In this document: one piece after another, positions 1 to 64,000 of the stretch
How positions within the stretch are numbered: position 1 is the first letter of the stretch
Layout: each line of letters starts with the position of its first letter
Source: Amphiscolops sp. MND2022
Lineage: Eukaryota
DNA: 64,000 nucleotides
Direction: 5' to 3'
Assembly (NCBI GenBank): GCA_964187785.1
Contig: OZ076409.1
Coordinates: forward strand, 72,790,001 to 72,854,000
Position numbers and translations under genes: made by a program
The notes under the pieces: model-generated
Told to the model about the DNA's origin: nothing
Database searches by the model: none
The model's input: only the letters and a program-made list of their open reading frames with translations

Positions 1-1508
1 GGTCCTGTCGCGAGCCTTAGATACCAAAAATAGCCTATCCGCGACCGGGTCAAAAAAATGCGATCTCGAAAACTAGCCGTACGATTTGGCTGAAATTTGG
101 CACACGGCTTCCTATAACAATTCTAAGAAACATTTACTACTGACGTTTTGCTGGCAAAAATCGAAAAGTGGGTCAAAATAACGGTTTTTGGGGTAAAAAG
201 TAGCGTTTTTTTGAAAATTTTGCATTTCACAGCCAATTACTCGGAAATGGTCGATCCAGCGCAGTAACGCCTTGCTGATTTATTGTTGGGCACGTCAAGA
301 GGCGTACGTACACAAATTTTCGTCAAAATCGGACTGAAACTTGGGGAGATATTAACGGTAGTTTGGGGGTTTCAAACCGCTATTTTACAGGAAATTGCAC
401 TTTTTGACCGGGAAGGAGTTGTCTGAGTGCGGGGTCGTCTGGTAATGTTTTGTAGAGCATCTGGGGACGTAGTGGGGGACATGTAATTTAATGACCCCGG
501 TTAACCCCTCGGACGGGAAATGACCGTTATGTGGGTTTTAAATGTGGCCCCCGCCAATTTTCCCCGTTATTTCCGGTGTGAAGGAGTGGTAGTAGCGCGT
601 CGGGTGCCTTATATCAAAAGTACGTTTAGACAAGGACCTATTGGAAACATGTGGTTTGAGACCCTTTGAACGGACCCGTTAGCCGCTAATGGGGTGACTG
701 CCTCCTTTTTTTGGGGGTAATACCGTAAAACGGGCATTGAAGTGAAATTAACTCGTGAACGCGTGGAGCTATCGTGTCCTTCACTACTACAAGGTTTCAT
801 ACCCATGATATGGTGCCTTCAGGGGGGCAACAGATTTCCGCTATCTATCACCGTTACGGACTTGGCCCCCCAGCCTAACCGCTATGTGACCGGAAATGTC
901 ACTTTTTGAGCCCAAAGTGTCGGTCCCAGCGTGGCAACGTTAGGTAACATATTGTAGTACACATTGAGACGAGTCGGGGGATTTAGTTTCAGTCACACCC
1001 TGTTGGCCCGTTAGGTCGGAAATGACCGTTATGTAGTGAAAAATGGGATTTTTATAGTTTTTGAAGGCCATTTCGGGCAGGAAGGAGGGGTAATATGACT
1101 TTGGACACCATATGATGGAAGACGTGAAGTGTGACGAGCATTCCGGATTAACCGTTATGATGACCCGGAAGTCCCCCTGGCCCCGGAAATGACCAAAAAA
1201 ATGTAACATTTTGTGTTTTTTGATTAAAAATGTTTGTTATTTAACCGAATAAAGTACATGTTAGGTGTTTCAATTTCTTCCAGAGGTGAATATAGTCCAA
1301 TTACATGGTGGGGGGTAACGGTATATTGCCCCGGAAGTCCAACCCGTTGGGTCTGAGTATGTTTTTCGGGTTTTAAAATGTGTCAAAACGTACTTTTGTG
1401 TAATAAATCTCTTTTGTAGGCTAATAAGGACCATTTTTGAAGAGTTTAAATTTTTTCATAGTAGTTTGTGGAACACCAAAAACTTAAATAACATAACCGT
1501 TATAATAT

Positions 1509-1552
1509 GATAGCCTTTCAAGTTGGCCTTGTGTCAACTTGGAAAGGCTATC
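1509..1552. other. 44-nt hairpin/inverted repeat, type B (GATAGCCTTTCAAGTTGGC-CTTGT-GTCAACTTGGAAAGGCTATC)
   Basis: Arms are directly readable. Copies or variants at 18898-18941, 29866-29909, 53631-53673 and 55251-55293. Confidence 0.9.
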
Positions 1553-1901
1553 CTTCAAGACTCATGCAACAAAGAAGTTTTTGGGTACATTTGTATTGCT
1601 TTAGTGTCAATTAGAGTATCAACAAGAGTATACCAAGCACTAAAATTATGTCTAGTTTTCGTTATTAGGATATTAGTTTCCTTAATATTTGTCGGAAATG
1701 CTTTTTTTAATCTCTTTTAATGTGGTCTAAATACTCTGAAAACACTTTATCGAACCAATTTTCTTGGATGAACCTTAGTAACAATACTAAAAATCGTAGA
1801 CAACCTTGCTTCGTTTAAATATTTGAAGCTGAAACCGCACCTTACCGTTGCTCAAACTTCAACCCGACGCCCCATAGCATACATCAACGCCCATCGTCTG
1901 T

Positions 1902-1921
1902 GGGCATGCCGAGGCATGCCC
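1902..1921. promoter_or_regulatory. Conserved palindrome GGGCATGCC-GA-GGCATGCCC; matches the p53/p63/p73 response element (RRRCWWGYYY x2, no spacer). Representative copy
   Basis: Present near the 3' end of 44 of 45 cassette tails (e.g. 3195-3214, 44401-44420, 47886-47905, 50069-50088). GGGCATGCCG + AGGCATGCCC matches the consensus at 19/20 positions. The motif is certain; the p53 function is inferred. Confidence 0.6.
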
Positions 1922-1965
1922 TTCGACGACGTATGCCAAATACCTTTAACCCGACGCCCGCAGTC

Positions 1966-1972
1966 CTGGGTG
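1966..1972 (+). other. Cassette junction core CTRG|GTG (representative; 45 copies)
   Basis: CTGGGTG at 1966, 19354, 30323 and 36763; CTAGGTG at the other 41 boundaries (e.g. 3254, 4546, 5849, 7121). Flanking families switch on either side of it. Confidence 0.9.
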
Positions 1973-2394
1973 CCGGGATTTCTATTCGATAAAGTATGTG
2001 GCGCGCCTTGGGTAGGGTCCCTTGCGCGCTCTTGGGTATGGTGTTCACCAGCTAGGAAATAGGGGTCGATTTTTCGGGATCTCCTAAACTAGCCACACGA
2101 TTTGGCTGAAATTTGGCACACGTACTCCCCTCGGCATGGTGAAGATGATTTCCTACTAGCGTTTTGCTCGCAAAATTTTTTTTGTTGTCCAAAATAACGG
2201 TTTTTGGTGGAAAATTTTGAACTTTTTTTAAATTTCATCTTATATCTCGCCACGGGTTTACGCTAGCGCTTCAAAACCCTGCTAAAGAAAGCTTGCAAAC
2301 TGTCTCAGCAATGCGGTGTGAAATTTTCAGCACAATCGGACTCAAACTCAAGGAGATATAGCGTTTTTCCGGAGCGGGGGGGTTTCATTTTTCT

Positions 2395-2546
2395 AACGGT
2401 CCAGCTTATCTTAGCCATTTTTTCGAAAATGTACTTGCCTAAAGACCTCCCCTGGCCGGTTTTATTCCCAGCAAAACCATTTGGCCCTAAATACGGAGTT
2501 TCAGCGTTCCAGCATTCCCGGGCGAAAAGTTGTGTGACTTAGAAAA
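2395..2546 (+). repeat. Conserved central core of standard cassettes (~150 bp; ...CCTAAAG(G/A)CCTCCCCTGGCCG...CCATTTGGCCCTAAATACGGAGTTTCAGCGTTCCAGC...GACTTAGAAAA)
   Basis: The longest block shared across standard units. A degenerate version occurs in L2 units (about 49183-49248); it is not recognisable in L1, L3 or L4. Confidence 0.9.
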
Positions 2547-2943
2547 ATTCAAAAATTTTGAAATTTTTTTTTTCGGTTTTCCGCCCTCCCCCCCGAGGGG
2601 AAAAGACCCCCCAACCAGTAATTTGAGTGAATTCATGTGGAAAGGCCATGTTTAGAGGAGAAAAATCCCGTTTAAATCGTCTTTTTATCTTTATTCAACG
2701 TTGACTTATGACGTTTTGAAGGTGATGTTTGGAAGGTGTGAAGCACGTGAAAAGTAAACGTTATGAGTATTTATCTGATCTAAAAGCCATTGAGATGCAA
2801 TCTGTTTTGCTCAAAACGTAATTCATATCCGTTTGGTAGTCAATCAACACCCTTTGTTGTCATTTGACATCTTTTTTTGTTGATATAAGAAAAAATTTTG
2901 TGTATTTATTAATTTTTTTCTCATCAAATAACTTGAAACAGTT

Positions 2944-2988
2944 GAGTACATTCCATCCCCCCTTCACGGGGGAGATGAGAATGTACTC
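2944..2988. other. ~44-nt hairpin/inverted repeat, type A (GAGTACATTYCATCTCCC-loop-GGGAGATGAGAATGTACTC), preceded by CAGTT. Representative copy
   Basis: One per standard cassette, roughly 245-290 nt before the junction (e.g. 10667-10709, 36476-36518). Variants occur in L2 units at 47442 and 49626. Confidence 0.93.
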
Positions 2989-3387
2989 GCAAAAAGCCCC
3001 AAACTACGGCCCTTACCTTCCTGAGCTACGCAGTATAAAGATTGCATATTGGTTCCGACATTTTGATAGAGTTATATCTTGGTAATCTGTCTGGGTATGC
3101 AGAAAAACCAGCACGTGCTTTTTTATACCAAGTTGCTCACAACGACATTTATTTTATATCAACGCCCCCATATTTATCAACGCCCCCCGTCCGTGGGCAT
3201 GCCGAGGCATGCCCTTCGACGACGTATACCAAGATATGTTCGAGCGCGTTAGCCTAGGTGCCGGTGTTTTTTTACACAATGGGGGAAGTTGCGCGGTTGG
3301 GGAGGGTCCCTGACGCGCTTCCGTGGTATCGGGTCTTTCAACCGATGAAAACGACATAAAAAATTGGGATCTCGTAAACTAGCCATA

Positions 3388-3628
3388 CGATTTGGCTGAA
3401 ATTTGGCACACGTACCCCCCTCGGCACGGTGAAGATGATTCCCTACTGACGTTTTGCTCGCTAAACATTTTTTGTTGACCAAAATAACGGTTTTTGGGGT
3501 AAAATTTTGAACTTTTTTTAAATTTCATCTTATATCTCGCCACGGGTACACGCTAGCGCTTCCAAACCTTTCTGACGAAACCTTGCAAACTGTCTCAGGA
3601 ATGCGGTGTGAAATTTTCAGCTCAATCG
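3388..3628. repeat. Imperfect internal inverted repeat pair (CGATTTGGCTGAAATTTGGCACAC ... GTGTGAAATTTTCAGCTCAATCG). Representative copy
   Basis: 3388-3411 versus the reverse complement of 3606-3628 (CGATTGAGCTGAAAATTTCACAC). The left box is recognisable about 125-155 nt after nearly every junction, including most long units. Confidence 0.8.
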
Positions 3629-6600
3629 GACTCAAACTCGAGGAGATATAGCGTTTTTCCGGAGCGGGGGGGTTTCATTTTTCTAACGGTCCAGCTTATC
3701 TTTGCCATTTTTTCAAAAATGCACTCGCCTAAAGGCCTCCCCTGGCCGGTTTTATTCCCAGCAAAACCATTTGGCCCTAAATACGGAGTTTCAGCGTTCC
3801 AGCATTCCCGGGCGAAAAGTTGTGGGACTTAGAAAATTTCAAAAATTTTCAAAAACTTTTTTTTCCGTTATTTGGGCCCCCAAAGTGGGGGAAAAGACCC
3901 CCCAACCAGTAAAGCAAGTGAATGCATGTGCAAAGCCCTTGTTTAGAGGAGAAAAATGCCGTTTAGAACGTCTTTTTATCTTGGCTCAACGTTGACTTAT
4001 GACGTTTTGAAGGTGATGTTTGGAGGTGTAAAGCACGTGAATAGTAAACGTTATGAGTATTTATCTGATCTGAAAGCCATTGAGATGCAATATGGTTTGC
4101 TCAAAACGTAATTCATTGCAGTTTGGCGATCAATCAACACCCTTTGTTGTCGTTTGACATACTTTTTTGTTGTTATAATAAAAAATTTTGTGTATTTATT
4201 CATTTTTTTCTCATCAAATAACTTGAAACAGTTGAGTACATTCCATCCCCCCCTTCCGGGGGAGATGAGAATGTACTCGCAAAAAGCACCGAACTACGGC
4301 CCTTACCTTCCCGAGCTACGCAGTATAAGGATTACATATTGGTTCCGACATTTTCATAGAGTTAAATCTTGGTAATCTGTCTGGATATGCCGAAAAATCA
4401 GCACGTGCCTTTTAATACCAAGTTGCTCACAACGACAATTATTTTATATCAACGCCCCCATATTTATCAACGCCCCCCGTCCGTGGGCATGCCGAGGCAT
4501 GCCCTTCGACGACCCGCACCAAAATATGCGTTAACGCGGTAGCTGCTAGGTGCCGGGATTTCTATTCGTTCGAGTATGTGGCGCGTGTGGGTAGGGCCCC
4601 TGGCGCGCTCTTTTATTTCGGGTACACCTACTCCAAATTCACGATGTGATTTCGACGATCTCGTAAACTAGCCACACAATTTGGCTGAAATTTGGCACAC
4701 GTACCCCCCTCGGCACGGTGAAGATGATTTCCTACTGACGTTTTTCCCGCTAAACATTTTTTGTTGTTCAAAATAACGGTTTTTGGGGTAAAATTTTCAA
4801 CTTTTTTTAAATTTCATCTTATATCTCGCCACGGGTACACGCTAGCGCTTCCAAACCTTGCTGACGAAAGTTTGCAAACTGTCTCAGGAATGCTGTGTGA
4901 AATTTTCAGCTCAATCGGACTTAAACTCGAGGAGATATAGCGTTTTTCCGAAGCGGGGGGGTTTCATTTTTCTAACGGTCCAGCTTATCTTTGCCATTTT
5001 TTCGAAAATGCACTCGCCTAAAGGCCTCCCCTGGCCGGTTTTATTCCCAGCAAAACCATTTGGCCCTAAATACGGAGTTTCAGCGTTCCAGCATTCCTGG
5101 GCGAAAAGTTGTGGGACTTAGAAAAGTTCAAAAAATTTCAAAAAAATTTTTTTCCGTTTTCCGCCCTCCCCCCGAGGGGAAAAGACCCCCCAACCAGTAA
5201 TTTGAGTGAATTCATGTGGAAAGGCCATGTTTAGAGGAGAAAAATACCGTTTAGATCGTCTTTTTATTTTAACCTGTCGTTGACTTATGTTGTTTTGAAG
5301 GTGATGTTTGGGTGTGTGAAGCTTGTGAAACGGTAATTTATTGTGTTTTTATCTCTTCTAAAAGCATTTGAGCTACACGGTGTGCGACTCAGAACGTGTT
5401 TAATTCTAATTTAGCAATGCATCAACACATTTTTGTGTCTTTTGACTCTGTTTAAAAAAGTTTTTCCGACAAAAATAAAAAAAATTTTATAAATATTCGC
5501 ATTTTTTTTGATCTCATGACTCGAAACAGTTGAGTACATTCCATCTCCCTTCCCGGGGGAGATGAGAATGTACTCTTTAGAGACCAGGTACTACAGTACT
5601 TACCTTCCCCGAGCAACGCCCCATAAAAATTGCGTTTTGATCCAGATATTTTGACATAATTTTATCTTTGTAATTTGACTGGAAATGAAGAAAATGCCGC
5701 ACGTGCTCTTTTATATCAAGTATCTTAACAACGCCATCTCTTTTACGTCAACGCCCCATAGTTCACATCAACGCCCACCGTCCGTGGGCATGCCGAGGCA
5801 TGCCCTTCGACGACGTATGCCCAAGATATACCCCGAGCGCGGTAGCTGCTAGGTGCCGGGATTTTCTATTCGACAAGTTTGCGCGCCTTGGGGAGGGTCC
5901 CTTTGCGCGCTTTAAGATCCAGGTGTTTCCAACTCCTAAACGGGCATGTGATTTCGACGATCTCCTAAACTAGCCATACGATTTGGCTGAAATTTGGCAC
6001 ACGTACCCCCCTCGGCACGGTGAAGATGATTCCCTACTGACGTTTTTCCCGCTAAACATTTTTTGTTGACCAAAATAACGGTTTTTGGGGTAAAATTTTG
6101 AACTTTTTTTAAATTTCATCTTATATCTCGCCACGGGTACACGCTAGCGCTTCCAAATGTTGCTGACGAAAGTTTGCAAACTGTCTCAGGAATGCTGTGT
6201 GAAATTTTCAGCTCAATCGGACTTAAACTCGGGGAGATATAGCGTTTTTCCGGAGCGGGGGGGTTTCATTTTTCTAACGGTCCAGCTTATCTTTGCCATT
6301 TTTTCGAAAATGCACTCGCCTAAAGGCCTCCCCTGGCCGGTTTTATTCCCAGCAAAACCATTTGGCCCTAAATACGGAGTTTCAGCGTTCCAGCATTCCC
6401 GGGCGAAAAGTTGTGGGACTTAGAAAATTTCAAAAATTTTCAAAAAAAAATTTTTCCGTTATTTGGGCCCCCAAAGTGGGGGAAAAGACCCCCCAACCAG
6501 TAAAGCAAGTGAATGCATGTGGAAAGCCCTTAGTTAGATGAGAAAAATGGCGTTTAGAACGTCTTTTTATCTTGGCTCAACGTTGTCTTATGACGTTTTG

Positions 6601-9600
6601 AAGGTGACCGTTAGATACGGAAAATTGATGTTTTGAGTCTTTATCCCATCTGAAAGCCACTGAGATACAACATGTTTTGCTCAAAACGTATTTCATTGCA
6701 GTTTCGCTGTCCATTAACACCCTTTGGTGTCTTTTGACGTATTTTTCTTTTCTATAATATCATTTTTTCTGTGTATTGATTCATTTGTTTTTCATCAAAT
6801 AACTTGAAACAGTTGAGTACATTCCATCTCCCTTCCCTGGGGAGATGAGAATGTACTCGCTAAAGGCCGCGAACTACGGTCTATATCTTCCCCAACACAA
6901 AAGAGATTGAAAATTGTTTCATTTTGTGGAGAAAATTCTTCTTTTTGTACACTGTGACTCGACAAAGTGAACGTTTCTTACCTATTTTGAAACTTCCCTC
7001 ACCAAAAACCATCTCTAACGTCAGCGCCCCCCTACTTGCATCAACGCCCCCCGTCCGTGGGCATGCCGAGGCATGCCCTTCGACGACGTATACCAAGATA
7101 TACCTGGAGCGCGGTAGCCGCTAGGTGCCGGTGTTTTTTTACACAATGGGGGAAGTTGCGCGGTTGGGGAGGGTCCCTGACGCGCTTCCGTGGTATCGGG
7201 TCTTTCAACCGATGAAAACGACATAAAAAATTGGGATCTCGTAAACTAGCCATACGATTTGGCTGAAATTTGGCACACGTACCCCCCTCGGCACGGTGAA
7301 GATGATTCCCTACTGACGTTTTTCCCGCTAAACATTTTTTGTTGACCAAAATAACGGTTTTTGGGGTAAAATTTTCAATTTTTTTTAAATTTTATCTTAT
7401 ATCTCGCCACGGGTTTACGCTAGCGCTTCCAAACCTTGCTGACGAAACCTTGCAAACTGTCTCCGGAATGCTGTGTGAAATTTTCAGCTCAATCGGACTT
7501 AAACTCGAGGAGATATAGCGTTTTTCCGGAGCGGGGGGGTTTCATTTTTCTAACGGTCCAGCTTATCTTTGCCATTTTTTCGAAAATGCACTCGCCTAAA
7601 GGCCTCCCCTGGCCGGTTTTATTCCCAGCAAAACCATTTGGCCCTAAATACGGAGTTTCAGCGTTCCAGCATTCCCGGGCGAAAAGTTGTGGGACTTAGA
7701 AAATTTCAAAAATTTTCAAAAATTTTTTTTTCCGTTATTTGGGCCCCCAAAGTGGGGGAAAAGACCCCCCAACCAGTAAAGCAAGTGAATGCATGTGCAA
7801 AGCCCTTGTTTAGAGGAGAAAAATGCCGTTTAGAACGTCTTTTTATCTTGGCTCAACGTTGACTTATGATGTTTTGAAGGTGATGTTTGGAGGTGTAAAG
7901 CACGTGAATAGTAAACGTTATGAGTATTTATCTGATCTGAAAGCCATTGAGATGCAATATGGTTTGCTCAAAACGTAATTCATGGCAGTTTGGCAATCAA
8001 TCAACACCCTTTAATGTCGTTTGACATACTTTTTTGTTGTTATAATAAAAATTTTGTGTATTTGTTCATTTTTTTCTCATCAAATAACTTGAAACAGTTG
8101 AGTACATTCCATCCCCCCCTTCCGGGGGAGATGAGAATGTACTCGCAAAAAGCAGCGAATTACGGCCCTTACCTTCCCGAGCTACGCACTATAAGAATTA
8201 CACATTGGTTCCGACATTTTCATAGAGTTAAATCTTGGTAATCTGTCTGGATATGCAGAAAAATCAGCACGTGCCTTTTAATACCAAGTTGCTCACAACG
8301 ACAATTATTTTATATCAACGCCCCCCGTCCGTGGGCATGCCGAGGCATGCCCTTCGACGACGTATACCAAGATATGCGTTAACGCGTTAGCCTAGGTGCC
8401 GGTGTTTTTTTACACAATGGGGGAAGTTGCGCGGTTGGGGAGGGTCCCTGACGCGCTCCCGGGATTTCGGATTTTTTAACCTTTACGTACCCATCAAAAA
8501 TTTTGGGATCTCGAAAACTAGCCGTACGATTTGGCTGAAATTTGGCACACGTACCCCCCTCGGCACGGTGAAGATGATTCCCTTCTGACGTTTTGCTCGC
8601 TAAACATTTTTTGTTGACCAAAATAACGGTTTTTGGGGTAAAATTTTCAACTTTCTTTAAATTTCATCTTATATCTCGCCACGGGTACACGCTAGCGCTT
8701 TCAAACCTTGCTGACGAAAGTTTGCAAACTGTCTCAGGAATGCTGTGTGAAATTTTCAGCTCAATCGGACTCAAACTCGAGGAGATATAGCGTTTTTCCG
8801 GAGCGGGGGGGTTTCATTTTTCTAACGGTCCAGCTTATCTTTGCCATTTTTTCGAAAATGTACTCGTCTAAAGGCCTCCCCTGGCCGGTTTTATTCCCAG
8901 CAAAACCATTTGGCCCTAAATACGGAGTTTCAGCGTTCCAGCGTTTCCGGGCGAAAAGTTGTGGGACTTAGAAAATTTCAAAAATTTACAAAAAAAATTT
9001 TTTTCTTATTTGGGCCCCCAAAGTGGGGGAAAAGACCCCCCAACCAGTCAAGCAAGTGAATGCATGTGCAAAGCCCTTGTTTGGACGAGAAAAATGCCGT
9101 TTAGAACGTCTTTTTATCTTGGCTCAACGTTGACTTATGACGTTTTGAAGGTGATGTTTGGAGGTGTAAAGCACGTGAATAGTAAACGTTATGAGTATTT
9201 ATCTGATCTGAAAGCCATTGAGATGCAATATGGTTTGCTCAAAACGTAATTCATGGCAGTTTGGCAATCAATCAACACCCTTTGTTGTCGTTTGACATAC
9301 TTTTTTGGTGTTATAATAAAAAAATTTGTGTATTTATTCATTTTTTTCTCATCAAATAACTTGAAACAGTTGAGTACATTCCATCCCCCTTCACGGGGGA
9401 GATGAGAATGTACTCGCAAAAAGCACCGAACTACAGCCCTTACCTTCCTGAGCTACGCAGTATAAAGATTGCATATTGGTTCCGACATTTTGATAGAGTT
9501 ATATCTTGGTAATCTGTCTGGGTATGCAGAAAAACCAGCACGTGCTTTTTTATACCAAGTTGCTTACAACGACAATTATTTTATATCAACGCCCCCATAT

Positions 9601-12600
9601 TTATCAACGCCCACCGTCCGTGGGCATGCCGAGGCATGCCCTTCGACGACGTATACCAAGATATACATCGAGCGCGTTAGCCTAGGTGGCCGTGTCTTTT
9701 CGACGTGCTTTTGCATTGAGGAGTGGGTAGGGCCCCGCGACGACCTAGAAGAATTGGATGCTCACCGAAACGTGCAGAATTCTACGAGATCTCATAGTTT
9801 GAGCCATACGATTTTTCTGAAATTTGGCATGTGGCCTGGAATTGGTGAGTAGGTAAAACGTGTAGAAGGTAATTTTTCCCAAATTCCACTGTGAGAGGAG
9901 ATATGGGCAAATAACGGACCCAAAAATGGCAAAAATGCACATTTTTCAACTTTGTCAGCCAATATCTCTTTTCCAGGTGCCCGTAGCGTTCCGCACGTGG
10001 ACATCAATATTGCTCAGCGCTGTTGGAGAAGTGCGTGGACAAATTTTGGTTTAAATCGGACTTAAACTTGACGAGAAATTAACGGTTTTTTGGGCGTTTC
10101 CGGGGTAAATTTTTTAACGGTCCAGCTTATCTTTGCCATTTTTTCGAAAATGTACATGCCTAAAGGCCTCCCCCTGGCCGAATTTACTCCCAGCAAACCC
10201 ATTTGGCCCTAAATACGGAGTTTCAGCGTTCCAGCATTCCGGGGCGGAAAGTTGTGGGACTTGGAAAAATTTCAAAATTTTTTCAAAAAATTTTTTTCCC
10301 GTTTTCCGGGCCCCCAATGAAGGGGAACGACCCCCCGACCAGTATTTTGAGTGAATTCATGTGGAACGCCCATGTTTGGAGGAGAAAAATGCCGTTTAGC
10401 ACATCTTTTTATCTTAACTTGACATTGACTTATTTCGTTTTGAATGTGATGTTAGGATATATGAAGCATGTTAAAAGTTGAAGTTTTGAGTCTTTATCTC
10501 ATCGGAAAACCATTGAGATACAAGCAGTTTTGCTAAAAACGATTTTCATTGTAGGTTAGCAGAGTATTAGTACACTTTGATGTCATTTGAGTATTTTTTT
10601 CTTCTATATAATAACTGTTTTTATGTATTTATTCCAATTTATCTCATCTTTTAACATCAAGCAGTTGAGTACATTTCATCTCCCTTTCGGGGGAGATGAG
10701 AATGTACTCGCTAAAAAACTAATGCTTTGGCGCCAATGTTTGGATGGGAAGTTTTCTATGCTTTGAAAAAAGTTATTTTTAATTACTTGATTTTTTAAAA
10801 CAATAATTAACATGAAGTACATTACTTGCTCCTACTACTACCACCATACATCTCTAACGTCAACGCCCCCTGCTTGCATCAACGCCCCATCGTCCGTGGG
10901 CATGCCGAGGCATGCCCTTCGACGACGTATGCCAAATGCCCAATGCCACGCAGTCTTTCCCCGCTAGGTGCCGGGATTTTCTATTCGACAAGTTTGCGCG
11001 CCTTGGGGAGGGTCCCTTTGCGCGCTTTAAGATCCAGGTGTTTCCAACTCCTAAACGGGCATGTGATTTCGACGATCTCCTAAACTAGCCATACGATTTG
11101 GCTGAAATTTGGCACACGTACCCCCCTCGGCACGGTGAAGATGATTTCCTACTGACGTTTTTCCCGCTAAACATTTTTTGTTGACCAAAATAACGGTTTT
11201 TGGGGTAAAATTTTCAACTTTTTTTAAATTTCATCTTATATCTCGCCACGGGTACACGCTAGCGCTTCCAAACCTTGCTGACGAAACCTTGCAAACTGTC
11301 TCAGGAATGCTGTGTGAAATTTTCAGCTCAATCGGACCCAAACTCGAGGAGATATAGCGTTTTTCCGGAGCGGGGGGGTTTCATTTTTCTAACGGTCCAG
11401 CTTATCTTTGCCATTTTTTCGAATATGCACTCGCCTAAAGGCCTCCCCTGGCCGGTTTTATTCCCAACAAAACCATTTGGCCCTAAATACGGAGTTTCAG
11501 CGTTCCAGCATTCCCGGGCGAAAAGTTGTGGGACTTAGAAAAGTTCAAAAATTTTCAAAAAAAAAATTTTCCGTTATTTGGGCCCTCAAAGTGGGGGAAA
11601 AGACCCCCCAACCAGTAAAGCAAGTGAATGCATGTGGAAAGCCCTTGTTTAGACGAGAAAAATGCCGTTTAGAACGTCTTTTTATCTTAACTTGACATTG
11701 ACTTTTGTCGTTTTGAAGGTGACCGTTAGATACGGAAAATTGATGTTTTGAGTATTTATCCCATCTGAAAGCCATTGAGATACAACATGTTTTGCTCAAA
11801 ACGTGTTTCATTGCAGTTTCGCTGTCCATTATCACCCTTTGGTGTCTTTTCACGTAATTTTCGTTTCTATAATAACAATTTTTTTGTGTATTTATTCATT
11901 TTTTTCTCATCAAATAACTTGAAACATTTGAGTACATTCCATCTCCCTTCCCGGGGGAGATGAGAATGTACTCGCTAAAGGCCAGGAACTACGGTCTATA
12001 TCTTCCACAACACAAAAGGGATTGCAAATGGTTTCAGTTTGTCGCAGAAAACTTCTTTTGGCCCTCTGTGACTCGACAAAATGAACGTTTCTTACTTACT
12101 TTGAAACTCAGCATACCACAACTCATCTCTAACGTCAGCGCCCCCCTACTTGCATCAACGCCCACCGTCCGTGGGCATGCCGAGGCATGCCCTTCGACGA
12201 CGTATACCAAGATATACATCGAGCGCGGTAGCCGCTAGGTGCCGGGATTTCTATTCGTTCGAGTATGTGGCGCGTGTGGGTAGGGCCCCTGGCGCGCTCT
12301 TTTATTTCGGGTACACCTACTCCAAATTCACGATGTGATTTCGACGATCTCGTAAACTAGCCATACGATTTGGCTGAAATTTGGCACACGTACCCCCCTC
12401 GGCACGGTGAAGATGATTCCCTACTGACGTTTTGCCCGCTAAACATTTTTTGTTGACCAAAATAACGGTTTTTGGTGGAAAATTTTTGATTTTTTTTAAA
12501 TTTCATCTTATATCTCGCCACGGGTTTACGCTAGCGCTTCAAAACCTTGCTGACGAAAGTTTGCAAACTGTCTAAGGAATGCTGTGTGAAATTTTCAGCT

Positions 12601-14798
12601 CAATCGGACTTAAACTCGAGGAGATATAGCGTTTTTCCGGAGCGGGGGGGTTTCATTTTTCTAACGGTCCAGCTTATCTTTGCCATTTTTTCGAAAATGC
12701 ACTCGCCTAAAGGCCTCCCCTGGCCGGTTTTATTCCCAGCAAAACCATTTGGCCCTAAATACGGAGTTTCAGCGTTCCAGCATTCCCGGGCGAAAAGTTG
12801 TGGGACTTAGAAAATTTCAAAAATTTTCAAAAATTTTTTTTCCGTTATTTGGGCCCCCAAAGTGGGGGAAAAGACCCCCCAACCAGTAAAGCAAGTGAAT
12901 GCATGTGCAAAGCCCTTGTTTAGAGGAGAAAAATGCCGTTTAGAACGTCTTTTTATCTTGGCTCAACGTTGACTTATGACGTTTTGAAGGTGATGTTTGG
13001 AGGTGTAAATCACGTGAATAGTAAACGTTATGAGTATTTATCTGATCTGAAAGCCATTGAGATGCAATATGGTTTGCTCAAAACGTAATTCATGGCAGTT
13101 TGGCAATCAATCAACACCCTTTGTTGTCGTTTGACATACTTTTTTGTTGTTATAATAGAAATTTTGTGTATTTGTTCATTTTTTTCTCATCAAATAACTT
13201 GAAACAGTTGAGTACATTCCATCCCCCCTTCCGGGGGAGATGAGAATGTACTCGCAAAAAGCAGCGAATTACGGCCCTTACCTTCCCGAGCTACGCAGTA
13301 TAAGGATTACATATTGGTTCCGACATTTTCATAGAGTTAAATCTTGGTAATCTGTCTGGATATGCAGAAAAATCAGCACGTGCCTTTTAATACCAAGTTG
13401 CTCACAACGACAATTATTTTATATCAACGCCCCCATATTTATCAACGCCCCCCGTCCGTGGGCATGCCGAGGCATGCCCTTCGACGACGTATACCAAGAT
13501 ATACATCGAGCGCGTTAGCCTAGGTGCCGGTGTATTTTTACACAATGGGGGATGTTGCGCGTGTGGGGAGGGTCCCTGACGCGCTTCCGTGGTTTCGGGT
13601 CTTCTAACCTATGATAGCGTGACACCTGACTTCGATCTCGTAAACTAGCCGTACGATTTGGCTGAAATTTGGCACACGTACCCCCCTCGGCACGGTGAAG
13701 ATGATTTCCTACTGACGTTTTTCCCGCTAAACATTTTTTGTTGACCAAAATAACGGTTTTTGGGGTAAAATTTTGAATTTTTTTTATATTTCATCTTATA
13801 TCTCGCCTCGGATACACGCTAGCGCTTCCAAACCTTGCTGACGAAAGCTTGCAAACTGTCTCAGGAATGCTGTGTGAAATTTTCAGCTCAATCGGACTTA
13901 AACTCGGGGAGATATAGCGTTTTTTCGGAGCGGGGGGGTTTCATTTTTCTAACGGTCCAGCTTATCTTTGCCATTTTTTCGAAAATGCACTCGCCTAAAG
14001 GCCTCCCCTGGCCGGTTTTATTCCCAACAAAACCATTTGGCCCTAAATACGGAGTTTCAGCGTTCCAGCATTCCCGGGCGAAAAGTTGTGGGACTTAGAA
14101 AAGTTCAAAAATTTTCAAAAAAAATTTTTTCCGTTATTTGGGCCCTCAAAGTGGGGGAAAAGACCCCCCAACCAGTAAAGCAAGTGAATGCATGTGGAAA
14201 GCCCTTGTTTAGACGAGAAAAATGCCGTTTAGAACGTCTTTTTATCTTAACTTGACATTGACTTTTATGGTTTTGAAGGTGACCGTTAGATACGGAAAAT
14301 TGATGTTTTGAGTATTTATCCCATCTGAAAGCCATTGAGATACAACATGTTTTGCTCAAAACGTGTTTCATTGCAGTTTCGCTGTCCAATATCACCCTTT
14401 GGTGTCTTTTCACGTAATTTTCGTTTCTATAATAACAATTTTTTTGTGTATTTATTCATTTTTTTCTCATCAAATAACTTGAAACAGTTGAGTACATTCC
14501 ATCTCCCTTCCCGGGGGAGATGAGAATGTACTCGCTAAAGGTCAGGAACTACGGTCTATATCTTCCACAACACAAAAGGGATTGCAAATGGTTTCAGTTT
14601 GTCGCAGAAAACTTCTTTTTGCCCTCTGTGACTCGACAAAATGAACGTTTCTTACTTACTTTGAAACTCAGCATACCACAACTCATCTCTAACGTCAGCG
14701 CCCCCCTACTTGCATCAACGCCCACCGTCCGTGGGCATGCCGAGGCATGCCCTTCGACGACGTATACCAAGATATACCTGGAGCGCGGTAGCTGCTAG

Positions 14799-17353
14799 GT
14801 GGCCGGAAATTTTTTTTTCATCAAAATCTTTGCCATTGGGGGAGGGGCCCCGGATGGCCAGTAGTTCGGCTTGGCTACCTGCAAAATCAGGTACAAAAAA
14901 ACACGATCTCAAAATTGGCCCGTCAGAAATCGCTCATTTTTTGCATGCGGCCCTAAAATCAATATATAAGAACAAAGTCCTGCTGACGTTTTGCCGAAAA
15001 AACATTTTTTGTTGACCAAAAATAACATTTTTCATGCCAAAATGACCGTTTTTTCACATTTTTCAACTTTGAGAGCTCATATCTCGTTCCCAGGTGCCCG
15101 GAGCGGTTCGCACGTGAACTGCAATATTGCTCAGCGTTGTTAATGGAGTGCGTGGACAAATTTTGGTCTGAATCGGACTTAAACTCGGGGAGATGTAAAC
15201 GGATTTTTGGGGGTTTCCGGGGTAAATTTTTTAACGGTCCAGCTTATCTTTGCCATTTTTTGGAAAATGTACTCGCCTAAAGGCCTCCCCCTGGCCGAAT
15301 TTACTCCCAGCAAAACCATTTGGCCGTAAATACGGAGTTTCAGCGTTCTAGTATTTCCGGGCGAAAAGTTGTGGGACTTAGAAAAAATTCAAAATTTTTC
15401 AAAAAATTTTTTTTTCGTTTTCCGGCCCCCCAATGAAGGGGAACGACCCCCCAACTAGGATTTTTGGTGAATCCATGCGAAAAGGTCTTGTTTAGTGGAG
15501 AAAAATGCCGTTTAGAGCGACTTTTTATCTTAACTTGACGTTGACTTATGTCGTTTTGAATTTGATATTAGTATGTGTTGAGCATGTGAAAAGTTGAACA
15601 TTTCAGTTGTTCTTTCGTGTTAGCCATTGAGATACAAGCTGTAGTGATCAAATTGTGATTTTTTGCAGTTTCGTGGTGCTTTTGGTGTATTTTGATTCTT
15701 TTGATAAAAAAGTTGTTCTTTATATATTGACAATTTTGGTGTATTGATTCAAATGAACATGAAACAGTTGAGTACATTTCATCTCCCTCTTGGGGGAGAT
15801 GAGAATGTACTCGCTAAAGTCCTAGTACTATGACCCATTTTTGTTTTTATCAGACGCAGATACTGCCAACGGATACTTTTTGCTGGTGCAACTTTCCTGT
15901 GCACAATGTCTTTAGAAGCTAGAAAACTCTATGTCTCTAGCTTACTTCTCCTACAATTTCGTCACCAACGTCAACGCCACACACTCTCACTAACGCCCAC
16001 CGTCTGTGGGCATGCCGAGGCATGCCCTTCGACGACGTATGCCAAATAGCGCCACAGGGCGCCCAATTTTGTCTAGGTGGCCGGAAATTTTTTTTTTCAT
16101 CAAAATCTTTGCCATTGGGGGAGGGGCCCCGGATGGCCAGTAGTTCGGCTTGGCTACCTGCAAAATCAGGTACAAAAAAACACGATCTCAAAATTGGCCC
16201 GTCAGAAATCGCTCATTTTTTGCATGCGGCCCTAAAATCAATATATAAGAACAAAGTCCTGCTGACGTTTTGCCGAAAAAACATTTTTTGTTGACCAAAA
16301 ATAACATTTTTCATGCCAAAATGACTGTTTTTTCACATTTTTCAACTTTGAGAGCTCATATCTCGTTCCCAGGTACCCGGAGCGGTTCGCACGTGAACTG
16401 CAATATTGCTCAGCGTTGTTAACGGAGTGCGTGGACAAATTTTGGTCCAAATCGGACTTAAACTCGGGGAGATGTAAACGGATTTTTGGGGGTTTCCGGG
16501 GTAAATTTTTTAACGGTCCAGCTTATCTTTGCCATTTTTTGGAAAATGTACTCGCCTAAAGGCCTCCCCCTGGCCGAATTTACTCCCAGCAAAACCATTT
16601 GGCCCTAAATACGGCGTTTCAGCGTTCTAGCATTTGCGGGCGAAAAGTTGTGGGACTTAGAAAAAATTCAAAATTTTTCAAAAATTTTTTTTTCGTTTTC
16701 CGGCCCCCCAATGAAGGGGAACGACCCCCCAACTAGGATTTTTGGTGAATCCATGCGAAAACGTCTTGTTTAGTGGAGAAAAATGCCGTTTAGAGCGACT
16801 TTTTATCTTAACTTGACGTTGACTTATGTCGTTTTGAATTTGATATTAGTATGTGTTGAGCATGTGAAAAGTTGAACATTTCAGTTGTTCTTTCGTGTTA
16901 GCCATTGAGATACAAGCTGTAGTGATCAAATTGTGATTTTTTGCAGTTTCGTGGTGCTTTTGGTGTATTTTGATTCTTTTGATAAAAATTTGTTCTTTAT
17001 ATATTGACAATTTTGGTGTATTGATTCAAATGAACATGAAACAGTTGAGTACATTTCATCTCCCTCTTGGGGGAGATGAGAATGTACTCGCTAAAGTCCT
17101 AGTACTATGACCCATTTTTGTTTTTATCAGACGCAGATACTGCCAACGGATACTTTTTGTTGGTGCCACTTTCCTGTGCACAATGTCTTTAGAAGCTAGA
17201 AAACTCTATGTCTCTAGCTTACTTCTCCTACAAATTCGTCACCAACGTCAACGCCACACACTTTCACTAACGCCCACCGTCTGTGGGCATGCCGAGGCAT
17301 GCCCTTCGACGACGTATGCCAAATAGCGCCACAGGGCGCCCAATTTTGTCTAG
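14799..17353 (+). repeat. Recent direct duplication of one cassette (14799-16076 and 16077-17353)
   Basis: Two adjacent units with the same head, middle and tail, differing only by scattered substitutions. Confidence 0.93.
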
Positions 17354-19357
17354 GTGGTCGGGGTTTTCTCCCCACCTTTATTTGCGAGCGCGGGAGACGG
17401 GTCCTGTCGCGAGCCTTAGATACCAAAAATAGCCTATCCGCGACCGGGTCAAAAAAATGCGATCTCGAAAACTAGCCGTACGATTCGGCTGAAATTTGGC
17501 ACACGGCTTCCTATAACAGTTCTAAGAAACATTTACTACTGACGTTTTGCTGGCAAAAATCGAAAAGTGGGTCAAAATAACGGTTTTTGGGGTAAAAAGT
17601 AGCGTTTTTTTGAAAATTTTGCATTTCACAGCCAATTACTCGGGACTGGTTGGTCCAGCGCAGTAACGCCTTGCTGATTTATTGTTGGGCGCGTCAAGAA
17701 GCGTACGTACACAAATTTTGGTCCATATCGGACTGAAACTTGGGGAGATATTAACGGTAGTTTGGGGGTTTCAAACCGCTATTTTACCGGAAATTGCACT
17801 TTTTGACCGGGAAGGAGTTGTCTGAGTGCGGGGTCGTCTGGTAATGTTTTGTAGAGCATCTGGGGACGTAGTGGGGGACATGTAATTTAATGACCCCGGT
17901 TAACCCCTCGGACGGGAAATGACCGTTATGTGGGTTTTAAATGTGGCCCCCGCCAATTTTCCCCGTTATTTCCGGTGTGAAGGAGTGGTAGTAGCGCGTC
18001 GGGTGCCTTATATCAAAAGTACGTTTAGACAAGGACCTATTGGAAACATATGGTTTGGGACCCTTTGAACGGACCCGTTAGCCGCTAATGGGGTGACTGC
18101 CTCCTTTTTTTGGGGGTAAAACCGTAAAACGGGCATTGAAGTGAAATTAACTCGTGAACGCGTGGAGCTATCGTGTCCTTCACTACTACAAGGTTTCATA
18201 CCCATGATATGGTGCCTTCAGGGGGGCGAACAGATTTCCGCTATCTATCACCGTTACGGACTTGGCCCCCCAGCCTAACCGCTATGTGACCGGAAATGTC
18301 ACTTTTTGAGCCCAAAGTGTCGGTCCCAGCGTGGCAACGTTAGGTAACCTATTGTAGTACACATTGAGACGAGTTGGGGGATTTAGTTTCAGTCACACCC
18401 TGTTGGCCCGTTAGGTCGGAAATGACCGTTATGTAGTGAAAAATGGGATTTTTATAGTTTTTGAAGGCCATTTCGGGCAGGAATATGACTTTGGACACCA
18501 TATGATGGAAGACGTGAAGTGTGACGAGCATTCCGGATTAACCGTTATGATGACCCGGAAGTCCCCCTGGCCCCGGAAATGACCAAAAAATGTAACATTT
18601 TGTGTTTTTTGATTAAAAATGTTTGTTATTTAACCGAATAAAGTACATGTTAGGTGTTTCAATTTCTTCCAGAGGTGAATATAGTCCAATTACATGGTGG
18701 GGGGTAACGGTATATTGCCCCGGAAGTCCAACACGTTGGGTCTGAGTATGTTTTTCGGGTTTTAAAATGTGTCAAAACGTACTTTTGTGTAATAAATCTC
18801 TATTGTAGGCTAATAAGGACCATTTTTGAAGAGTTTAAATTTTTTCATAGTAGTTTGTGGAACACCAAAACCTCAAAAAACATAACCGTTATAATATGAT
18901 AGCCTTTCAAGTTGGCCTTGTGTCAACTTGGAAAGGCTATCCTTCAAGACTCATGCAACAAAGAAGTTTTTGGGTACATTTGTAATGCTTTAGTGTCAAT
19001 TAGAGTATCAACAAGAGTATACCAAGCACTAAAACTATGTCTAGTTTTCGTTATTAGGATATTAGTTTCCTGAATATTTGTCGGAAATGCTTTTTTTAAT
19101 CTCTTTTAATGTGGTCTAAATACTCTGAAAACACTTTATCGAACCAATTTTCTTGGATGAACCTTAGTAACAATACTAAAAATCGTAGACAACCTTGCTT
19201 CGTTTAAATATTTGAAGCTGAAACCGCACCTTACCGTTGCTCAAACTTCAACCGACGCCCCATAGCATACATCAACGCCCATCGTCTGTGGGCATGCCGA
19301 GGCATGCCCTTCGACGACGTATGCCAAATACCTTTAACCCGACGCCCGCAGTCCTGG
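17354..19357 (+). repeat. Long cassette type L1 (2004 bp)
   Basis: Near-identical to 1-1969 and 28312-30326. It carries a 10-bp deletion near 18483 (GGAGGGGTAA missing). Confidence 0.95.
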
Positions 19358-22300
19358 GTGGCCGTGTCTTTTCGACGTGCTTTTGCATTGAGGAGTGGGT
19401 AGGGCCCCGCGACGACCTAGAAGAATTGGATGCTCACCGAAACGTGCAGAATTCTACGAGATCTCATAGTTTGAGCCATACGATTTTTCTGAAATTTGGC
19501 ATGTGGCCTGGAATTGGTGAGTAGGTAAAACGTGTAAGAGGTGATTTTTCCCAAATTCCACTGTGAGACGAGATATGGGCAAATAACGGACCCAAAAATG
19601 GGGAAAATGCACTTTTTTCAAGTTTGTTAGCCAATATCTCATTTCAAGGTGCCCGTAGCGTTCCGGACGTGGACGTCAATATTGCTCAGCGCTGTTAGAA
19701 GAGTGCGTGGACAAATTTTGGTTCAAATCGGACTGAAACTTGGCGAGAAATTAACGGTTTTTTGGGCGTTTCCGGGGTAAATTTTTTAACGGTCCAGCTT
19801 ATCTTTGCCATTTTTTCGAAAATGTACATGCCTAAAGGCCTCCCCCTGGCCGAATTTACTCCCAGCAAACCCATTTGGCCCCAAATACGGAGTTTCAGCG
19901 TTCCAGCATTCCGGGGCGGAAAGTTGTGGGACTTGGAAAAATTTCAAAATTTTTTCAAATTTTTTTTTTTCGTTTTCCGGCCCCCCAATGAAGGGGAACG
20001 ACCCCCCAACCAGTATTTTGAGTGAATTTATGTGAAAAGACCATGTTTAGAGGAGAAAAATGCCGTTTAGAACGTCTTTTTATCTTAACTTGACATTAAC
20101 TTATGGCGTTTTGATTGTGATGTTAGGATATATGAAGCATGTTAAAAGTTGAAGTTTTGAGTCTTTATCTCATCGGTTGTGATTTTCATTGTAGGTTTGC
20201 TAAAAACGATTTTCATTGTAGGTTAGCAGAGTATTAGTACACTTTGATGTCATTTGAGTATTTTTTCTTCTATATAATAACTGTTTTTATGTATTTATTC
20301 CAATTTATCTCATCTTTTAACATCAAGCAGTTGAGTACATTTCATCTCCCTTTCGGGGGAGATGAGAATGTACTCGCTAAAAACCTAATGCTATGGCGCC
20401 AATGTTTGGATGGGAAGTTTTCTATGCTTTGAAAAAAGTAATTTTTAATTACTTGATTTTTTAAAACAATAATTAACATGAAGTACATTACTTGCTCCTA
20501 CTACTACCACCATACATCTCTAACGTCAACGCCCCCTGCTTGCATCAACGCCCCATCGTCCGTGGGCATGCCGAGGCATGCCCTTCGACGACGTATGCCA
20601 AATGCCCAGTGCCACGCAGTCTTTCCCCGCTAGGTGGCCGTGTCTTTTCGACGTGCTTTTGCATCGAGGAGTGGGTAGGGCCCCGCGACGACCTAGAAGA
20701 ATTGGATGCTCACCGAAACGTGCAGAATTCTACGAGATCTCATAGTTTGAGCCATACGATTTTTCTGAAATTTGGCATGTGGCCTGGAATTGGTGAGTAG
20801 GTAAAACGTGTAGGAGGTGATTTTTCCCAAATTCCACTGTGAGACGAGATATGGGCAAATAACGGTCCCAAAAATGGCAAAAATGCACTTTTTTCAACTT
20901 TGTCAGCCCATATCTCGTTCCCAGGTGCCCGGAGCGGGACGCGTTAAGCTGATTATAAACTCTAGGGTGTTGAGGCTGTACGGGGAAGTCAGGCCCGTTC
21001 CGATCGGACTTGTAGTCTTGGAGAAATAACGGTATTTTTGGGGAACCTTTTCTAACGGTCCAGCTTATCTTTGCCATTTTTTCGAAAATGTACTCGCCTA
21101 AAGGCCTCCCCCTGGCCGAATTTACTCCCAGCAAAACCATTTGGCCCTAAATACGGAGTTTCAGCGTTCCAGCATTCCCGGGCGAAAAGTTGTGGGACTT
21201 GGAAAATTTTCAAAAATTTTCAAAAAATTTTTTTTTCGTTTTCCGGGCCCCCAATGAAGGGGAAACGACCCCCCAACCAGTATTTTGAGTGAATTCATGT
21301 GGAAAGCCCTTGTTTTGACGAGAAAAATACCGTTTAGAACATCTTTTTATCTTGACTCAACGTTGACTTATGACGTTTTGAATGTGATGTAAGGATGTAG
21401 GAGGCATGTGATAAGTTGATGTTTTGAGTCTTTATCTCATATGAAAGCGGTTGAGATGCAAGCTGTCCTGCTCAAAACGTCTTTCGTTGTAACTTTCCAG
21501 TGCACCAATACCCTTTGGTGTCATATAAACATACTTTTTGTCGGTATATTAACAATTTTAATGTATTTATTCCAATTTTTATTATCTTATAACTCAAAAC
21601 AGTTGAGTACATTTCATCTCCCTTTCGGGGGAGATGAGAATGTACTCGCTAAAGACCTAGCGCCATGACCAAAAATTTGAAACCCACGTTTTTTATCTTC
21701 TTACAGACTTGTTTTTGTATTTTTTCGGAATTTTTTAAAAATTAATATACTTGAAATACATTACTTGACTTTACTACTACAACCCACCTCCAACGACAAC
21801 GCCCCCCTGCTTGCATCAACGCCCACCGTCCGTGGGCATGCCGAGGCATGCCCTTCGACGACGTATGCCAAATGCCCAGTGCCACGCAGTCATTATCGCT
21901 AGGTGGCCGTGTCTTTTCGACGTGCTTTTGCATTGAGGAGTGGGTAGGGCCCCGCGACGACCTAGAAGAATTGGATGCTCACCGAAACGTGCAGAATTCT
22001 ACGAGATCTCATAGTTTGAGCCATACGATTTTTCTGAAATTTGGCATGTGGCCTGGAATTGGTGAGTAGGTAAAACGTGTAGGAGGTAATTTTTCCCAAA
22101 TTCCATTGTGAGAGGAGATATGGGCAAATAACGGACCCAAAAATGGGGAAAATGCACTTTTTTCAAGTTTGTCAGCCAATATCTCATTTCCAGGTGCCCG
22201 TAGCGTTCCGCACGTGGACATCAATATTGCTCAGCGCTGTTAGAAGAGTGCGTGGACAAATTTTGGTTCAAAGCGGACTGAAACTTGGCGAGAAATTAAC

Positions 22301-25300
22301 GGTTTTTTGGGCGTTTCCGGGGTAAATTTTTTAACGGTCCAGCTTATCTTTGCCATTTTTTCGAAAATGTACTTGCCTAAAGGCCTCCCCCTGGCCGAAT
22401 TTCCTCCCAGCAAACCCATTTGGCCCTAAATACGGAGTTTCAGCGTTCCAGCATTTCCGGGCGAAAAGTTGTGGGACTTAGAAAAATTTCAAAATTTTTC
22501 AAAAAAATTTTTTTCCGTTTTCCGCCCCCCCCCCCAGAGGGGAAAAGACCCCCCAACCAGTATTTTGAGGGATTGCATGTCGAAAGCCCTTGTTTTGACG
22601 AGAAAAATACCGTTTAGAACATCTTTTTATTTTAACTTGACGTTGACTAATGACGTTTTGAATGTGATGTTTGGACGTGTGAGGCATGTGAAAAGTTGAT
22701 GTTTTGAGTCTTTATCTCATGTGAAAGCGATTGAGATGCAAGCTGTACTGCTCAAAACGTCTTTCGTTGTAGTTTTCCAGTGCCGCAATAACCTTTGATG
22801 TCATTTGAATATACTTTTCTTCGATATATTAACAATTTTATTGTATTTATTCCAATTTTTGTTATCTTATAACTCAAAACAGTTGAGTACATTTCATCTC
22901 CCTTTCGGGGGAGATGAGAATGTACTCGCTAAAAACCTAGTGCTATTGCGCCGCAATGATTGCAAAAGTTGTTTTTACTGCTGTTCCACAAGCATTTTTA
23001 AACTGACTTTTTTAAAACTATTAATTAACTTAAAGTACATTACTTGAACTTACTACTAATACCACCTATCTCTAACGTCAACACCCCCCTGCTTGCATCA
23101 ACGCCCACCGTCCGTGGGCATGCCGAGGCATGCCCTTCGACGACGTATGCCAAATGCCCAGTGCCACGCAGTCTTTTCCCGCTAGGTGGCCGTGTCTTTT
23201 CGACGTGCTTTTGCATTGAGGAGTGGGTAGGGCCCCGCGACGACCTAGAAGAATTGGATGCTCACCGAAACGTGCAGAATTCTACGAGATCTCATAGTTT
23301 GAGCCATACGATTTTTCTGAAACTTGGCATGTGGCCTGGAATTGGTGAGTAGGTAAAACGTGTAGGAGGTAATTTTTCCCAAATTCCATTGTGAGAGGAG
23401 ATATGGGCAAATAACGGACCCAAAAATGGGGAAAATGCACTTTTTTCAAGTTTGTCAGCCAATATCTCATTTCCACGTGCCCGTAGCGTTCCGCACGTGG
23501 ACATCAATATTGCTCAACGCTGTTGGAGGAGTGCGTGGACAAATTTTGGTTTAAATCGGACTTAAACTTGACGAGAAATTAACGGTTTTTTGGGCGTTTC
23601 CGGGGTAAATTTTTTAACGGTCCAGCTTATCTTTGCCATTTTTTCGAAAATGTACATGCCTAAAGGCCTCCCCCTGGCCGAATTTACTCCCAGCAAACCC
23701 ATTTGGCCCTAAATACGGAGTTTCAGCTGTCCAGCATTTCCGGGCGAAAAGTTGTGGGACTTGGAAAAATTTCAAAATTTTTTCAAAAATTTTTTTTCCC
23801 GTTTTCCGGGCCCCCAATGAAGGGGAACGACCCCCCAACCAGTATTTTGAGTGAATTCATGTGGAACGCCCATGTTTGGAGGAGAAAAATGCCGTTTAGC
23901 ACATCTTTTTATCTTAACTTGACATTGACTTATGACGTTTTGAATGTGATGTTAGGATATATGAAGCATGTTAAAAGTTGAAGTTTTGAGTCTTTATCTC
24001 ATCGGAAAACCATTGAGATACAAGCAGTTTTGCTAAAAACGATTTTCATTGTAGGTTAGCAGAGTATTAGTACACTTTGATGTCATTTGAGTATTTTTTT
24101 CTTCTATATAATAACTGTTTTTATGTATTTATTCCAATTTATCTCATCTTTTAACATCAAGCAGTTGAGTACATTTCATCTCCCTTTCGGGGGAGATGAG
24201 AATGTACTCGCTAAAAACCTAATGCTATGGCGCCAATGTTTGGATGGGAAGTTTTCTATGCTTTGAAAAAAGTTATTTTTAATTACTTGATTTTTTAAAA
24301 CAATAATTAACATGAAGTACATTACTTGCTCCTACTACTACCACCATACATCTCTAACGTCAACGCCCCCTGCTTGCATCAACGCCCCATCGTCCGTGGG
24401 CATGCCGAGGCATGCCCTTCGACGACGTATGCCAAATGCCCAGTGCCACGCAGTCTTTCCCCGCTAGGTGGCCGTGTCTTTTCGACGTGCTTTTGCATCG
24501 AGGAGTGGGTAGGGCCCCGCGACGACCTAGAAGAATTGGATGCTCACCGAAACGTGCAGAATTCTACGAGATCTCATAGTTTGAGCCATACGATTTTTCT
24601 GAAATTTGGCATGTGGCCTGGAATTGGTGAGTAGGTAAAACGTGTAGGAGGTAATTTTTCCCAAATTCCATTGTGAGAGGAGATATGGGCAAATAACGGA
24701 CCCAAAAATGGGGAAAATGCTTTTTTTTCAAGTTTGTCAGCCCATATCTCGTTTCCACGTGCTCGGAGCGGGACGCGTTAAGCTGATTATAAACGCTACG
24801 GTGTTGGGGCTGTACGGGGAACTTAGGCTCGTTTCGATCGGATAAGTGGTCTTGAAGAAATAACGGTATTTTTGGGGGTTTCCGGGTTAAAATTTTTAAC
24901 GGTCCAGCTTATCTTTGCCATTTTTTCGAAAATGTACTCGCCTAAAGGCCTCCCCCTGGCCGAATTTACTCCCAGCAAAACCATTTGGCCCTAAATACGG
25001 AGTTTCAGCGTTCCAGCATTCCCGGGCGAAAAGTTGTGGGACTTGGAAAAATTTCAAAAATTTTCAAAATTTTTTTTAACGTTTTCCGGGCCCCCAATGA
25101 AGGGGAAACGACCCCCCAACCCTTATTTTGAGTGAATGCATGTGGAAAGGCCATGGTTAGAGGAGAAAAATGCCGTTTAGATTGTCTTTCTATTTTAACT
25201 TGACATTGACTTATGACGTTTTGAATGTGATGTTAGGATGTGTGAGGCATGTGAAAAGTTGATGTTTTGAGTCTTATCTCATATGAAAGCAATTGAGATG

Positions 25301-27025
25301 CACGCTGTCCTGCTCAAAACGTCTTTCGTTGTAGTTTTCCAGTGCACCAGAACCCTTTGGTGTCATTTGAACATACTTTTCTTCGGTTTATTAACATTTT
25401 TAATGTATTTATTCCAATTTTTATTATCTTATAGCTCAAAACAGTTGAGTACATTTCATCTCCCTTTCGGGGGAGATGAGAATGTACTCGCTAAAGACCT
25501 AGCGCCATGACCAAAAGTTTGAAACCCGCGTTTTTTATCTTCTTACAGACTTGTTTTTGTATTTTTTCGGAATTTTTTAAAAATTAATATACTTGGAATA
25601 CATTACTTGACTTTACTACTACAATCCACCTCCAACGTCAACGCCCCCCTGCTTGCATCAACGCCCCATCGTCCGTGGGCATGCCGAGGCATGCCCTTCG
25701 ACGACGTATGCCAAATGCCCAGTGCCACGCAGTCTTTTCCCGCTAGGTGGCCGTGTCTTTTCGACGTGCTTTTGCATTGAGGAGTGGGTAGGGCCCCGCG
25801 ACGACCTAGAAGAATTGGATGCTCACCGAAACGTGCAGAATTCTACGAGATCTCATAGTTTGAGCCATACGATTTTTCTGAAATTTGGCATGTGGCCTGG
25901 AATTGGTGAGTAGGTAAAACGTGTAGGAGGTGATTTTTCCCAAATTCCACTGTGAGACGAGATATGGGCAAATAACGGACCCAAAAATGGCAAAAATGCA
26001 CATTTTTCAACTTTGTCACCCAATATCTCTTTTCCAGGTGCCCGTAGCGTTCCGCACGTGGACATCAATATTGCTCAGCGCTGTTGGAGGAGTGCGTGGA
26101 CAAATTTTGGTTTAAATCGGACCTAAACTTGACGAGAAATTAACGGTTTTTTGGGCGTTTCCGGGGTAAATTTTTTAACGGTCCAGCTTATCTTTGCCAT
26201 TTTTTCGAAAATGTACATGCCTAAAGGCCTCCCCCTGGCCGAATTTGCTCCCAGCAAACCCATTTGGCCCTAAATACGGAGTTTCAGCGTTCCAGCATTC
26301 CGGGGCGGAAAGTTGTTGGACTTGGAAAAATTTCAAAATTTTTTCAAAAATTTTTTTTTCCGTTTTCCGGGCCCCCAATGAAGGGGAACGACCCCCCAAC
26401 CAGTATTTTGAGTGAATTCATGTGGAACGCCCATGTTTGGAGGAGAAAAATGCCGTTTAGCACATCTTTTTATCTTAACTTGACATTGACTTATGACGTT
26501 TTGAATGTGATGTCAGGATATATGAAGCATGTTAAAAGTTGAAGTTTTGAGTCTTTATCTCATCGGAAAACCATTGAGATACAAGCAGTTTTGCTAAAAA
26601 CGATTTTCATTTTAGGTTAGCAGAGTATTAGTACACTTTGATGTCATTTGAGTATTTTTTTCTTCTATATAATAACTTTTATGTATTTATTCCAATTTAT
26701 CTCATCTTTTAACATCAAGCAGTTGAGTACATTTCATCTCCCTTTCGGGGGAGATGAGAATGTACTCGCTAAAAACCTAATGCTATGGCGCCAATGTTTG
26801 GATGGGAAGTTTTCTATGCTTTGAAAAAAGTTATTTTTAATTACTTGATTTTTTAAAACAATAATTAACATGAAGTACATTACTTGCTCCTACTACTACC
26901 ACCATACATCTCTAACGTCAACGCCCCCTGCTTGCATCAACGCCCCATCGTCCGTGGGCATGCCGAGGCATGCCCTTCGACGACGTATGCCAAATGCCCA
27001 GTGCCACGCAGTCTTTCCCCGCTAG
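19358..27025 (+). repeat. Run of six cassettes sharing one head type (GTGGCCGTGTCTTTTCGACG...) but with three different tails and two middle modules
   Basis: Starts at 19358, 20634, 21903, 23186, 24468 and 25747. The same head also occurs at 9686, 30327 and 63300. Confidence 0.9.
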
Positions 27026-28311
27026 GTGCCGGGATTTCCATTCGATAAGGAATTCTGCGCGTGTGGGTAGGGCCCCTGGCGCGCTCCTGTGTTTTCGGTT
27101 TTCCTACTCCAAATTCACACCCCAGTTATCTCCGATCTCGTAAACTATCCATACGATTTGGCTGAAATTTGGCACACGTACCCCCCTCGGCACGGTGAAG
27201 ATGATTTCCTACTGACGTTTTTCCCGCTAAACATTTTTTGTTGACCAAAATAACGGTTTTTGGGGTAAAATTTTCAACTTTTTTTAAATTTTATCTTATA
27301 TCTCGCCACGGGTACACGCTAGCGCTTCCAAACCTTGCTGACGAAAGTTTGCAAACTGTCTCAGGAATGCTGTGTGAAATTTTCAGCTCAATCGGACTTA
27401 AACTCGAGGAGATATAGCGTTTTTCCGGAGCGGGGGGGTTTCATTTTTCTAACGGTCCAGCTTATCTTTGCCATTTTTTCGAAAATGCACTCGCCTAAAG
27501 GCCTCCCCTGGCCGGTTTTATTCCCAGCAAAACCATTTGGCCCTAAATACGGAGTTTCAGCGTTCCAGCATTCCCGGGCGAAAAGTTGTGGGACTTAGAA
27601 AATTTCAAAAATTTTCAAAAATTTTTTTTCCGTTATTTGGGCCCCCAAAGTGGGGGAAAAGACCCCCCAACCAGTAAAGCAAGTGAATGCATGTGCAAAG
27701 CCCTTGTTTAGAGGAGAAAAATGCCGTTTAGAACGTCTTTTTATCTTGGCTCAACGTTGACTTATGACGTTTTGAAGGTGATGTTTGGAGGTGTAAATCA
27801 CGTGAATAGTAAACGTTATGAGTATTTATCTGATCTGAAAGCCATTGAGATGCAATATGGTTTGCTCAAAACGTAATTCATGGCAGTTTGGCAATCAATC
27901 AACACCCTTTGTTGTCGTTTGACATACTTTTTTGTTGTTATAATAAAAATTTTGTGTATTTGTTCATTTTTTTCTCATCAAATAACTTGAAACAGTTGAG
28001 TACATTCCATCCCCCCTTCCGGGGGAGATGAGAATGTACTCGCAAAAAGCAGCGAATTACGGCCCTTACCTTCCCGAGCTACGCAGTATAAGGATTACAT
28101 ATTGGTTCCGACATTTTCATAGAGTTAAATCTTGGTAATCTGTCTGGATATGCAGAAAAATCAGCACGTGCCTTTTAATACCAAGTTGCTCACAACGACA
28201 ATTATTTTATATCAACGCCCCCATATTTATCAACGCCCCCCGTCCGTGGGCATGCCGAGGCATGCCCTTCGACGACGTATACCAAGATATACATCGAGCG
28301 CGTTAGCCTAG

Positions 28312-30326
28312 GTGGTCGGGGTTTTCTCCCCACCTTTATTTGCGAGCGCGGGAGACGGGTCCTGTCGCGAGCCTTAGATACCAAAAATAGCCTATCCGCG
28401 ACCGGGTCAAAAAAATGCGATCTCGAAAACTAGCCGTACGATTCGGCTGAAATTTGGCACACGGCTTCCTATAACAGTTCTAAGAAACATTTACTACTGA
28501 CGTTTTGCTGGCAAAAATCGAAAAGTGGGTCAAAATAACGGTTTTTGGGGTAAAAAGTAGCGTTTTTTTGAAAATTTTGCATTTCACAGCCAATTACTCG
28601 GAAATGGTCGATCCAGCGCAGTAACGCCTTGCTGATTTATTGTTGGGCACGTCAAGAAGCGTACGTACACAAATTTTGGTCCATATCGGACTGAAACTTG
28701 GGGAGATATTAACGGTAGTTTGGGGGTTTCAAACCGCTATTTTACCGGAAATTGCACTTTTTGACCGGGAAGGAGTTGTCTGAGTGCGGGGTCGTCTGGT
28801 AATGTTTTGTAGAGCATCTGGGGACGTAGTGGGGGACATGTAATTTAATGACCCCGGTTAACCCCTCGGACGGGAAATGACCGTTATGTGGGTTTTAAAT
28901 GTGGCCCCCGCCAATTTTCCCCGTTATTTCCGGTGTGAAGGATTGGTAGTAGCGCGTCGGGTGCCTTATATCAAAAGTACGTTTAGACAAGGACCTATTG
29001 GAAACATGTGGTTTGGGACCCTTTGAACGGACCCGTTAGCCGCTAATGGGGTGACTGCCTCCTTTTTTTGGGGGTAAAACCGTAAAACGGGCATTGAAGT
29101 GAAATTAACTCGTGAACGCGTGGAGCTATCGTGTCCTTCACTACTACAAGGTTTCATACCCATGATATGGTGCCTTCAGGGGGGCGAACAGATTTCCGCT
29201 ATCTATCACCGTTACGGACTTGGCCTCCAGCCTAACCGCTATGTGACCGGAAATGTCACTTTTTGAGCCCAAAGTGTCGGTCCCAGCGTGGCAACGTTAG
29301 GTAACCTATTGTAGTACACATTGAGACGAGTTGGGGGATTTAGTTTCAGTCACACCCTGTTGGCCCGTTAGGTCGGAAATGACCGTTATGTAGTGAAAAA
29401 TGGGATTTTTATAGTTTTTGAAGGCCATTTCGGGCAGGAAGGAGGGGTAATATGACTTTGGACACCATATGATGGAAGACGTGAAGTGTGACCAGCATTC
29501 CGGATTAACCGTTATGATGACCCGGAAGTCCCCCTGGCCCCGGAAATGACCAAAAAAATGTAACATTTTGTGTTTTTTGATTAAAAATGTTTGTTATTTA
29601 ACCGAATAAAGTACATGTTAGGTGTTTCAATTTCTTCCAGAGGTGAATATAGTCCAATTACATGGTGGGGGGTAACGGTATATTGCCCCGGAAGTCCAAC
29701 CCGTTGGGTCTGAGTATGTTTTTCGGGTTTTAAAATGTGTCAAAACGTACTTTTGTGTAATAAATCTCTATTGTAGGCTAATAAGGACCATTTTTGAAGA
29801 GTTTAAATTTTTTCATAGTAGTTTGTGGAACACCAAAAACTTAAATAACATAACCGTTATAATTTGATAGCCTTTCAAGTTGGCCTTGTGTCAACTTGGA
29901 AAGGCTATCCTTCAAGACTCATGCAACAAAGAAGTTTTTGGGTACATTTGTAATGCTTTAGTGTCAATTAGAGTATCAACAAGAGTATACCAAGCACTAA
30001 AACTATGTCTAGTTTTCGTTATTAGGATATTAGTTTCCTGAATATTTGTCGGAAATGCTTTTTTAAATCTCTTTTAATGTGGTCTAAATACTCTGAAAAC
30101 ACTTTATCGAACCAATTTTCTTGGATGAACCTTAGTAACAATACTAAAAATCGTAGACAACCTTGCTTCGTTTAAATATTTGAAGCTGAAACCGCACCTT
30201 ACCGTTGCTCAAACTTCAACCCGACGCCCCATAGCATACATCAACGCACATCGTCTGTGGGCATGCCGAGGCATGCCCTTCGACGACGTATGCCAAATAC
30301 CTTTAACCCGACGCCCGCAGTCCTGG
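28312..30326 (+). repeat. Long cassette type L1 (2015 bp)
   Basis: Third near-identical L1 copy. Confidence 0.95.
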
Positions 30327-33300
30327 GTGGCCGTGTCTTTTCGACGTGCTTTTGCATCGAGGAGTGGGTAGGGCCCCGCGACGACCTAGAAGAATTGGAT
30401 GCTCACCGAAACGTGCAGAATTCTACGAGATCTCATAGTTTGAGCCATACGATTTTTCTGAAATTTGGCATGTGGCCTGGAATTGGTGAGTAGGTAAAAC
30501 GTGTAGAAGGTAATTTTTCCCAAATTCCACTGTGAGAGGAGATATGGGCAAATAACGGACCCAAAAATGGCAAAAATGCACATTTTTCAACTTTGTCAGC
30601 CAATATCTCTTTTCCAGGTGCCCGTAGCGTTCCGCACGTGGACATCAATATTGCTCAGCGCTGTTGGAGGAGTGCGTGGACAAATTTTGGTTTAAATCGG
30701 ACTAAAACTTGACGAGAAATTAACGGTTTTTTGGGCGTTTCCGGGGTAAATTTTTTAACGGTCCAGCTTATCTTTGCCATTTTTTCGAAAATGTACATGC
30801 CTAAAGGCCTCCCCCTGGCCGAATTTACTCCCAGCAAACCCATTTGGCCCTAAATACGGAGTTTCAGCGTTCCAGCATTCCGGGGCGGAAAGTTGTGGGA
30901 CTTGAAAAAATTTCAAAATTTTTTCAAAAATTTTTTTTCCCGTTTTCCGGGCCCCCAATGAAGGGGAACGACCCCCCAACCAGTATTTTGAGTGAATTCA
31001 TGTGGAAAGCCCATGTTTGGAGGAGAAAAATGCCGTTTAGCACATCTTTTTATCTTAACTTGACATTGACTTATGACGTTTTGAATGTGATGTTAGGATA
31101 TATGAAGCATGTTAAAAGTTGAAGTTTTGAGTCTTTATCTCATCGGAAAACCATTGAGATACAAGCAGTTTTGCTAAAAACGATTTTCATTGTAGGTTAG
31201 CAGAGTATTAGTACACTTTGATGTCATTTGAGTATATTTTTCTTCTATATAATAACTGTTTTTATGTATTTATTCCAATTTATCTCATCTTTTAACATCA
31301 AGCAGTTGAGTACATTTCATCTCCCTTTCGGGGGAGATGAGAATGTACTCGCTAAAAACCTAATGCTATGGCGCCAATGTTTGGATGGGAAGTTTTCTAT
31401 GCTTTGAAAAAAGTTATTTTTAATTACTTGATTTTTTAAAACAATAATTAACATGAAGTACATTACTTGCTCCTACTACTACCACCATACATCTCTAACG
31501 TCAACGCCCCCTGCTTGCATCAACGCCCCATCGTCCGTGGGCATGCCGAGGCATGCCCTTCGACGACGTATGCCAAATGCCCAGTGCCACGCAGTCTTTT
31601 CCCGCTAGGTGGCCGGAAATTTTTTTTTTCATCAAAATCTTTGCCATTGGGGGAGGGGCCCCGGATGGCCAGTAGTACGGGATAGCTTCCTACCAAATCC
31701 AGGCGGAAAAAACGTGATTTTGGAAACTAGCCGTCAGAATTTGCTCAAATTTTGCATACGGCTTCCTATAACAATCCTAAGAACTAATCCCTACTGGCAT
31801 TTTGCCCAAAAAACGCAAAAAGTTGGTCAAAATCTTAGTTTTTTGGTCAAAAAATGGCAATTTTTCGAAAAAAATTTTTTTCAGAGACAATTACTCGTAA
31901 CTGGTTCACCCAGCGCAAAAACGCCTAGCTGATTTATTGTTGGGCACTTCATGAGGAGTGCGTATACAAATTTTCGTCCAGATCGGAAAAAAATTGACTA
32001 AGTATTAGCCGGAATTCGGACGCATTTTTTCGCAAATTTTTGAAAACCTAGTCTATCTCTGCCGTTTTTTGCCCAGATTTTTTTCCAGGTCCTCTCCTAA
32101 AGGCCTCCCCTGGCCGGTTTACTTCCCAGAAAAACCATTTGGCCCTAAATACGGAGTTTCAGCGTTCTAGCATTCCCGGGCGAAAAGATGTGGGACTTAG
32201 AAAAAATTCAAATTTTTTCAAAATTTTTTTTTTTCGTTTTCCGGCCCCCCAATGAAGGGGAACGACCCCCCAACGAGGATTTTTGGTGAATTCACGTGGA
32301 AAGGCCTTGTTTTGTGGAGCAAATTGCCGTTTAGAGCGACTTTTTATCTTAACTTGACGTTGACCTCTGTCGTTTTGAATTTGATATTAGTATGTGTTGA
32401 GCATGTGAAAAGTTGATGATTTCAGTTGTTCTCTCGTGTTCAAGCCATTGAGATACAAGCGGTAGTGATCAAAATGTGATTTATCGCAATTTGGTGGTGC
32501 TTTTGGTGTATTTTGATTCTTTTAAATAAAAAGTTGTTCTTTATATATTTGGTGTATTGATTCAAATGAACAAGAAACAGTTGAGTACATTTCATCTCCC
32601 CCCTTGTGGGGGAGATGAGGATGTACCCGCTAAATGACACGCACAATGGCCCAATTTTATTTTTATGCGACGTTCTCTAGGCTTTTGCGCAAGCCCACTA
32701 AAAATTAGACTGGTTTCCTTTTCTTTTACTCCAAAATTTTCCGTACTAACCACCTTACGCACCACCAGCTCAACGTAACATCTGTAACGTCAACGCCACA
32801 CACTCTCACTAACGCCCACCGTCTGTGGGCATGCCGAGGCATGCCCTTCGACGACGTATGCCAAATAGCGCCACAGGGCGCCCAATTTTGTCTAGGTGCC
32901 GGGATTTCTATTCGATAAAGTATGTGGCGCGTGTGGGTAGGGTCCCTGGCGCGCTCTTGGGTATGGTGTTCACCAGCTAGGAAATAGGGGTCGATTTTTC
33001 GGGATCTCCTAAACTAGCCACACGATTTGGCTGAAATTTTGCACACGTACTCCCCTCGGCATGGTGAAGATGATTCCCTACTAGCGTTTTGCTCGCAAAA
33101 TTTTTTTTGTTGTCCAAAATAACGGTTTTTGGGGGAAAATTTTGAACTTTTTTTAAATTTCATCTTATATCTCGCCACGGGTTTACGCTAGCGCTTCAAA
33201 ACCTTGCTAAAGAAAGCTTGCAAACTGTCTCAGGAATGCGGTGTGAAATTTTCAGCTCAATCGGACTTAAACTCAGGGAGATATAGCGTTTTTCCGGAGC

Positions 33301-35495
33301 GGGGGGGTTTCATTTTTCTAACGGTCCAGCTTATCTTAGCCATTTTTTCGAAAATGTACTCGCCTAAAGACCTCCCCTGGCCGGTTTTATTCCCAGCAAA
33401 ACCATTTGGCCCTAAATACGGAGTTTCAGCGTTCCAGCATTCCCGGGCGAAAAGTTGTGGGACTTAGAAAAGTTCAAAAATTTTCAAAAAAATTTTTTTC
33501 CGTTTTCCGCCCTCCCCCCCGAGGGGAAAAGACCCCCCAACCAGTAATTTGAGTGAATTCATGTGGAAAGGCCATGTTTAGAGGAGAAAAATCCCGTTTA
33601 AATCGTCTTTTTATCTTTATTCAACGTTGACTTATGACGTTTTGAAGGTGATGTTTGGAGGTGTGAAGCACGTGAAAAGTAAACGTTATGAGTATTTATC
33701 TGATCTGAAAGCCATTGAGATGCAACCTGTTTTGCTCAAAACGTAATTCATATCAGTTTGGTAGTCAATCAACACCCTTTGTTGTCATTTGACATCTTTT
33801 TTTGTTGATATAAGAAAAAATTTCGTGTATTTATTCATTTTTTTCTCATCAAATAACTTGAAACAGTTGAGTACATTCCATCCCCCCTTCACGGGGGAGA
33901 TGAGAATGTACTCGCAGAAAGCCCCGAACTACGGCCCTTACCTTCCTGAGCTACGCAGTATAAAGATTGCATATTGGTTCCGACATTTTGATAGAGTTAT
34001 ATCTTGGTAATCTGTCTGGGTATGCAGAAAAATCAGCACGTGCTTTTTTATACCAAGTTGCTTACAACGACAATTATTTTATATCAACGCCCCCATATTT
34101 ATCAACGCCCCCCGTCCGTGGGCATGCCGAGGCATGCCCTTCGACGACGTATACCAAGATATGTTCGAGCGCGTTAGCCTAGGTGCCCGGATTTCTATTC
34201 ATTAAAGTATGTTGCGCGTGTGGGTAGGGCCCCTGGCGCGCTCTTGTGTCCCTGTTCTCATAACTGCAATTTCCGGCAGCATTCTGAGCGATTTTCTAAA
34301 CTATCCATACGATTCGGCTGAAATTTGGCATGTGAGTTCCTATGACAGTTCTAAGAAACATTTCCTACTGGCGTTTTGCCCGGAAAATTTTTTTTGTTGA
34401 CTTATAACGGTTTTTTTGGCCAAAAAATGCAATTTTTTCAAAAAATTTTTTTTTCGGAGCCCATATCTTTTTTCAGGGTGCCCGTAGCGGGACGCGTTAA
34501 ACTGATTATAAACTCTACGGTTCATGGGCTTTACGGAGAACCTAGGCTCGTTTCGATCGGACAAATAGTCTTGGAGATATAACGGCATTTTTTGGGAATT
34601 TTTTGGAAATTTTTCTAACGGTCCAGCTTATCTTTGCCATTTTTTCGAAAATGTACTCGCCTAAAGGCCTCCCCTGGCCGGTTTTAATCCCAGCAAAACC
34701 ATTTGGCCCTAAATACGGAGTTTCAGCGTTCCAGCATTCCCGGGCGAAAAGTTGTGGGACTTAGAAAAATTTCAAAATTTTTCAAAAATTTTTTTTCCGT
34801 TTTCCGCCCTCCCCCCCGAGGGGAAAAGACCCCCCAACCAGTAATTTGAGTGAATTCATGTGGAAAGGCCATGTTTAGAGAAGAAAAATGCCGTTTAGAT
34901 CGTCTTTTTATTTTAACCTGTCGTTGACTTATGTTGTTTTGAAGGTGATGTTTGGATGTGTGAAGCATGTGAAAAGGTAATTTATTTTGTCTTTAGCTCT
35001 TCTAAAAGTCATTGAGATACACGGTGTGTGACTCAGAACGTGTTTAATTCTAATTTAGCAATGCATCAACACTTTTTTGTGTCTTTTGACTCTGTTTTAA
35101 AAAATTTTTTTGACTAAAATCAAAAATTATTTATAAATATTCACATTTTTTTTCTGATCTCATGACTCGAAACAGTTGAGTACATTCCATCTCCCTTCAC
35201 GGGGGAGATGAGAATGTACTCTTTAGAGACCAGGTACTACAGTACTTACCTTCCCCGAGCAACGCCCCATAAAAATTGCGTTTTGATCCAGATATTTTGA
35301 CATAATTTTATCTTTGTAATTTGACTGGAAATGAAGAAAATGCCGCACGTGCTCTTTTATATCAAGTATCTTAACAACGCCATCTCTTTTACGTCAACGC
35401 CCCATCCTTGCATCAACGCCCACCGTCCGTGGGCATGCCGAGGCATGCCCTTCGACGACGTATACCAAGATATACTCCCGAGCGCGTTAGCCTAG

Positions 35496-36766
35496 GTGGT
35501 CTGTCCCGGTTAGGACATTAAAATAGGGCGAGGCCGGGGAGGGTCCCGTGCCGAGTTTTGGGTAGCGCGGAGCAGGGTTCAACATCTTACGTACCCCCGA
35601 CCAAAAAACGACGATCTCGAATCCCACCCGTACGATTCGGCTGAAATTTGGCATGCGGCTTCCTCTAGCGATTCTAAGAACTTTTCCCTACTACCATTTT
35701 GCCCAGAAATTATTTTTTGTTGACTTTTAGACTATTTTAGGGTCAGGAAGGAGCGTTTTTTCAAAAAAATTTTTTTCAAGAGCCCATATCTCGCTCCCAC
35801 GTGCTCGGAGCGGGTCGCATGTGGACGTTGATATTGCTGGGCACTTCGTAAGGAGTCCGTAGACAAATTTTCGTCCAGATCGGATAAAAATTGACTGAGT
35901 AATAGCCGCAAATCGGACGATTTTTCTCGAAAATTTTGGTACATCTAGTCTATCTCTGCCGTTTTTTGCCCAGTTTTTTTTCCAAGACCTCTCCTAAAGA
36001 CCTCCCCTGGCCAGTTTACCTCCCAAAAAAACCATTTGGCCCTTTTGCCGCAGTTTCAGCGTTCCAGGATTCCCCGGGTAAAAGATAAATGACTTAGAAT
36101 TTTTTCAAAAATTTTTCAAAATTTTTTTTTTCAACTTTAGGCCTCCCAAAGTCAAACAACTTCCACACAACTAGTATTGCAAGTGGATGCATGTGGAAAG
36201 TACTTGGATAGACGAGAAAAATGAGCTATTATAAACTTCTGTAGCTTGACCTGACGTTGACTTATGACAATTTTAGTGTGAGCTTGCTATGTGAGAAAAA
36301 AATTCAAAAATTGAAAATCGAAGCTAAGTTCCATCTAAAACTCATCGGAATCCGTTGAATCCATTCTAAAGCGGTTCAATTCCAGCTGTTAAGTGCAGCA
36401 ATACCATTCAAGGTCGTTTGACTCATTTTCATAAGTTTTGACACCGTCTTATCCATCCGAAAATTCGAAACAGTTGAGTACATTCCATCTCCCCTCCGTG
36501 GGAGATGGTAATGTACTCGAAAAAAGCCAAAGTCCTACCGCCCCATTCTACCCGGAGTGGTGCTAGCTATGCAGTAGCGTGAGCTCCAGGTTGTTTGCAG
36601 TAGCCTTTACGTATGTTGTGACTATGTATTACAATTATATCTCTTTAACTAAACATGAAAAAATTGTTTCAATCCCAAATTTTTTTTTTCAACTTTAGTA
36701 TGTATATACATATACAACATTATACAGTGTCGCCCTACTTGCCATCACAGTCATTGCCTGCACTGG
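35496..36766 (+). repeat. Divergent singleton cassette (1271 bp) lacking the GGGCATGCC palindrome
   Basis: Has the GAAATTTGGCA box, core and type A hairpin, but a unique head and tail; ends in CTGG. Confidence 0.9.
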
Positions 36767-39700
36767 GTGGCCGGAAATTTTTTTTTTCATCAAAATCTTT
36801 GCCATTGGGGGAGGGGCCCCGGATGGCCAGTAGTACGGCATAGCTCCCTACGGAATCCAGGCGGAAAAAACGTGATTTTGGAAACTAGCCGTCAGAATTT
36901 GCTCAAATTTTGCATACGGCTTCCTATAACAATCCTAAGAACTAATCCCTACTGGCATTTTGCCCGAAAAGCGCAAAAAGTTGGTCAAAATCTTAGTTTT
37001 TTGGTCAAAAAATGGCGTTTTTTCGAAAAATTTTTTTTTCAGAGACAATTACTCGTAACTGGTTCACCCAGCGCTAAAACGCCTAGCTGATTTATTGTCG
37101 GGCACTTCATGAGGAATGCGTATACAAATTTTCGTCCAAATCGGATAAAAGTTGATTGAGAAATAACTGAAAATTTGAGGCATTTTTTTGGAAATTTTTG
37201 AAATCCCAGTCTATCTCTGCCGTTTTTTGCCCAGATTTTTTTCCAGACACTCTCCTAAAGACCTCCCCTGGCCGGTTTACCTCCCAGCAAAACCATTTGG
37301 CCCTAAATACGGAGTTTCAGCATTCCAGCAAACCCCGGGTAAAAGATAAATGACTTAGAATTTTTTCGAAAAATTTTTCAAAATTTTTTTTTTCAAATTC
37401 AGGCCTCCTAAAGTAAAGAAAGTTCCACACAACTAGGATTGCAAGTGATAGCATGTGGAAAGTGCTTGAATAGACGAGAAAAATGAGCTATTATACGACT
37501 CTATAGCTTAACCTAACGTTGACTTATGCCAATTTTAGTGTGAGCTTCGTATGTGCTTGAAAAATCAAAAAAACCTAAAAGTCTTTTTAAGGTAATCAGG
37601 ATACGTCCAATCAACCGCAGAGCTGTTATATTGCCGTTGTGTAGTAGAGCAACACCATTTAGAGTGTTTTGACCCATTTTGACAAGTTTTGATACAGTCT
37701 TGTTCATCCAATAGCACAAAACAGTTGAGTACATTCCATCTCCCCCCTTGTGGGGGAGATGAGAATGTACTCGCTAAAAGTCAGGTACTATAGCGCCCAT
37801 TTTGTTTTATTCGACGCTAGTGATGCTATTGCACACGAATACAATAATTTTGTCAAATCATGTTTGACATGATGAATCTTACTATACATTTAGTGAACGT
37901 TTACCTACTACTACAACATCGCATCCCTGACGTCAACGCCACATACTCGCATCAACGCCCACCGTCCGTGGGCATGCCGAGGCATGCCCTTCGACGACGT
38001 ATGCCAAATAGCGCCACAGGGCGCAAACTTGTCCGCTAGGTGCCGGGATTTCCATTCGATAAGGAATTCTGCGCGTGTGGGTAGTGCCCCTGGCGCGCTC
38101 CTGTGTTTTCGGTTTTCCTACTCCTAAATAGACCCCCTGAATTCCGGGATCTCCTAAACTATCCATACGATTTGGCTGAAATTTGGCACACGTACCCCCC
38201 TCGGCACGGTGAAGATGATTTCCTACTGACGTTTTTCCCGCTAAACATTTTTTGTTGACCAAAATAACGGTTTTTGGGGTAAAATTTTGAACTTTTTTTA
38301 AATTTCATCTTATATCTCGCCACGGGTACACGCTAGCGCTTCCAAACCTTGCTGACGAAAGTTTGCAAACTGTCTCAGGAATGCTGTGTGAAATTTTCAG
38401 CTCAATCGGACTTAAACTCGAGGAGATATAGCGTTTTCCCGGAGCGGGGGGGTTTCAATTTTCTAACGGTCCAGCTTATCTTTGCCATTTTTTCGAAAAT
38501 GCACTCGCCTAAAGGCCTCCCCTGGCCGGTTTTATTCCCAACAAAACCATTTGGCCCTAAATACGGAGTTTCAGCGTTCCAGCATTCCCGGGCGAAAAGT
38601 TGTGGGACTTAGAAAAGTTCAAAAATTTTCAAAAAAAATTTTTTCCGTTATTTGGGCCCTCAAAGTGGGGGAAAAGACCCCCCAACCAGTAAAGCAAGTG
38701 AATGCATGTGGAAAGCCCTTTTTTAGACGAGAAAAATGCCGTCTAGAACGTCTTTTTATCTTAACTTGACATTGACTTTTGTCGTTTTGAAGGTGACCGT
38801 TAGATACGGAAAATTGATGTTTTGAGTATTTATCCCATCTGAAAGCCATTGAGATACAACATGTTTTGCTCAAAACGTGTTTCATTGCAGTTTCGCTGTC
38901 CATTATCACCCTTTGGTGTCTTTTCACGTAATTTTCGTTTCTATAATAACAATTTTTTTGTGTATTTATTCATTTTATTCTCATCAAATAACTTGAAACA
39001 GTTGAGTACATTCCATCTCCCTTCCCGGGGGAGATGAGAATGTACTCGCTAAAGGTCAGGAACTACGGTCTATATCTTCCACAACACAAATGGGATTGCA
39101 AATGGTTTCAGTTTGTCGCAGAAAACTTCTTTTTGCCCTCTGTGACTCGACAAAATGAACGTTTCTTACTTACTTTGAAACTCAGCATACCACAACTCAT
39201 CTCTAACGTCAGCGCCCCCCTACTTGCATCAACGCCCACCGTCCGTGGGCATGCCGAGGCATGCCCTTCGACGACGTATACCAAGATATACCTGGAGCGC
39301 GGTAGCCGCTAGGTGCCGGGATTTTCTATTCGACAAGTTTGCGCGCCTTGGGGAGGGTCCCTTTGCGCGCTTTAAGATCCAGGTGTTTCCAACTCCTAAA
39401 CGGGCATGTGATTTCGACGATCTCCTAAACTAGCCATACGATTTGGCTGAAATTTGGCACACGTACCCCCCTCGGCACGGTGAAGATGATTTTTTACTGA
39501 CGTTTTTCCCGCTAAACATTTTTTGTTGACCAAAATAACGGTTTTTGGGGTAAAATTTTCAACTTTTTTTAAATTTCATCTTATATCTCGCCACGGGTAC
39601 ACGCTAGCGCTTCCAAACCTTGCTGACGAAAGTTTGCAAACTGTCCCAGGAATGCTGTGTGAAATTTACAGCTCAATCGGACTTAAACTCGAGGAGATAT

Positions 39701-42700
39701 AGCGTTTTTCCGGAGCGGGGGGGTTTCATTTTTCTAACGGTCCAGCTTATCTTTGCCATTTTTTCGAAAATGTACTCGCCTAAAGGCCTCCCCTGGCCGG
39801 TTTTATTCCCAGCAAAACCATTTGGCCCTAAATACGGAGTTTCAGCGTTCCAGCATTCCCGGGCGAAAAGTTGTGGGACTTAGAAAATTTCAAAAATTTT
39901 CAAAAATTTTTTTTTCCGTTATTTGGGCCCCCAAAGTGGGGGAAAAGACCCCGCAACCAGTAAAGCAAGTGAATGCATGTGGAAAGCCCTTAGTTAGATG
40001 AGAAAAATGGCGTTTAGAACGTCTTTTTATCTTGGCTCAACGTTGTCTTATGACGTTTTGAAGGTGACCGTTAGATACGGAAAATTGATGTTTTGAGTCT
40101 TTATCCCATCTGAAAGCCACTGAGATACAACATGTTTTGCTCAAAACGTATTTCATTGCAGTTTCGCTGTCCATTAACACCCTTTGGTGTCTTTTGACGT
40201 ATTTTTCTTTTCTATAATAACATTTTTTCTGTGTATTTATTCATTTGTTTTTCATCAAATAACTTGAAACAGTTGAGTACATTCCATCTCCCTTCCCGGG
40301 GGAGATGAGAATGTACTCGCTAAAGGCCGCGAACTACGGTCTATATCTTCCCCAAAACAAAAGAGATTGAAAATTGTTTCATTTTGTGGAAAAAGTTCTT
40401 CTTTTTGTACACTGTGACTCGACAAAGTGAACGTTTCTTACCTATTTTGAAACTTCCCTCACCAAAAACCATCTCTAACGTCAGCGCCCCCCTACTTGCA
40501 TCAACGCCCCCCGTCCGTGGGCATGCCGAGGCATGCCCTTCGACGACGTATACCAAGATATACCTGGAGCGCGGTAGCCGCTAGGTGCCGGTGTTTTTTT
40601 ACACAATGGGGAAAGTTGCGCGGTTGGGGAGGGTCCCTGACGCGCTCCCGGGATTTCGGATTTTTTAACCTTTACGTACCCATCAAAAATTTTGGGATCT
40701 CGAAAACTAGCCGTACGATTTGGCTGAAATTTGGCACACGTACCCCCCTCGGCACGGTGAAGATGATTTCCTACTGACGTTTTTCCCGCTAAACATTTTT
40801 TGTTGACCAAAATAACGGTTTTTGGGGTAAAATTTTCAACTTTTTTTAAATTTCATCTTATATCTCGCCACGGGTACACGCTAGCGCTTCCAAACCTTGC
40901 TGACGAAAGTTTGCAAACTGTCTCAGGAATGCTGTGTGAAATTTTTAGCTCAATCGGACTTAAACTCGAGGAGATATAGCGTTTTTCCGGAGCGGGGGGG
41001 TTTCATTTTTCTAACGGTCCAGCTTATCTTTGCCATTTTTTCGAAAATGCACTCGCCTAAAGGCCTCCCCTGGCCGGTTTTATTCCCAGCAAAACCATTT
41101 GGCCCTAAATACGGAGTTTCAGCGTTCCAGCATTCCCGGGCGAAAAGTTGTGGGACTTAGAAAATTTCAAAAATTTTCAAAAAAATTTTTTTCCGTTATT
41201 TGGGCCCCCAAAGTGGGGGAAAAGACCCCCCAACCAGTAAAGCAAGTGAATGCATGTGCAAAGCCCTTGTCTGAACGAGAAAAATGCCGTTTAGAACGTC
41301 TTTTTATCTTGGCTCAACGTTGACTTATGACGTTTTGAAGGTGATGTTTGGAGGTGTAAAGCACGTGAATAGTAAACGTTATGAGTATTTATCTGATCTG
41401 AAAGCCATTGAGATACAATATGGTTTGCTCAAAACGTATTTCATTGCAGTTTGGCAATCAATACAACACCCTTTGTTGTTGTTTGACATACTTTTTTGTT
41501 GTTCTAATAAAAAATTTTGTGTATTTATTCATTTTTTTCTCATCAAATAACTTGGAACAGTTGAGTACATTCCATCCCCCCCTTCCGGGGGAGATGAGAA
41601 TGTACTCGCAAAAAGCACCGAACTACGGCCCTTACCTTCCCGAGCTACGCAGTATAAGGATTACATATTGGTTCCGACATTTTCATAGAGTTATATCTTG
41701 ATAATCTGTCTGGATATGCCGAAAAATCAGCACGTGCCTTTTAATACCAAGTTGCTCACAACGACAATTATTTTATATCAACGCCCCCATATTTATCAAC
41801 GCCCCCCGTCCGTGGGCATGCCGAGGCATGCCCTTCGACGACTCGCACCAAAATATGCGTTAGCGCGGTAGCCGCTAGGTGCCGGGATTTCTATTCGATA
41901 AAGTATTTTGCGCGGTTGGGTAGGGCCCCGTGAGCGCGCCAGGGGATTGTGTTAGAACAACCGGAAATTCGGCATACGATTTTGGCGATTTTCTAAACTA
42001 TCCATACGATTTGGCTCAAATTTGGCATACGGGTTCCTGAGACAGATATAAGAACTAATTCCTACTGGCGTTTTGCCCGGAAAATTTTTTTTGTTGCCCA
42101 AAATTGAAATTTTCGGCAAAAAAATGCGATTTTTTTTGAAAAATTTTTTTTGAGAGGCCATATCTTTTTTCAGGGTGCCCGGAGCGGGACGCGTTAAACT
42201 GATTATAAACTCTACGGTTCATGGGCTTTACGGAGAACCTAAGCTCGTTTCGCTCGGACAAATAGTCTTGGAGATATAACGGGATTTTTCGGGAATTTTT
42301 TGGAAATTTTTCTAACGGTCCAGCTTATCTTTGCCATTTTTTCGAAAATGTACTCGCCTAAAGGCCTCCCTTGGCCGGTTTTAATCCCAGCAAAACCATT
42401 TGGCCCTAAATACGGAGTTTCAGCGTTCCAGCATTCCCGGGCGAAAAGTTGTGGGACTTCGAAAAATTTCAAAATTTTTCAAAAATTTTTTTTCCGTTTT
42501 CCGCCCTCCCCCCGAGGGGAAAAGACCCCCCAACCAGTAATTTGAGTGAATTCATGTGGAAAGGCCATGTTTAGAGGAGAAAAATGCCGTTTAGATCGTC
42601 TTTTTATTTTAACCTGTCGTTGACTTATGTTGTTTTGAAGGTGATGTTTGGATGTGTGAAGCATGTGAAAAGGTAATTTATTGTGTCTTTAGCTCTTCTA

Positions 42701-45700
42701 AAAGCCATTGAGATACAAGGTGTAGCACTCAGAACGTGTTTAATTCTAAATTAGCAATGCATCAACACTTTTTGTGTCTTTGGACTCTGTTAAAAAATTT
42801 TTTCCGACTAAAATCAAAAATTATTTATAATTATTCACATTTTTTTCTGATCTCATGACTCGAAACAGTTGAGTACATTCCATCTCCCTTCCCGGGGGAG
42901 ATGAGAATGTACTCTCTAAAGACCAGGTACTACAGTACTTACCTTCCCCGAGCAACGCCCCATAAAAATTGCGTTTTGATCATTCTATTTTGACATAATT
43001 CTATCTTTGTAATTTGACTGGAAATGAAGAAAATCCGCACGTGCTCTTTTATATCAAGTATCTTAACAACGCCATCTCTTTAACGTCAACGCCCCATAGT
43101 TCACATCAACGCCCACCGTCCGTGGGCATGCCGAGGCATGCCCTTCGACGACGTATGCCAAAGATATTCCCGAGCGCGTTAGCCTAGGTGCCGGGATTTC
43201 TATTCGATAAGGAATTTTGCGCGGTTGGGTAGGGCCCCGTGAGCGCGCCAGGGGATAGTGTTAGAACAACAAGGATTTGGGCATCAGTTGGGAGCGATTT
43301 TCTAAACTATCCGTACGATTTGGCTGAAATTTGGCATGAAGCTTCCTTGGAACATTCTAAGAACAAATCCCTACTGGCGTTTTGCTGGGAAAAATCAAAA
43401 AGTTGGTCAAAAATGCGATTTTCCGACAAAATTTTTGACTTTTTTTTCTTTTTCAACTCATATCTCGCCACAGGGTTACGCTAGCGCTTCGCAACCTATG
43501 ATCGTGTTTTGTAGGGCGTTGTCTGTAGAACACGTATGCCAAATTTGGTGGCGATCGGACTTGAACTCAGCGAGTTAGAGCGATTTTTTAGGTGAATTTT
43601 TTGACATTTTTTGCATTTGCCGATTTATCTCTGCCGTTTTTGCCCAGATTTTTTTTTGAGACCCTCTCCTAAAGACCTCCCCTGGCCGGTTTACCTCCCA
43701 GCAAAACCATTTGGCCCTAAATACGAAGTTTCAGCGTTCTAGCAATCCCGGGCGAAAAGTTATGGGACTTAGAAAATTTTTTCGAAAACGCAAAATGTGT
43801 AAAGTCAACTTCAGGCCTCCCAAAGTCAAGGAACTTCCACACAACTAGTATTGCAAGTGAATGCATGTGGAAAGTACTCTAATAGACGAGGATAATGCGC
43901 TATAGAACGACTCTGTAGCTTAACCTGACGTTGACTTATGGTGTTTTGAATGTGGGCTTGCTAAGGGGTCTGAAAATCAAAAATTGAAAATGGAAACTAA
44001 GTCTTATTGAAAACTCACCGGAATCCTTGCAATCGGCCCCAGGGCGTGCTCAATTGTAGTTTTCCATTCTGTCAACACCACTCAAGGTCTTTTGACTTAT
44101 GTTGAAAAAATTGACACCGTATTATGTATCATTCATTCGATAGCACGAAACAGTTGAGTACATTCCATCTCCCTTTCGGGGGAGATGAGAATGTACTCGC
44201 TAAAGTCCAGGTACTACAGCCCATTTTTCTTTTGATGCAACGCTCTTTATGCTAGTGCGCACAAGTATTATTCTTTTAACAGAATTTTCTTTTTAACTGC
44301 AGTTTGACTTGGACTTGACATAAACTAAACGTTTTTGTCCCTACAACATACACATGACTAACGTCAACGCCCCATCCTTGCATCAACGCCCACCGTCCGT
44401 GGGCATGCCGAGGCATGCCCTTCGACGACGTATGCCCTCACAATCGCGGTAGCCGCTAGGTGCCGGGATTTCTATTCGATAAAGTATTTTGCGCGGTTGG
44501 GTAGGGCCCCGTGAGCGCGCCAGGGGATTGTGTTAGAACAACCGGAAATTCGGCATACGATTTTGGCGATTTTCTAAACTATCCATACGATTTGGCTCAA
44601 ATTTGGCATACGGGTTCCTGAGACAGATATAAGAACTAATTCCTACTGGCATTTTGCCCGGAAAATTTTTTTTGTTGCCCAAAATTGAAATTTTCGGCAA
44701 AAAAATGCGATTTTTTTTGAAAAATTTTTTTTGAGAGGCCATATCTTTTTTCAGGGTGTCCGGAGCGGGACGCGTTAAACTGATTATAAACTCTACGGTT
44801 CATGGGCTTTACGGAGAACCTAAGCTCGTTTCGCTCGGACAAATAGTCTTGGAGATATAACGGGATTTTTCGGGAATTTTTTGAAAATTTTTCTAACGGT
44901 CCAGCTTATCTTTGCCATTTTTTCAAAAATGCACTCGCCTAAAGGCCTCCCCTGGCCGGTTTTATTCCCAGCAAAACCATTTGGCCCTAAATACGGAGTT
45001 TCAGCGTTCCAGCATTCCCGGGCGAAAAGTTGTGGGACTTAGAAAAATTTCAAAATTTTTCAAAAAATTTTTTTCCGTTTTCCGTCCTCCCCCCCGAGGG
45101 GAAAAGACCCCCCAACCAGTAATTTGAGTGAATTCATGTGGAAAGGCCATGTTTAGAGGAGAAAAATGCCGTTTAGATCGTCTTTTTATTTTAACCTGTC
45201 GTTGACTTATGTTGTTTTGAAGGTGATGTTTGGATGTGTGAAGCATGTGAAAAGGTAATTTATTGTGTCTTTAGCTCTTCTAAAAGCCATTGAGATACAA
45301 GGTGTAGCACTCAGAACGTGTTTAATTCTAAATTAGCAATGCATCAACACTTTTTGTGTCTTTGGACTCTGTTAAAAAATTTTTTCCGACTAAAATCAAA
45401 AATTATTTATAATTATTCACATTTTTTTCTGATCTCATGACTCGAAACAGTTGAGTACATTCCATCTCCCTTCCCGGGGGAGATGAGAATGTACTCTCTA
45501 AAGACCAGGTACTACAGTACTTACCTTCCCCGAGCAACGCCCCATAAAAATTGCGTTTTGATCATTCTATTTTGACATAATTCTATCTTTGTAATTTGAC
45601 TGGAAATGAAGAAAATCCGCACGTGCTCTTTTATATCAAGTATCTTAACAACGCCATCTCTTTAACGTCAACGCCCCATAGTTCACATCAACGCCCACCG

Positions 45701-45769
45701 TCCGTGGGCATGCCGAGGCATGCCCTTCGACGACGTATGCCAAAGATATTCCCGAGCGCGTTAGCCTAG

Positions 45770-47962
45770 GTGGAGGTTATTTTATAATAATTAATGTGTT
45801 TTTTTCCGGAGTTTGTGGCTTTGGAAAAAACAAAAGGCGAGAAATCGGGCACTCCGGGCTGAACCGTATACACTCAAATTTCGCCCATTTTTTATACGAT
45901 CTCGAAACTCAGCCGTACGATTTGGCTGAAAATTTGCATGCGGCTACAAATTGAGATTCTAAGAACTATTTCCTGGTGACATTTTTTTGAAATTTTTGTG
46001 TACGTTTCCCCCCCGCCCCCTAAAGGGGCCAATTTTCCCCACTTTTGCACTTATGAGTCAAATTCTCAAAACTGGTGGATCTGAGCGTATTCCCGCCGGG
46101 GACAACTTTTAACAAGCGCTCCTCAGTAGACCTTCATGACTTTTTACTTTGGTGGTACGTTCACCCCCCGAGGAGGAAATTGCGTTTTTGTGACTTCCGG
46201 TCGAGGCTTTTTTCACCCAAAAATTAGATTTAAGCCAGTTTTGAGCAGGAAGGAGTGGATTTAAAGTGCCTGTACCCTGCTAAAAATTTGTTGGGCTTGT
46301 AGCGATATATCTCATACCAAGTCTGGTTTTCACCCCCAAACCCCCCTTGAGACCAAAATTCACCCAAAGTTTTTTACCTCTGTTTGTAGTTTTTTTACCG
46401 AATATCGTCATTTCCATGGGTAAGGAGTTGAATTAGGGGCTCCTAATAGGGTACCAATGTTCAAGTACACTTGCAGTGCAACTGATTGACCCTTTTTGGG
46501 CCTCTCCTGTGTTCGGCAAGGACCGGAAGCGGTGTAACCCCCCCTTTTTTGACGTTTGTTGACCTTGAGACTCGCGCTTAGATGACGTTTATGTCGCGCG
46601 AATCCTACAAACAAGTATTAGGATGACATGCTAGCCAACTAGAGAGCAGTAAGGGAAACAATATTATACCGGAAGTAACCCCCCGTGACCGGAAGTTGTC
46701 ATTTTTGACCGCAAATGGTCCAAAACCTAGCGTAAAAGCAGTTTTTCATTGCTTTTAAAGTCAACTTCTTACATTTTTCAATCTGCGCGAGCTTTTCTTC
46801 AGGTTCGTTTTTGTTGCCAGTGCACAGCAACGAATATACAACTGTAAAATTTTCGCTATAAAATTGTCGGAGAGAGAAATAACGGATTATTTGGACTTTT
46901 TTTCAAAAATATTAGTCTACATCTGTCATTTTTACCCAATGTTACTCAACAGTAGAACCACAGGTTTTATTCTCTGCCCAAAAATATGCCTAACAAATTC
47001 ACCTGTCCCTTTGGTTGCAGTTTGAGCATTCTAGCTTTACCTGGTCACAAGTTAGGGGACTTGAAATAGTTTCAAAAATTTTTCCGAAAAATTTTTCTAA
47101 ACGTCATGTCTCCCAAAGTTAAGAAACTTCCGCACAACTAGGATTACAAGTGAATGCACGTGGTAAGACCTATAATTGGAGAGAAAAATTCAGTTTGGAA
47201 CGTCTCTTTATCGTAACGTGACGTTAAGAGAAGTTGCTTTGAATGCGAGCTTGATGAGACGTCGAGAAGTAACAGTGTGTAAATGGAACCTATGTCTCGA
47301 CAAATACTCATCGGAATACATGAGATGAACCCCAATTACCCTCAATTTCAGTTGCCTAGTACAACAACGTCTTCCAAGGACCCTTTAATCTTTTTGATAA
47401 GCGTTGAAGTCATCATTAGCTTGAGTTCGCAAGAAACAATTGAGTACATTCTCATCTCTCCCCATCGGGTGAGATGAGAATGTTTTTGCTAAAAGCCAGG
47501 TACTACGGCCCAATTTTGTTTTATTGCGACGCATTCTGTGCTTTAGCACATAGATACTTTTATTCCGTCTCACTTTTTGTATACACTCTGATTTGTTGTT
47601 ATAAATTTCTCGTCATTACTTTACATAAACTAATTACCATAAAACTTTAACGTCAAAGCCACATTCATTTAGACGCCCACCATTCCGTAGGTATGCCGAG
47701 GTATGCCATTCAAAGATGTATGTCAAACGCAAATGCGATAAAATTAGTGCTGAAAATCGGAAACAGTGACAAACAGTTTTGACTTTTTGATATTTGTTAG
47801 GTTTTCATATGGAACTTACACATCACTGACAATTCAAAACATTCCAGCTGACGCTCACATACAAACATCAACGCCCACCGTCTGTGGGCATGCCGAGGCA
47901 TGCCCTTCGACGACGTATAGCAAATTCCTTTAATATCTACACCCAATTGCGGTAGCAGCTAG
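45770..47962 (+). repeat. Long cassette type L2 (2193 bp)
   Basis: Head GTGGAGGTTATT, CCGGAAG-rich module, degenerate core, type A hairpin and two palindrome blocks. Diverged paralogue of the next unit. Confidence 0.9.
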
Positions 47963-50142
47963 GTGGAGGTTATTATATATCAATTAAAGTGTTTTTTTCC
48001 GGAGTTTGTGGCTTTGGAAAAAACAAAAGGCGAAAAATTGGGCACTCCAGGCTGAACCTAAAAACACCCTAAAATTGGCCCGATTTTTTTACGATCTCGA
48101 AACCCAGCCGTACGATTTGGCTGAAAATTTGCATGTGGCTCCTAATCAATGAGTAATGAAAAAGTGTAGGAGTGACTTTTCCTGAAAAAATTGTTTTTGT
48201 TGCACTTTTTGCGCAATTTTTGACCGATTGTTGCGTTTTTTATGTCACTTTTGACTTTTCAGGCCAAAAACTCATAGATGCTTTGATCCTAGCGCATCAA
48301 GTGTTTCGACCAAAAAGTTGCAGCATGTTCTTTTACGTATGTTGGGAAATTTTGGTTGCCATCGTATCACCCCCCACTGAGATAGAGGGTAACTTCCGGT
48401 GGATTTTACCACCCTAAAAACGAGGACCTCCTAAATTTCAGCATGAAGCGGTAGTTTTAGCGTTCTCATACCCTGCTGAAGTTTTGTTGGGCATATTGAG
48501 ATATACCTGATACCATGTGTTCAGTTCACCCCCCATCACCCCCTGGACCGGAAATGAACTTTTTTGTGCACTTTCATACCGGAAGTCTCCAATTAAGCCG
48601 TTAAGCAGTCCTTGTACGAGCAACTACCAGGACATCAAAATTGAAGTACCACCTGAGGTCAACTTAATGACTACGTGCTGTCCAGTCCGGGGGTCCGCTA
48701 TGACCGGAAATGGGGTCAAAACCCCCCTTTTTGGTTGTTTTTTACCAATTCGACTAGTGTTTGGTCCACATTCAAGTCACATAAGTCAATTGAACAAGTG
48801 TGAGAATAAACTGTATGTTCACTGCGTAGATGTAACTGACACTGACAGATACCGGAAGTAACCCCCCGTAACCGGAAGTTGTCATTTTTGACCGGAAATG
48901 GTCCAAAATGTAGCGTAAAATCAGTTTTTCACTGCTTTTTGAAGTCAACTCAATACATTTTCAATCTTGGCGATCTTGTATTCAGGTTCGTTTTTGTTAC
49001 CTGTGCACTTTGCAACAAATATACATCTGTAAAGTTTTCTCCATAATATCGTCGGATAGAGAAATAACGTGTTTTTGGGACTTTTTTCAAAAATTTTAGA
49101 CTATATCTGTCTTTTTTACCCAAAGTTATTCAACAGTACAACCACAGTGGTTAGACTCTGTCCAAATATATGTCAAACAAAACTATTTGGCCCATTGGCC
49201 TCAGTTTGAGCGTTCCAGCTTTGCGTGGTCATAAGCTATGGAACTTGAAAAAAAGTCAAACTTTTTTCAAAAAAAAATTTCTCACATTCATGTCTCCCAA
49301 AGTGAAGAGACTTCCACACAACTAGGATTGCAAGTGGATGCCTGTGGCAAGCCGTATAATTAAAGAGAAAAATGCCGCAAAGAACCTCTTTATATCGTAA
49401 CTTGACGTTAACGTATGGTAATTTGAATGAGAGCTTGATAAGAGGTCGAGAAGTCAAAGTGTGTAAATGGAACGTATGTCTCGTCGAAAACTCATAAGAA
49501 TACATGCTGTGAACACCAATTATCATCAATTGCAGTTGTCTAGTGTAACAACGTCTTTCAGGGACATTTTAACCATTTTCATAAGTGCCAGATGTTTTTT
49601 TAAATTCAATTAGCGAGAAACACTTGAGTACATTCTCATCTCTCCCCAGCGGGTGAGATGAGAATGTTCTTGCTAAAAGCCAGGTACTACGGCCCACTAT
49701 TGTTTTAATGCGACGCATTCTGTGCTGAAGCACATAGATATTTTTATTTCGTCTGACTTCTCGTATACACTCTGACTTGTTATTGTAAATTTCTCGTCAT
49801 TACTTTACATAAACTTACTACGATACAACATTGACGTCAACTCCACATACATTTAGACGCCCACCTTTCCGTAGGTATGCCGAGGCATGCCTTTCGACGA
49901 CGTGTGTCAAAGCGCAAACGCGATAAAAAGTGCTGAAATTCTGAAACAGTGACAAACAATTTTGATTATTTGACATATGGTAGGTTTTTATATGAAACGT
50001 ACACATCACTGACATTTCACAACATTCCAGCTGACGCCCACATACCAATGTCAACGCCCACCGTCCGTGGGCATGCCGAGGCATGCCCTTCGACGACGTA
50101 TGCCAATTTTGTATATCTACACCCAATTGCGGTAGCAGCTAG
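47963..50142 (+). repeat. Long cassette type L2' (2180 bp)
   Basis: Colinear with 45770-47962 but clearly diverged. Confidence 0.9.
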
Positions 50143-51413
50143 GTGGCCGGAAATTTTTTTTTCATCAAAATCTTTGCCATTGGGGGAGGGGCCCCGGATG
50201 GCCAGTAGTACGGGATAGCTTCCTACCAAATCCAGATGGAAAAAACGTGATTTCGGAAACTAGCCGTCAGAATTTGCTCAAATTTTGCATACGGCTTCCT
50301 ATGACAATCCTAAGAACTAATCCCTACTGGCATTTTGCCCAAAAAACGCAAAAAGTTGGTCAAAATCTTAGTTTTTTGGTCAAAAAATTGCGTTTTTTCG
50401 AAAAAAATTTTTTTCAGAGACAATTACTCGTAACTGGTTCACCCAGCGCAAAAACGCCTAGCTGATTTATTGTTGGGCACTTCATGAGGAGTGCGTATAC
50501 AAATTTTCGTCCAAATCGAATAAAAGTTGATTGAGAAATAACTGAAAATTTGAGGCATTTTTTTGGAAATTTTTGAAATCCCAGTCTATCTCTGCCGTTT
50601 TTTGCCCAGAATTTTTTCCAGACACTCTCCTAAAGACCTCCCCTGGCCGGTTTACCTCCCAGCAAAACCATTTGGCCCTAAATACGGAGTTTCAGCATTC
50701 CAGCAAACCCCGGGTAAAAGATAAATGACTTAGAATTTTTTCGAAAAATTTTCAAAAATTTTTTTTTCAAATTCAGGCCTCCTAAAGTAAAGAAACTTCC
50801 ACACAACTAGGATTGCAAGTGATAGCATGTGGAAAGTGCTTGAATAGACGAGAAAAATGAGCTATTATACGACTCTGTAGCTTAACCTGACGTTGACTTA
50901 TGATAATTTTAGTGTGAGCTTCGTTTGTGCTTAAAAAATTTAAAAAACCTAAAAGTCTTTTTAAGGTAATCAGGATACGTCCAATCAACCCCAGAGCTGT
51001 TATATTGCCGTTGTGTAGTAAAGCAACACCATTTAGAGTGTTTTGACCCATTTTGACAAGTTTTGATACAGTCTTGTTCATCCAATAGCTTAAAACAGTT
51101 GAGTACATTCCATCTCCCCCCTTGTGGGGGAGATGAGAATGTACTCGCTAAAAGTCAGGTACTATAGCGCCCATTTTGTTTTATTCGACGCTAGTGATGC
51201 TATTGCAGACGAATACAATAGTTTTGTCAAATCATGTTTGACATGATGAATCTTACTTTACCTTTAGTTTACGTTTACCTACTACTACAACATCGCATCC
51301 CTGACGTCAACGCCACATACTCGCACCAACGCCCACCGTCCGTGGGCATGCCGAGGCATGCCCTTCGACGACGTATGCCAAATAGCGCCACAGGGCGCAA
51401 ACTTGTCCGCTAG

Positions 51414-54213
51414 GTGGCGGGGGGCTGTCCCCAATAGAATATAGTGAGGTAGGGTAGGGTTCCCTACCGAACATTCAGTACTGAAAGACTCTTGTAGTAT
51501 GAAAATTTTTCGATGTTTTGAGACCGATTTCGGATTCCACCCGTCAGAAGTTTATGATTTTTTGGCCCCCACCCAGATTTTGGGCACTGATCGCCCCCCA
51601 CCAGGTTCCATACCCGTGGTTTCGTTGTGACGGGTACACGAGCGACCGTTAGGGGTCAATCAGGGGGTAAAATTTATAAAAGTGTGAATAACTTTTCCCC
51701 CCGTCGTTTTAGCAGGTCCGGTCACTAGTAAAGGTTTGTTGGGCATCATGCAGTGGGTACGGGGGGCCAAACAAAAATTTTCTATCATGCACCGTTACGG
51801 ACTTGGCCCCCCGCCCAAACCGCTATTTTACCGGAAATTGCACTTTTTGAACGGGAAGGAGTCGTCTGAGCGCGGAGTCGTTTGGTAATGTTTTGTAGAG
51901 CATCTGAAGACGTGGTGGGGGACATGTAGTTTGCCGACCCCAGTTTACCCCTCGGACGGGAAATGACCGTTATGTTAGTTTTAAAATTGCCCCCCGTCAA
52001 CTTTAACCGCTATTTCTGGTGTGAAGGAGTCGGAACAGCGTGTCGGGTGCTATATATCAAAAGTAGCTTTAAACAAGGACCTATCAGAAACATGTGGTTT
52101 GGGACCCTTTGAACGGACCCGTTAGCCGGAAATAGGGTGACCGCCTCCTTTTTTGGTGTTAAAACCGTAAAACGGGCATTAAAGTGAAATTATCTCGTGA
52201 ACGCGTGGAGCAATCGTGTCCATCACTCCTACAAGGTTTCATACCCATGACATGGTGTCTTCAGGGGGGCAAACAGATCAGCGCTATCTATCACCGTTAC
52301 GGACTTTGCCCCCCAGCCTAACCGCTATATTACCGGAAACTGCCCTTTTTGACCGGGAAGGAGTCGTCTGAGAGTGGAGTCGTTAAGTAATGTTTTGTAG
52401 AGCATCTAGAGACGTGTTGGGGGACATGTAGTTTGCCGACCCCTGTTTACCCCTCGGACGGGAAATGACCGTTATGTTAGTTTTAAAATTGCCCCCCGTC
52501 AACTTTAACCGCTATTTCTGGTGTGAAGGAGTCGGAATAGCGTGTCGGGTGCTACATATCAAAAGTAGCTTTAAACAAGGACCTATCAGAAACATGTGGT
52601 TTGGGACCCTTGGAACGGACCCGTTAGCCGGAAATAGGGTGACCGCCTCCTTTTTCTGCGGTTAAAATTGTAAAACGGGCATTGAAGTGGAATTATCTTG
52701 AAAACGCGTGGAGCTATAGTGTCCTTCACTACTACAAGGTTTCATACTCAAGATACGGTGCCTTCAGGGGGGAAAACAGATTACCGCTATATATCACCGT
52801 TACGGACTTGGCCCCCAGCCTAACCGCTATGTTACCGGAAATGTCATTTTTTGAGCCAAAAGGGTTAGTCCCAGCGTGGGAACGTCAGGTAACTTTATGT
52901 AGAACTCAATGAGACGAGTTGGGGGATATGGTTTCAGTCACCCCCCGTTGACCCGTTAGACCGGAAACGACCGTTATGTAGTGAAAAATGTAATTTTTAT
53001 ACTTTTTGAAGGCCATTTAGGGCAGGAAGTATCGGTAATATGTCTTTGGACAGTATACAATGAAAGTTTTGGTGTGAAACAAGCAATCTGAAATATCCGT
53101 TATTATGATTCGGAAGTCACACTAACAGCGAAAATGACCTTTATGTAGTGAAAATTTTTTTCACATTTTTTTTTTGCTTTCGATAGGTCCTTCAAGCCAA
53201 GAAGTAGCTGTATTAGGTCTTTGGCCACTTTATGATGATTGTGGTGTTGTGAGATGACCGTACGAACTTGACCTTTATAATGCCCCTGAAGTTGCTGCGG
53301 CACGAGAAATTTCAGAAAGTTTGTCTTTTCTGTGTTTTGTTGGAATAAACATTTAATTTCATTAAACCAATGTGCATTCAGGGTGTTTAGAAAGCTTCAA
53401 GAAAAGAATTTAATAGGAAACATGGCGGTGAGAAATAACAAATTGCCACGTAAATCCAACCCCCGTTGGGGAATAAATGTAATAAATTGTTTTTGGAAGT
53501 GCCAATCGACGTGTATTTGCGGATCATAGCCACGGTATTGTCTATTCGTGTTTCTTTTTGAAGACTTTGAACATTTTCACTTTATCAGCTTGAGGTTTTA
53601 ACTCTATATGCTTAATAACCGTTACAATATGATAGCCCTCAAGTTGACCTTGTGTCAACTTGAAAGGGCTATCCTTTCACAACTGCGCAGCAACAGTGTG
53701 ATTGAGTGATTTAGTTATTATCCAAGGCCAATTTGAACTTCAACAAGATTTTAACCACAATATTTAAAACTATTCATATGATTCTTTCAAAAGGGTAAAT
53801 ATTTAACTAATATTTGACAAAAAAACTCCAACCTTTAATTTGTGGACCGAATAGTAGGAAAACCATGTTTCTTAACGTTGTTGGATGAAATTCAAAATGA
53901 TGCTTTTAAAAGAATAACAATTCTTGACACTATATATTTTTTCTATTTTCCAATAAACTATTTTTCCAAAAGTCTATTTTTCCAATAAACATTGTTGATT
54001 GATGCCCATTCATAGTGACTGGAAAGTTTTACCAACTGTGGTGTTTTTTTTTAATCAGAGGTGAAACCGCTCCCTACCGTCGCATAATGTAATTCAAGCC
54101 GACGCCCACATGCCAACATCAACGCCCACCGTCCGTAGGCATGCCGAGGCATGCCTTTCGACGACGTATGCCAAATCACGCCCCTGCGAGGTCACTAAAG
54201 CGGTAGCGGCTAG
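51414..54213 (+). repeat. Long cassette type L3 (2800 bp), an L1 relative with an internal ~502-bp tandem duplication
   Basis: ACCGTTACGGACTT recurs at 51791, 52293 and 52796. The duplicated block is homologous to L1 positions ~374-849. Type B hairpin at 53631. Confidence 0.92.
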
Positions 54214-55601
54214 GTGGTTGGGGCGGTCCCCAGAACGCACAAGGAGGCGCGGGGAGGGTCCTGCGCCGACGTAGAATAATTTCATATAATACTAGTATCC
54301 TACATGGGTGTTTTAGAAGCGATTTTGGAATCTAACCGTAGGATTTGGATAATTTTTTGCATGCGGCCATAACTCGAAATTCTAAGAACTTTTTCCTACT
54401 GTCATTTTCCCCGCAAAATGTTTTTTGTTGACTTATGGCCGAAAAACCGGAAATAACGTCCTTTTTAGACGTTATATCCGAAGTGTCGTCATAACTTTTT
54501 TCCAGGGCATGCTAGCGTTCTCGTTCACTTTTACACTTAGTTGCAGCATCTCAAAATACAACTGGTGGAAAATTTTGATTGCATTCGGATCACCCCCCAC
54601 CGAGATAGAAGGGTTCCCCCCTCCAGTTTTACCCCCCAAATTTGCGAAAAAGCCAATTTTGAGCATGAAGCCGAGGATTTAGCGTACCCGCACCCTCCTG
54701 GTGTTTTGTTGTACGTATTGGGGTCAATCGGACGACATGTGTGGTTTTCACCCCCAACCCCCCCTGGGACCGGAAATGACAATTTTTTGTGTTTTTTGGC
54801 AGAAATTAGCCTTTTTCATTAGTTGGCAGTCGTTTTAGGGACTCCTAGCAGGATATCGAAATTGAAATACAACCTGATCACAACCCAGTGACAACATGTT
54901 GGCCATTTGGAGGTACCATCATGACCGGAAGTGGGGTCAACCCCCCTTTTTGTGACCGCTTTTTGACCTTGTGAACCAAAATGCCAACAACTTGAGGCCT
55001 AATGACGCATTCAAATCTGTAAAAAGATAGAATGTTAGACAACCAAAGTCCCGGAAGATCTTTAGCATATACCGGCAGTTACCCCCCATGACCGGAAGTT
55101 ACCCAATGTGACCGGAAATGGTCCAAAACTTAATGTAAAGTTGAATTTTTCACTATTTCAAGACCACTTGATTGAACATTTTCATTCCCAAAACTAGCGT
55201 ACTGGCTTGTTTTGCTGAATTTATGGAAATTGATGAGCTCTATCACCCCCGATTGCCTTCGAAGTTGACCTTGCGTCAACTTTGGAGGCTATCGATACTG
55301 AAAATGAACAACAAAGTACATTGTTGCTCTCGGTTTTTTCCCGTTGTTTTTCCTCAAACATTCTTGAGACATATACATGGCCGTTAGTTGAAATCAATAT
55401 TTAGCCCATGTTATAGCTGGAGCAGCGAAGCGTTACACAGACTAGTGTGGTTTTGAAATTACATTATTTAAATTAACAACTGACCGTCTTAGTCAACTCC
55501 ACACATTCATACCAACGCCCACCGTCTGTGGGCATGCCGAGGCATGCCCTTCGACGACGTATGACGAATCCACTCCAACGACACCCGCAGTCCTCAGCTA
55601 G
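54214..55601 (+). repeat. Cassette type L4 (1388 bp): L2-like CCGGAAG module plus type B hairpin
   Basis: Shares TCACCCCCCAC(C/T)GAGATAGA, GCATGAAGC and ACCGG(A/C)AGT(A/T)ACCCCCC motifs with L2 (48367-48900). The hairpin at 55251 is of the L1/L3 type. Confidence 0.85.
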
Positions 55602-58600
55602 GTGCCGGGATTACTATTCGATAAGGAATTTTGCGCGGTTGGGTAGGGCCCCGTGAGCGCGCCAGGGGATAGTGTTAGAACAACAAGGATTTGGGCATCA
55701 GTTGGGAGCGATTTTCTAAACTATCCGTACGATTTTGCTGAAATTTGGCATGAAGCTTCCTTGGAACATTCTAAGAACAAATCCCTACTGGCGTTTTGCT
55801 GGGAAAAATCAAAAAGTTGGTCAAAAATGCGATTTTCCGACAAAATTTTGGGGTAAAATTTTTTTGAAACGTTATATCTCGCCACAGGGTCACGCTAGCG
55901 CCTCGCAACCTATGATCGTGTTTTGTTGGGCGTTGTCTGTAGAACACGTATGCCAAATTTGGTGGCGATCGGACTTAAACTCAGGGAGATATAGCGATTT
56001 TTTAGGTGCATTTTTTGACATTTTTTGCATTTGCCGATTTATCTCTGCCGTTTTTGCCCAAATTTTTTTTGAGACACTCTCCTAAAGACCTCCCCTGGCC
56101 GGTTTACCTCCCAGCAGAACCATTTGGCCCTAAATACGGAGTTTCAGCGTTCTAGCATTCCTGGGCGAAAAGTTGTGGGACTTAGAAAAATTTTTTTGAA
56201 ACGCAAAATGTGTAAAGTCAACTTCAGGCCTCCCAAAGTCAAAGAACATTCACACAACTAGGATTGCAAGTGGGTGCATGTGGAAAGTACTCGGATAGAC
56301 GAGAAAAATGAGCTATAGAACGACTCTGTAGCTTAACCTGACGTTGACTTATGACAATTTTAGTGTGAGCTTGCTATTTGGTGTAAAAATTCAAATGATG
56401 AAAATCGAAGCTAAGTCTCATCCAAAACTCATCGGAATACGTTCAATGCACCCCAAAGCGGATTAATTCGAGATGTTTAGTGCAGCAACACCATTCAAGA
56501 CCATTTGACCCATTTTTATAAGTTTTGACAACGTATTATTCATACGAGAGCACGAAACAGTTGAGTACATTCCATCTCCCTTTCGGGGGAGATGAGAATG
56601 TACTCGCTAAAGTCCAGGTACTACAGCCCAAATTTGCTTTTATGCGACGCTCTTATGCTAGTGCGCATACTTTTTAATCGTTTAACTGAATTTTCTTCTG
56701 TCTGCACTTTGACTTTGACTTGACATATAGTGAACGTTTTGTCTTACAACTTACAAATGAGTAACGTCAACGCCCCATCCTTGCATTAACGCCCACCGTC
56801 CGTGGGCATGCCGAGGCATGCCCTTCGACGACGTATGCCAAGATATATCCCAAGCGCGGTAGCCGCTAGGTGCCGGGATTTCTATTCGATAAAGTAAGTT
56901 GCGCGGTTGGGTAGGGCCCCGTGAGCGCGCCCGTGTCTGTGTTTTTTGAACCTGAATTTGCGGGTGCCAAAATAGACGATCTCCTAAACTATCCATACGA
57001 TTTTGCTCAAATTTGGCATACGGGTTCCTGAGACAGATATAAGAACTAATTCCTACTGGCGTTTTGCCCGGAAAATTTTTTTTGTTGCGCAAACTTGAAA
57101 TTTTTGACAAAAAAATGCGATTTTTTTTGAAAAATTTTTTTTGAGAGGCCATATCTTTTTTCAGGGAGCCCGGAGCGGGACGCGTTAAACTGATTATAAA
57201 CTCTACGGTTCACGGGCTGTACGGGGAACCTATTTTTGTTGGAATCCGACTTGTAGATTTTGAGATATATTATCAAATTTGGGTGTTTTTTTTCCAATTT
57301 TTCGAAAAACCTGGTTTATCTCTGCCGTTTTTTGCCCAGATTTTTTTCTAGACCCTCTCCTAAAGGCCTCCCCTGGCCGGATTACCTCCCAGCAAAACCA
57401 TTTGGCCCTAAATACGAAGTTTCAGCGTTCTAGCATTCTAGGGCGAAAAGTTGTGGGACTTAGAAAAAGTTTTTTGAAAACGCAAAATGTGTAAAGTCAA
57501 CTTCAGGCCTCCCAAAGTCAAGGAACTTCCACACAACTAGGATTGCAAGTGGATGCATGTGGAAAGTGCTTAAATAGACGAGGAAAATGAGCTATTATAA
57601 AACTCTGTAGCTTAACTTGACGTTGGCTTATGACAATTTTAGTGTGAGCTTGTTATGTGAGAAAAAATTTCAAAAATTGAAAATCGAAGCTAAGTCTCAT
57701 CCAAAACTCATCGGAACACGTTCAATCCATTCCAAAGCGGTTTACTTCCAGCTATAGACTGCAGCAACGCTATTCAAGACCATTGGACCCCTTTATATTA
57801 GTTTTGACACCGTATTATTCATCCGAGAGCACAAAGCAGTTGAGTACATTCCATCTCCCTTTCGGGGGAGATGAGAATGTACTCGCTAAAGAACAGGTAC
57901 TACAGCCCATATTTGTTTTTATGCGACACTTTTATGGTTTGTATGCTAGTGCGTACACGTATTAATCTTTTAACTTTTTTTGTCGTCTGCAGTTTGACTT
58001 TGACTTGACATAAACTGAACGTTTTGTCCTTACAACATACACATTACTAACGTCAACGCCCCATCCTTGCATCAACGCCCACCGTCCGTGGGCATGCCGA
58101 GGCATGCCCTTCGACGACGTATGCCAAAGATATTCCCAAGCGCGGTAGCCGCTAGGTGCCGGTGTCTTTTTACACAATGGGGGAAGTTGCGCGGTTGGGG
58201 AGGGTCCCTGACGCGCTTCCGTGAGATCAGGTTTTTCAACTAGTGAAATCGACAAAGAAAATTGAGATCTCGTAAACTAGCCATACGATTTGGCTGAAAT
58301 TTGGCACACGTACCCCCCTCGGCACGGTGAAGATGATTTCCTACTGACGTTTTTCCCGCTAAACATTTTTTGTTGACCAAAATAACGGTTTTTGGGGTAA
58401 AATTTTCAACTTTTTTTAAATTTCATCTTATATCTCGCCACGGGTGCACGCTAGCGCTTCCAAATCTTGCTGACGAAAGTTTGCAAACTGTCTCAGGAAT
58501 GCTGTGTGAAAATTTCAGCTCAATCGGACTCAAACTCGAGGAGATATAGCGTTTTTCCGGAGCGGGGGGGTTTCATTTTTCTAACGGTCCAGCTTATCTT

Positions 58601-61600
58601 TGCCATTTTTTCGAAAATGCACTCGCCTAAAGGCCTCCCCTGGCCGGTTTTATTCCCAGCAAAACCATTTGGCCCTAAATACGGAGTTTCAGCGTTCCAG
58701 CATTCTCGGGCGAAAAGTTGTGGGACTTAGAAAATTTCAAAAATTTTCAAAAAATTTTTTTTTCGTTATTTGGGCCCCCAAAGTGGGGGAAAAGACCCCC
58801 CAACCAGTAAATCAAGTGAATGCATGTGGAAAGGCCATGTTTAGAGGAGAAAAATGCCGTTTAGAACGTCTTTTTATCTTGGCTCAACGTTGACTTATGA
58901 CGTTTTGAAGGTGATGTTTGGAGGTGTAAAGCAAGTGAATAGTAAACGTTATGAGTATTTATCTGATCTGAAAGCCATTGAGATGCAATATGGTTTGCAC
59001 AAAACGTAATTCATTGCAGTTTGGCAATCAATCAACACCCTTTGTTGTCGTTTGACATACTTTTTTGTTGTTAAAATAAAAAATTTTGTGTATTTATTCA
59101 TTTTTTTCTCATCAAATAACTTGGAACAGTTGAGTACATTCCATCCCCCCCTTCCGGGGGAGATGAGAATGTACTCGCAAAAAGCACCGAACTACAGCCC
59201 TTACCTTCCCGAGCTACGCAGTATAAGGATTACATATTGGTTCCGATATTTTCATAGAGTTATATATTGGTAATCTGTCTGGATATGCCGAAAAATCAGC
59301 ACGTGCCTTTTAATACCAAGTTGCTCACAACGACAATTATTTTATATCAACGCCCCCATATTTATCAACGCCCCCCGTCCGTGGGCATGCCGAGGCATGC
59401 CCTTCGACGACCCGCACCAAAATATGCGTTAGCGCGGTAGCCGCTAGGTGCCGGTGTTTTTTTACACAATGGGGGAAGTTGCGCGGTTGGGGAGGGTCCC
59501 TGACGCGCTTCCGTGGTATCGGGTCTTTCAACCGATGAAAACGACATAAAAAATTGGGATCTCGAAAACTAGCCATACGATTTGGCTGAAATTTGGCACA
59601 CGTACCCCCCTCGGCACGGTGAAGATGATTCCCTACTGACGTTTTTCCCGCTAAACATTTTTTGTTGACCAAAATAACGGTTTTTGGGGTAAAATTTTCA
59701 ACTTTTTTTAAATTTCATCTTATATCTCGCCACGGGTGCACGCTAGCGCTTCCAAACCTTGCTGACGAAAGTTTGCAAACTGTCTCAGGAATGCTGTGTG
59801 AAAATTTCAGCTCAATCAGACTTAAACTCGAGGAGATATAGCGTTTTTCCGGAGCGGGGGGGTTTCATTTTTCTAACGGTCCAGCTTATCTTTGCCATTT
59901 TTTCAAAAATGCACTCGCCTAAAGGCCTCCCCTGGCCGGTTTTATTCCCAGCAAAACCATTTGGCCCTAAATACGGAGTTTCAGCGTTCCAGCATTCCCG
60001 GGCAAAAAGTTGTGGGACTTAGAAAATTTCAAAAATTTTCAAAATTTTTTTTTCCGTTATTTGGGCCCCCAAAGTGGGGGAAAAGACCCCCCAACCAGTA
60101 AAGCAAGTGAATGCATGTGCAAAGCCCTTGTTTAGAGGAGAAAAATGCCGTTTAGAACGTCTTTTTATCTTGGCTCAACGTTGACTTATGAGGTTTTGAA
60201 GGTGATGTTTGGAGGTGTAAAGCATGTGAATAGTAAACGTTATGAGTATTTATCTGATCTGAAAGCCATTGAGATGCAATATGGTTTGCTCAAAACGTAA
60301 TTCATGGCAGTTTGGCAATCAATCAACACCCTTTGTTGTCGTTTGACATACTTTTTTTGTTGTTATAATAAAAAATTTTGTGTATTTATTCATTTTTTTC
60401 TCATCAAATAACTTGAAACAGTTGAGTACATTCCATCCCCCCTTCACGGGGGAGATGAGAATGTACTCGCAGAAAGCCCCGAACTACGGCCCTTACCTTC
60501 CTGAGCTACGCAGTATAAAGATTGCATATTGGTTCCGACATTTTGATAGAGTTATATCTTGGTAATCTGTCTGGGTATGCAGAAAAACCAGCACGTGCTT
60601 TTTTATACCAAGTTGCTTACAACGACAATTATTTTATATCAACGCCCCCATATTTATCAACGCCCCCCGTCCGTGGGCATGCCGAGGCATGCCCTTCGAC
60701 GACGTATACCAAGATATGTTCGAGCGCGTTAGCCTAGGTGCCGGTGTTTTTTTACACAAAGGGGGATGTTGCGCGTGTGGGGAGGGTCCCTGACGCGCTC
60801 CCGGGATTTCGGATTTTTTAACCTTTACGTACCCATCAAAAATTTTGGGATCTCGAAAACTAGCCGTACGATTTGGCTGAAATTTGGCACACGTACCCCC
60901 CTCGGCACGGTGAAGATGATTCCCTACTGACGTTTTGCTCGCTAAACATTTTTTGTTGACCAAAATAACGGTTTTTGGGGTAAAATTTTCAACTTTTTTC
61001 AAATTTCATCTCATATCTCGCCACGGGTACACGCTAGCGCTTCCAAACCCTGCTGACGAAAGCTTGCAAACTGTCTCAGGAATGCTGTGTGAAATTTTCA
61101 GCTCAATCGGACCTAAACTCGGGGAGATATAGCGTTTTTCCGGAGCGGGGGGGTTTCATTTTTCTAACGGTCCAGCTTATCTTTGCCATTTTTTCGAAAA
61201 TGCACTCGCCTAAAGGCCTCCCCTGGCCGGTTTTATTCCCAACAAAACCATTTGGCCCTAAATACGGAGTTTCAGCGTTCCAGCATTCCCGGGCGAAAAG
61301 TTGTGGGACTTAGAAAAGTTCAAAAATTTTCAAAAAAAATTTTTTCCGTTATTTGGGCCCTCAAAGTGGGGGAAAAGACCCCCCAACCAGTAAAGCAAGT
61401 GAATGCATGTGGAAAGCCCTTGTTTAGACGAGAAAAATGCCGTTTAGAACGTCTTTTTATCTTAACTTGACATTGACTTTTGTCGTTTTGAAGGTGACCG
61501 TTAGATACGGAAAATTGATGTTTTGAGTATTTATCCCATCTGAAAGCCATTGAGATACAACATGTTTTGCTCAAAACGTGTTTCATTGCAGTTTCGCTGT

Positions 61601-64000
61601 CCATTATCACCCTTTGGTGTCTTTTCACGTAATTTTCGTTTCTATAATAACAATTTTTTTGTGTATTTATTCATTTTTTTCTCATCAAATAACTTGAAAC
61701 AGTTGAGTACATTCCATCTCCCTTCCCGGGGGAGATGAGAATGTACTCGCTAAAGGTCAGGAACTACGGTCTATATCTTCCACAACACAAAAGGGATTGC
61801 AAATGGTTTCAGTTGGTCGCAGAAAACTTCTTTTTGCCCTCTGTGACTCGACAAAATGAACGTTTCTTACTTACTTTGAAACTCAGCATACCACAACTCA
61901 TCTCTAACGTCAGCGCCCCCCTACTTGCATCAACGCCCACCGTCCGTGGGCATGCCGAGGCATGCCCTTCGACGACGTATACCAAGATATACCTGGAGCG
62001 CGGTAGCTGCTAGGTGGCCGGAAATTTTTTTTTCATCAAAATCTTTGCCATTGGGGGAGGGGCCCCGGATGGCCAGTAGTACGGGATAGCTTCCTACCAA
62101 ATCCAGGCGGAAAAAACGTGATTTCGGAAACTAGCCGTCAGAATTTGCTCAAATTTTGCATACGGCTTCCCATGACAATCCTAAGAACTAATCCCTACTG
62201 GCATTTTGCCCAAAAAACGCAAAAAGTTGGTCAAAATCTTAGTTTTTTGGTCAAAAAATGGCGTTTTTTCGAAAAAAAAATTTTTCTGAGACAATTACTC
62301 GTAACTGGTTCACCCAGCGCAAAAACGCCCAGCTGATTTATTGTTGGGCACTTCATGAGGAGTGCGTATACAAATTTTCGTCCAGATCGGAAAAAAAATG
62401 ACTAAGTATTAGCCGGAATTCGGACGCATTTTTTCGCAAATTTTTGAAAACCTAGTCTATCTCTGCCGTTTTTTGCCCAGATTTTTTTCCAGGTCCTCTC
62501 CTAAAAGCCTCCCCTGGCCGGTTTACTTCCCAGAAAAACCAATTGGCCCTAAATACGGAGTTTCAGCGTTCTAGCATTCCCGGGCGAAAAGATGTGGGAC
62601 TTAGAAAAAATTCAAAATTTTTCAAAAAATTTTTTTTCGTTTTCCGGCCCCCCAATGAAGGGGAACGACCCCCCAACGAGGATTTTTGGTGAATTCACGT
62701 GGAAAGGCCTTGTTTTGTGGAGCAAATTGCCGTTTAGAGCAACTTTTTATCTTAACTTGACGTTGACCTCTGTCGTTTTGAATTTGATATTAGTATGTGT
62801 TGAGCATGTGAAAAGTTGATGATTTCAGTTGTTCTCTCGTGTTCAAGCCATTGAGATACAAGCGGTAGTGATCAAAATGTGATTTATCGCACTTTGATGG
62901 TGCTTTTGGTGTATTTTGATTCTTTTAAATAAAAAGTTGTTCTTTATATTTTTGGTGTATTGATTCAAATGAACAAGAAACAGTTGAGTACATTTCATCT
63001 CCCCCCTTGTGGGGGAGATGAGGATGTACCCGCTAAATGACACGCACAATGGCCTAATTTTATTTTTATGCGACATTTTCTAGGCTTTTGCGCAAGCCCA
63101 CTAAAATTTAGACTGGTTTCCTTTTCTTTTACTCCAAAATTTTCCGTACTAACCACCTTACGCACCACCAGCTCAACGTAACATCTGTAACGTCAACGCC
63201 ACACACTCTCACTAACGCCCACCGTCCGTGGGCATGCCGAGGCATGCCCTTCGACGACGTATGCCAAATAGCGCCACAGGGCGCAAACATTCCCGCTAGG
63301 TGGCCGTGTCTTTTCGACGTGCTTTTGCATTGAGGAGTGGGTAGGGCCCCGCGACGACCTAGAAGAATTGGATGCTCACCGAAACGTGCAGAATTCTACG
63401 AGATCTCATAGTTTGAGCCATACGATTTTTCTGAAATTTGGCATGTGGCCTGGAATTGGTGAGTAGGTAAAACGTGTAGAAGGTAATTTTTCCCAAATTC
63501 CACTGTGAGACGAGATATGGGCAAATAACGGTCCCAAAAATGGCAAAAATGCACTTTTTTCAACTTTGTCAGCCCATATCTCGTTCCCAGGTGCCCGGAG
63601 CGGGACGCGTTAAGCTGATTATAAACTCTAGGGTGTTGAGGCTGTACGGGGAAGTCAGGCCCGTTCCGATCGGACTTGTAGTCTTGGAGAAATAACGGTA
63701 TTTTTGGGGAACCTTTTCTAACGGTCCAGCTTATCTTTGCCATTTTTTCGAAAATGTACTAGCCTAAAGGCCTCCCCCTGGCCGAATTTACTCCCAGCAA
63801 AACGATTTGGCCCTAAATACGGAGTTTCAGCGTTCCAGCATTCCCGGGCGAAAAGTTGTGGGACTTGGAAAATTTTCAAAATTTTTCAAATTTTTTTTTT
63901 CGTTTTCCGGGCCCCCAATGAAGGGGAAACGACCCCCCAACCAGTATTTTGAGTGAATTCATGTGGAAAGCCCTTGTTTTGACGAGAAAAGTACCGTTTA

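Follow-up and report, generated by a model that had tools for sequence, protein, structure and literature searches.

Bacterial integrons hold arrays of heterogeneous cassettes that lie in one orientation, share a very short core and carry one bulged hairpin each. The locus described here differs from them in that its hairpin lies 290–590 bases from the crossover and not at it, its cassettes are gene-less, and an integrase is absent from the window, by which we mean the whole 64,000-nt stretch of DNA that was analysed.

Two groups of mobile elements come into question for the joining chemistry. Cryptons are without terminal inverted repeats, end in a direct repeat of 4–6 bases, have abundant gene-less derivatives and are proposed to form a circular intermediate (PMC3212892; PMC9977147). 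In the active element CryptonF-1_cRei, the terminal motif equals the target motif (CACCG and CAYCG; PMC9977147). Classical tyrosine recombinases use inverted arms of 11–13 bases around a core of 6–8 bases (PMC3212892), and HUH enzymes recognise hairpins (PMC10288648). Replitrons combine 6-base direct repeats at their ends with orientation-specific insertion, a right-end palindrome and short non-autonomous copies (PMC10288648).

The window is a chain of 45 units and a cut 46th, arranged head-to-tail in a single orientation (Table 1). Units were defined by cutting the window at its 45 CT[AG]GGTG cores; the first is short of about 46 bases because of the window edge, and the 46th piece, from 63296, stops before the hairpin position. 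Neither an array edge nor an empty site occurs within the 64 kb. The core begins with CTAG at 41 junctions and with CTGG at four, and GTG comes next in 45/45. GGTG is thus invariant in the window, and also in the metagenome contig L001, where the junction reads CGAG and not CTRG. The two ends of a unit are linked to each other (adjusted mutual information 0.55, reached in 0/2000 permutations); for ends that meet across a junction, the value is 0.08 (128/2000). The sequence that precedes the core tracks the upstream unit, and what follows the core tracks the downstream one. Body sizes range from 1.27 to 2.8 kb, and the bodies of the L1, L2, L3, L4 and standard units are very different, with only both ends common to all. 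Even the 38 standard units are just 53–99% identical in pairs (median 65%), which is unlike a homogenised satellite. Eleven repeats of at least 1.2 kb occur at 96% identity or more, ten of which end 6–18 bases past the core start, and one such pair spans core to core with copies 13 kb apart. On the minus strand, no repeats of more than 100 bases at this identity were found in the window. The units are therefore discrete, non-coding, oriented one way and exchanged as wholes at the GGTG core. We consider this array of heterogeneous units joined at a core to be a larger result than the hairpin count that drew attention to the locus. Short-period tandem repeats are trivial in the window.

Unequal crossing over in a structural satellite of the host, at a centromere or subtelomere, could also give an array of this kind, with motifs kept for chromatin and no mobility at the core. 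The array does extend over at least 64 kb without coding sequence, adjacent units are more similar than in random order (0.757 versus 0.700; 3/5000 permutations), and one two-unit block is present twice at 97% identity. However, the 30 bases 5' of the core are those of the upstream and not of the downstream unit, even though exchange would find far more homology in the conserved stretch of about 50 bases that precedes the core than in the 4-base core itself; the median identity and the bodies that share only their ends likewise speak against this origin, which we regard as very unlikely. Neighbour similarity together with the mosaic interiors of the units nevertheless indicates that unequal exchange or conversion has a part in shaping the array as well, and this could help conserved blocks to stay alike. 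Site-specific joining at the core, taken alone, is highly probable. Precise heterogeneous arrays of this size imply a site-specific joining enzyme that would target the junction of its own elements, a safe-harbour strategy.

As to its chemistry, a Crypton-like tyrosine recombinase is a serious candidate, though we would stop short of expecting it. Like Cryptons, the units have a short direct repeat at both ends (GGTG, 45/45 and L001) and no terminal inverted repeats (inverted matches of the initial 100 bases with the final 100 are at most 5–8 long in 44 units versus 5–9 in shuffles), and the minus-strand core reads CACC. Unlike them, they come without a recombinase gene in the window. The core also lacks the inverted arms of classical tyrosine recombinases: we found no dyad symmetry around it in 37 own-end junctions, complementarity at any nearby centre being at most 0.305 versus about 0.25. 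In the portions of PMC3212892 and PMC9977147 available to us, terminal repeats are unreported for animal Cryptons, and heterogeneous arrays or internal hairpins are not described. An HUH rolling-circle enzyme is more doubtful, and so, to the same degree, are other chemistries taken together. Like Replitrons, the units end in short direct repeats and have a palindrome at the right end (44/45), but Replitrons are described from plants, algae and protists (PMC10288648), no Rep gene was found in the window, and Replitron-1 has fuzzy right ends and variable duplications where all 45 junctions here are precise.

Several other element types were compared and rejected. Canonical Helitrons (PMC4778049) have a CTRR 3' end, as the units do in 45/45 cases (CTAG or CTGG), an upstream palindrome, and known head-to-tail circles. 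The left end here is GTG and not TC, however, an A/T target is lacking, the palindrome lies 35–53 bases from the core instead of about 11 and is missing from one unit, and the CGAG of L001 does not fit CTRR. HINE/DINE-1 elements (Helentron-associated; PMC4067079) are similarly non-coding, with internal tandem repeats and a palindrome near the right end; their subterminal inverted repeats of 11–15 bases were not found in the units, nor do T-run ends or a TT target agree with the CT[AG]GGTG junction. KolobokP forms tandem DNA-transposon multimers in animal genomes, with a circular intermediate proposed (PMC9587614), but it has terminal direct repeats of 450 or 660 bases plus terminal inverted repeats, whereas our units have a 4–7-base core and belong to many families. 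MITEs with terminal inverted repeats are likewise rejected. Dada elements make 6–7-base duplications at small-RNA-gene targets (PMC8869645), and no RNA gene target is present. An array of RNA genes was rejected too, since Rfam gave no match at gathering score in the window (the best sub-threshold match within 45700–57000 has an E of 0.55) and no tRNAs occur there.

We found no recombinase, Rep or helicase gene and no ORF above 136 aa in the window. A Pfam scan of 21 longer open frames, taken from sets of 137 and 67, left 20 without a family; the remaining one has two matches below the curated cut-offs, and comparison with an atlas yielded nothing usable for it, so that we treat it as chance. 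Neither viral contigs (four patterns) nor prokaryote genomes (two patterns) gave a match, and blastn of 53000–57000 against phages and plasmids likewise returned none. A scan of metagenome contigs with the terminal palindrome pattern yielded one match, L001 (1172 bases), which shares the junction type of the window, carries a type A hairpin (see below) and whose aligned blocks are mostly 68–94% identical to window units. One distant sequencing run (share 0.08) gave 16 short contigs of mixed identity to the window, which are uninformative as to unit ends, circles and expression. No such array is described in the titles and abstract openings surveyed, and the novelty of the unit families, judged apart from Repbase and Dfam, is provisional.

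A sequence-only reading of the window had reported one hairpin of about 44 nt with a stem of about 19 bp in every unit, in two mutually exclusive types, and had proposed a palindrome search of each unit. We used an unbiased 46-nt folding scan with DNA parameters. Each of the 45 units contains exactly one long hairpin, at -15.2 to -20.3 kcal/mol with 16–20 bp, always of type A (40 units) or type B (5 units), and no further internal hairpin at -11 kcal/mol or below was found in any of them. Dinucleotide-shuffled versions of 6 units (24 shuffles, 37,888 bases) went no lower than -11.7 kcal/mol. "Exactly one" refers to the long hairpin only, the terminal palindrome and the left-end hairpin being counted apart. 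The assignment of type A to the 38 standard and two long (L2) units and of type B to three L1 units, L3 and L4 proved exact; units with both types or with neither are absent (0/45 each), and the type B variants quoted for 1509, 53631 and 55251 read as given. The hairpins are 43–46 nt long. The majority have imperfect stems, in which a 3' bulge is the usual defect, and the outer four pairs have decayed in both L2 units. Between the hairpin and the right end of its unit lie 293 to 585 bases. No stray type B cores occur off the known sites at up to 7 mismatches in 23, nor stray type A arms at up to 4 in 18; relaxing the latter to 5 in 18 gives six scattered arm matches.

Table 1. Positions of the array features in the 64,000-nt window
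Feature	Position	Strand	Remarks
Array of non-coding units	1..64000	+	continues past both window ends
Junction core CT[AG]GGTG, first of 45	1966..1972	+	unit switch maps to GGTG
Core starts 1–15	1966, 3254, 4546, 5849, 7121, 8392, 9682, 10964, 12235, 13520, 14795, 16073, 17350, 19354, 20630		
Core starts 16–30	21899, 23182, 24464, 25743, 27022, 28308, 30323, 31605, 32892, 34179, 35492, 36763, 38036, 39309, 40581		
Core starts 31–45	41875, 43184, 44456, 45766, 47959, 50139, 51410, 54210, 55598, 56866, 58152, 59444, 60734, 62010, 63296		
Type B hairpin, L1 unit (first, cut by window edge)	1509..1552	.	
Type B hairpin, L1 unit 17350-19360	18898..18941	.	
Type B hairpin, L1 unit 28308-30329	29866..29909	.	
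Type B hairpin, L3 unit 51410-54216	53631..53673	.	one double change versus L1, T-A to C-G
Type B hairpin, L4 unit 54210-55604	55251..55293	.	two G-T wobbles, one T-T mismatch, bulge absent
Type A hairpin, first of 38 in standard units	2944..2988	.	each 43–46 nt
Type A hairpin starts, standard units (continued)	4234, 5532, 6815, 8100, 9372, 10667, 11930, 13210, 14490, 15770, 17047, 20333		
Type A hairpin starts, standard units (continued)	21605, 22885, 24167, 25447, 26725, 27998, 31308, 32583, 33869, 35178, 36476, 37727, 39004		
Type A hairpin starts, standard units (continued)	40275, 41563, 42871, 44156, 45453, 51101, 56563, 57842, 59132, 60424, 61705, 62986		
Type A hairpin, unit 35492-36769	36476..36518	.	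sole unit without terminal palindrome
Type A hairpin, L2 unit 45766-47965	47442..47487	.	central bulge absent, outer 3' arm decayed
Type A hairpin, L2 unit 47959-50145	49626..49671	.	
Last type A hairpin in window	62986..63031	.	one A-C mismatch, T-G wobbles
Central block travelling with type A, marker (example)	2477..2495	+	conserved
Terminal palindrome, 20 bp	1902..1921	.	35–53 bases before core, 44/45 units
Second, decayed terminal palindrome in L2 units	47689-47708, 49873-49892	.	
Left-end hairpin (example)	2000..2033	.	about 35–70 bases after core; loop region conserved, outer stems family-specific
Internal tandem repeat of L3, about 500 bp	51782..52979	+	in L1 too, 83–84% identity

Conservation supports the view that constraint acts on the long hairpin. 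The arms of type A are 96% identical across 12 divergent unit families and belong to the top 1% of 18-column windows, for which the median is 58%. Both arms are equally conserved (0.962 and 0.963), and conservation, 0.96 in the arms, has dropped to 0.44 no more than 36 bases away. The type B hairpin of L4 is similar to that of L1/L3 (z 9.5) but its flanks are not (z 0 to 1.3; the 100 bases on each side match no better than shuffles). Type B comprises three haplotypes from two flank lineages. The arms are thus conserved islands, and the cis element proposed from the sequence, be it origin, cruciform, protein site or small RNA, is partly supported. What weakens the proposal is that the exclusivity of the types is largely descent: the 45 copies represent two body lineages, not 45 independent tests. 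Each unit keeps one sequence-conserved long hairpin whose type is tied to one of these lineages, and two classes do share one common junction.

It is possible that the hairpins are mere passengers, old features of two ancestral lineages that conversion between arms or units has kept alike, with descent explaining everything and function unneeded. A central block conserved as strongly as the hairpin accompanies type A in 39/40 units and type B in none of five, units are mosaic, and a crossover upstream of the hairpin would explain why the chimeric L2 units have one hairpin. Against this stand the steep fall of conservation beside the arms, the L4 hairpin in its unrelated flanks and the persistence of a related hairpin in L001, and we think passenger status improbable. 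If it applied, the finding would shrink to a marker of two lineages, with the junction result unaffected.

Pairing itself leaves fewer traces. Compensatory change, also part of the sequence-only reading, is borne out by one clean double change in type B; among 16 type A haplotypes, 0/19 pairs show one (re-anchoring of the L001 copy would raise this to one), and the stems contain mismatches of the A-C and T-T kinds. With compensation this sparse, the constraint bears on the sequence no less than on its pairing. An arm-swap test on type A (7/20000) is given little weight because it depends on the loop-adjacent run lengths and the central split; with three haplotypes, the same test on type B cannot reach significance. 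Since type A has no double changes and its wobbles are without strand bias (4 G-T versus 3 A-C derived states, plus strand), the in vivo fold of the long hairpin is putative.

A dyad site bound on double-stranded DNA by a dimeric protein, host factor or partner, would never need to fold, and the sequence conservation of both arms without covariation and the missing strand preference agree with it. Its arms should be rigidly spaced, however, and the gap between the invariant inner stem halves takes four lengths (14–17 bases), most copies have a one-base indel between the arms, and the loop-adjacent C-run and G-run lengthen together. The variable loop sequence and inner spacing fit a folded structure better, making the rigid dyad an unlikely reading, about on a par with the passengers.

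The array could also be as described, with the hairpin transcribed and processed into a small RNA and A and B serving as two guide sequences. A 19-bp stem with a short loop has the size of a short-hairpin substrate, and its sequence is conserved beyond pairing. The outer 5' arm of type A has no derived state in the window while the 3' arm has five; type B haplotypes have three wobbles, each of which reads G-T on the plus strand, where the L4 hairpin also folds better. But equal conservation of the type A arms, the lack of strand bias in type A wobbles and the Rfam result count against a small RNA, which we rate no higher than the dyad site.

The claim that A and B are unrelated is not established. 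Both have the same geometry (10 bp, a 3' bulge, 8–9 bp and a short loop) and a weak similarity (44/1000 permutations gapped, 374/3000 ungapped).

In our preferred account, the locus is an array grown by accretion, in which non-autonomous DNA elements belonging to many related families insert at their own junction, with the hairpin as a class-specific recognition site; as a whole, we put it slightly below an even chance. An enzyme encoded elsewhere would cut and join at the core. A unit, excised or copied, probably as a circle with a right end-core-left end junction, could then re-insert at any junction already present, with one fixed orientation, and local duplication and exchange inside units would act as well. 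The long hairpin may be an internal cis key, folded or extruded, that a partner-encoded or host protein reads by sequence and that is needed for copying of the unit, for example by serving to prime or load on an intermediate that is single-stranded or circular; the two types would be specificity versions of one slot. Counted against this account are the missing enzyme gene, the core without a dyad and the decayed outer pairs in L2. The bolder version, an integron-like system in an apparent eukaryotic genome whose enzyme excises and re-inserts gene-less units at GGTG into shuffled arrays, with the bulged A and B hairpins as a licence key (folded-DNA site or short-hairpin RNA) that chooses the helper, is rather unlikely, though a little less so than the three alternative readings of the hairpin. 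A partner, if found, would name the chemistry, provide a recombination system with a short core and fixed orientation, and account for the growth of very long non-coding arrays in the absence of satellite-type homogenisation. How non-autonomous families are assigned to helpers could be probed by swapping one hairpin type for the other.

Two further structures flank the core. The terminal palindrome is weaker than the long hairpin, and no hairpin is common to the last 36 bases of the units. Most units carry a left-end hairpin; neither L2 unit yielded one, and it is weak in one standard family. RNAalifold kept three pairs of it with covariation 0, a low yield because the alignment breaks the family-specific stems. 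Its own partner is best in only 3/11 arm-swap cases; overall, it folds better with its own arm than with those of other families (19/20000 permutations).

Forty-five copies of the 7-base junction core CT[AG]GGTG lie on the plus strand of the window, spaced 1.27–2.8 kb, and the unit classes named in the sequence-only reading were borne out between these cores: 38 standard units and, as non-standard ones, three L1, two L2, one L3 and one L4. Standard units are 53–99% identical to each other (median 65%), and units with unlike bodies have only about 100–390 bases in common at the left end and about 50–110 at the right. The longest reading frame in the window is 136 aa, and the G+C content is 42%. 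Rfam and tRNA scans of the window gave no matches, nor did its patterns or sequence match prokaryote, phage, plasmid or viral records. Together with the A and T runs of such long non-coding arrays, this would suggest a eukaryotic host. CpG is undepleted over the whole window (observed/expected 1.02), and there is thus no sign of long-term methylation-driven decay.

The ends of the units are linked internally (adjusted mutual information between left and right end classes 0.55; 0 of 2000 permutations), but hardly over the junctions (0.08; 128 of 2000), and the 45 junctions comprise 37 different end pairings. In a position scan, bases track the upstream unit as far as the third core base and the downstream unit from just after GGTG, itself invariant. 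Of the 11 repeats that are 1.2 kb or longer at 96% identity or more, ten end at a core. We consider the junction result strong. Unequal crossing over in the conserved upstream palindrome block predicts that the last 30 bases are tied to the downstream unit, which was not seen. What speaks against a purely random insertion order is the likeness of neighbours (similarity 0.757 vs 0.700 for random order, 3 of 5000), a two-unit block duplicated in the array and the mosaicism of units at internal conserved blocks.

We infer that the units are non-autonomous DNA elements targeting their own junction. Since a circle closed at the core would have the same form as each array junction, exchange at GGTG would let the array gain, lose and reorder whole units in fixed orientation. 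CryptonF-1_cRei has a terminal motif equal to its target motif and combines clean excision with copy gain (PMC9977147), and Cryptons carry 4–6-base terminal direct repeats and no inverted repeats (PMC3212892). Unlike a classical tyrosine-recombinase site, the core has no dyad symmetry around it. An alternative is HUH chemistry in place of a tyrosine recombinase: the unit right ends read CTRR, and Replitrons combine a right-end palindrome with 6-base direct repeats at their termini (PMC10288648). In addition, a left-end hairpin of weaker structure, present in most units, is more stable when paired with its own arm than with those of other families (-7.9 vs -5.8 kcal/mol; 19 of 20000 permutations), although its own arm is best in only 3 of 11 cases; this preference hints at single-stranded intermediates. 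Membership tests were negative for canonical Helitrons and HINEs (PMC4778049 and PMC4067079) and for TIR elements. The units are filed as gene-less DNA transposon-like elements rather than under a single family, since no partner enzyme was found for them. No title or abstract opening among full-text search results described an array of unlike units that are joined at a core and carry an internal hairpin of two types, and the unit families may already be named.

Each of the 45 units contains a single long hairpin motif, as had been claimed, of type A (40 units) or type B (five units). A blind folding scan found one hairpin per unit at -15.2 to -20.3 kcal/mol, invariably A or B (best of 24 shuffles, -11.7), and no decayed second copy was detected (up to 7 mismatches in 23 bases for B, 4 in 18 for A). 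The window holds 15 type A and three type B haplotypes. Both types usually comprise 10 base pairs, a one-base 3'-side bulge, 8–10 further pairs and a 4–6-base loop; the bulge is missing from L2 and L4 and has two bases in L3. Upstream of the hairpins is a short AAC-N-GTT motif, adjoining type A (e.g. 2935-2943) and, in L1 and L3, separated from type B by a few bases (e.g. 1493-1502); it is missing from L4 and altered in L2 and in L001, a metagenome contig with related units.

The type A arms reach 96% identity across 12 divergent standard families, which ranks them among the top 1% of windows (median 58%), and 36 bases away conservation is down to 44%. The proposed compensatory pairing stood in part: type B shows one clean double change (L1 vs L3), but none of the 19 type A pairs is doubly changed in 16 haplotypes including L001. 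An end-anchored alignment of L001 gives one type A double change. Type A single changes show no strand bias, as their plus-strand derived states are G-T (4), A-C (3) and T-T (2). The type A loop sequence is variable, and the invariant inner halves are 14, 15, 16 or 17 bases apart in 14, 13, 9 and 4 of the 40 copies. Given these conserved arms, sparse double changes and variable loop and spacing, the long hairpin is constrained mainly at the sequence level, with a tolerant loop. The L4 hairpin resembles the other type B copies (z 9.5), a likeness that its flanks do not share (z 0–1.3); the flanks of L1 and L3 are related as well (z 5–7), and type B therefore gives two independent settings.

Lying 293–585 bases from the right end, the long hairpin is not the crossover site, and it is retained even in the unit that lost its terminal palindrome. 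We read it as a putative class-specific key, bound folded during copying; rival readings make it a small-RNA precursor, a plain dyad site or a passenger. The system is testable. A arms do not pair with B arms (about -2 kcal/mol), so that the two putative keys would be distinct today. The description of A and B as unrelated is not established, as they have a common geometry and a weak similarity: 6–9 of the first 18 bases are alike in structure-fixed register, and the best match is equalled by 374 of 3000 permutations ungapped and 44 of 1000 with arm and loop aligned. This similarity is compatible with either geometric convergence or remote common descent. No unit mixes the types, and this exclusivity largely follows body ancestry, at least one of two central-block markers being present in 39 of 40 A units and in none of the five B units. 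The hairpin rule is thus partly explained by descent. The sole natural cross, L2, resembles L4 in its middle (64–74%) and standard units in its right part, so the L2 units look like a cross of an L4 middle with a standard right half; they carry A alone, as expected under descent and function readings both.

Positions of array features (window coordinates unless L001 is named)
Feature	Position	Remarks
Core-to-core recurring repeat	36760-38047 = 50135-51421	
Unit without terminal palindrome	35492-36769	
Left-end hairpin	~35-70 bases past most cores, e.g. 2000-2033	conserved loop region, family-specific outer stems
Adjacent L2 pair	45766-50145	mutual identity only ~83%
L3 internal tandem repeat, ~500 bases	51782-52979	common with L1 at 83-84%
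L001 terminal palindrome	812-831	
L001 left-end hairpin	about 915-945	

A 20-base terminal palindrome of weaker structure is found in 44 of 45 units (first copy 1902-1921). The unit without it has standard length, a deviant right end and a type A variant; it is joined by a normal core junction, and the palindrome is therefore dispensable at some junctions. In the 44 units and L001, the palindrome agrees at 19 of 20 positions with a zero-spacer p53-type decamer pair. In a variant at 54137, both outer bases have changed together, preserving palindrome and p53-type match. L001 covers a related unit's right part, with hairpin A, palindrome and a CGAGGTG junction, followed by the start of another unit; the arrangement is therefore not confined to this assembly.

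The segment just past the left-end hairpin is the most variable part of the standard units (19 classes in 38) and is swapped among otherwise identical bodies. Both L2 units lack this hairpin and have a right-end block of about 200 bases duplicated; their palindrome is doubled, and the redundant upstream copies have decayed. A 97-codon stop-free frame in L3 (53106-53396, minus strand) gave two sub-cut-off Pfam matches (E 2.8e-05 and 0.0025), probably by chance, and no match in an atlas look-up. CCGGAA[AG]T occurs at least three times in five of five B units vs one of 40 A units. L3 and L4, both of type B, adjoin each other.

Follow-up and report, generated by a model that had tools for sequence, protein, structure and literature searches.

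Canonical Helitrons (HLE1, such as Helraiser) encode a RepHel protein with an HUH motif, two tyrosines and a Pif1 helicase, and leave no target-site duplication (PMC4778049; PMC11417382); they are described as starting with TC, inserting at A^T, and ending in a CTRR-type 3' terminus after a palindrome, with ends shared by their non-autonomous derivatives. HLE2 elements (Helitron2, Helentron) likewise encode a large RepHel and are described with a T^T target and a DUF6570 domain, and one plant HLE2 family has captured a GIY-YIG domain (PMC11417382). A third clade, reported from Paramecium, lies outside HLE1 and HLE2; its sequence-specific target, the C4A2 telomeric repeat, yields clustered, uniformly oriented copies, which have CCAA ends and alternative 3' ends (PMC13085455). 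Tandemly arranged rolling-circle elements are known from Xenopus (PMC12001565) and from Meloidogyne centromeres (PMC13404089), and EnSpm-N6_DR, a non-autonomous DNA transposon of zebrafish, bears a p53-type element in many copies (PMC3485254).

The window analyzed here, a stretch of 64,000 nt, is covered (1..64000; this and all features below on the forward strand) by a head-to-tail array of non-autonomous Helitron-type elements, comprising 44 complete units of 1.27–2.8 kb (with 35496–38039 split) and two partial ones. The array extends beyond the window in one orientation for approximately 6 Mb (G000:C1, ~70.45–76.49 Mb); the Xenopus arrays are described as having 2–7 repeats, whereas this one consists of thousands of complete elements that belong to many families and are joined exactly end to end. 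The window contains no ORF of at least 200 aa and no Rfam match, no gene is found in the 244 kb around it (one 225-aa frame only), and Tandem Repeats Finder, with its period limit of 500, missed the array. At a typical junction, CTGG|GTG (1966..1972), the CTRG 3' end of one element is joined to the GTG 5' end of the next, which recreates the target CTNG^DT. The following 1.29-kb unit (1970..3257) is representative, with ~750 nt at the 5' side homologous to the coding elements F, H, and A, a conserved 3' block, and a CTAG end. The unit at 14799..16076 matches the 5' end of H at 93% identity over its first 760 nt, and the unit at 43188..44459 matches that of F at 85% over its first 810 nt. Among the 4-mers preceding 353 heads, 336 are CTAG and 15 are CTGG, and CTTG forms the 3' end of one family. 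The target CTNG^(G/A)T is seen in eight of nine resolved single insertions (in one set of 20 loci, 10 were unresolved and 3 were tandem), and target-site duplications are absent, the left and right 4-mers being different, e.g., CTCG|...CTAG| and CTTG|...CTAG|AT. Units combine heads and tails in varying pairs, a single head occurring with up to six tails.

The same array houses elements of 12–17 kb with intact RepHel frames and identical junctions, which share their 5' ends and the 3' block with the window units; H encodes a 2603-aa RepHel, and F, a 2350-aa one, the latter element ending in the A...T form of the motif and CTAG. All three RepHel proteins scanned have Helitron_like_N and PIF1 above the cut-off, and the HUH and YxxxY (two-tyrosine) motifs are present together with the Pif1 helicase; the proteins range over 2,350–2,600 aa and often have a GIY-YIG tail. 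Hence the cassettes and their coding relatives are almost certainly Helitrons. Two other classes were considered and dropped: Crypton, given that the coding units found at the junctions encode RepHel and that the end 4-mers differ at single insertions (no 4–6 bp direct repeats), and Replitron, once RepHel elements had turned up at the junctions. No short terminal inverted repeats were evident on inspection of the printed ends.

These Helitrons differ from HLE1, as described, in the GTG start and the CTNG^DT target, in the position (39–57 nt from the end) and sequence invariance of the palindrome, and in the enzyme, which forms a separate long branch. One relative (P0015) has an OTU domain, a feature in common with HLE2, while neither the T^T target nor DUF6570 of the HLE2 descriptions is found here, and the ends are CTRG; DUF6570 was detected in none of the eight proteins scanned (3/3 own, 5/5 relatives) and in five of six reference Helitrons. 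In a tree whose references were labelled by Pfam rather than taken from a published set, in which the HLE2-like L167 and L168 are mis-anchored and which includes neither L169 nor any Paramecium sequence, the RepHel clade stands apart from the HLE1- and HLE2-like enzymes of this genome, with a 100/100 branch separating it from the HLE1-like L173/L174. Compared by description only, the Paramecium clade resembles the present elements in its position outside HLE1 and HLE2, in a sequence-specific target that leads to clusters of copies in uniform orientation, and in its alternative 3' ends; it differs in its telomeric targets and CCAA ends, the present elements using their own junctions on an animal chromosome. 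A literature search, with Repbase, supplements, and the majority of subscription papers (any of which may hold a description) outside its scope, found no account of a GTG...CTRG, CTNG^DT Helitron or of Helitrons with p53 sites. Tools keyed on TC/CTRR or on terminal inverted repeats would likely miss such a clade, and an HUH transposase that inserts sequence-specifically and still has intact open frames is of interest both for the mechanism and for tool development.

A preliminary description of this DNA had reported a nearly invariant p53-like 20-mer at 44 of 45 cassette ends, and this is borne out: the window has 43 exact copies of GGGCATGCCGAGGCATGCCC and one A...T form, AGGCATGCCGAGGCATGCCT (54137–54156), and the motif precedes 44 of the 45 CTRG|GTG junctions, 39–57 nt from the cut and 35–53 nt from the C of CTRG. 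The last of the 44 terminal copies detected by the motif scan is at 63230–63249. The A...T form, described earlier as a double change preserving RRR..YYY, indeed keeps R and Y, and recurs in F and G, both coding elements, as well as in metagenome contig L165. The single junction lacking the motif, 36766|36767, is the end of a motif-less unit (35496..36766, ending in ...CTGCACTGG) with the same junction type. At most one mismatch allowed, the window has 44 matches to RRRCWWGYYYRRRCWWGYYY compared to 0.2 expected from shuffles, all of them copies of one ancestral site and thus not independent. While the 20-mer had been taken as the unit of conservation, and is itself nearly unchanging, the invariant unit is a longer block of ~35 nt, GTCYGT-20mer-TTCGACGAC, the sole shared 16-mer block (44 complete units); its first copy occupies 1896..1930, with the 20-mer at 1902–1921. 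Sequence diversity is 0.04 inside the block vs. 0.33 overall, with strong divergence on both sides. The earlier statement that the units are otherwise unalignable is too strong: close to the 5' end, the 2-kb types have ~100–160 nt in common with the 1.3-kb types (~72%).

In 53 family representatives, GTC.GT, TTCGACGAC, and G10, which deviates from the p53 consensus, are present in all 53 (the extraction regex forced the TTCGA.GA letters, the other invariant letters not being forced), and the sole variable pair, 1/20, is G-C in 48, A-T in five, and mixed in none. Throughout the genome we find 4,293 exact 20-mers and 761 sites that differ from the A...T form at no more than one position, in total ~5,000 near-consensus sites, in a tally that lists exact hits only and leaves the mixed G...T and A...C forms outside the count. 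The same block is seen in dispersed copies. It is common to the RepHel lineages F, G, and H (86–98% identity), whose proteins are only ~30% identical and whose remaining 3' sequences are unalignable; contig L165, from another data set, contains an element of ~70% identity that also carries it, and is the sole basis for cross-species conservation. Lineage A, a fourth lineage and the commonest intact RepHel in the genome survey, ends without the block, as do several non-coding families (45 of 300 candidate junctions in total, some of them false). The join of motif and junction recurs in one contig of a public run (depth 2.1), which argues against an assembly artefact; the parts of the unit left uncovered there carry no weight.

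The explanation that we favor, with roughly even confidence, is that the block serves as a 3' stop or recognition signal for rolling-circle copying by RepHel, p53 binding being possible and putative. RepHel would nick the 5' end and peel off one strand, the folded block would pause it, and the cut would be made at the next CTRG. As the resulting circle joint CTRG^GT would equal the target, each insertion would create new targets and arrays would grow; a copy whose block is damaged would propagate poorly, and this would keep the block frozen. Both the position and the form of the block match the Helitron 3' palindrome before CTRR (PMC11417382; PMC4778049). The subterminal hairpin, mentioned in the preliminary description as an alternative, fits this type of 3' end and is ranked here above the p53-site interpretation. 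The covariation is weak (p from 0.02 to 0.09).

Two decayed copies of the block in the window, AGGTATGCCGAGGTATGCCA (47689..47708, both p53 cores broken) and AGGTATGCCGAGGCATGCCT (49873..49892, from the motif scan), precede the terminal copy by ~197 nt. Generally in two-copy elements the copy ~250 nt from the end is decayed and the terminal one perfect, a pattern suggesting that the role of the block is linked to the cut site. Relic copies lose the cores, and some have double changes by which CWWG is broken but the stem kept (five copies of AGGTATGTCGAGGCATACCT), whereas in terminal copies both the cores and the positions degenerate in the p53 consensus are fixed. Compensatory changes destroying CWWG, proposed earlier as grounds for rejecting p53 binding, thus do occur, but in decayed upstream copies only and in none of the terminal ones. 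The block shows five paired changes vs. 1.95 expected (p = 0.022 over eight lineages and 0.09 for relics only, the lineages being non-independent), and paired changes are absent in four of seven relic lineages. A second conserved hairpin, GAGTACATT...AATGTACTC (2944..2988), is found ~260 nt before the end with z = –6.9; it has compensatory changes and is common to the motif-less families, and an exact-core regex found none in the five coding elements checked.

The stem-keeping relic changes, together with the compensatory changes of the second hairpin, argue for a terminator, as do the invariance of bases not read by p53 (GTC.GT, TTCGACGAC, G10), the 1/20 pair that is always G-C or A-T in the family representatives, and the retention of the block by non-coding units, which have nothing to express. 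Against it stand the weak covariation, modest folding z-scores of the end regions (–2.2, –3.2, and –0.6), and the fit to RRRCWWGYY expected of approximately one in 2,000 random 9-bp palindromes, as well as the distance of 39–57 nt from the end and the ends of lineage A and several non-coding families without the block. Stem letters frozen across RepHel lineages of ~30% identity would also better suit a conserved host protein, and the Helraiser stem could be swapped with ~90% of activity kept (PMC4778049). If the block is a terminator, these elements would represent a Helitron clade with new rules: they start with GTG, use a 6-nt target that mimics their own junction, and form arrays of megabase size.

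A less probable explanation, but one to be taken seriously, is that the block is kept because p53, p63, or p73 of the host binds it as a double-stranded site upstream of the junction. Binding would serve to open the joint for RepHel or to license it, whether within the array or in circle form, or else would time mobilization to germline or DNA-damage states, and the site may be used in both ways, as a binding site and as a hairpin. The p53 consensus is two RRRCWWGYYY half-sites (PMC6696488), with an allowed spacer of 0–13, and the earlier claim of a match stands, with binding being predicted from sequence: the 20-mer fits at 19 of 20 positions (the exception is G rather than Y at position 10), both cores read CATG, and the two half-sites adjoin directly. 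The sole fixed change, A...T, retains R and Y; among flank-intact copies genome-wide the core C4 is altered in only seven and G7 in only four, none of them compensated; and in one relic form the cores read CGTG/CACG, the type preferred by p63 (PMC6696488). A lack of p53-family genes in the host lineage, named earlier as a ground for rejection, is contradicted by a p53/p63/p73-family gene at G000:C4:13.056 Mb (E-values against known structures: 3e-44 for p73, 3e-43 for p63), with the DNA-contact motifs SCVGGLNRRP and EVRICACPSRDR intact. The roles of its contact residues are presumably as in human p53.

The sharing of the block by lineages F, G, and H and the ~70%-identical element elsewhere is also consistent with recognition by a host protein, but could stem from end-swapping via read-through in arrays. 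The end of lineage A holds CCAAT, CACGTG, and TTTCCCGCC, which we take to be host-factor sites, and this hints that the ends collect such sites. Against this explanation, the R, W, and Y positions do not drift, the bases flanking the site are as fixed as the site itself, and where a second site exists at a distance of 200 nt, it has decayed rather than contributed to binding. The sites of EnSpm-N6_DR were shown to modulate adjacent genes (PMC3485254), whereas here the site is predicted, its carrier is a Helitron, and it appears to be selected for the propagation of the element itself. In the strongest and rather doubtful version, this would be a third type of Helitron, an undescribed clade that has a GIY-YIG tail and a self-junction target producing multi-Mb mixed arrays, and whose most successful members have hard-wired a p53/p63/p73 site of the host into the 3' end so that a damage sensor licenses or times their rolling-circle copying. 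If this explanation holds, a transposon would be using the guardian of the host genome in cis for its own copying, and separation-of-function mutants would allow a direct test of whether it is the host or the element that benefits from transposon p53 sites.

It is unlikely that the block is bound by some other sequence-specific protein, of the host or of the element, or homogenized by gene conversion or palindrome repair in arrays. All 35 nt are fixed, beyond the need of a hairpin or of p53, and recombination is active, as the varying pairs of heads and tails show (up to six tails per head), but conversion alone would not confine the low diversity so sharply (0.04 in the block vs. 0.33 overall). 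No candidate binder was found among the regions examined, the RepHel N-terminus, for which an atlas search gave scores of 0.76 only, and an accessory ORF resembling an OB-fold single-strand binder, the resemblance being a lead only. Finally, retention of the array by the host as a p53 sink or enhancer cluster, suggested earlier, is very improbable and without support, for although ~5,000 near-consensus sites make titration physically possible, the mixture of families, the young copies, and the RepHel frames that are still intact point to transposon dynamics, with transposition into the elements' own junctions explaining the array, dispersed copies bear the same block, and the 244 kb around the window contain no gene.

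Gaps of 15.7 kb upstream of the window were considered as autonomous elements and rejected, being runs of motif-less non-coding units. Tandem joints in the array mimic circle joints.

The 20-mer occurs 44 times in the window, 43 times exactly as GGGCATGCCGAGGCATGCCC and once as AGGCATGCCGAGGCATGCCT (the A...T form). In agreement with the preliminary description, which placed a p53-family response element at nearly all cassette ends, we observe it 39–57 nt upstream of 44 out of 45 CTRG/GTG junctions, that is, joints of the 3' end of one element and the 5' end of the next. It matches the p53-family consensus, as given in the accessible part of PMC6696488, at 19 of 20 positions, with 44 matches vs 0.2 expected by chance, the 44 copies being descendants of one site. 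The genome (1.07 Gb) contains 4,293 exact copies and 761 copies that differ from the A...T form by at most one mismatch, and the same motif-to-junction join is present in one contig of a public run. The p53-like end motif and its junction pattern are real. A metagenome contig (OBOP01004400.1, L165; locus 812–836) carries an approximately 70% identical element with the exact A...T motif and a CGAG/GTG junction. Judging by the accessible parts of the respective papers, p53 sites in transposons (PMC3485254) and short Helitron arrays (PMC12001565) are already known; in the literature outside Repbase, subscription papers and supplements, we found no description of p53 sites in Helitrons or of the GTG...CTRG / CTNG^DT end-target rule.

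The window units are non-coding. A genome search with Helitron_like_N yielded many frames of ~2,375 aa within motif clusters, and the fetched coding elements (12–17 kb) have the same bounding junctions, encode Rep and Pif1 domains with HUH and YxxxY motifs, and share the first 750–810 nt with the window units (up to 93% identity). As these RepHel elements have the same junctions and matching 5' ends, the window cassettes are, by sequence criteria, non-autonomous Helitrons. The array starts at a host CTAG/GTG site (C1:70,454,838) and is last seen near 76.48 Mb, with plus-strand junctions in 17 of 18 ten-kb samples from C1 72.40–76.21 Mb. The majority of the genome's plus-strand copies apparently lie within this one array (C1:70.45–76.49 Mb).

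A ~45-nt hairpin with a variable loop and compensatory changes (window 2944–2988 and equivalents in most units; 217 copies sampled) is common to motif-bearing and motif-less non-coding units; an exact-core pattern search did not find it in five coding elements. In element H, a 324-aa accessory frame (L142:7556–8527, minus strand) resembles OB-fold single-strand-binding proteins with an Atlas score of 0.91, a lead only, the recognition being weak. Lineage A carries accessory frames of its own.

The terminal 4-mer varies by family (CTAG, CTGG, CTTG). In eight of nine single insertions resolved at both ends, the target is CTNG^GT or CTNG^AT without duplication, and in the remaining one, GTCC^TT (two junctions of this set were read by eye from offset alignments). 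The base after 22 ends not followed by G is A (15) or T (7), and T comes next in all ten such ends inspected. With the ends GTG...CTRG, the element has a joint identical to its own target. In sampled arrays, 350 of 353 heads directly follow another element's end, while 73 internal CTNG^DT sites of the window are left unused; hence, the preference for joints goes beyond the 6-mer. Neighbours share the head type in 44 of 153 cases vs 16 by chance. As most of them nevertheless differ, a simple concatemer does not account for the array, to which targeting, read-through of several units and unequal crossing-over may each contribute. At C8:25.691–25.694 Mb (L132–L133), one unit contains nested insertions at a pair of internal CTNG^GT sites separated by 13 bp.

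According to the accessible part of PMC11417382, Helitron class HLE1 has TC...CTRR ends and the A^T target, and HLE2, inverted repeats, the T^T target and DUF6570; the present elements fully match neither definition. DUF6570 is absent from all eight proteins scanned. GIY-YIG exceeds the cut-off in four of five relatives, is just under it in one copy from this genome, and is not detected by the domain scan in full-length F. In the Rep tree (25 rows, 282 columns, two reference rows mis-anchored), which comprises neither published reference sets, nor HELIANO's unclassified elements, nor the Paramecium clade (PMC13085455, accessible part), 17 rows form a 100/100 clade with a branch of 1.66, separate from the HLE1-like and DUF6570-bearing proteins of this genome. 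Public data contain 30 relatives, with the lowest identity of 26%.

The 53 family representatives, selected by a regular expression that forced part of the right flank, have in common the fixed unit GTCYGT-RGGCATGCCGAGGCATGCCY-TTCGACGAC, and variation within the 20-mer is confined to positions 1 and 20, changing together. In 39 short units, diversity is 0.04 in the block (~35 nt around the 20-mer) vs 0.33 overall. Coding lineages F, G and H share the block at 86–98%, and their proteins are ~30% identical. In the whole genome, seven copies with intact flanks are altered at core C4 (four of them upstream relics on C10) and four at core G7, with no compensation of either. One half-site is lost in 5 of 30 dispersed ends and in none of the array samples.

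Lineage A has a different 3' end. There (C1:~23,994,500, L125; L132 ends likewise), the terminal ~80 nt contain CCAAT, CACGTG and TTTCCCGCC, which we take to be NF-Y, E-box and E2F-like motifs, in place of the p53-like block of other lineages; they are absent from non-coding relatives ending in CACGTCTAG.

We favour, with about evenly balanced confidence, the block as a putative terminator or recognition signal, as the non-p53 bases are also fixed, the variable pair remains complementary, non-coding units retain the block, and maintenance is limited to the end-proximal copy. The 3' hairpin of Helraiser is a terminator in which the loop matters and the stem is exchangeable (PMC4778049, accessible part). 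Stem letters frozen across very different enzymes, the success of block-less lineages and the prior of approximately 1 in 2,000 for a p53-shaped palindrome (though many other motifs could have drawn attention) count against a terminator. They keep a host p53-family role, possibly as dual use, a tentative second reading. Another binder, or homogenisation, seems rather unlikely, and a host p53 sink, very improbable.

The preliminary description had regarded a host devoid of p53-family genes as fatal to a p53 role; such a gene is present, and, as it retains canonical contact motifs, in vitro binding of the 20-mer by its product is plausible. Compensatory changes destroying CWWG, also named there as contrary evidence, do exist, but only in decayed copies 250–640 nt from the end; in other relics the stem is broken as well. 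The stem-keeping, CWWG-breaking forms are AGGTATGTCGAGGCATACCT (five copies) and AGGCGTGGCGAGGCACGCCT (four copies); the CGTG core of the latter suits p63, according to the accessible part of PMC6696488. Paired changes number 5 vs 1.95 expected in all eight lineages (p 0.022), and relics only give p 0.09, the lineages being non-independent in both cases. Palindrome repair could mimic selection in these counts, which are suggestive, not decisive.

At C2:2.33–2.36 Mb (L035, L036), broken copies of the p53 domain are found in tandem with a period of ~1.2–1.9 kb and with kinase-like fragments between them; two open frames related to these are located on the small contig C26. At another locus, C3:2.082–2.085 Mb (L072–L074), an open frame of 1,055 aa comprises three ~993-bp DUF3504/tyrosine-recombinase domain repeats.

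Follow-up and report, generated by a model that had tools for sequence, protein, structure and literature searches.

The window, a stretch of 64,000 nucleotides from the genome of Amphiscolops sp. MND2022, is a head-to-tail array of non-coding elements of 1.3–2.8 kb that begin with GTG(G/C) at the 5′ end and finish with CTRG at the 3′ end. The conserved heads of these units are probably the 5′ ends of non-autonomous Helitron-like transposons, and the fold that they keep likely acts as a single-stranded DNA signal for a HUH transposase before nicking at CTAG^GTG. The initial annotation had offered such an end signal as one of two readings, and it is supported here, as the heads coincide with exact 5′ ends, the long members encode Rep-HUH and Pif1 domains, and the fold is biased towards the strand that carries the transposase open reading frame (ORF).

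Element ends, junctions and host target

The window holds 45 CTRG^GTG junctions and belongs to a larger array region, which extends between roughly 70.5 and 76.5 Mb of G000:C1. Its main landmarks are as follows.

1970..63299, + strand: array of 44 complete non-autonomous Helitron-like elements of 1.27–2.8 kb, several families being interspersed
1970–3257: the element preceding the example element, with a palindrome in its tail
3195..3214, + strand: 20-nt palindrome in the tail of this previous element
3254..3261, + strand: junction CTAG^GTGC, the 3′ end of one element and the 5′ end of the next
3258..4549, + strand: complete example element of the commonest family, from GTG (5′) to CTAG (3′), its ends fixed by empty-site paralogs
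3368..3411, + strand: third conserved block, about +105 to +150 from the head start
35496..36766, + strand: element lacking the tail palindrome and ending in CTGG, followed by a normal head at 36767

All 235 library units begin with GTGG or GTGC and end with CTAG (226/235) or CTGG (9/235), these starts and ends being the definition by which the units were cut; the evidence from empty-site paralogs is independent of it. Both full-length insertions with such paralogs (L156 versus L154 and L157 versus L187) have exact ends and no target duplication, the left flank joining the right flank in the empty site with zero bases gained or lost. A repeated flank was found at three loci, with short or truncated copies. 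We rejected CTAG as a 4-bp target duplication, because the left flanks vary while the right end is constantly CTAG, and because empty sites contain a single copy. Terminal inverted repeats were found in none of 34 families, the longest exact inverted match between the first and last 150 nt being 5–9 nt.

The palindrome, likely a 3′ terminator hairpin, lies 40–60 nt upstream of the 3′ end in 203 of the 235 units and is missing from some families, 32 of the 235 head-preceding units being without it. A short hairpin about 10–12 nt before the 3′ end, a feature of HLE1 elements, is present in some tail types and not in others. The block at +105 to +150 is common to most families and to metagenome contig L238, and is possibly a transposase binding site.

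Seventeen heads sit directly on non-element DNA (L077, whose start is ambiguous, being excluded from this count), and 16 of them start with GTG, the other with TTG. Their left flank is CTAG in 7/17 cases, one mismatch away from CTAG in 6/17 and three mismatches away in 4/17, for a CTAG background of 0.0019 per base in host DNA; its last base is G in 13/17 and A in 1/17. On the right, the second base of the flank is T in 48 of 50 cases, and the first base is G (22), A (21), T (6) or C (1), in a screen that excluded G at the third base. The host target thus resembles CTAG^RT, which is the element's own junction. Sites of this kind number an estimated 870,000 or so in the host, yet GTG follows one tail motif 1,264 times, against 48 times for the screened other flanks.

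A covarying hairpin in the head

The first nucleotides after each junction had been described as a two-hairpin fold maintained with different sequences. The stems listed for it are present, with 4–8 terminal Watson–Crick pairs in all 11 stretches checked (eight given by coordinate pairs and three that we placed in the 14799, 17354 and 51414 heads). Covariation holds strongly for hairpin 2 (arm-swap z of about −9), whereas hairpin 1 is real but weak. Representative structures are listed below.

3264..3277, + strand: hairpin 1, a first stem of 4 bp, weak and variable
3288..3320, + strand: hairpin 2 with its conserved G-rich loop and an outer stem of Watson–Crick type
14799..14858, + strand: head with a GAAA/TTTC hairpin 1 and a GCCAT/ATGGC hairpin 2
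17354..17414, + strand: head of a 2-kb family ending in CTGG; hairpin 2 with tandem G.A/A.G pairs and a variant loop
27026..27090, + strand: head found in identical form on a 12-kb element (L027) with a 2,350-aa RepHel ORF
45770..45832, + strand: deviant head, without the standard loop motif, whose long A/T-rich hairpin 2 includes several G.T pairs
51444..51472, + strand: hairpin 2 of the 51414 head, with a 7-bp inner stem, tandem G.A/A.G and two more Watson–Crick pairs
54243..54270, + strand: hairpin 2 in the 54214 head, where a G–C pair closes the tandem G.A/A.G

We compared 44 head types, 11 from the window and 33 from elsewhere in the genome, in tests that correct only partly for relatedness among heads. 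Cognate arms of hairpin 2 reach −17.0 kcal/mol versus −13.4 kcal/mol for swapped arms with RNA parameters (z −9.5), and −8.2 versus −5.8 with DNA parameters (z −9.0), and none of 20,000 permutations attains the observed value. The same swap in three downstream control regions yields z from −0.6 to +2.4, without arm complementarity. In a gapless, sequence-only alignment of 42 of the 44 types and two metagenome heads (the 17354 and 45770 types, without the usual loop motif, being left out), hairpin 2 covariation amounts to 0.325 versus 0.189 ± 0.017, a value matched by 0/500 shuffles. Register 0 also outscores all six slides, and in 39/44 types the first base of the loop motif falls at +38 to +43.

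Tandem G.A/A.G pairs occur in hairpin 2 of 26/44 types, with mostly Watson–Crick pairs in the remaining types. GA is found on both arms or on neither in 40/44, and changes on the two arms coincide at least seven times on a rough tree. Several families have perfect stems of differing sequence. Among the inner four pairs, G.T outnumbers A.C by 25 to 1, and the + strand fold is the more stable in 33/44 rows, the same strand as the transposase ORF. The cognate arm is the best partner in only 6/44 rows, and folding of the whole 75-nt head is unremarkable (RNA z < −2 in 2 of 29 distinct heads). Register shifts kept MAFFT followed by RNAalifold from recovering hairpin 1 and the outer stem of hairpin 2, of which only four inner pairs were found.

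A covariance model finds 40 of the 45 window heads, all on the + strand; applied to 13 metagenome and 13 HLE1/HLE2 loci, it matches only L238 and L233, both members of its training set. In two metagenome contigs, hairpin 2 precedes distant relatives of RepHel; the distant pair L230/L231, whose shared sequence begins at CTRG^GT, shows none.

Hairpin 1 has a stem of at least four pairs in 27/44 head types, with a mean of 3.70 versus 3.09 in shuffled sequences (Wilcoxon p 2e-5; best single head p 0.02). It had been noted as weak in some heads, which is correct, and it is absent altogether from the CCGGGATTT heads.

Autonomous partners

Eleven units of 12–17 kb carry the same heads and contain Rep–Pif1 transposase ORFs of 2,350–2,603 aa; a head similar to the 14799 type, for instance, belongs to a 17-kb element whose RepHel ORF is 2,603 aa long. 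Intact RepHel ORFs lie, among other places, near 73.78 Mb and 74.33 Mb of G000:C1. PF14214, whose match covers the distal half only, and PF05970 score above cut-off in L023, L027, L029, L034 and L194, and the Rep motifs, including two tyrosines, align. A C-terminal GIY-YIG match is weak, being above cut-off in P0008 and P0035 and below it in L034. Downstream of the transposase ORF there is usually an OB-fold-like gene (ORF2), whose predicted structure bears a modest resemblance to RPA/CST OB folds (pLDDT 73, Foldseek E 1e-4, TM about 0.25). The transposase is not likely to be an oddity of one genome, because 328 relatives were retrieved at E < 1e-30 among 50%-identity clusters.

Proposed mechanism and growth of the arrays

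From the domains and the exact junctions, we infer that the elements move by rolling-circle transposition, through single-stranded DNA and circles. The HUH transposase would recognize the folded head as single-stranded DNA, then nick at CTAG^GTG; binding and nicking of the head are predicted by analogy with Helraiser, for which the left end is essential (PMC4778049). By the same analogy, the + strand would be nicked at the junction with the GTG 5′ end held on a tyrosine, and the Pif1 domain would peel this strand away, probably under a coat of OB-fold protein; cutting a second time, at the element's own CTRG, would free a circle. The next step would be new: every resident junction in the chromosome would be an intact origin, and therefore the enzyme would nick there too and swap strands with the incoming element. 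This exchange would put one more unit between the old tail and the old head, regenerating both sites, whereas new arrays would be seeded when an element occasionally inserts at a host site resembling CTAG^RT. The fold may also direct incoming copies to resident ones.

In the prevailing view, Helitrons insert nearly at random in AT dinucleotides and, to our knowledge, what a Helitron transposase reads at the essential left end is poorly defined. The 44 naturally diverged ends define this signal as a shape (a stem, tandem G.A, a fixed loop and a fixed nick distance); since intact autonomous partners also exist, left-end recognition becomes directly testable. We give even chances to the broader proposal of an undescribed, widespread Helitron branch, with a fused GIY-YIG nuclease and its own ssDNA-binding gene, in which the folded 5′ end serves as both origin and landing site and dozens of families insert singly into each other's junctions, building megabase mixed arrays. 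Such a branch would have made its own safe harbour in a eukaryotic genome, much like an integron cassette array, and would amount to a natural ssDNA integrase that is site-specific and takes large cargo. Junction targeting itself, if true, would show transposons becoming megabase arrays by a new route and staying clear of genes in a new way, and would provide a candidate system for the site-specific integration of cargo of 1–17 kb.

A less probable account retains the heads as transposon ends, and so competes with the targeting step rather than with head identity: arrays would grow by rolling-circle concatemers, terminator read-through and unequal exchange, the hairpin being an origin only and no landing site. 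Tandem Helitron arrays and end bypass are indeed already known (PMC5876387, PMC4778049), and the window includes a one-family run of six consecutive units (19358–27025). Moreover, neighbours belong to the same family in 33/158 cases versus 11 expected, and near-identical units have near-identical neighbours in 4/70 comparisons at 99% and 16/206 at 98%, above backgrounds of 0.3% and 0.9%. Because both values exceed background, local amplification also occurs. However, the switch between families falls exactly at CTRG^GTG and not in the shared block of some 50 nt that lies upstream of it, where homologous exchange would be expected to fall, and the last 32 nt of a unit track its own head (AMI 0.65) rather than the next one (AMI 0.15). 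Neighbours also differ in more than 90% of the comparisons of near-identical units, and units of 1.1 to 17 kb with unrelated bodies alternate. These features speak against growth without junction targeting.

Dispersed mixed mini-arrays could have been moved as blocks by read-through. Many solo copies are 5′-truncated orphan tails; at the few array starts reached, an intact head follows CTAG or CTGG, and some of the flanks there are tails of further families.

Other readings of the head

The second reading of the initial annotation, a structured RNA whose 5′ end would lie just downstream of the palindrome in each unit, appears improbable. Covariation, the stability of the + strand fold and the G.T bias, including the several G.T pairs of the 45770 family stem, are equally compatible with an RNA fold, and tandem G.A pairs are also found in RNA. 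Nevertheless, the palindrome lies in the tail of the previous element and is missing before many heads, and the fold begins exactly at the end of a mobile element, with which it travels onto unrelated host flanks. Furthermore, Rfam 15 gives no match at gathering score in the 64-kb window; in the units, two sub-threshold snoRNA matches were found, both outside heads. It is most improbable that the stems are a neutral by-product of template switching during ssDNA replication, copying one arm onto the other: the elements would pass through ssDNA and several families have perfect stems of different sequence, but such copying would erase the tandem G.A/A.G pairs, which keep their position and switch on both arms together, while the loop stays constant, as does its spacing from the end, and the downstream controls lack arm complementarity.

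Comparison with known systems

No description of such a system was found in the papers searched, a scope with Repbase, Dfam and subscription journals outside it.

HLE1 elements such as Helraiser have in common with those described here a Rep-HUH and Pif1 transposase, a 3′ CTRR end, the lack of target duplication, non-autonomous copies with common ends, head-to-tail junctions and an RPA-like gene downstream of RepHel; they differ in their 5′ TC, versus GTG(G/C), and in their A^T target, versus a CTAG^RT-like one (PMC11417382, PMC4778049, PMC5876387). The structured 5′ end, the GIY-YIG-like C-terminal domain and the partial PF14214 match also set the present elements apart. In a Rep tree built from a small sample without Repbase references, the 11 array-type rows are united in a single clade (98/95) that excludes two HLE1-type rows of the same genome.

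Among HLE2 elements (Helitron2, Helentron, HINE/DINE-1, FoHeli), some have a hairpin near the 5′ end, and the OTU domain found in some relatives here (P0018) is a further likeness; however, they insert in T^T and carry DUF6570 and AP endonuclease (PMC11417382, PMC5148889). DUF6570 was detected in 0/7 array-type proteins versus 8 of the other 11, and array-type elements gave no AP endonuclease match. HLE2 terminal inverted repeats are of 12–17 nt, against at most 9 nt of inverted match here, and the array-type transposases separate from the HLE2 clade in small Rep and helicase trees, the latter without HLE1.

Paramecium Helitrons, a third HLE clade compared by description and absent from our trees, likewise fall outside HLE1 and HLE2, are target-specific and show compensatory changes in terminal stem-loops; yet they end with CCAA, insert in telomeric repeats and have their covarying stem at the right end, and GIY-YIG is unmentioned in the available text (PMC13085455).

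Bacterial IS91 and IS200/IS605 likewise have a HUH transposase, insert in one orientation next to a short target and use terminal hairpins for recognition, without a fused helicase (PMC10288648). In contrast to these, no guide-like sequence was found in the present elements: pairing of a CTAG in the +105 block with the junction was considered and rejected, because this tetramer differs between families in a way that does not follow their ends.

Lastly, megabase-scale or repeated head-to-tail Helitrons occur in Hydractinia subtelomeres and plant centromeres, as one subfamily or truncated copies amplified locally (10.1101/2024.11.21.624632, PMC5148889), whereas in the present arrays dozens of families alternate, intact autonomous elements among them, with exact joins.

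Array organization and autonomous partners

The window, taken from a eukaryotic assembly of 1.07 Gb, is a head-to-tail array in which 45 CTRG|GTG junctions delimit 44 complete units of 1.27–2.8 kb belonging to several families, and a scan of the 64 kb found no open reading frame above 136 aa. A genome search with PF14214 returned, among the matches listed, many open frames of 2,350–2,600 aa located within arrays and on the array strand. These frames sit in units of 12–17 kb (11 such units), which end in a CTRG tail and start with heads of the type seen in the window, one of them identical to that at 27026. Because these long units, which encode a Rep-HUH + Pif1 transposase (RepHel), share heads and tails with the short ones, the window units are non-autonomous Helitron-like elements, and their heads are left ends.

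In the array transposases, only the distal half of Helitron_like_N is matched, together with PIF1 and, at the C terminus, a GIY-YIG-like domain that scores above the cut-off in proteins P0008 and P0035 but below it in L034; this domain might conceivably resolve branched intermediates. Most autonomous units also carry a second ORF of 280–390 aa, for which Pfam gave no match. Foldseek places its structural model (pLDDT 73) closest to RPA and CST (E 1e-4, TM approx. 0.25; a further search gave the same lead), and the product is predicted to bind ssDNA through an RPA/CST-like OB fold.

Additional features of the array elements
Window 49887–50142: in the 2.2-kb family, a degenerate further copy of the tail palindrome, lying 196 nt upstream of the genuine copy
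Window 3368–3411, forward strand, and equivalent places: third conserved block (+105 to +150), which recurs across most families and also in metagenome locus L238
L024:2726–3691, also in L026, L032 and L040: second ORF, with homologues in L247, L235 and L241

The third block may resemble the core motifs of Helentron-associated repeats.

Among the matches listed, those of array type on G000:C1, the contig of the window, span approx. 70.5 to 76.5 Mb on a single strand, and smaller arrays occur on other contigs. This approximately 6-Mb region, possibly centromeric or pericentromeric, holds many intact transposase ORFs; at 72.44 Mb (L097), an inverted head joined to a tail marks a local strand switch. 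On another contig (G000:C6, 53.13–53.15 Mb; L083/L084/L136), two tandem elements have approximately 50 nt of left host flank in common, as if the flank had been copied along with the element.

A conserved fold in the heads

The initial annotation held that heads keep a two-hairpin fold despite differing sequences, and all the stems it placed in the window were indeed found there. We analysed 44 head types (11 from the window, 33 from elsewhere in the genome), i.e. 42 clusters below 80% identity plus two window types added by hand. Hairpin 2 (approx. +30 to +70) folds better with cognate than with exchanged arms (z −9.5 under RNA and −9.0 under DNA parameters; 0/20,000 permutations), and the same arm-swap test gave no cognate-arm advantage in three downstream control regions. 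Aligned by sequence only and without gaps, 42 types and two metagenome heads (17354 and 45770 types excluded) gave a covariation of 0.325 versus 0.189 ± 0.017, with the named register ahead of all slides. In 39/44 types, the loop motif starts between +38 and +43.

The outer stem further displays tandem G.A/A.G in 26/44 types, a feature absent from the initial annotation, with GA either shared by the two arms or missing from both in 40/44 (Fisher p 8e-8, relatedness ignored). On a rough body tree, changes of GA state number 10 for each arm and 13 for the pair, which means that at least seven coincide. As inner pairs include 25 G.T against a single A.C, and the + strand folds better in 33/44 rows, the + strand is the folded one. 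Whole-head folding z-scores and RNAalifold gave little support, and the cognate arm was the best partner in just 6/44 rows.

The evidence is weaker for hairpin 1 (approx. +5 to +22): a stem of at least four pairs exists in 27/44 types, with a mean of 3.70 versus 3.09. It is absent from CCGGGATTT heads, the commonest type, where it had already been described as weak.

Two readings of this fold had been proposed. A structured RNA starting just downstream of the palindrome is the less likely, as heads travel with the element and the upstream palindrome is absent in 32/235 units; Rfam gave no match across the window. The other, an end signal of the kind used by HUH transposases, agrees with heads being left ends of elements with RepHel partners, and we consider the feature real and quite probably that of left ends recognised by the transposase. 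According to excerpts of published accounts, the left end of Helraiser, an HLE1 example, is essential, nicked and tyrosine-held, with circles showing exact tail-to-head joins (PMC4778049, PMC5876387); transposition moves the + strand alone (PMC6431247), and binding to DNA hairpins is common among HUH enzymes (PMC10288648). For the array elements, we propose that the signal recognised on the peeled + strand is hairpin 2, whose spacing from the nick is fixed; chromosomal junctions, as intact origins, could be strand-exchange targets.

Element ends and target site

Seventeen heads adjoin DNA without a match to any element in the unit library; their left flanks read CTAG (7), CTAG with one mismatch (6) or with three (4), compared with a CTAG frequency of 0.0019 per base in host DNA. 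Right flanks with G at base 3 were screened out; of the 50 distinct ones considered, 48 carry T at base 2 and 43 start with G or A. In empty paralogs of two insertions in host repeats, the flanks are joined exactly. The element is GTG...CTAG, without target duplication, and its preferred site has the form of its own junction.

For some short or truncated copies (L115/L164, L111, L113), a second copy of the right flank lies upstream, behind CTAG or CTTG; the two full-length cases tested showed no such target duplication. Many dispersed copies (L150–L165, L184, L189) are 5′-truncated orphan tails of approximately 50–520 nt whose right junction at CTAG is exact, which suggests that joining of the 3′ end comes first or is independent. 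The host site of solo copy L156 (flanks; L154) looks by eye like a tRNA-derived repeat.

Formation of arrays

After one tail motif comes GTG in 1,264 cases and a flank whose third base is not G in 48, even though CTAG[AGT]T sites number approximately 870,000 in the genome (extrapolated from 260 kb). Since the last 32 nt of a unit track its own head (AMI 0.65, versus 0.15 for the next head; 158 units, three stretches), the family changes at the junction and not in the upstream shared palindrome block; one head type was paired with one tail in 22/22 cases. Near-identical units had near-identical neighbours in 4/70 comparisons at 99% and 16/206 at 98%, and mini-arrays of different families occur at dispersed sites (L168, L169). 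One-by-one insertion at junctions fits these observations. However, same-family neighbours are in excess (33/158 versus 11 expected) and neighbour sharing of near-identical units lies above background, so that local amplification contributes, which argues against pure targeting; we hold active targeting of junctions to be an evenly balanced question.

Relationship to known systems

By the definitions excerpted from PMC11417382, the array system has the Rep–Pif1 fusion and the absence of target duplication that mark Helitrons in general, and would transpose by rolling circle; its units match the CTRR 3′ end of HLE1 but neither its 5′ end nor its target, and lack the inverted repeats, DUF6570 and target of HLE2. 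The same excerpts mention 19 genomes with elements left unclassified, and the capture of a GIY-YIG by one HLE2 family; the array clade may be among the elements of the supplements. Published work describes tandem Helitron arrays in Hydractinia (10.1101/2024.11.21.624632) and plants (cited in PMC5148889), transposon arrays in Papilio, arrays in a centromere atlas, and a third, target-specific Helitron clade in Paramecium (PMC13085455). The literature searched did not describe arrays in which families are mixed, units are joined at junctions and the left end bears a covarying hairpin.

In trees that are small, long-branched and without published references, array-type transposases form one clade, apart from HLE1-type and DUF6570-bearing HLE2 proteins of the same genome for Rep (98/95), and against HLE2 only for the helicase (100/100). 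Relatives of the transposase number 328 at E < 1e-30 among 50% clusters. Of the 24 metagenome loci, two (L238, L233) extend as far as a head, and in both hairpin 2 lies upstream of a gene for a RepHel protein 27–33% identical to the array-type ones. Most of the others stop short of the element end, and the sequence shared by L230 and L231 starts at CTRG|GT without hairpin 2.
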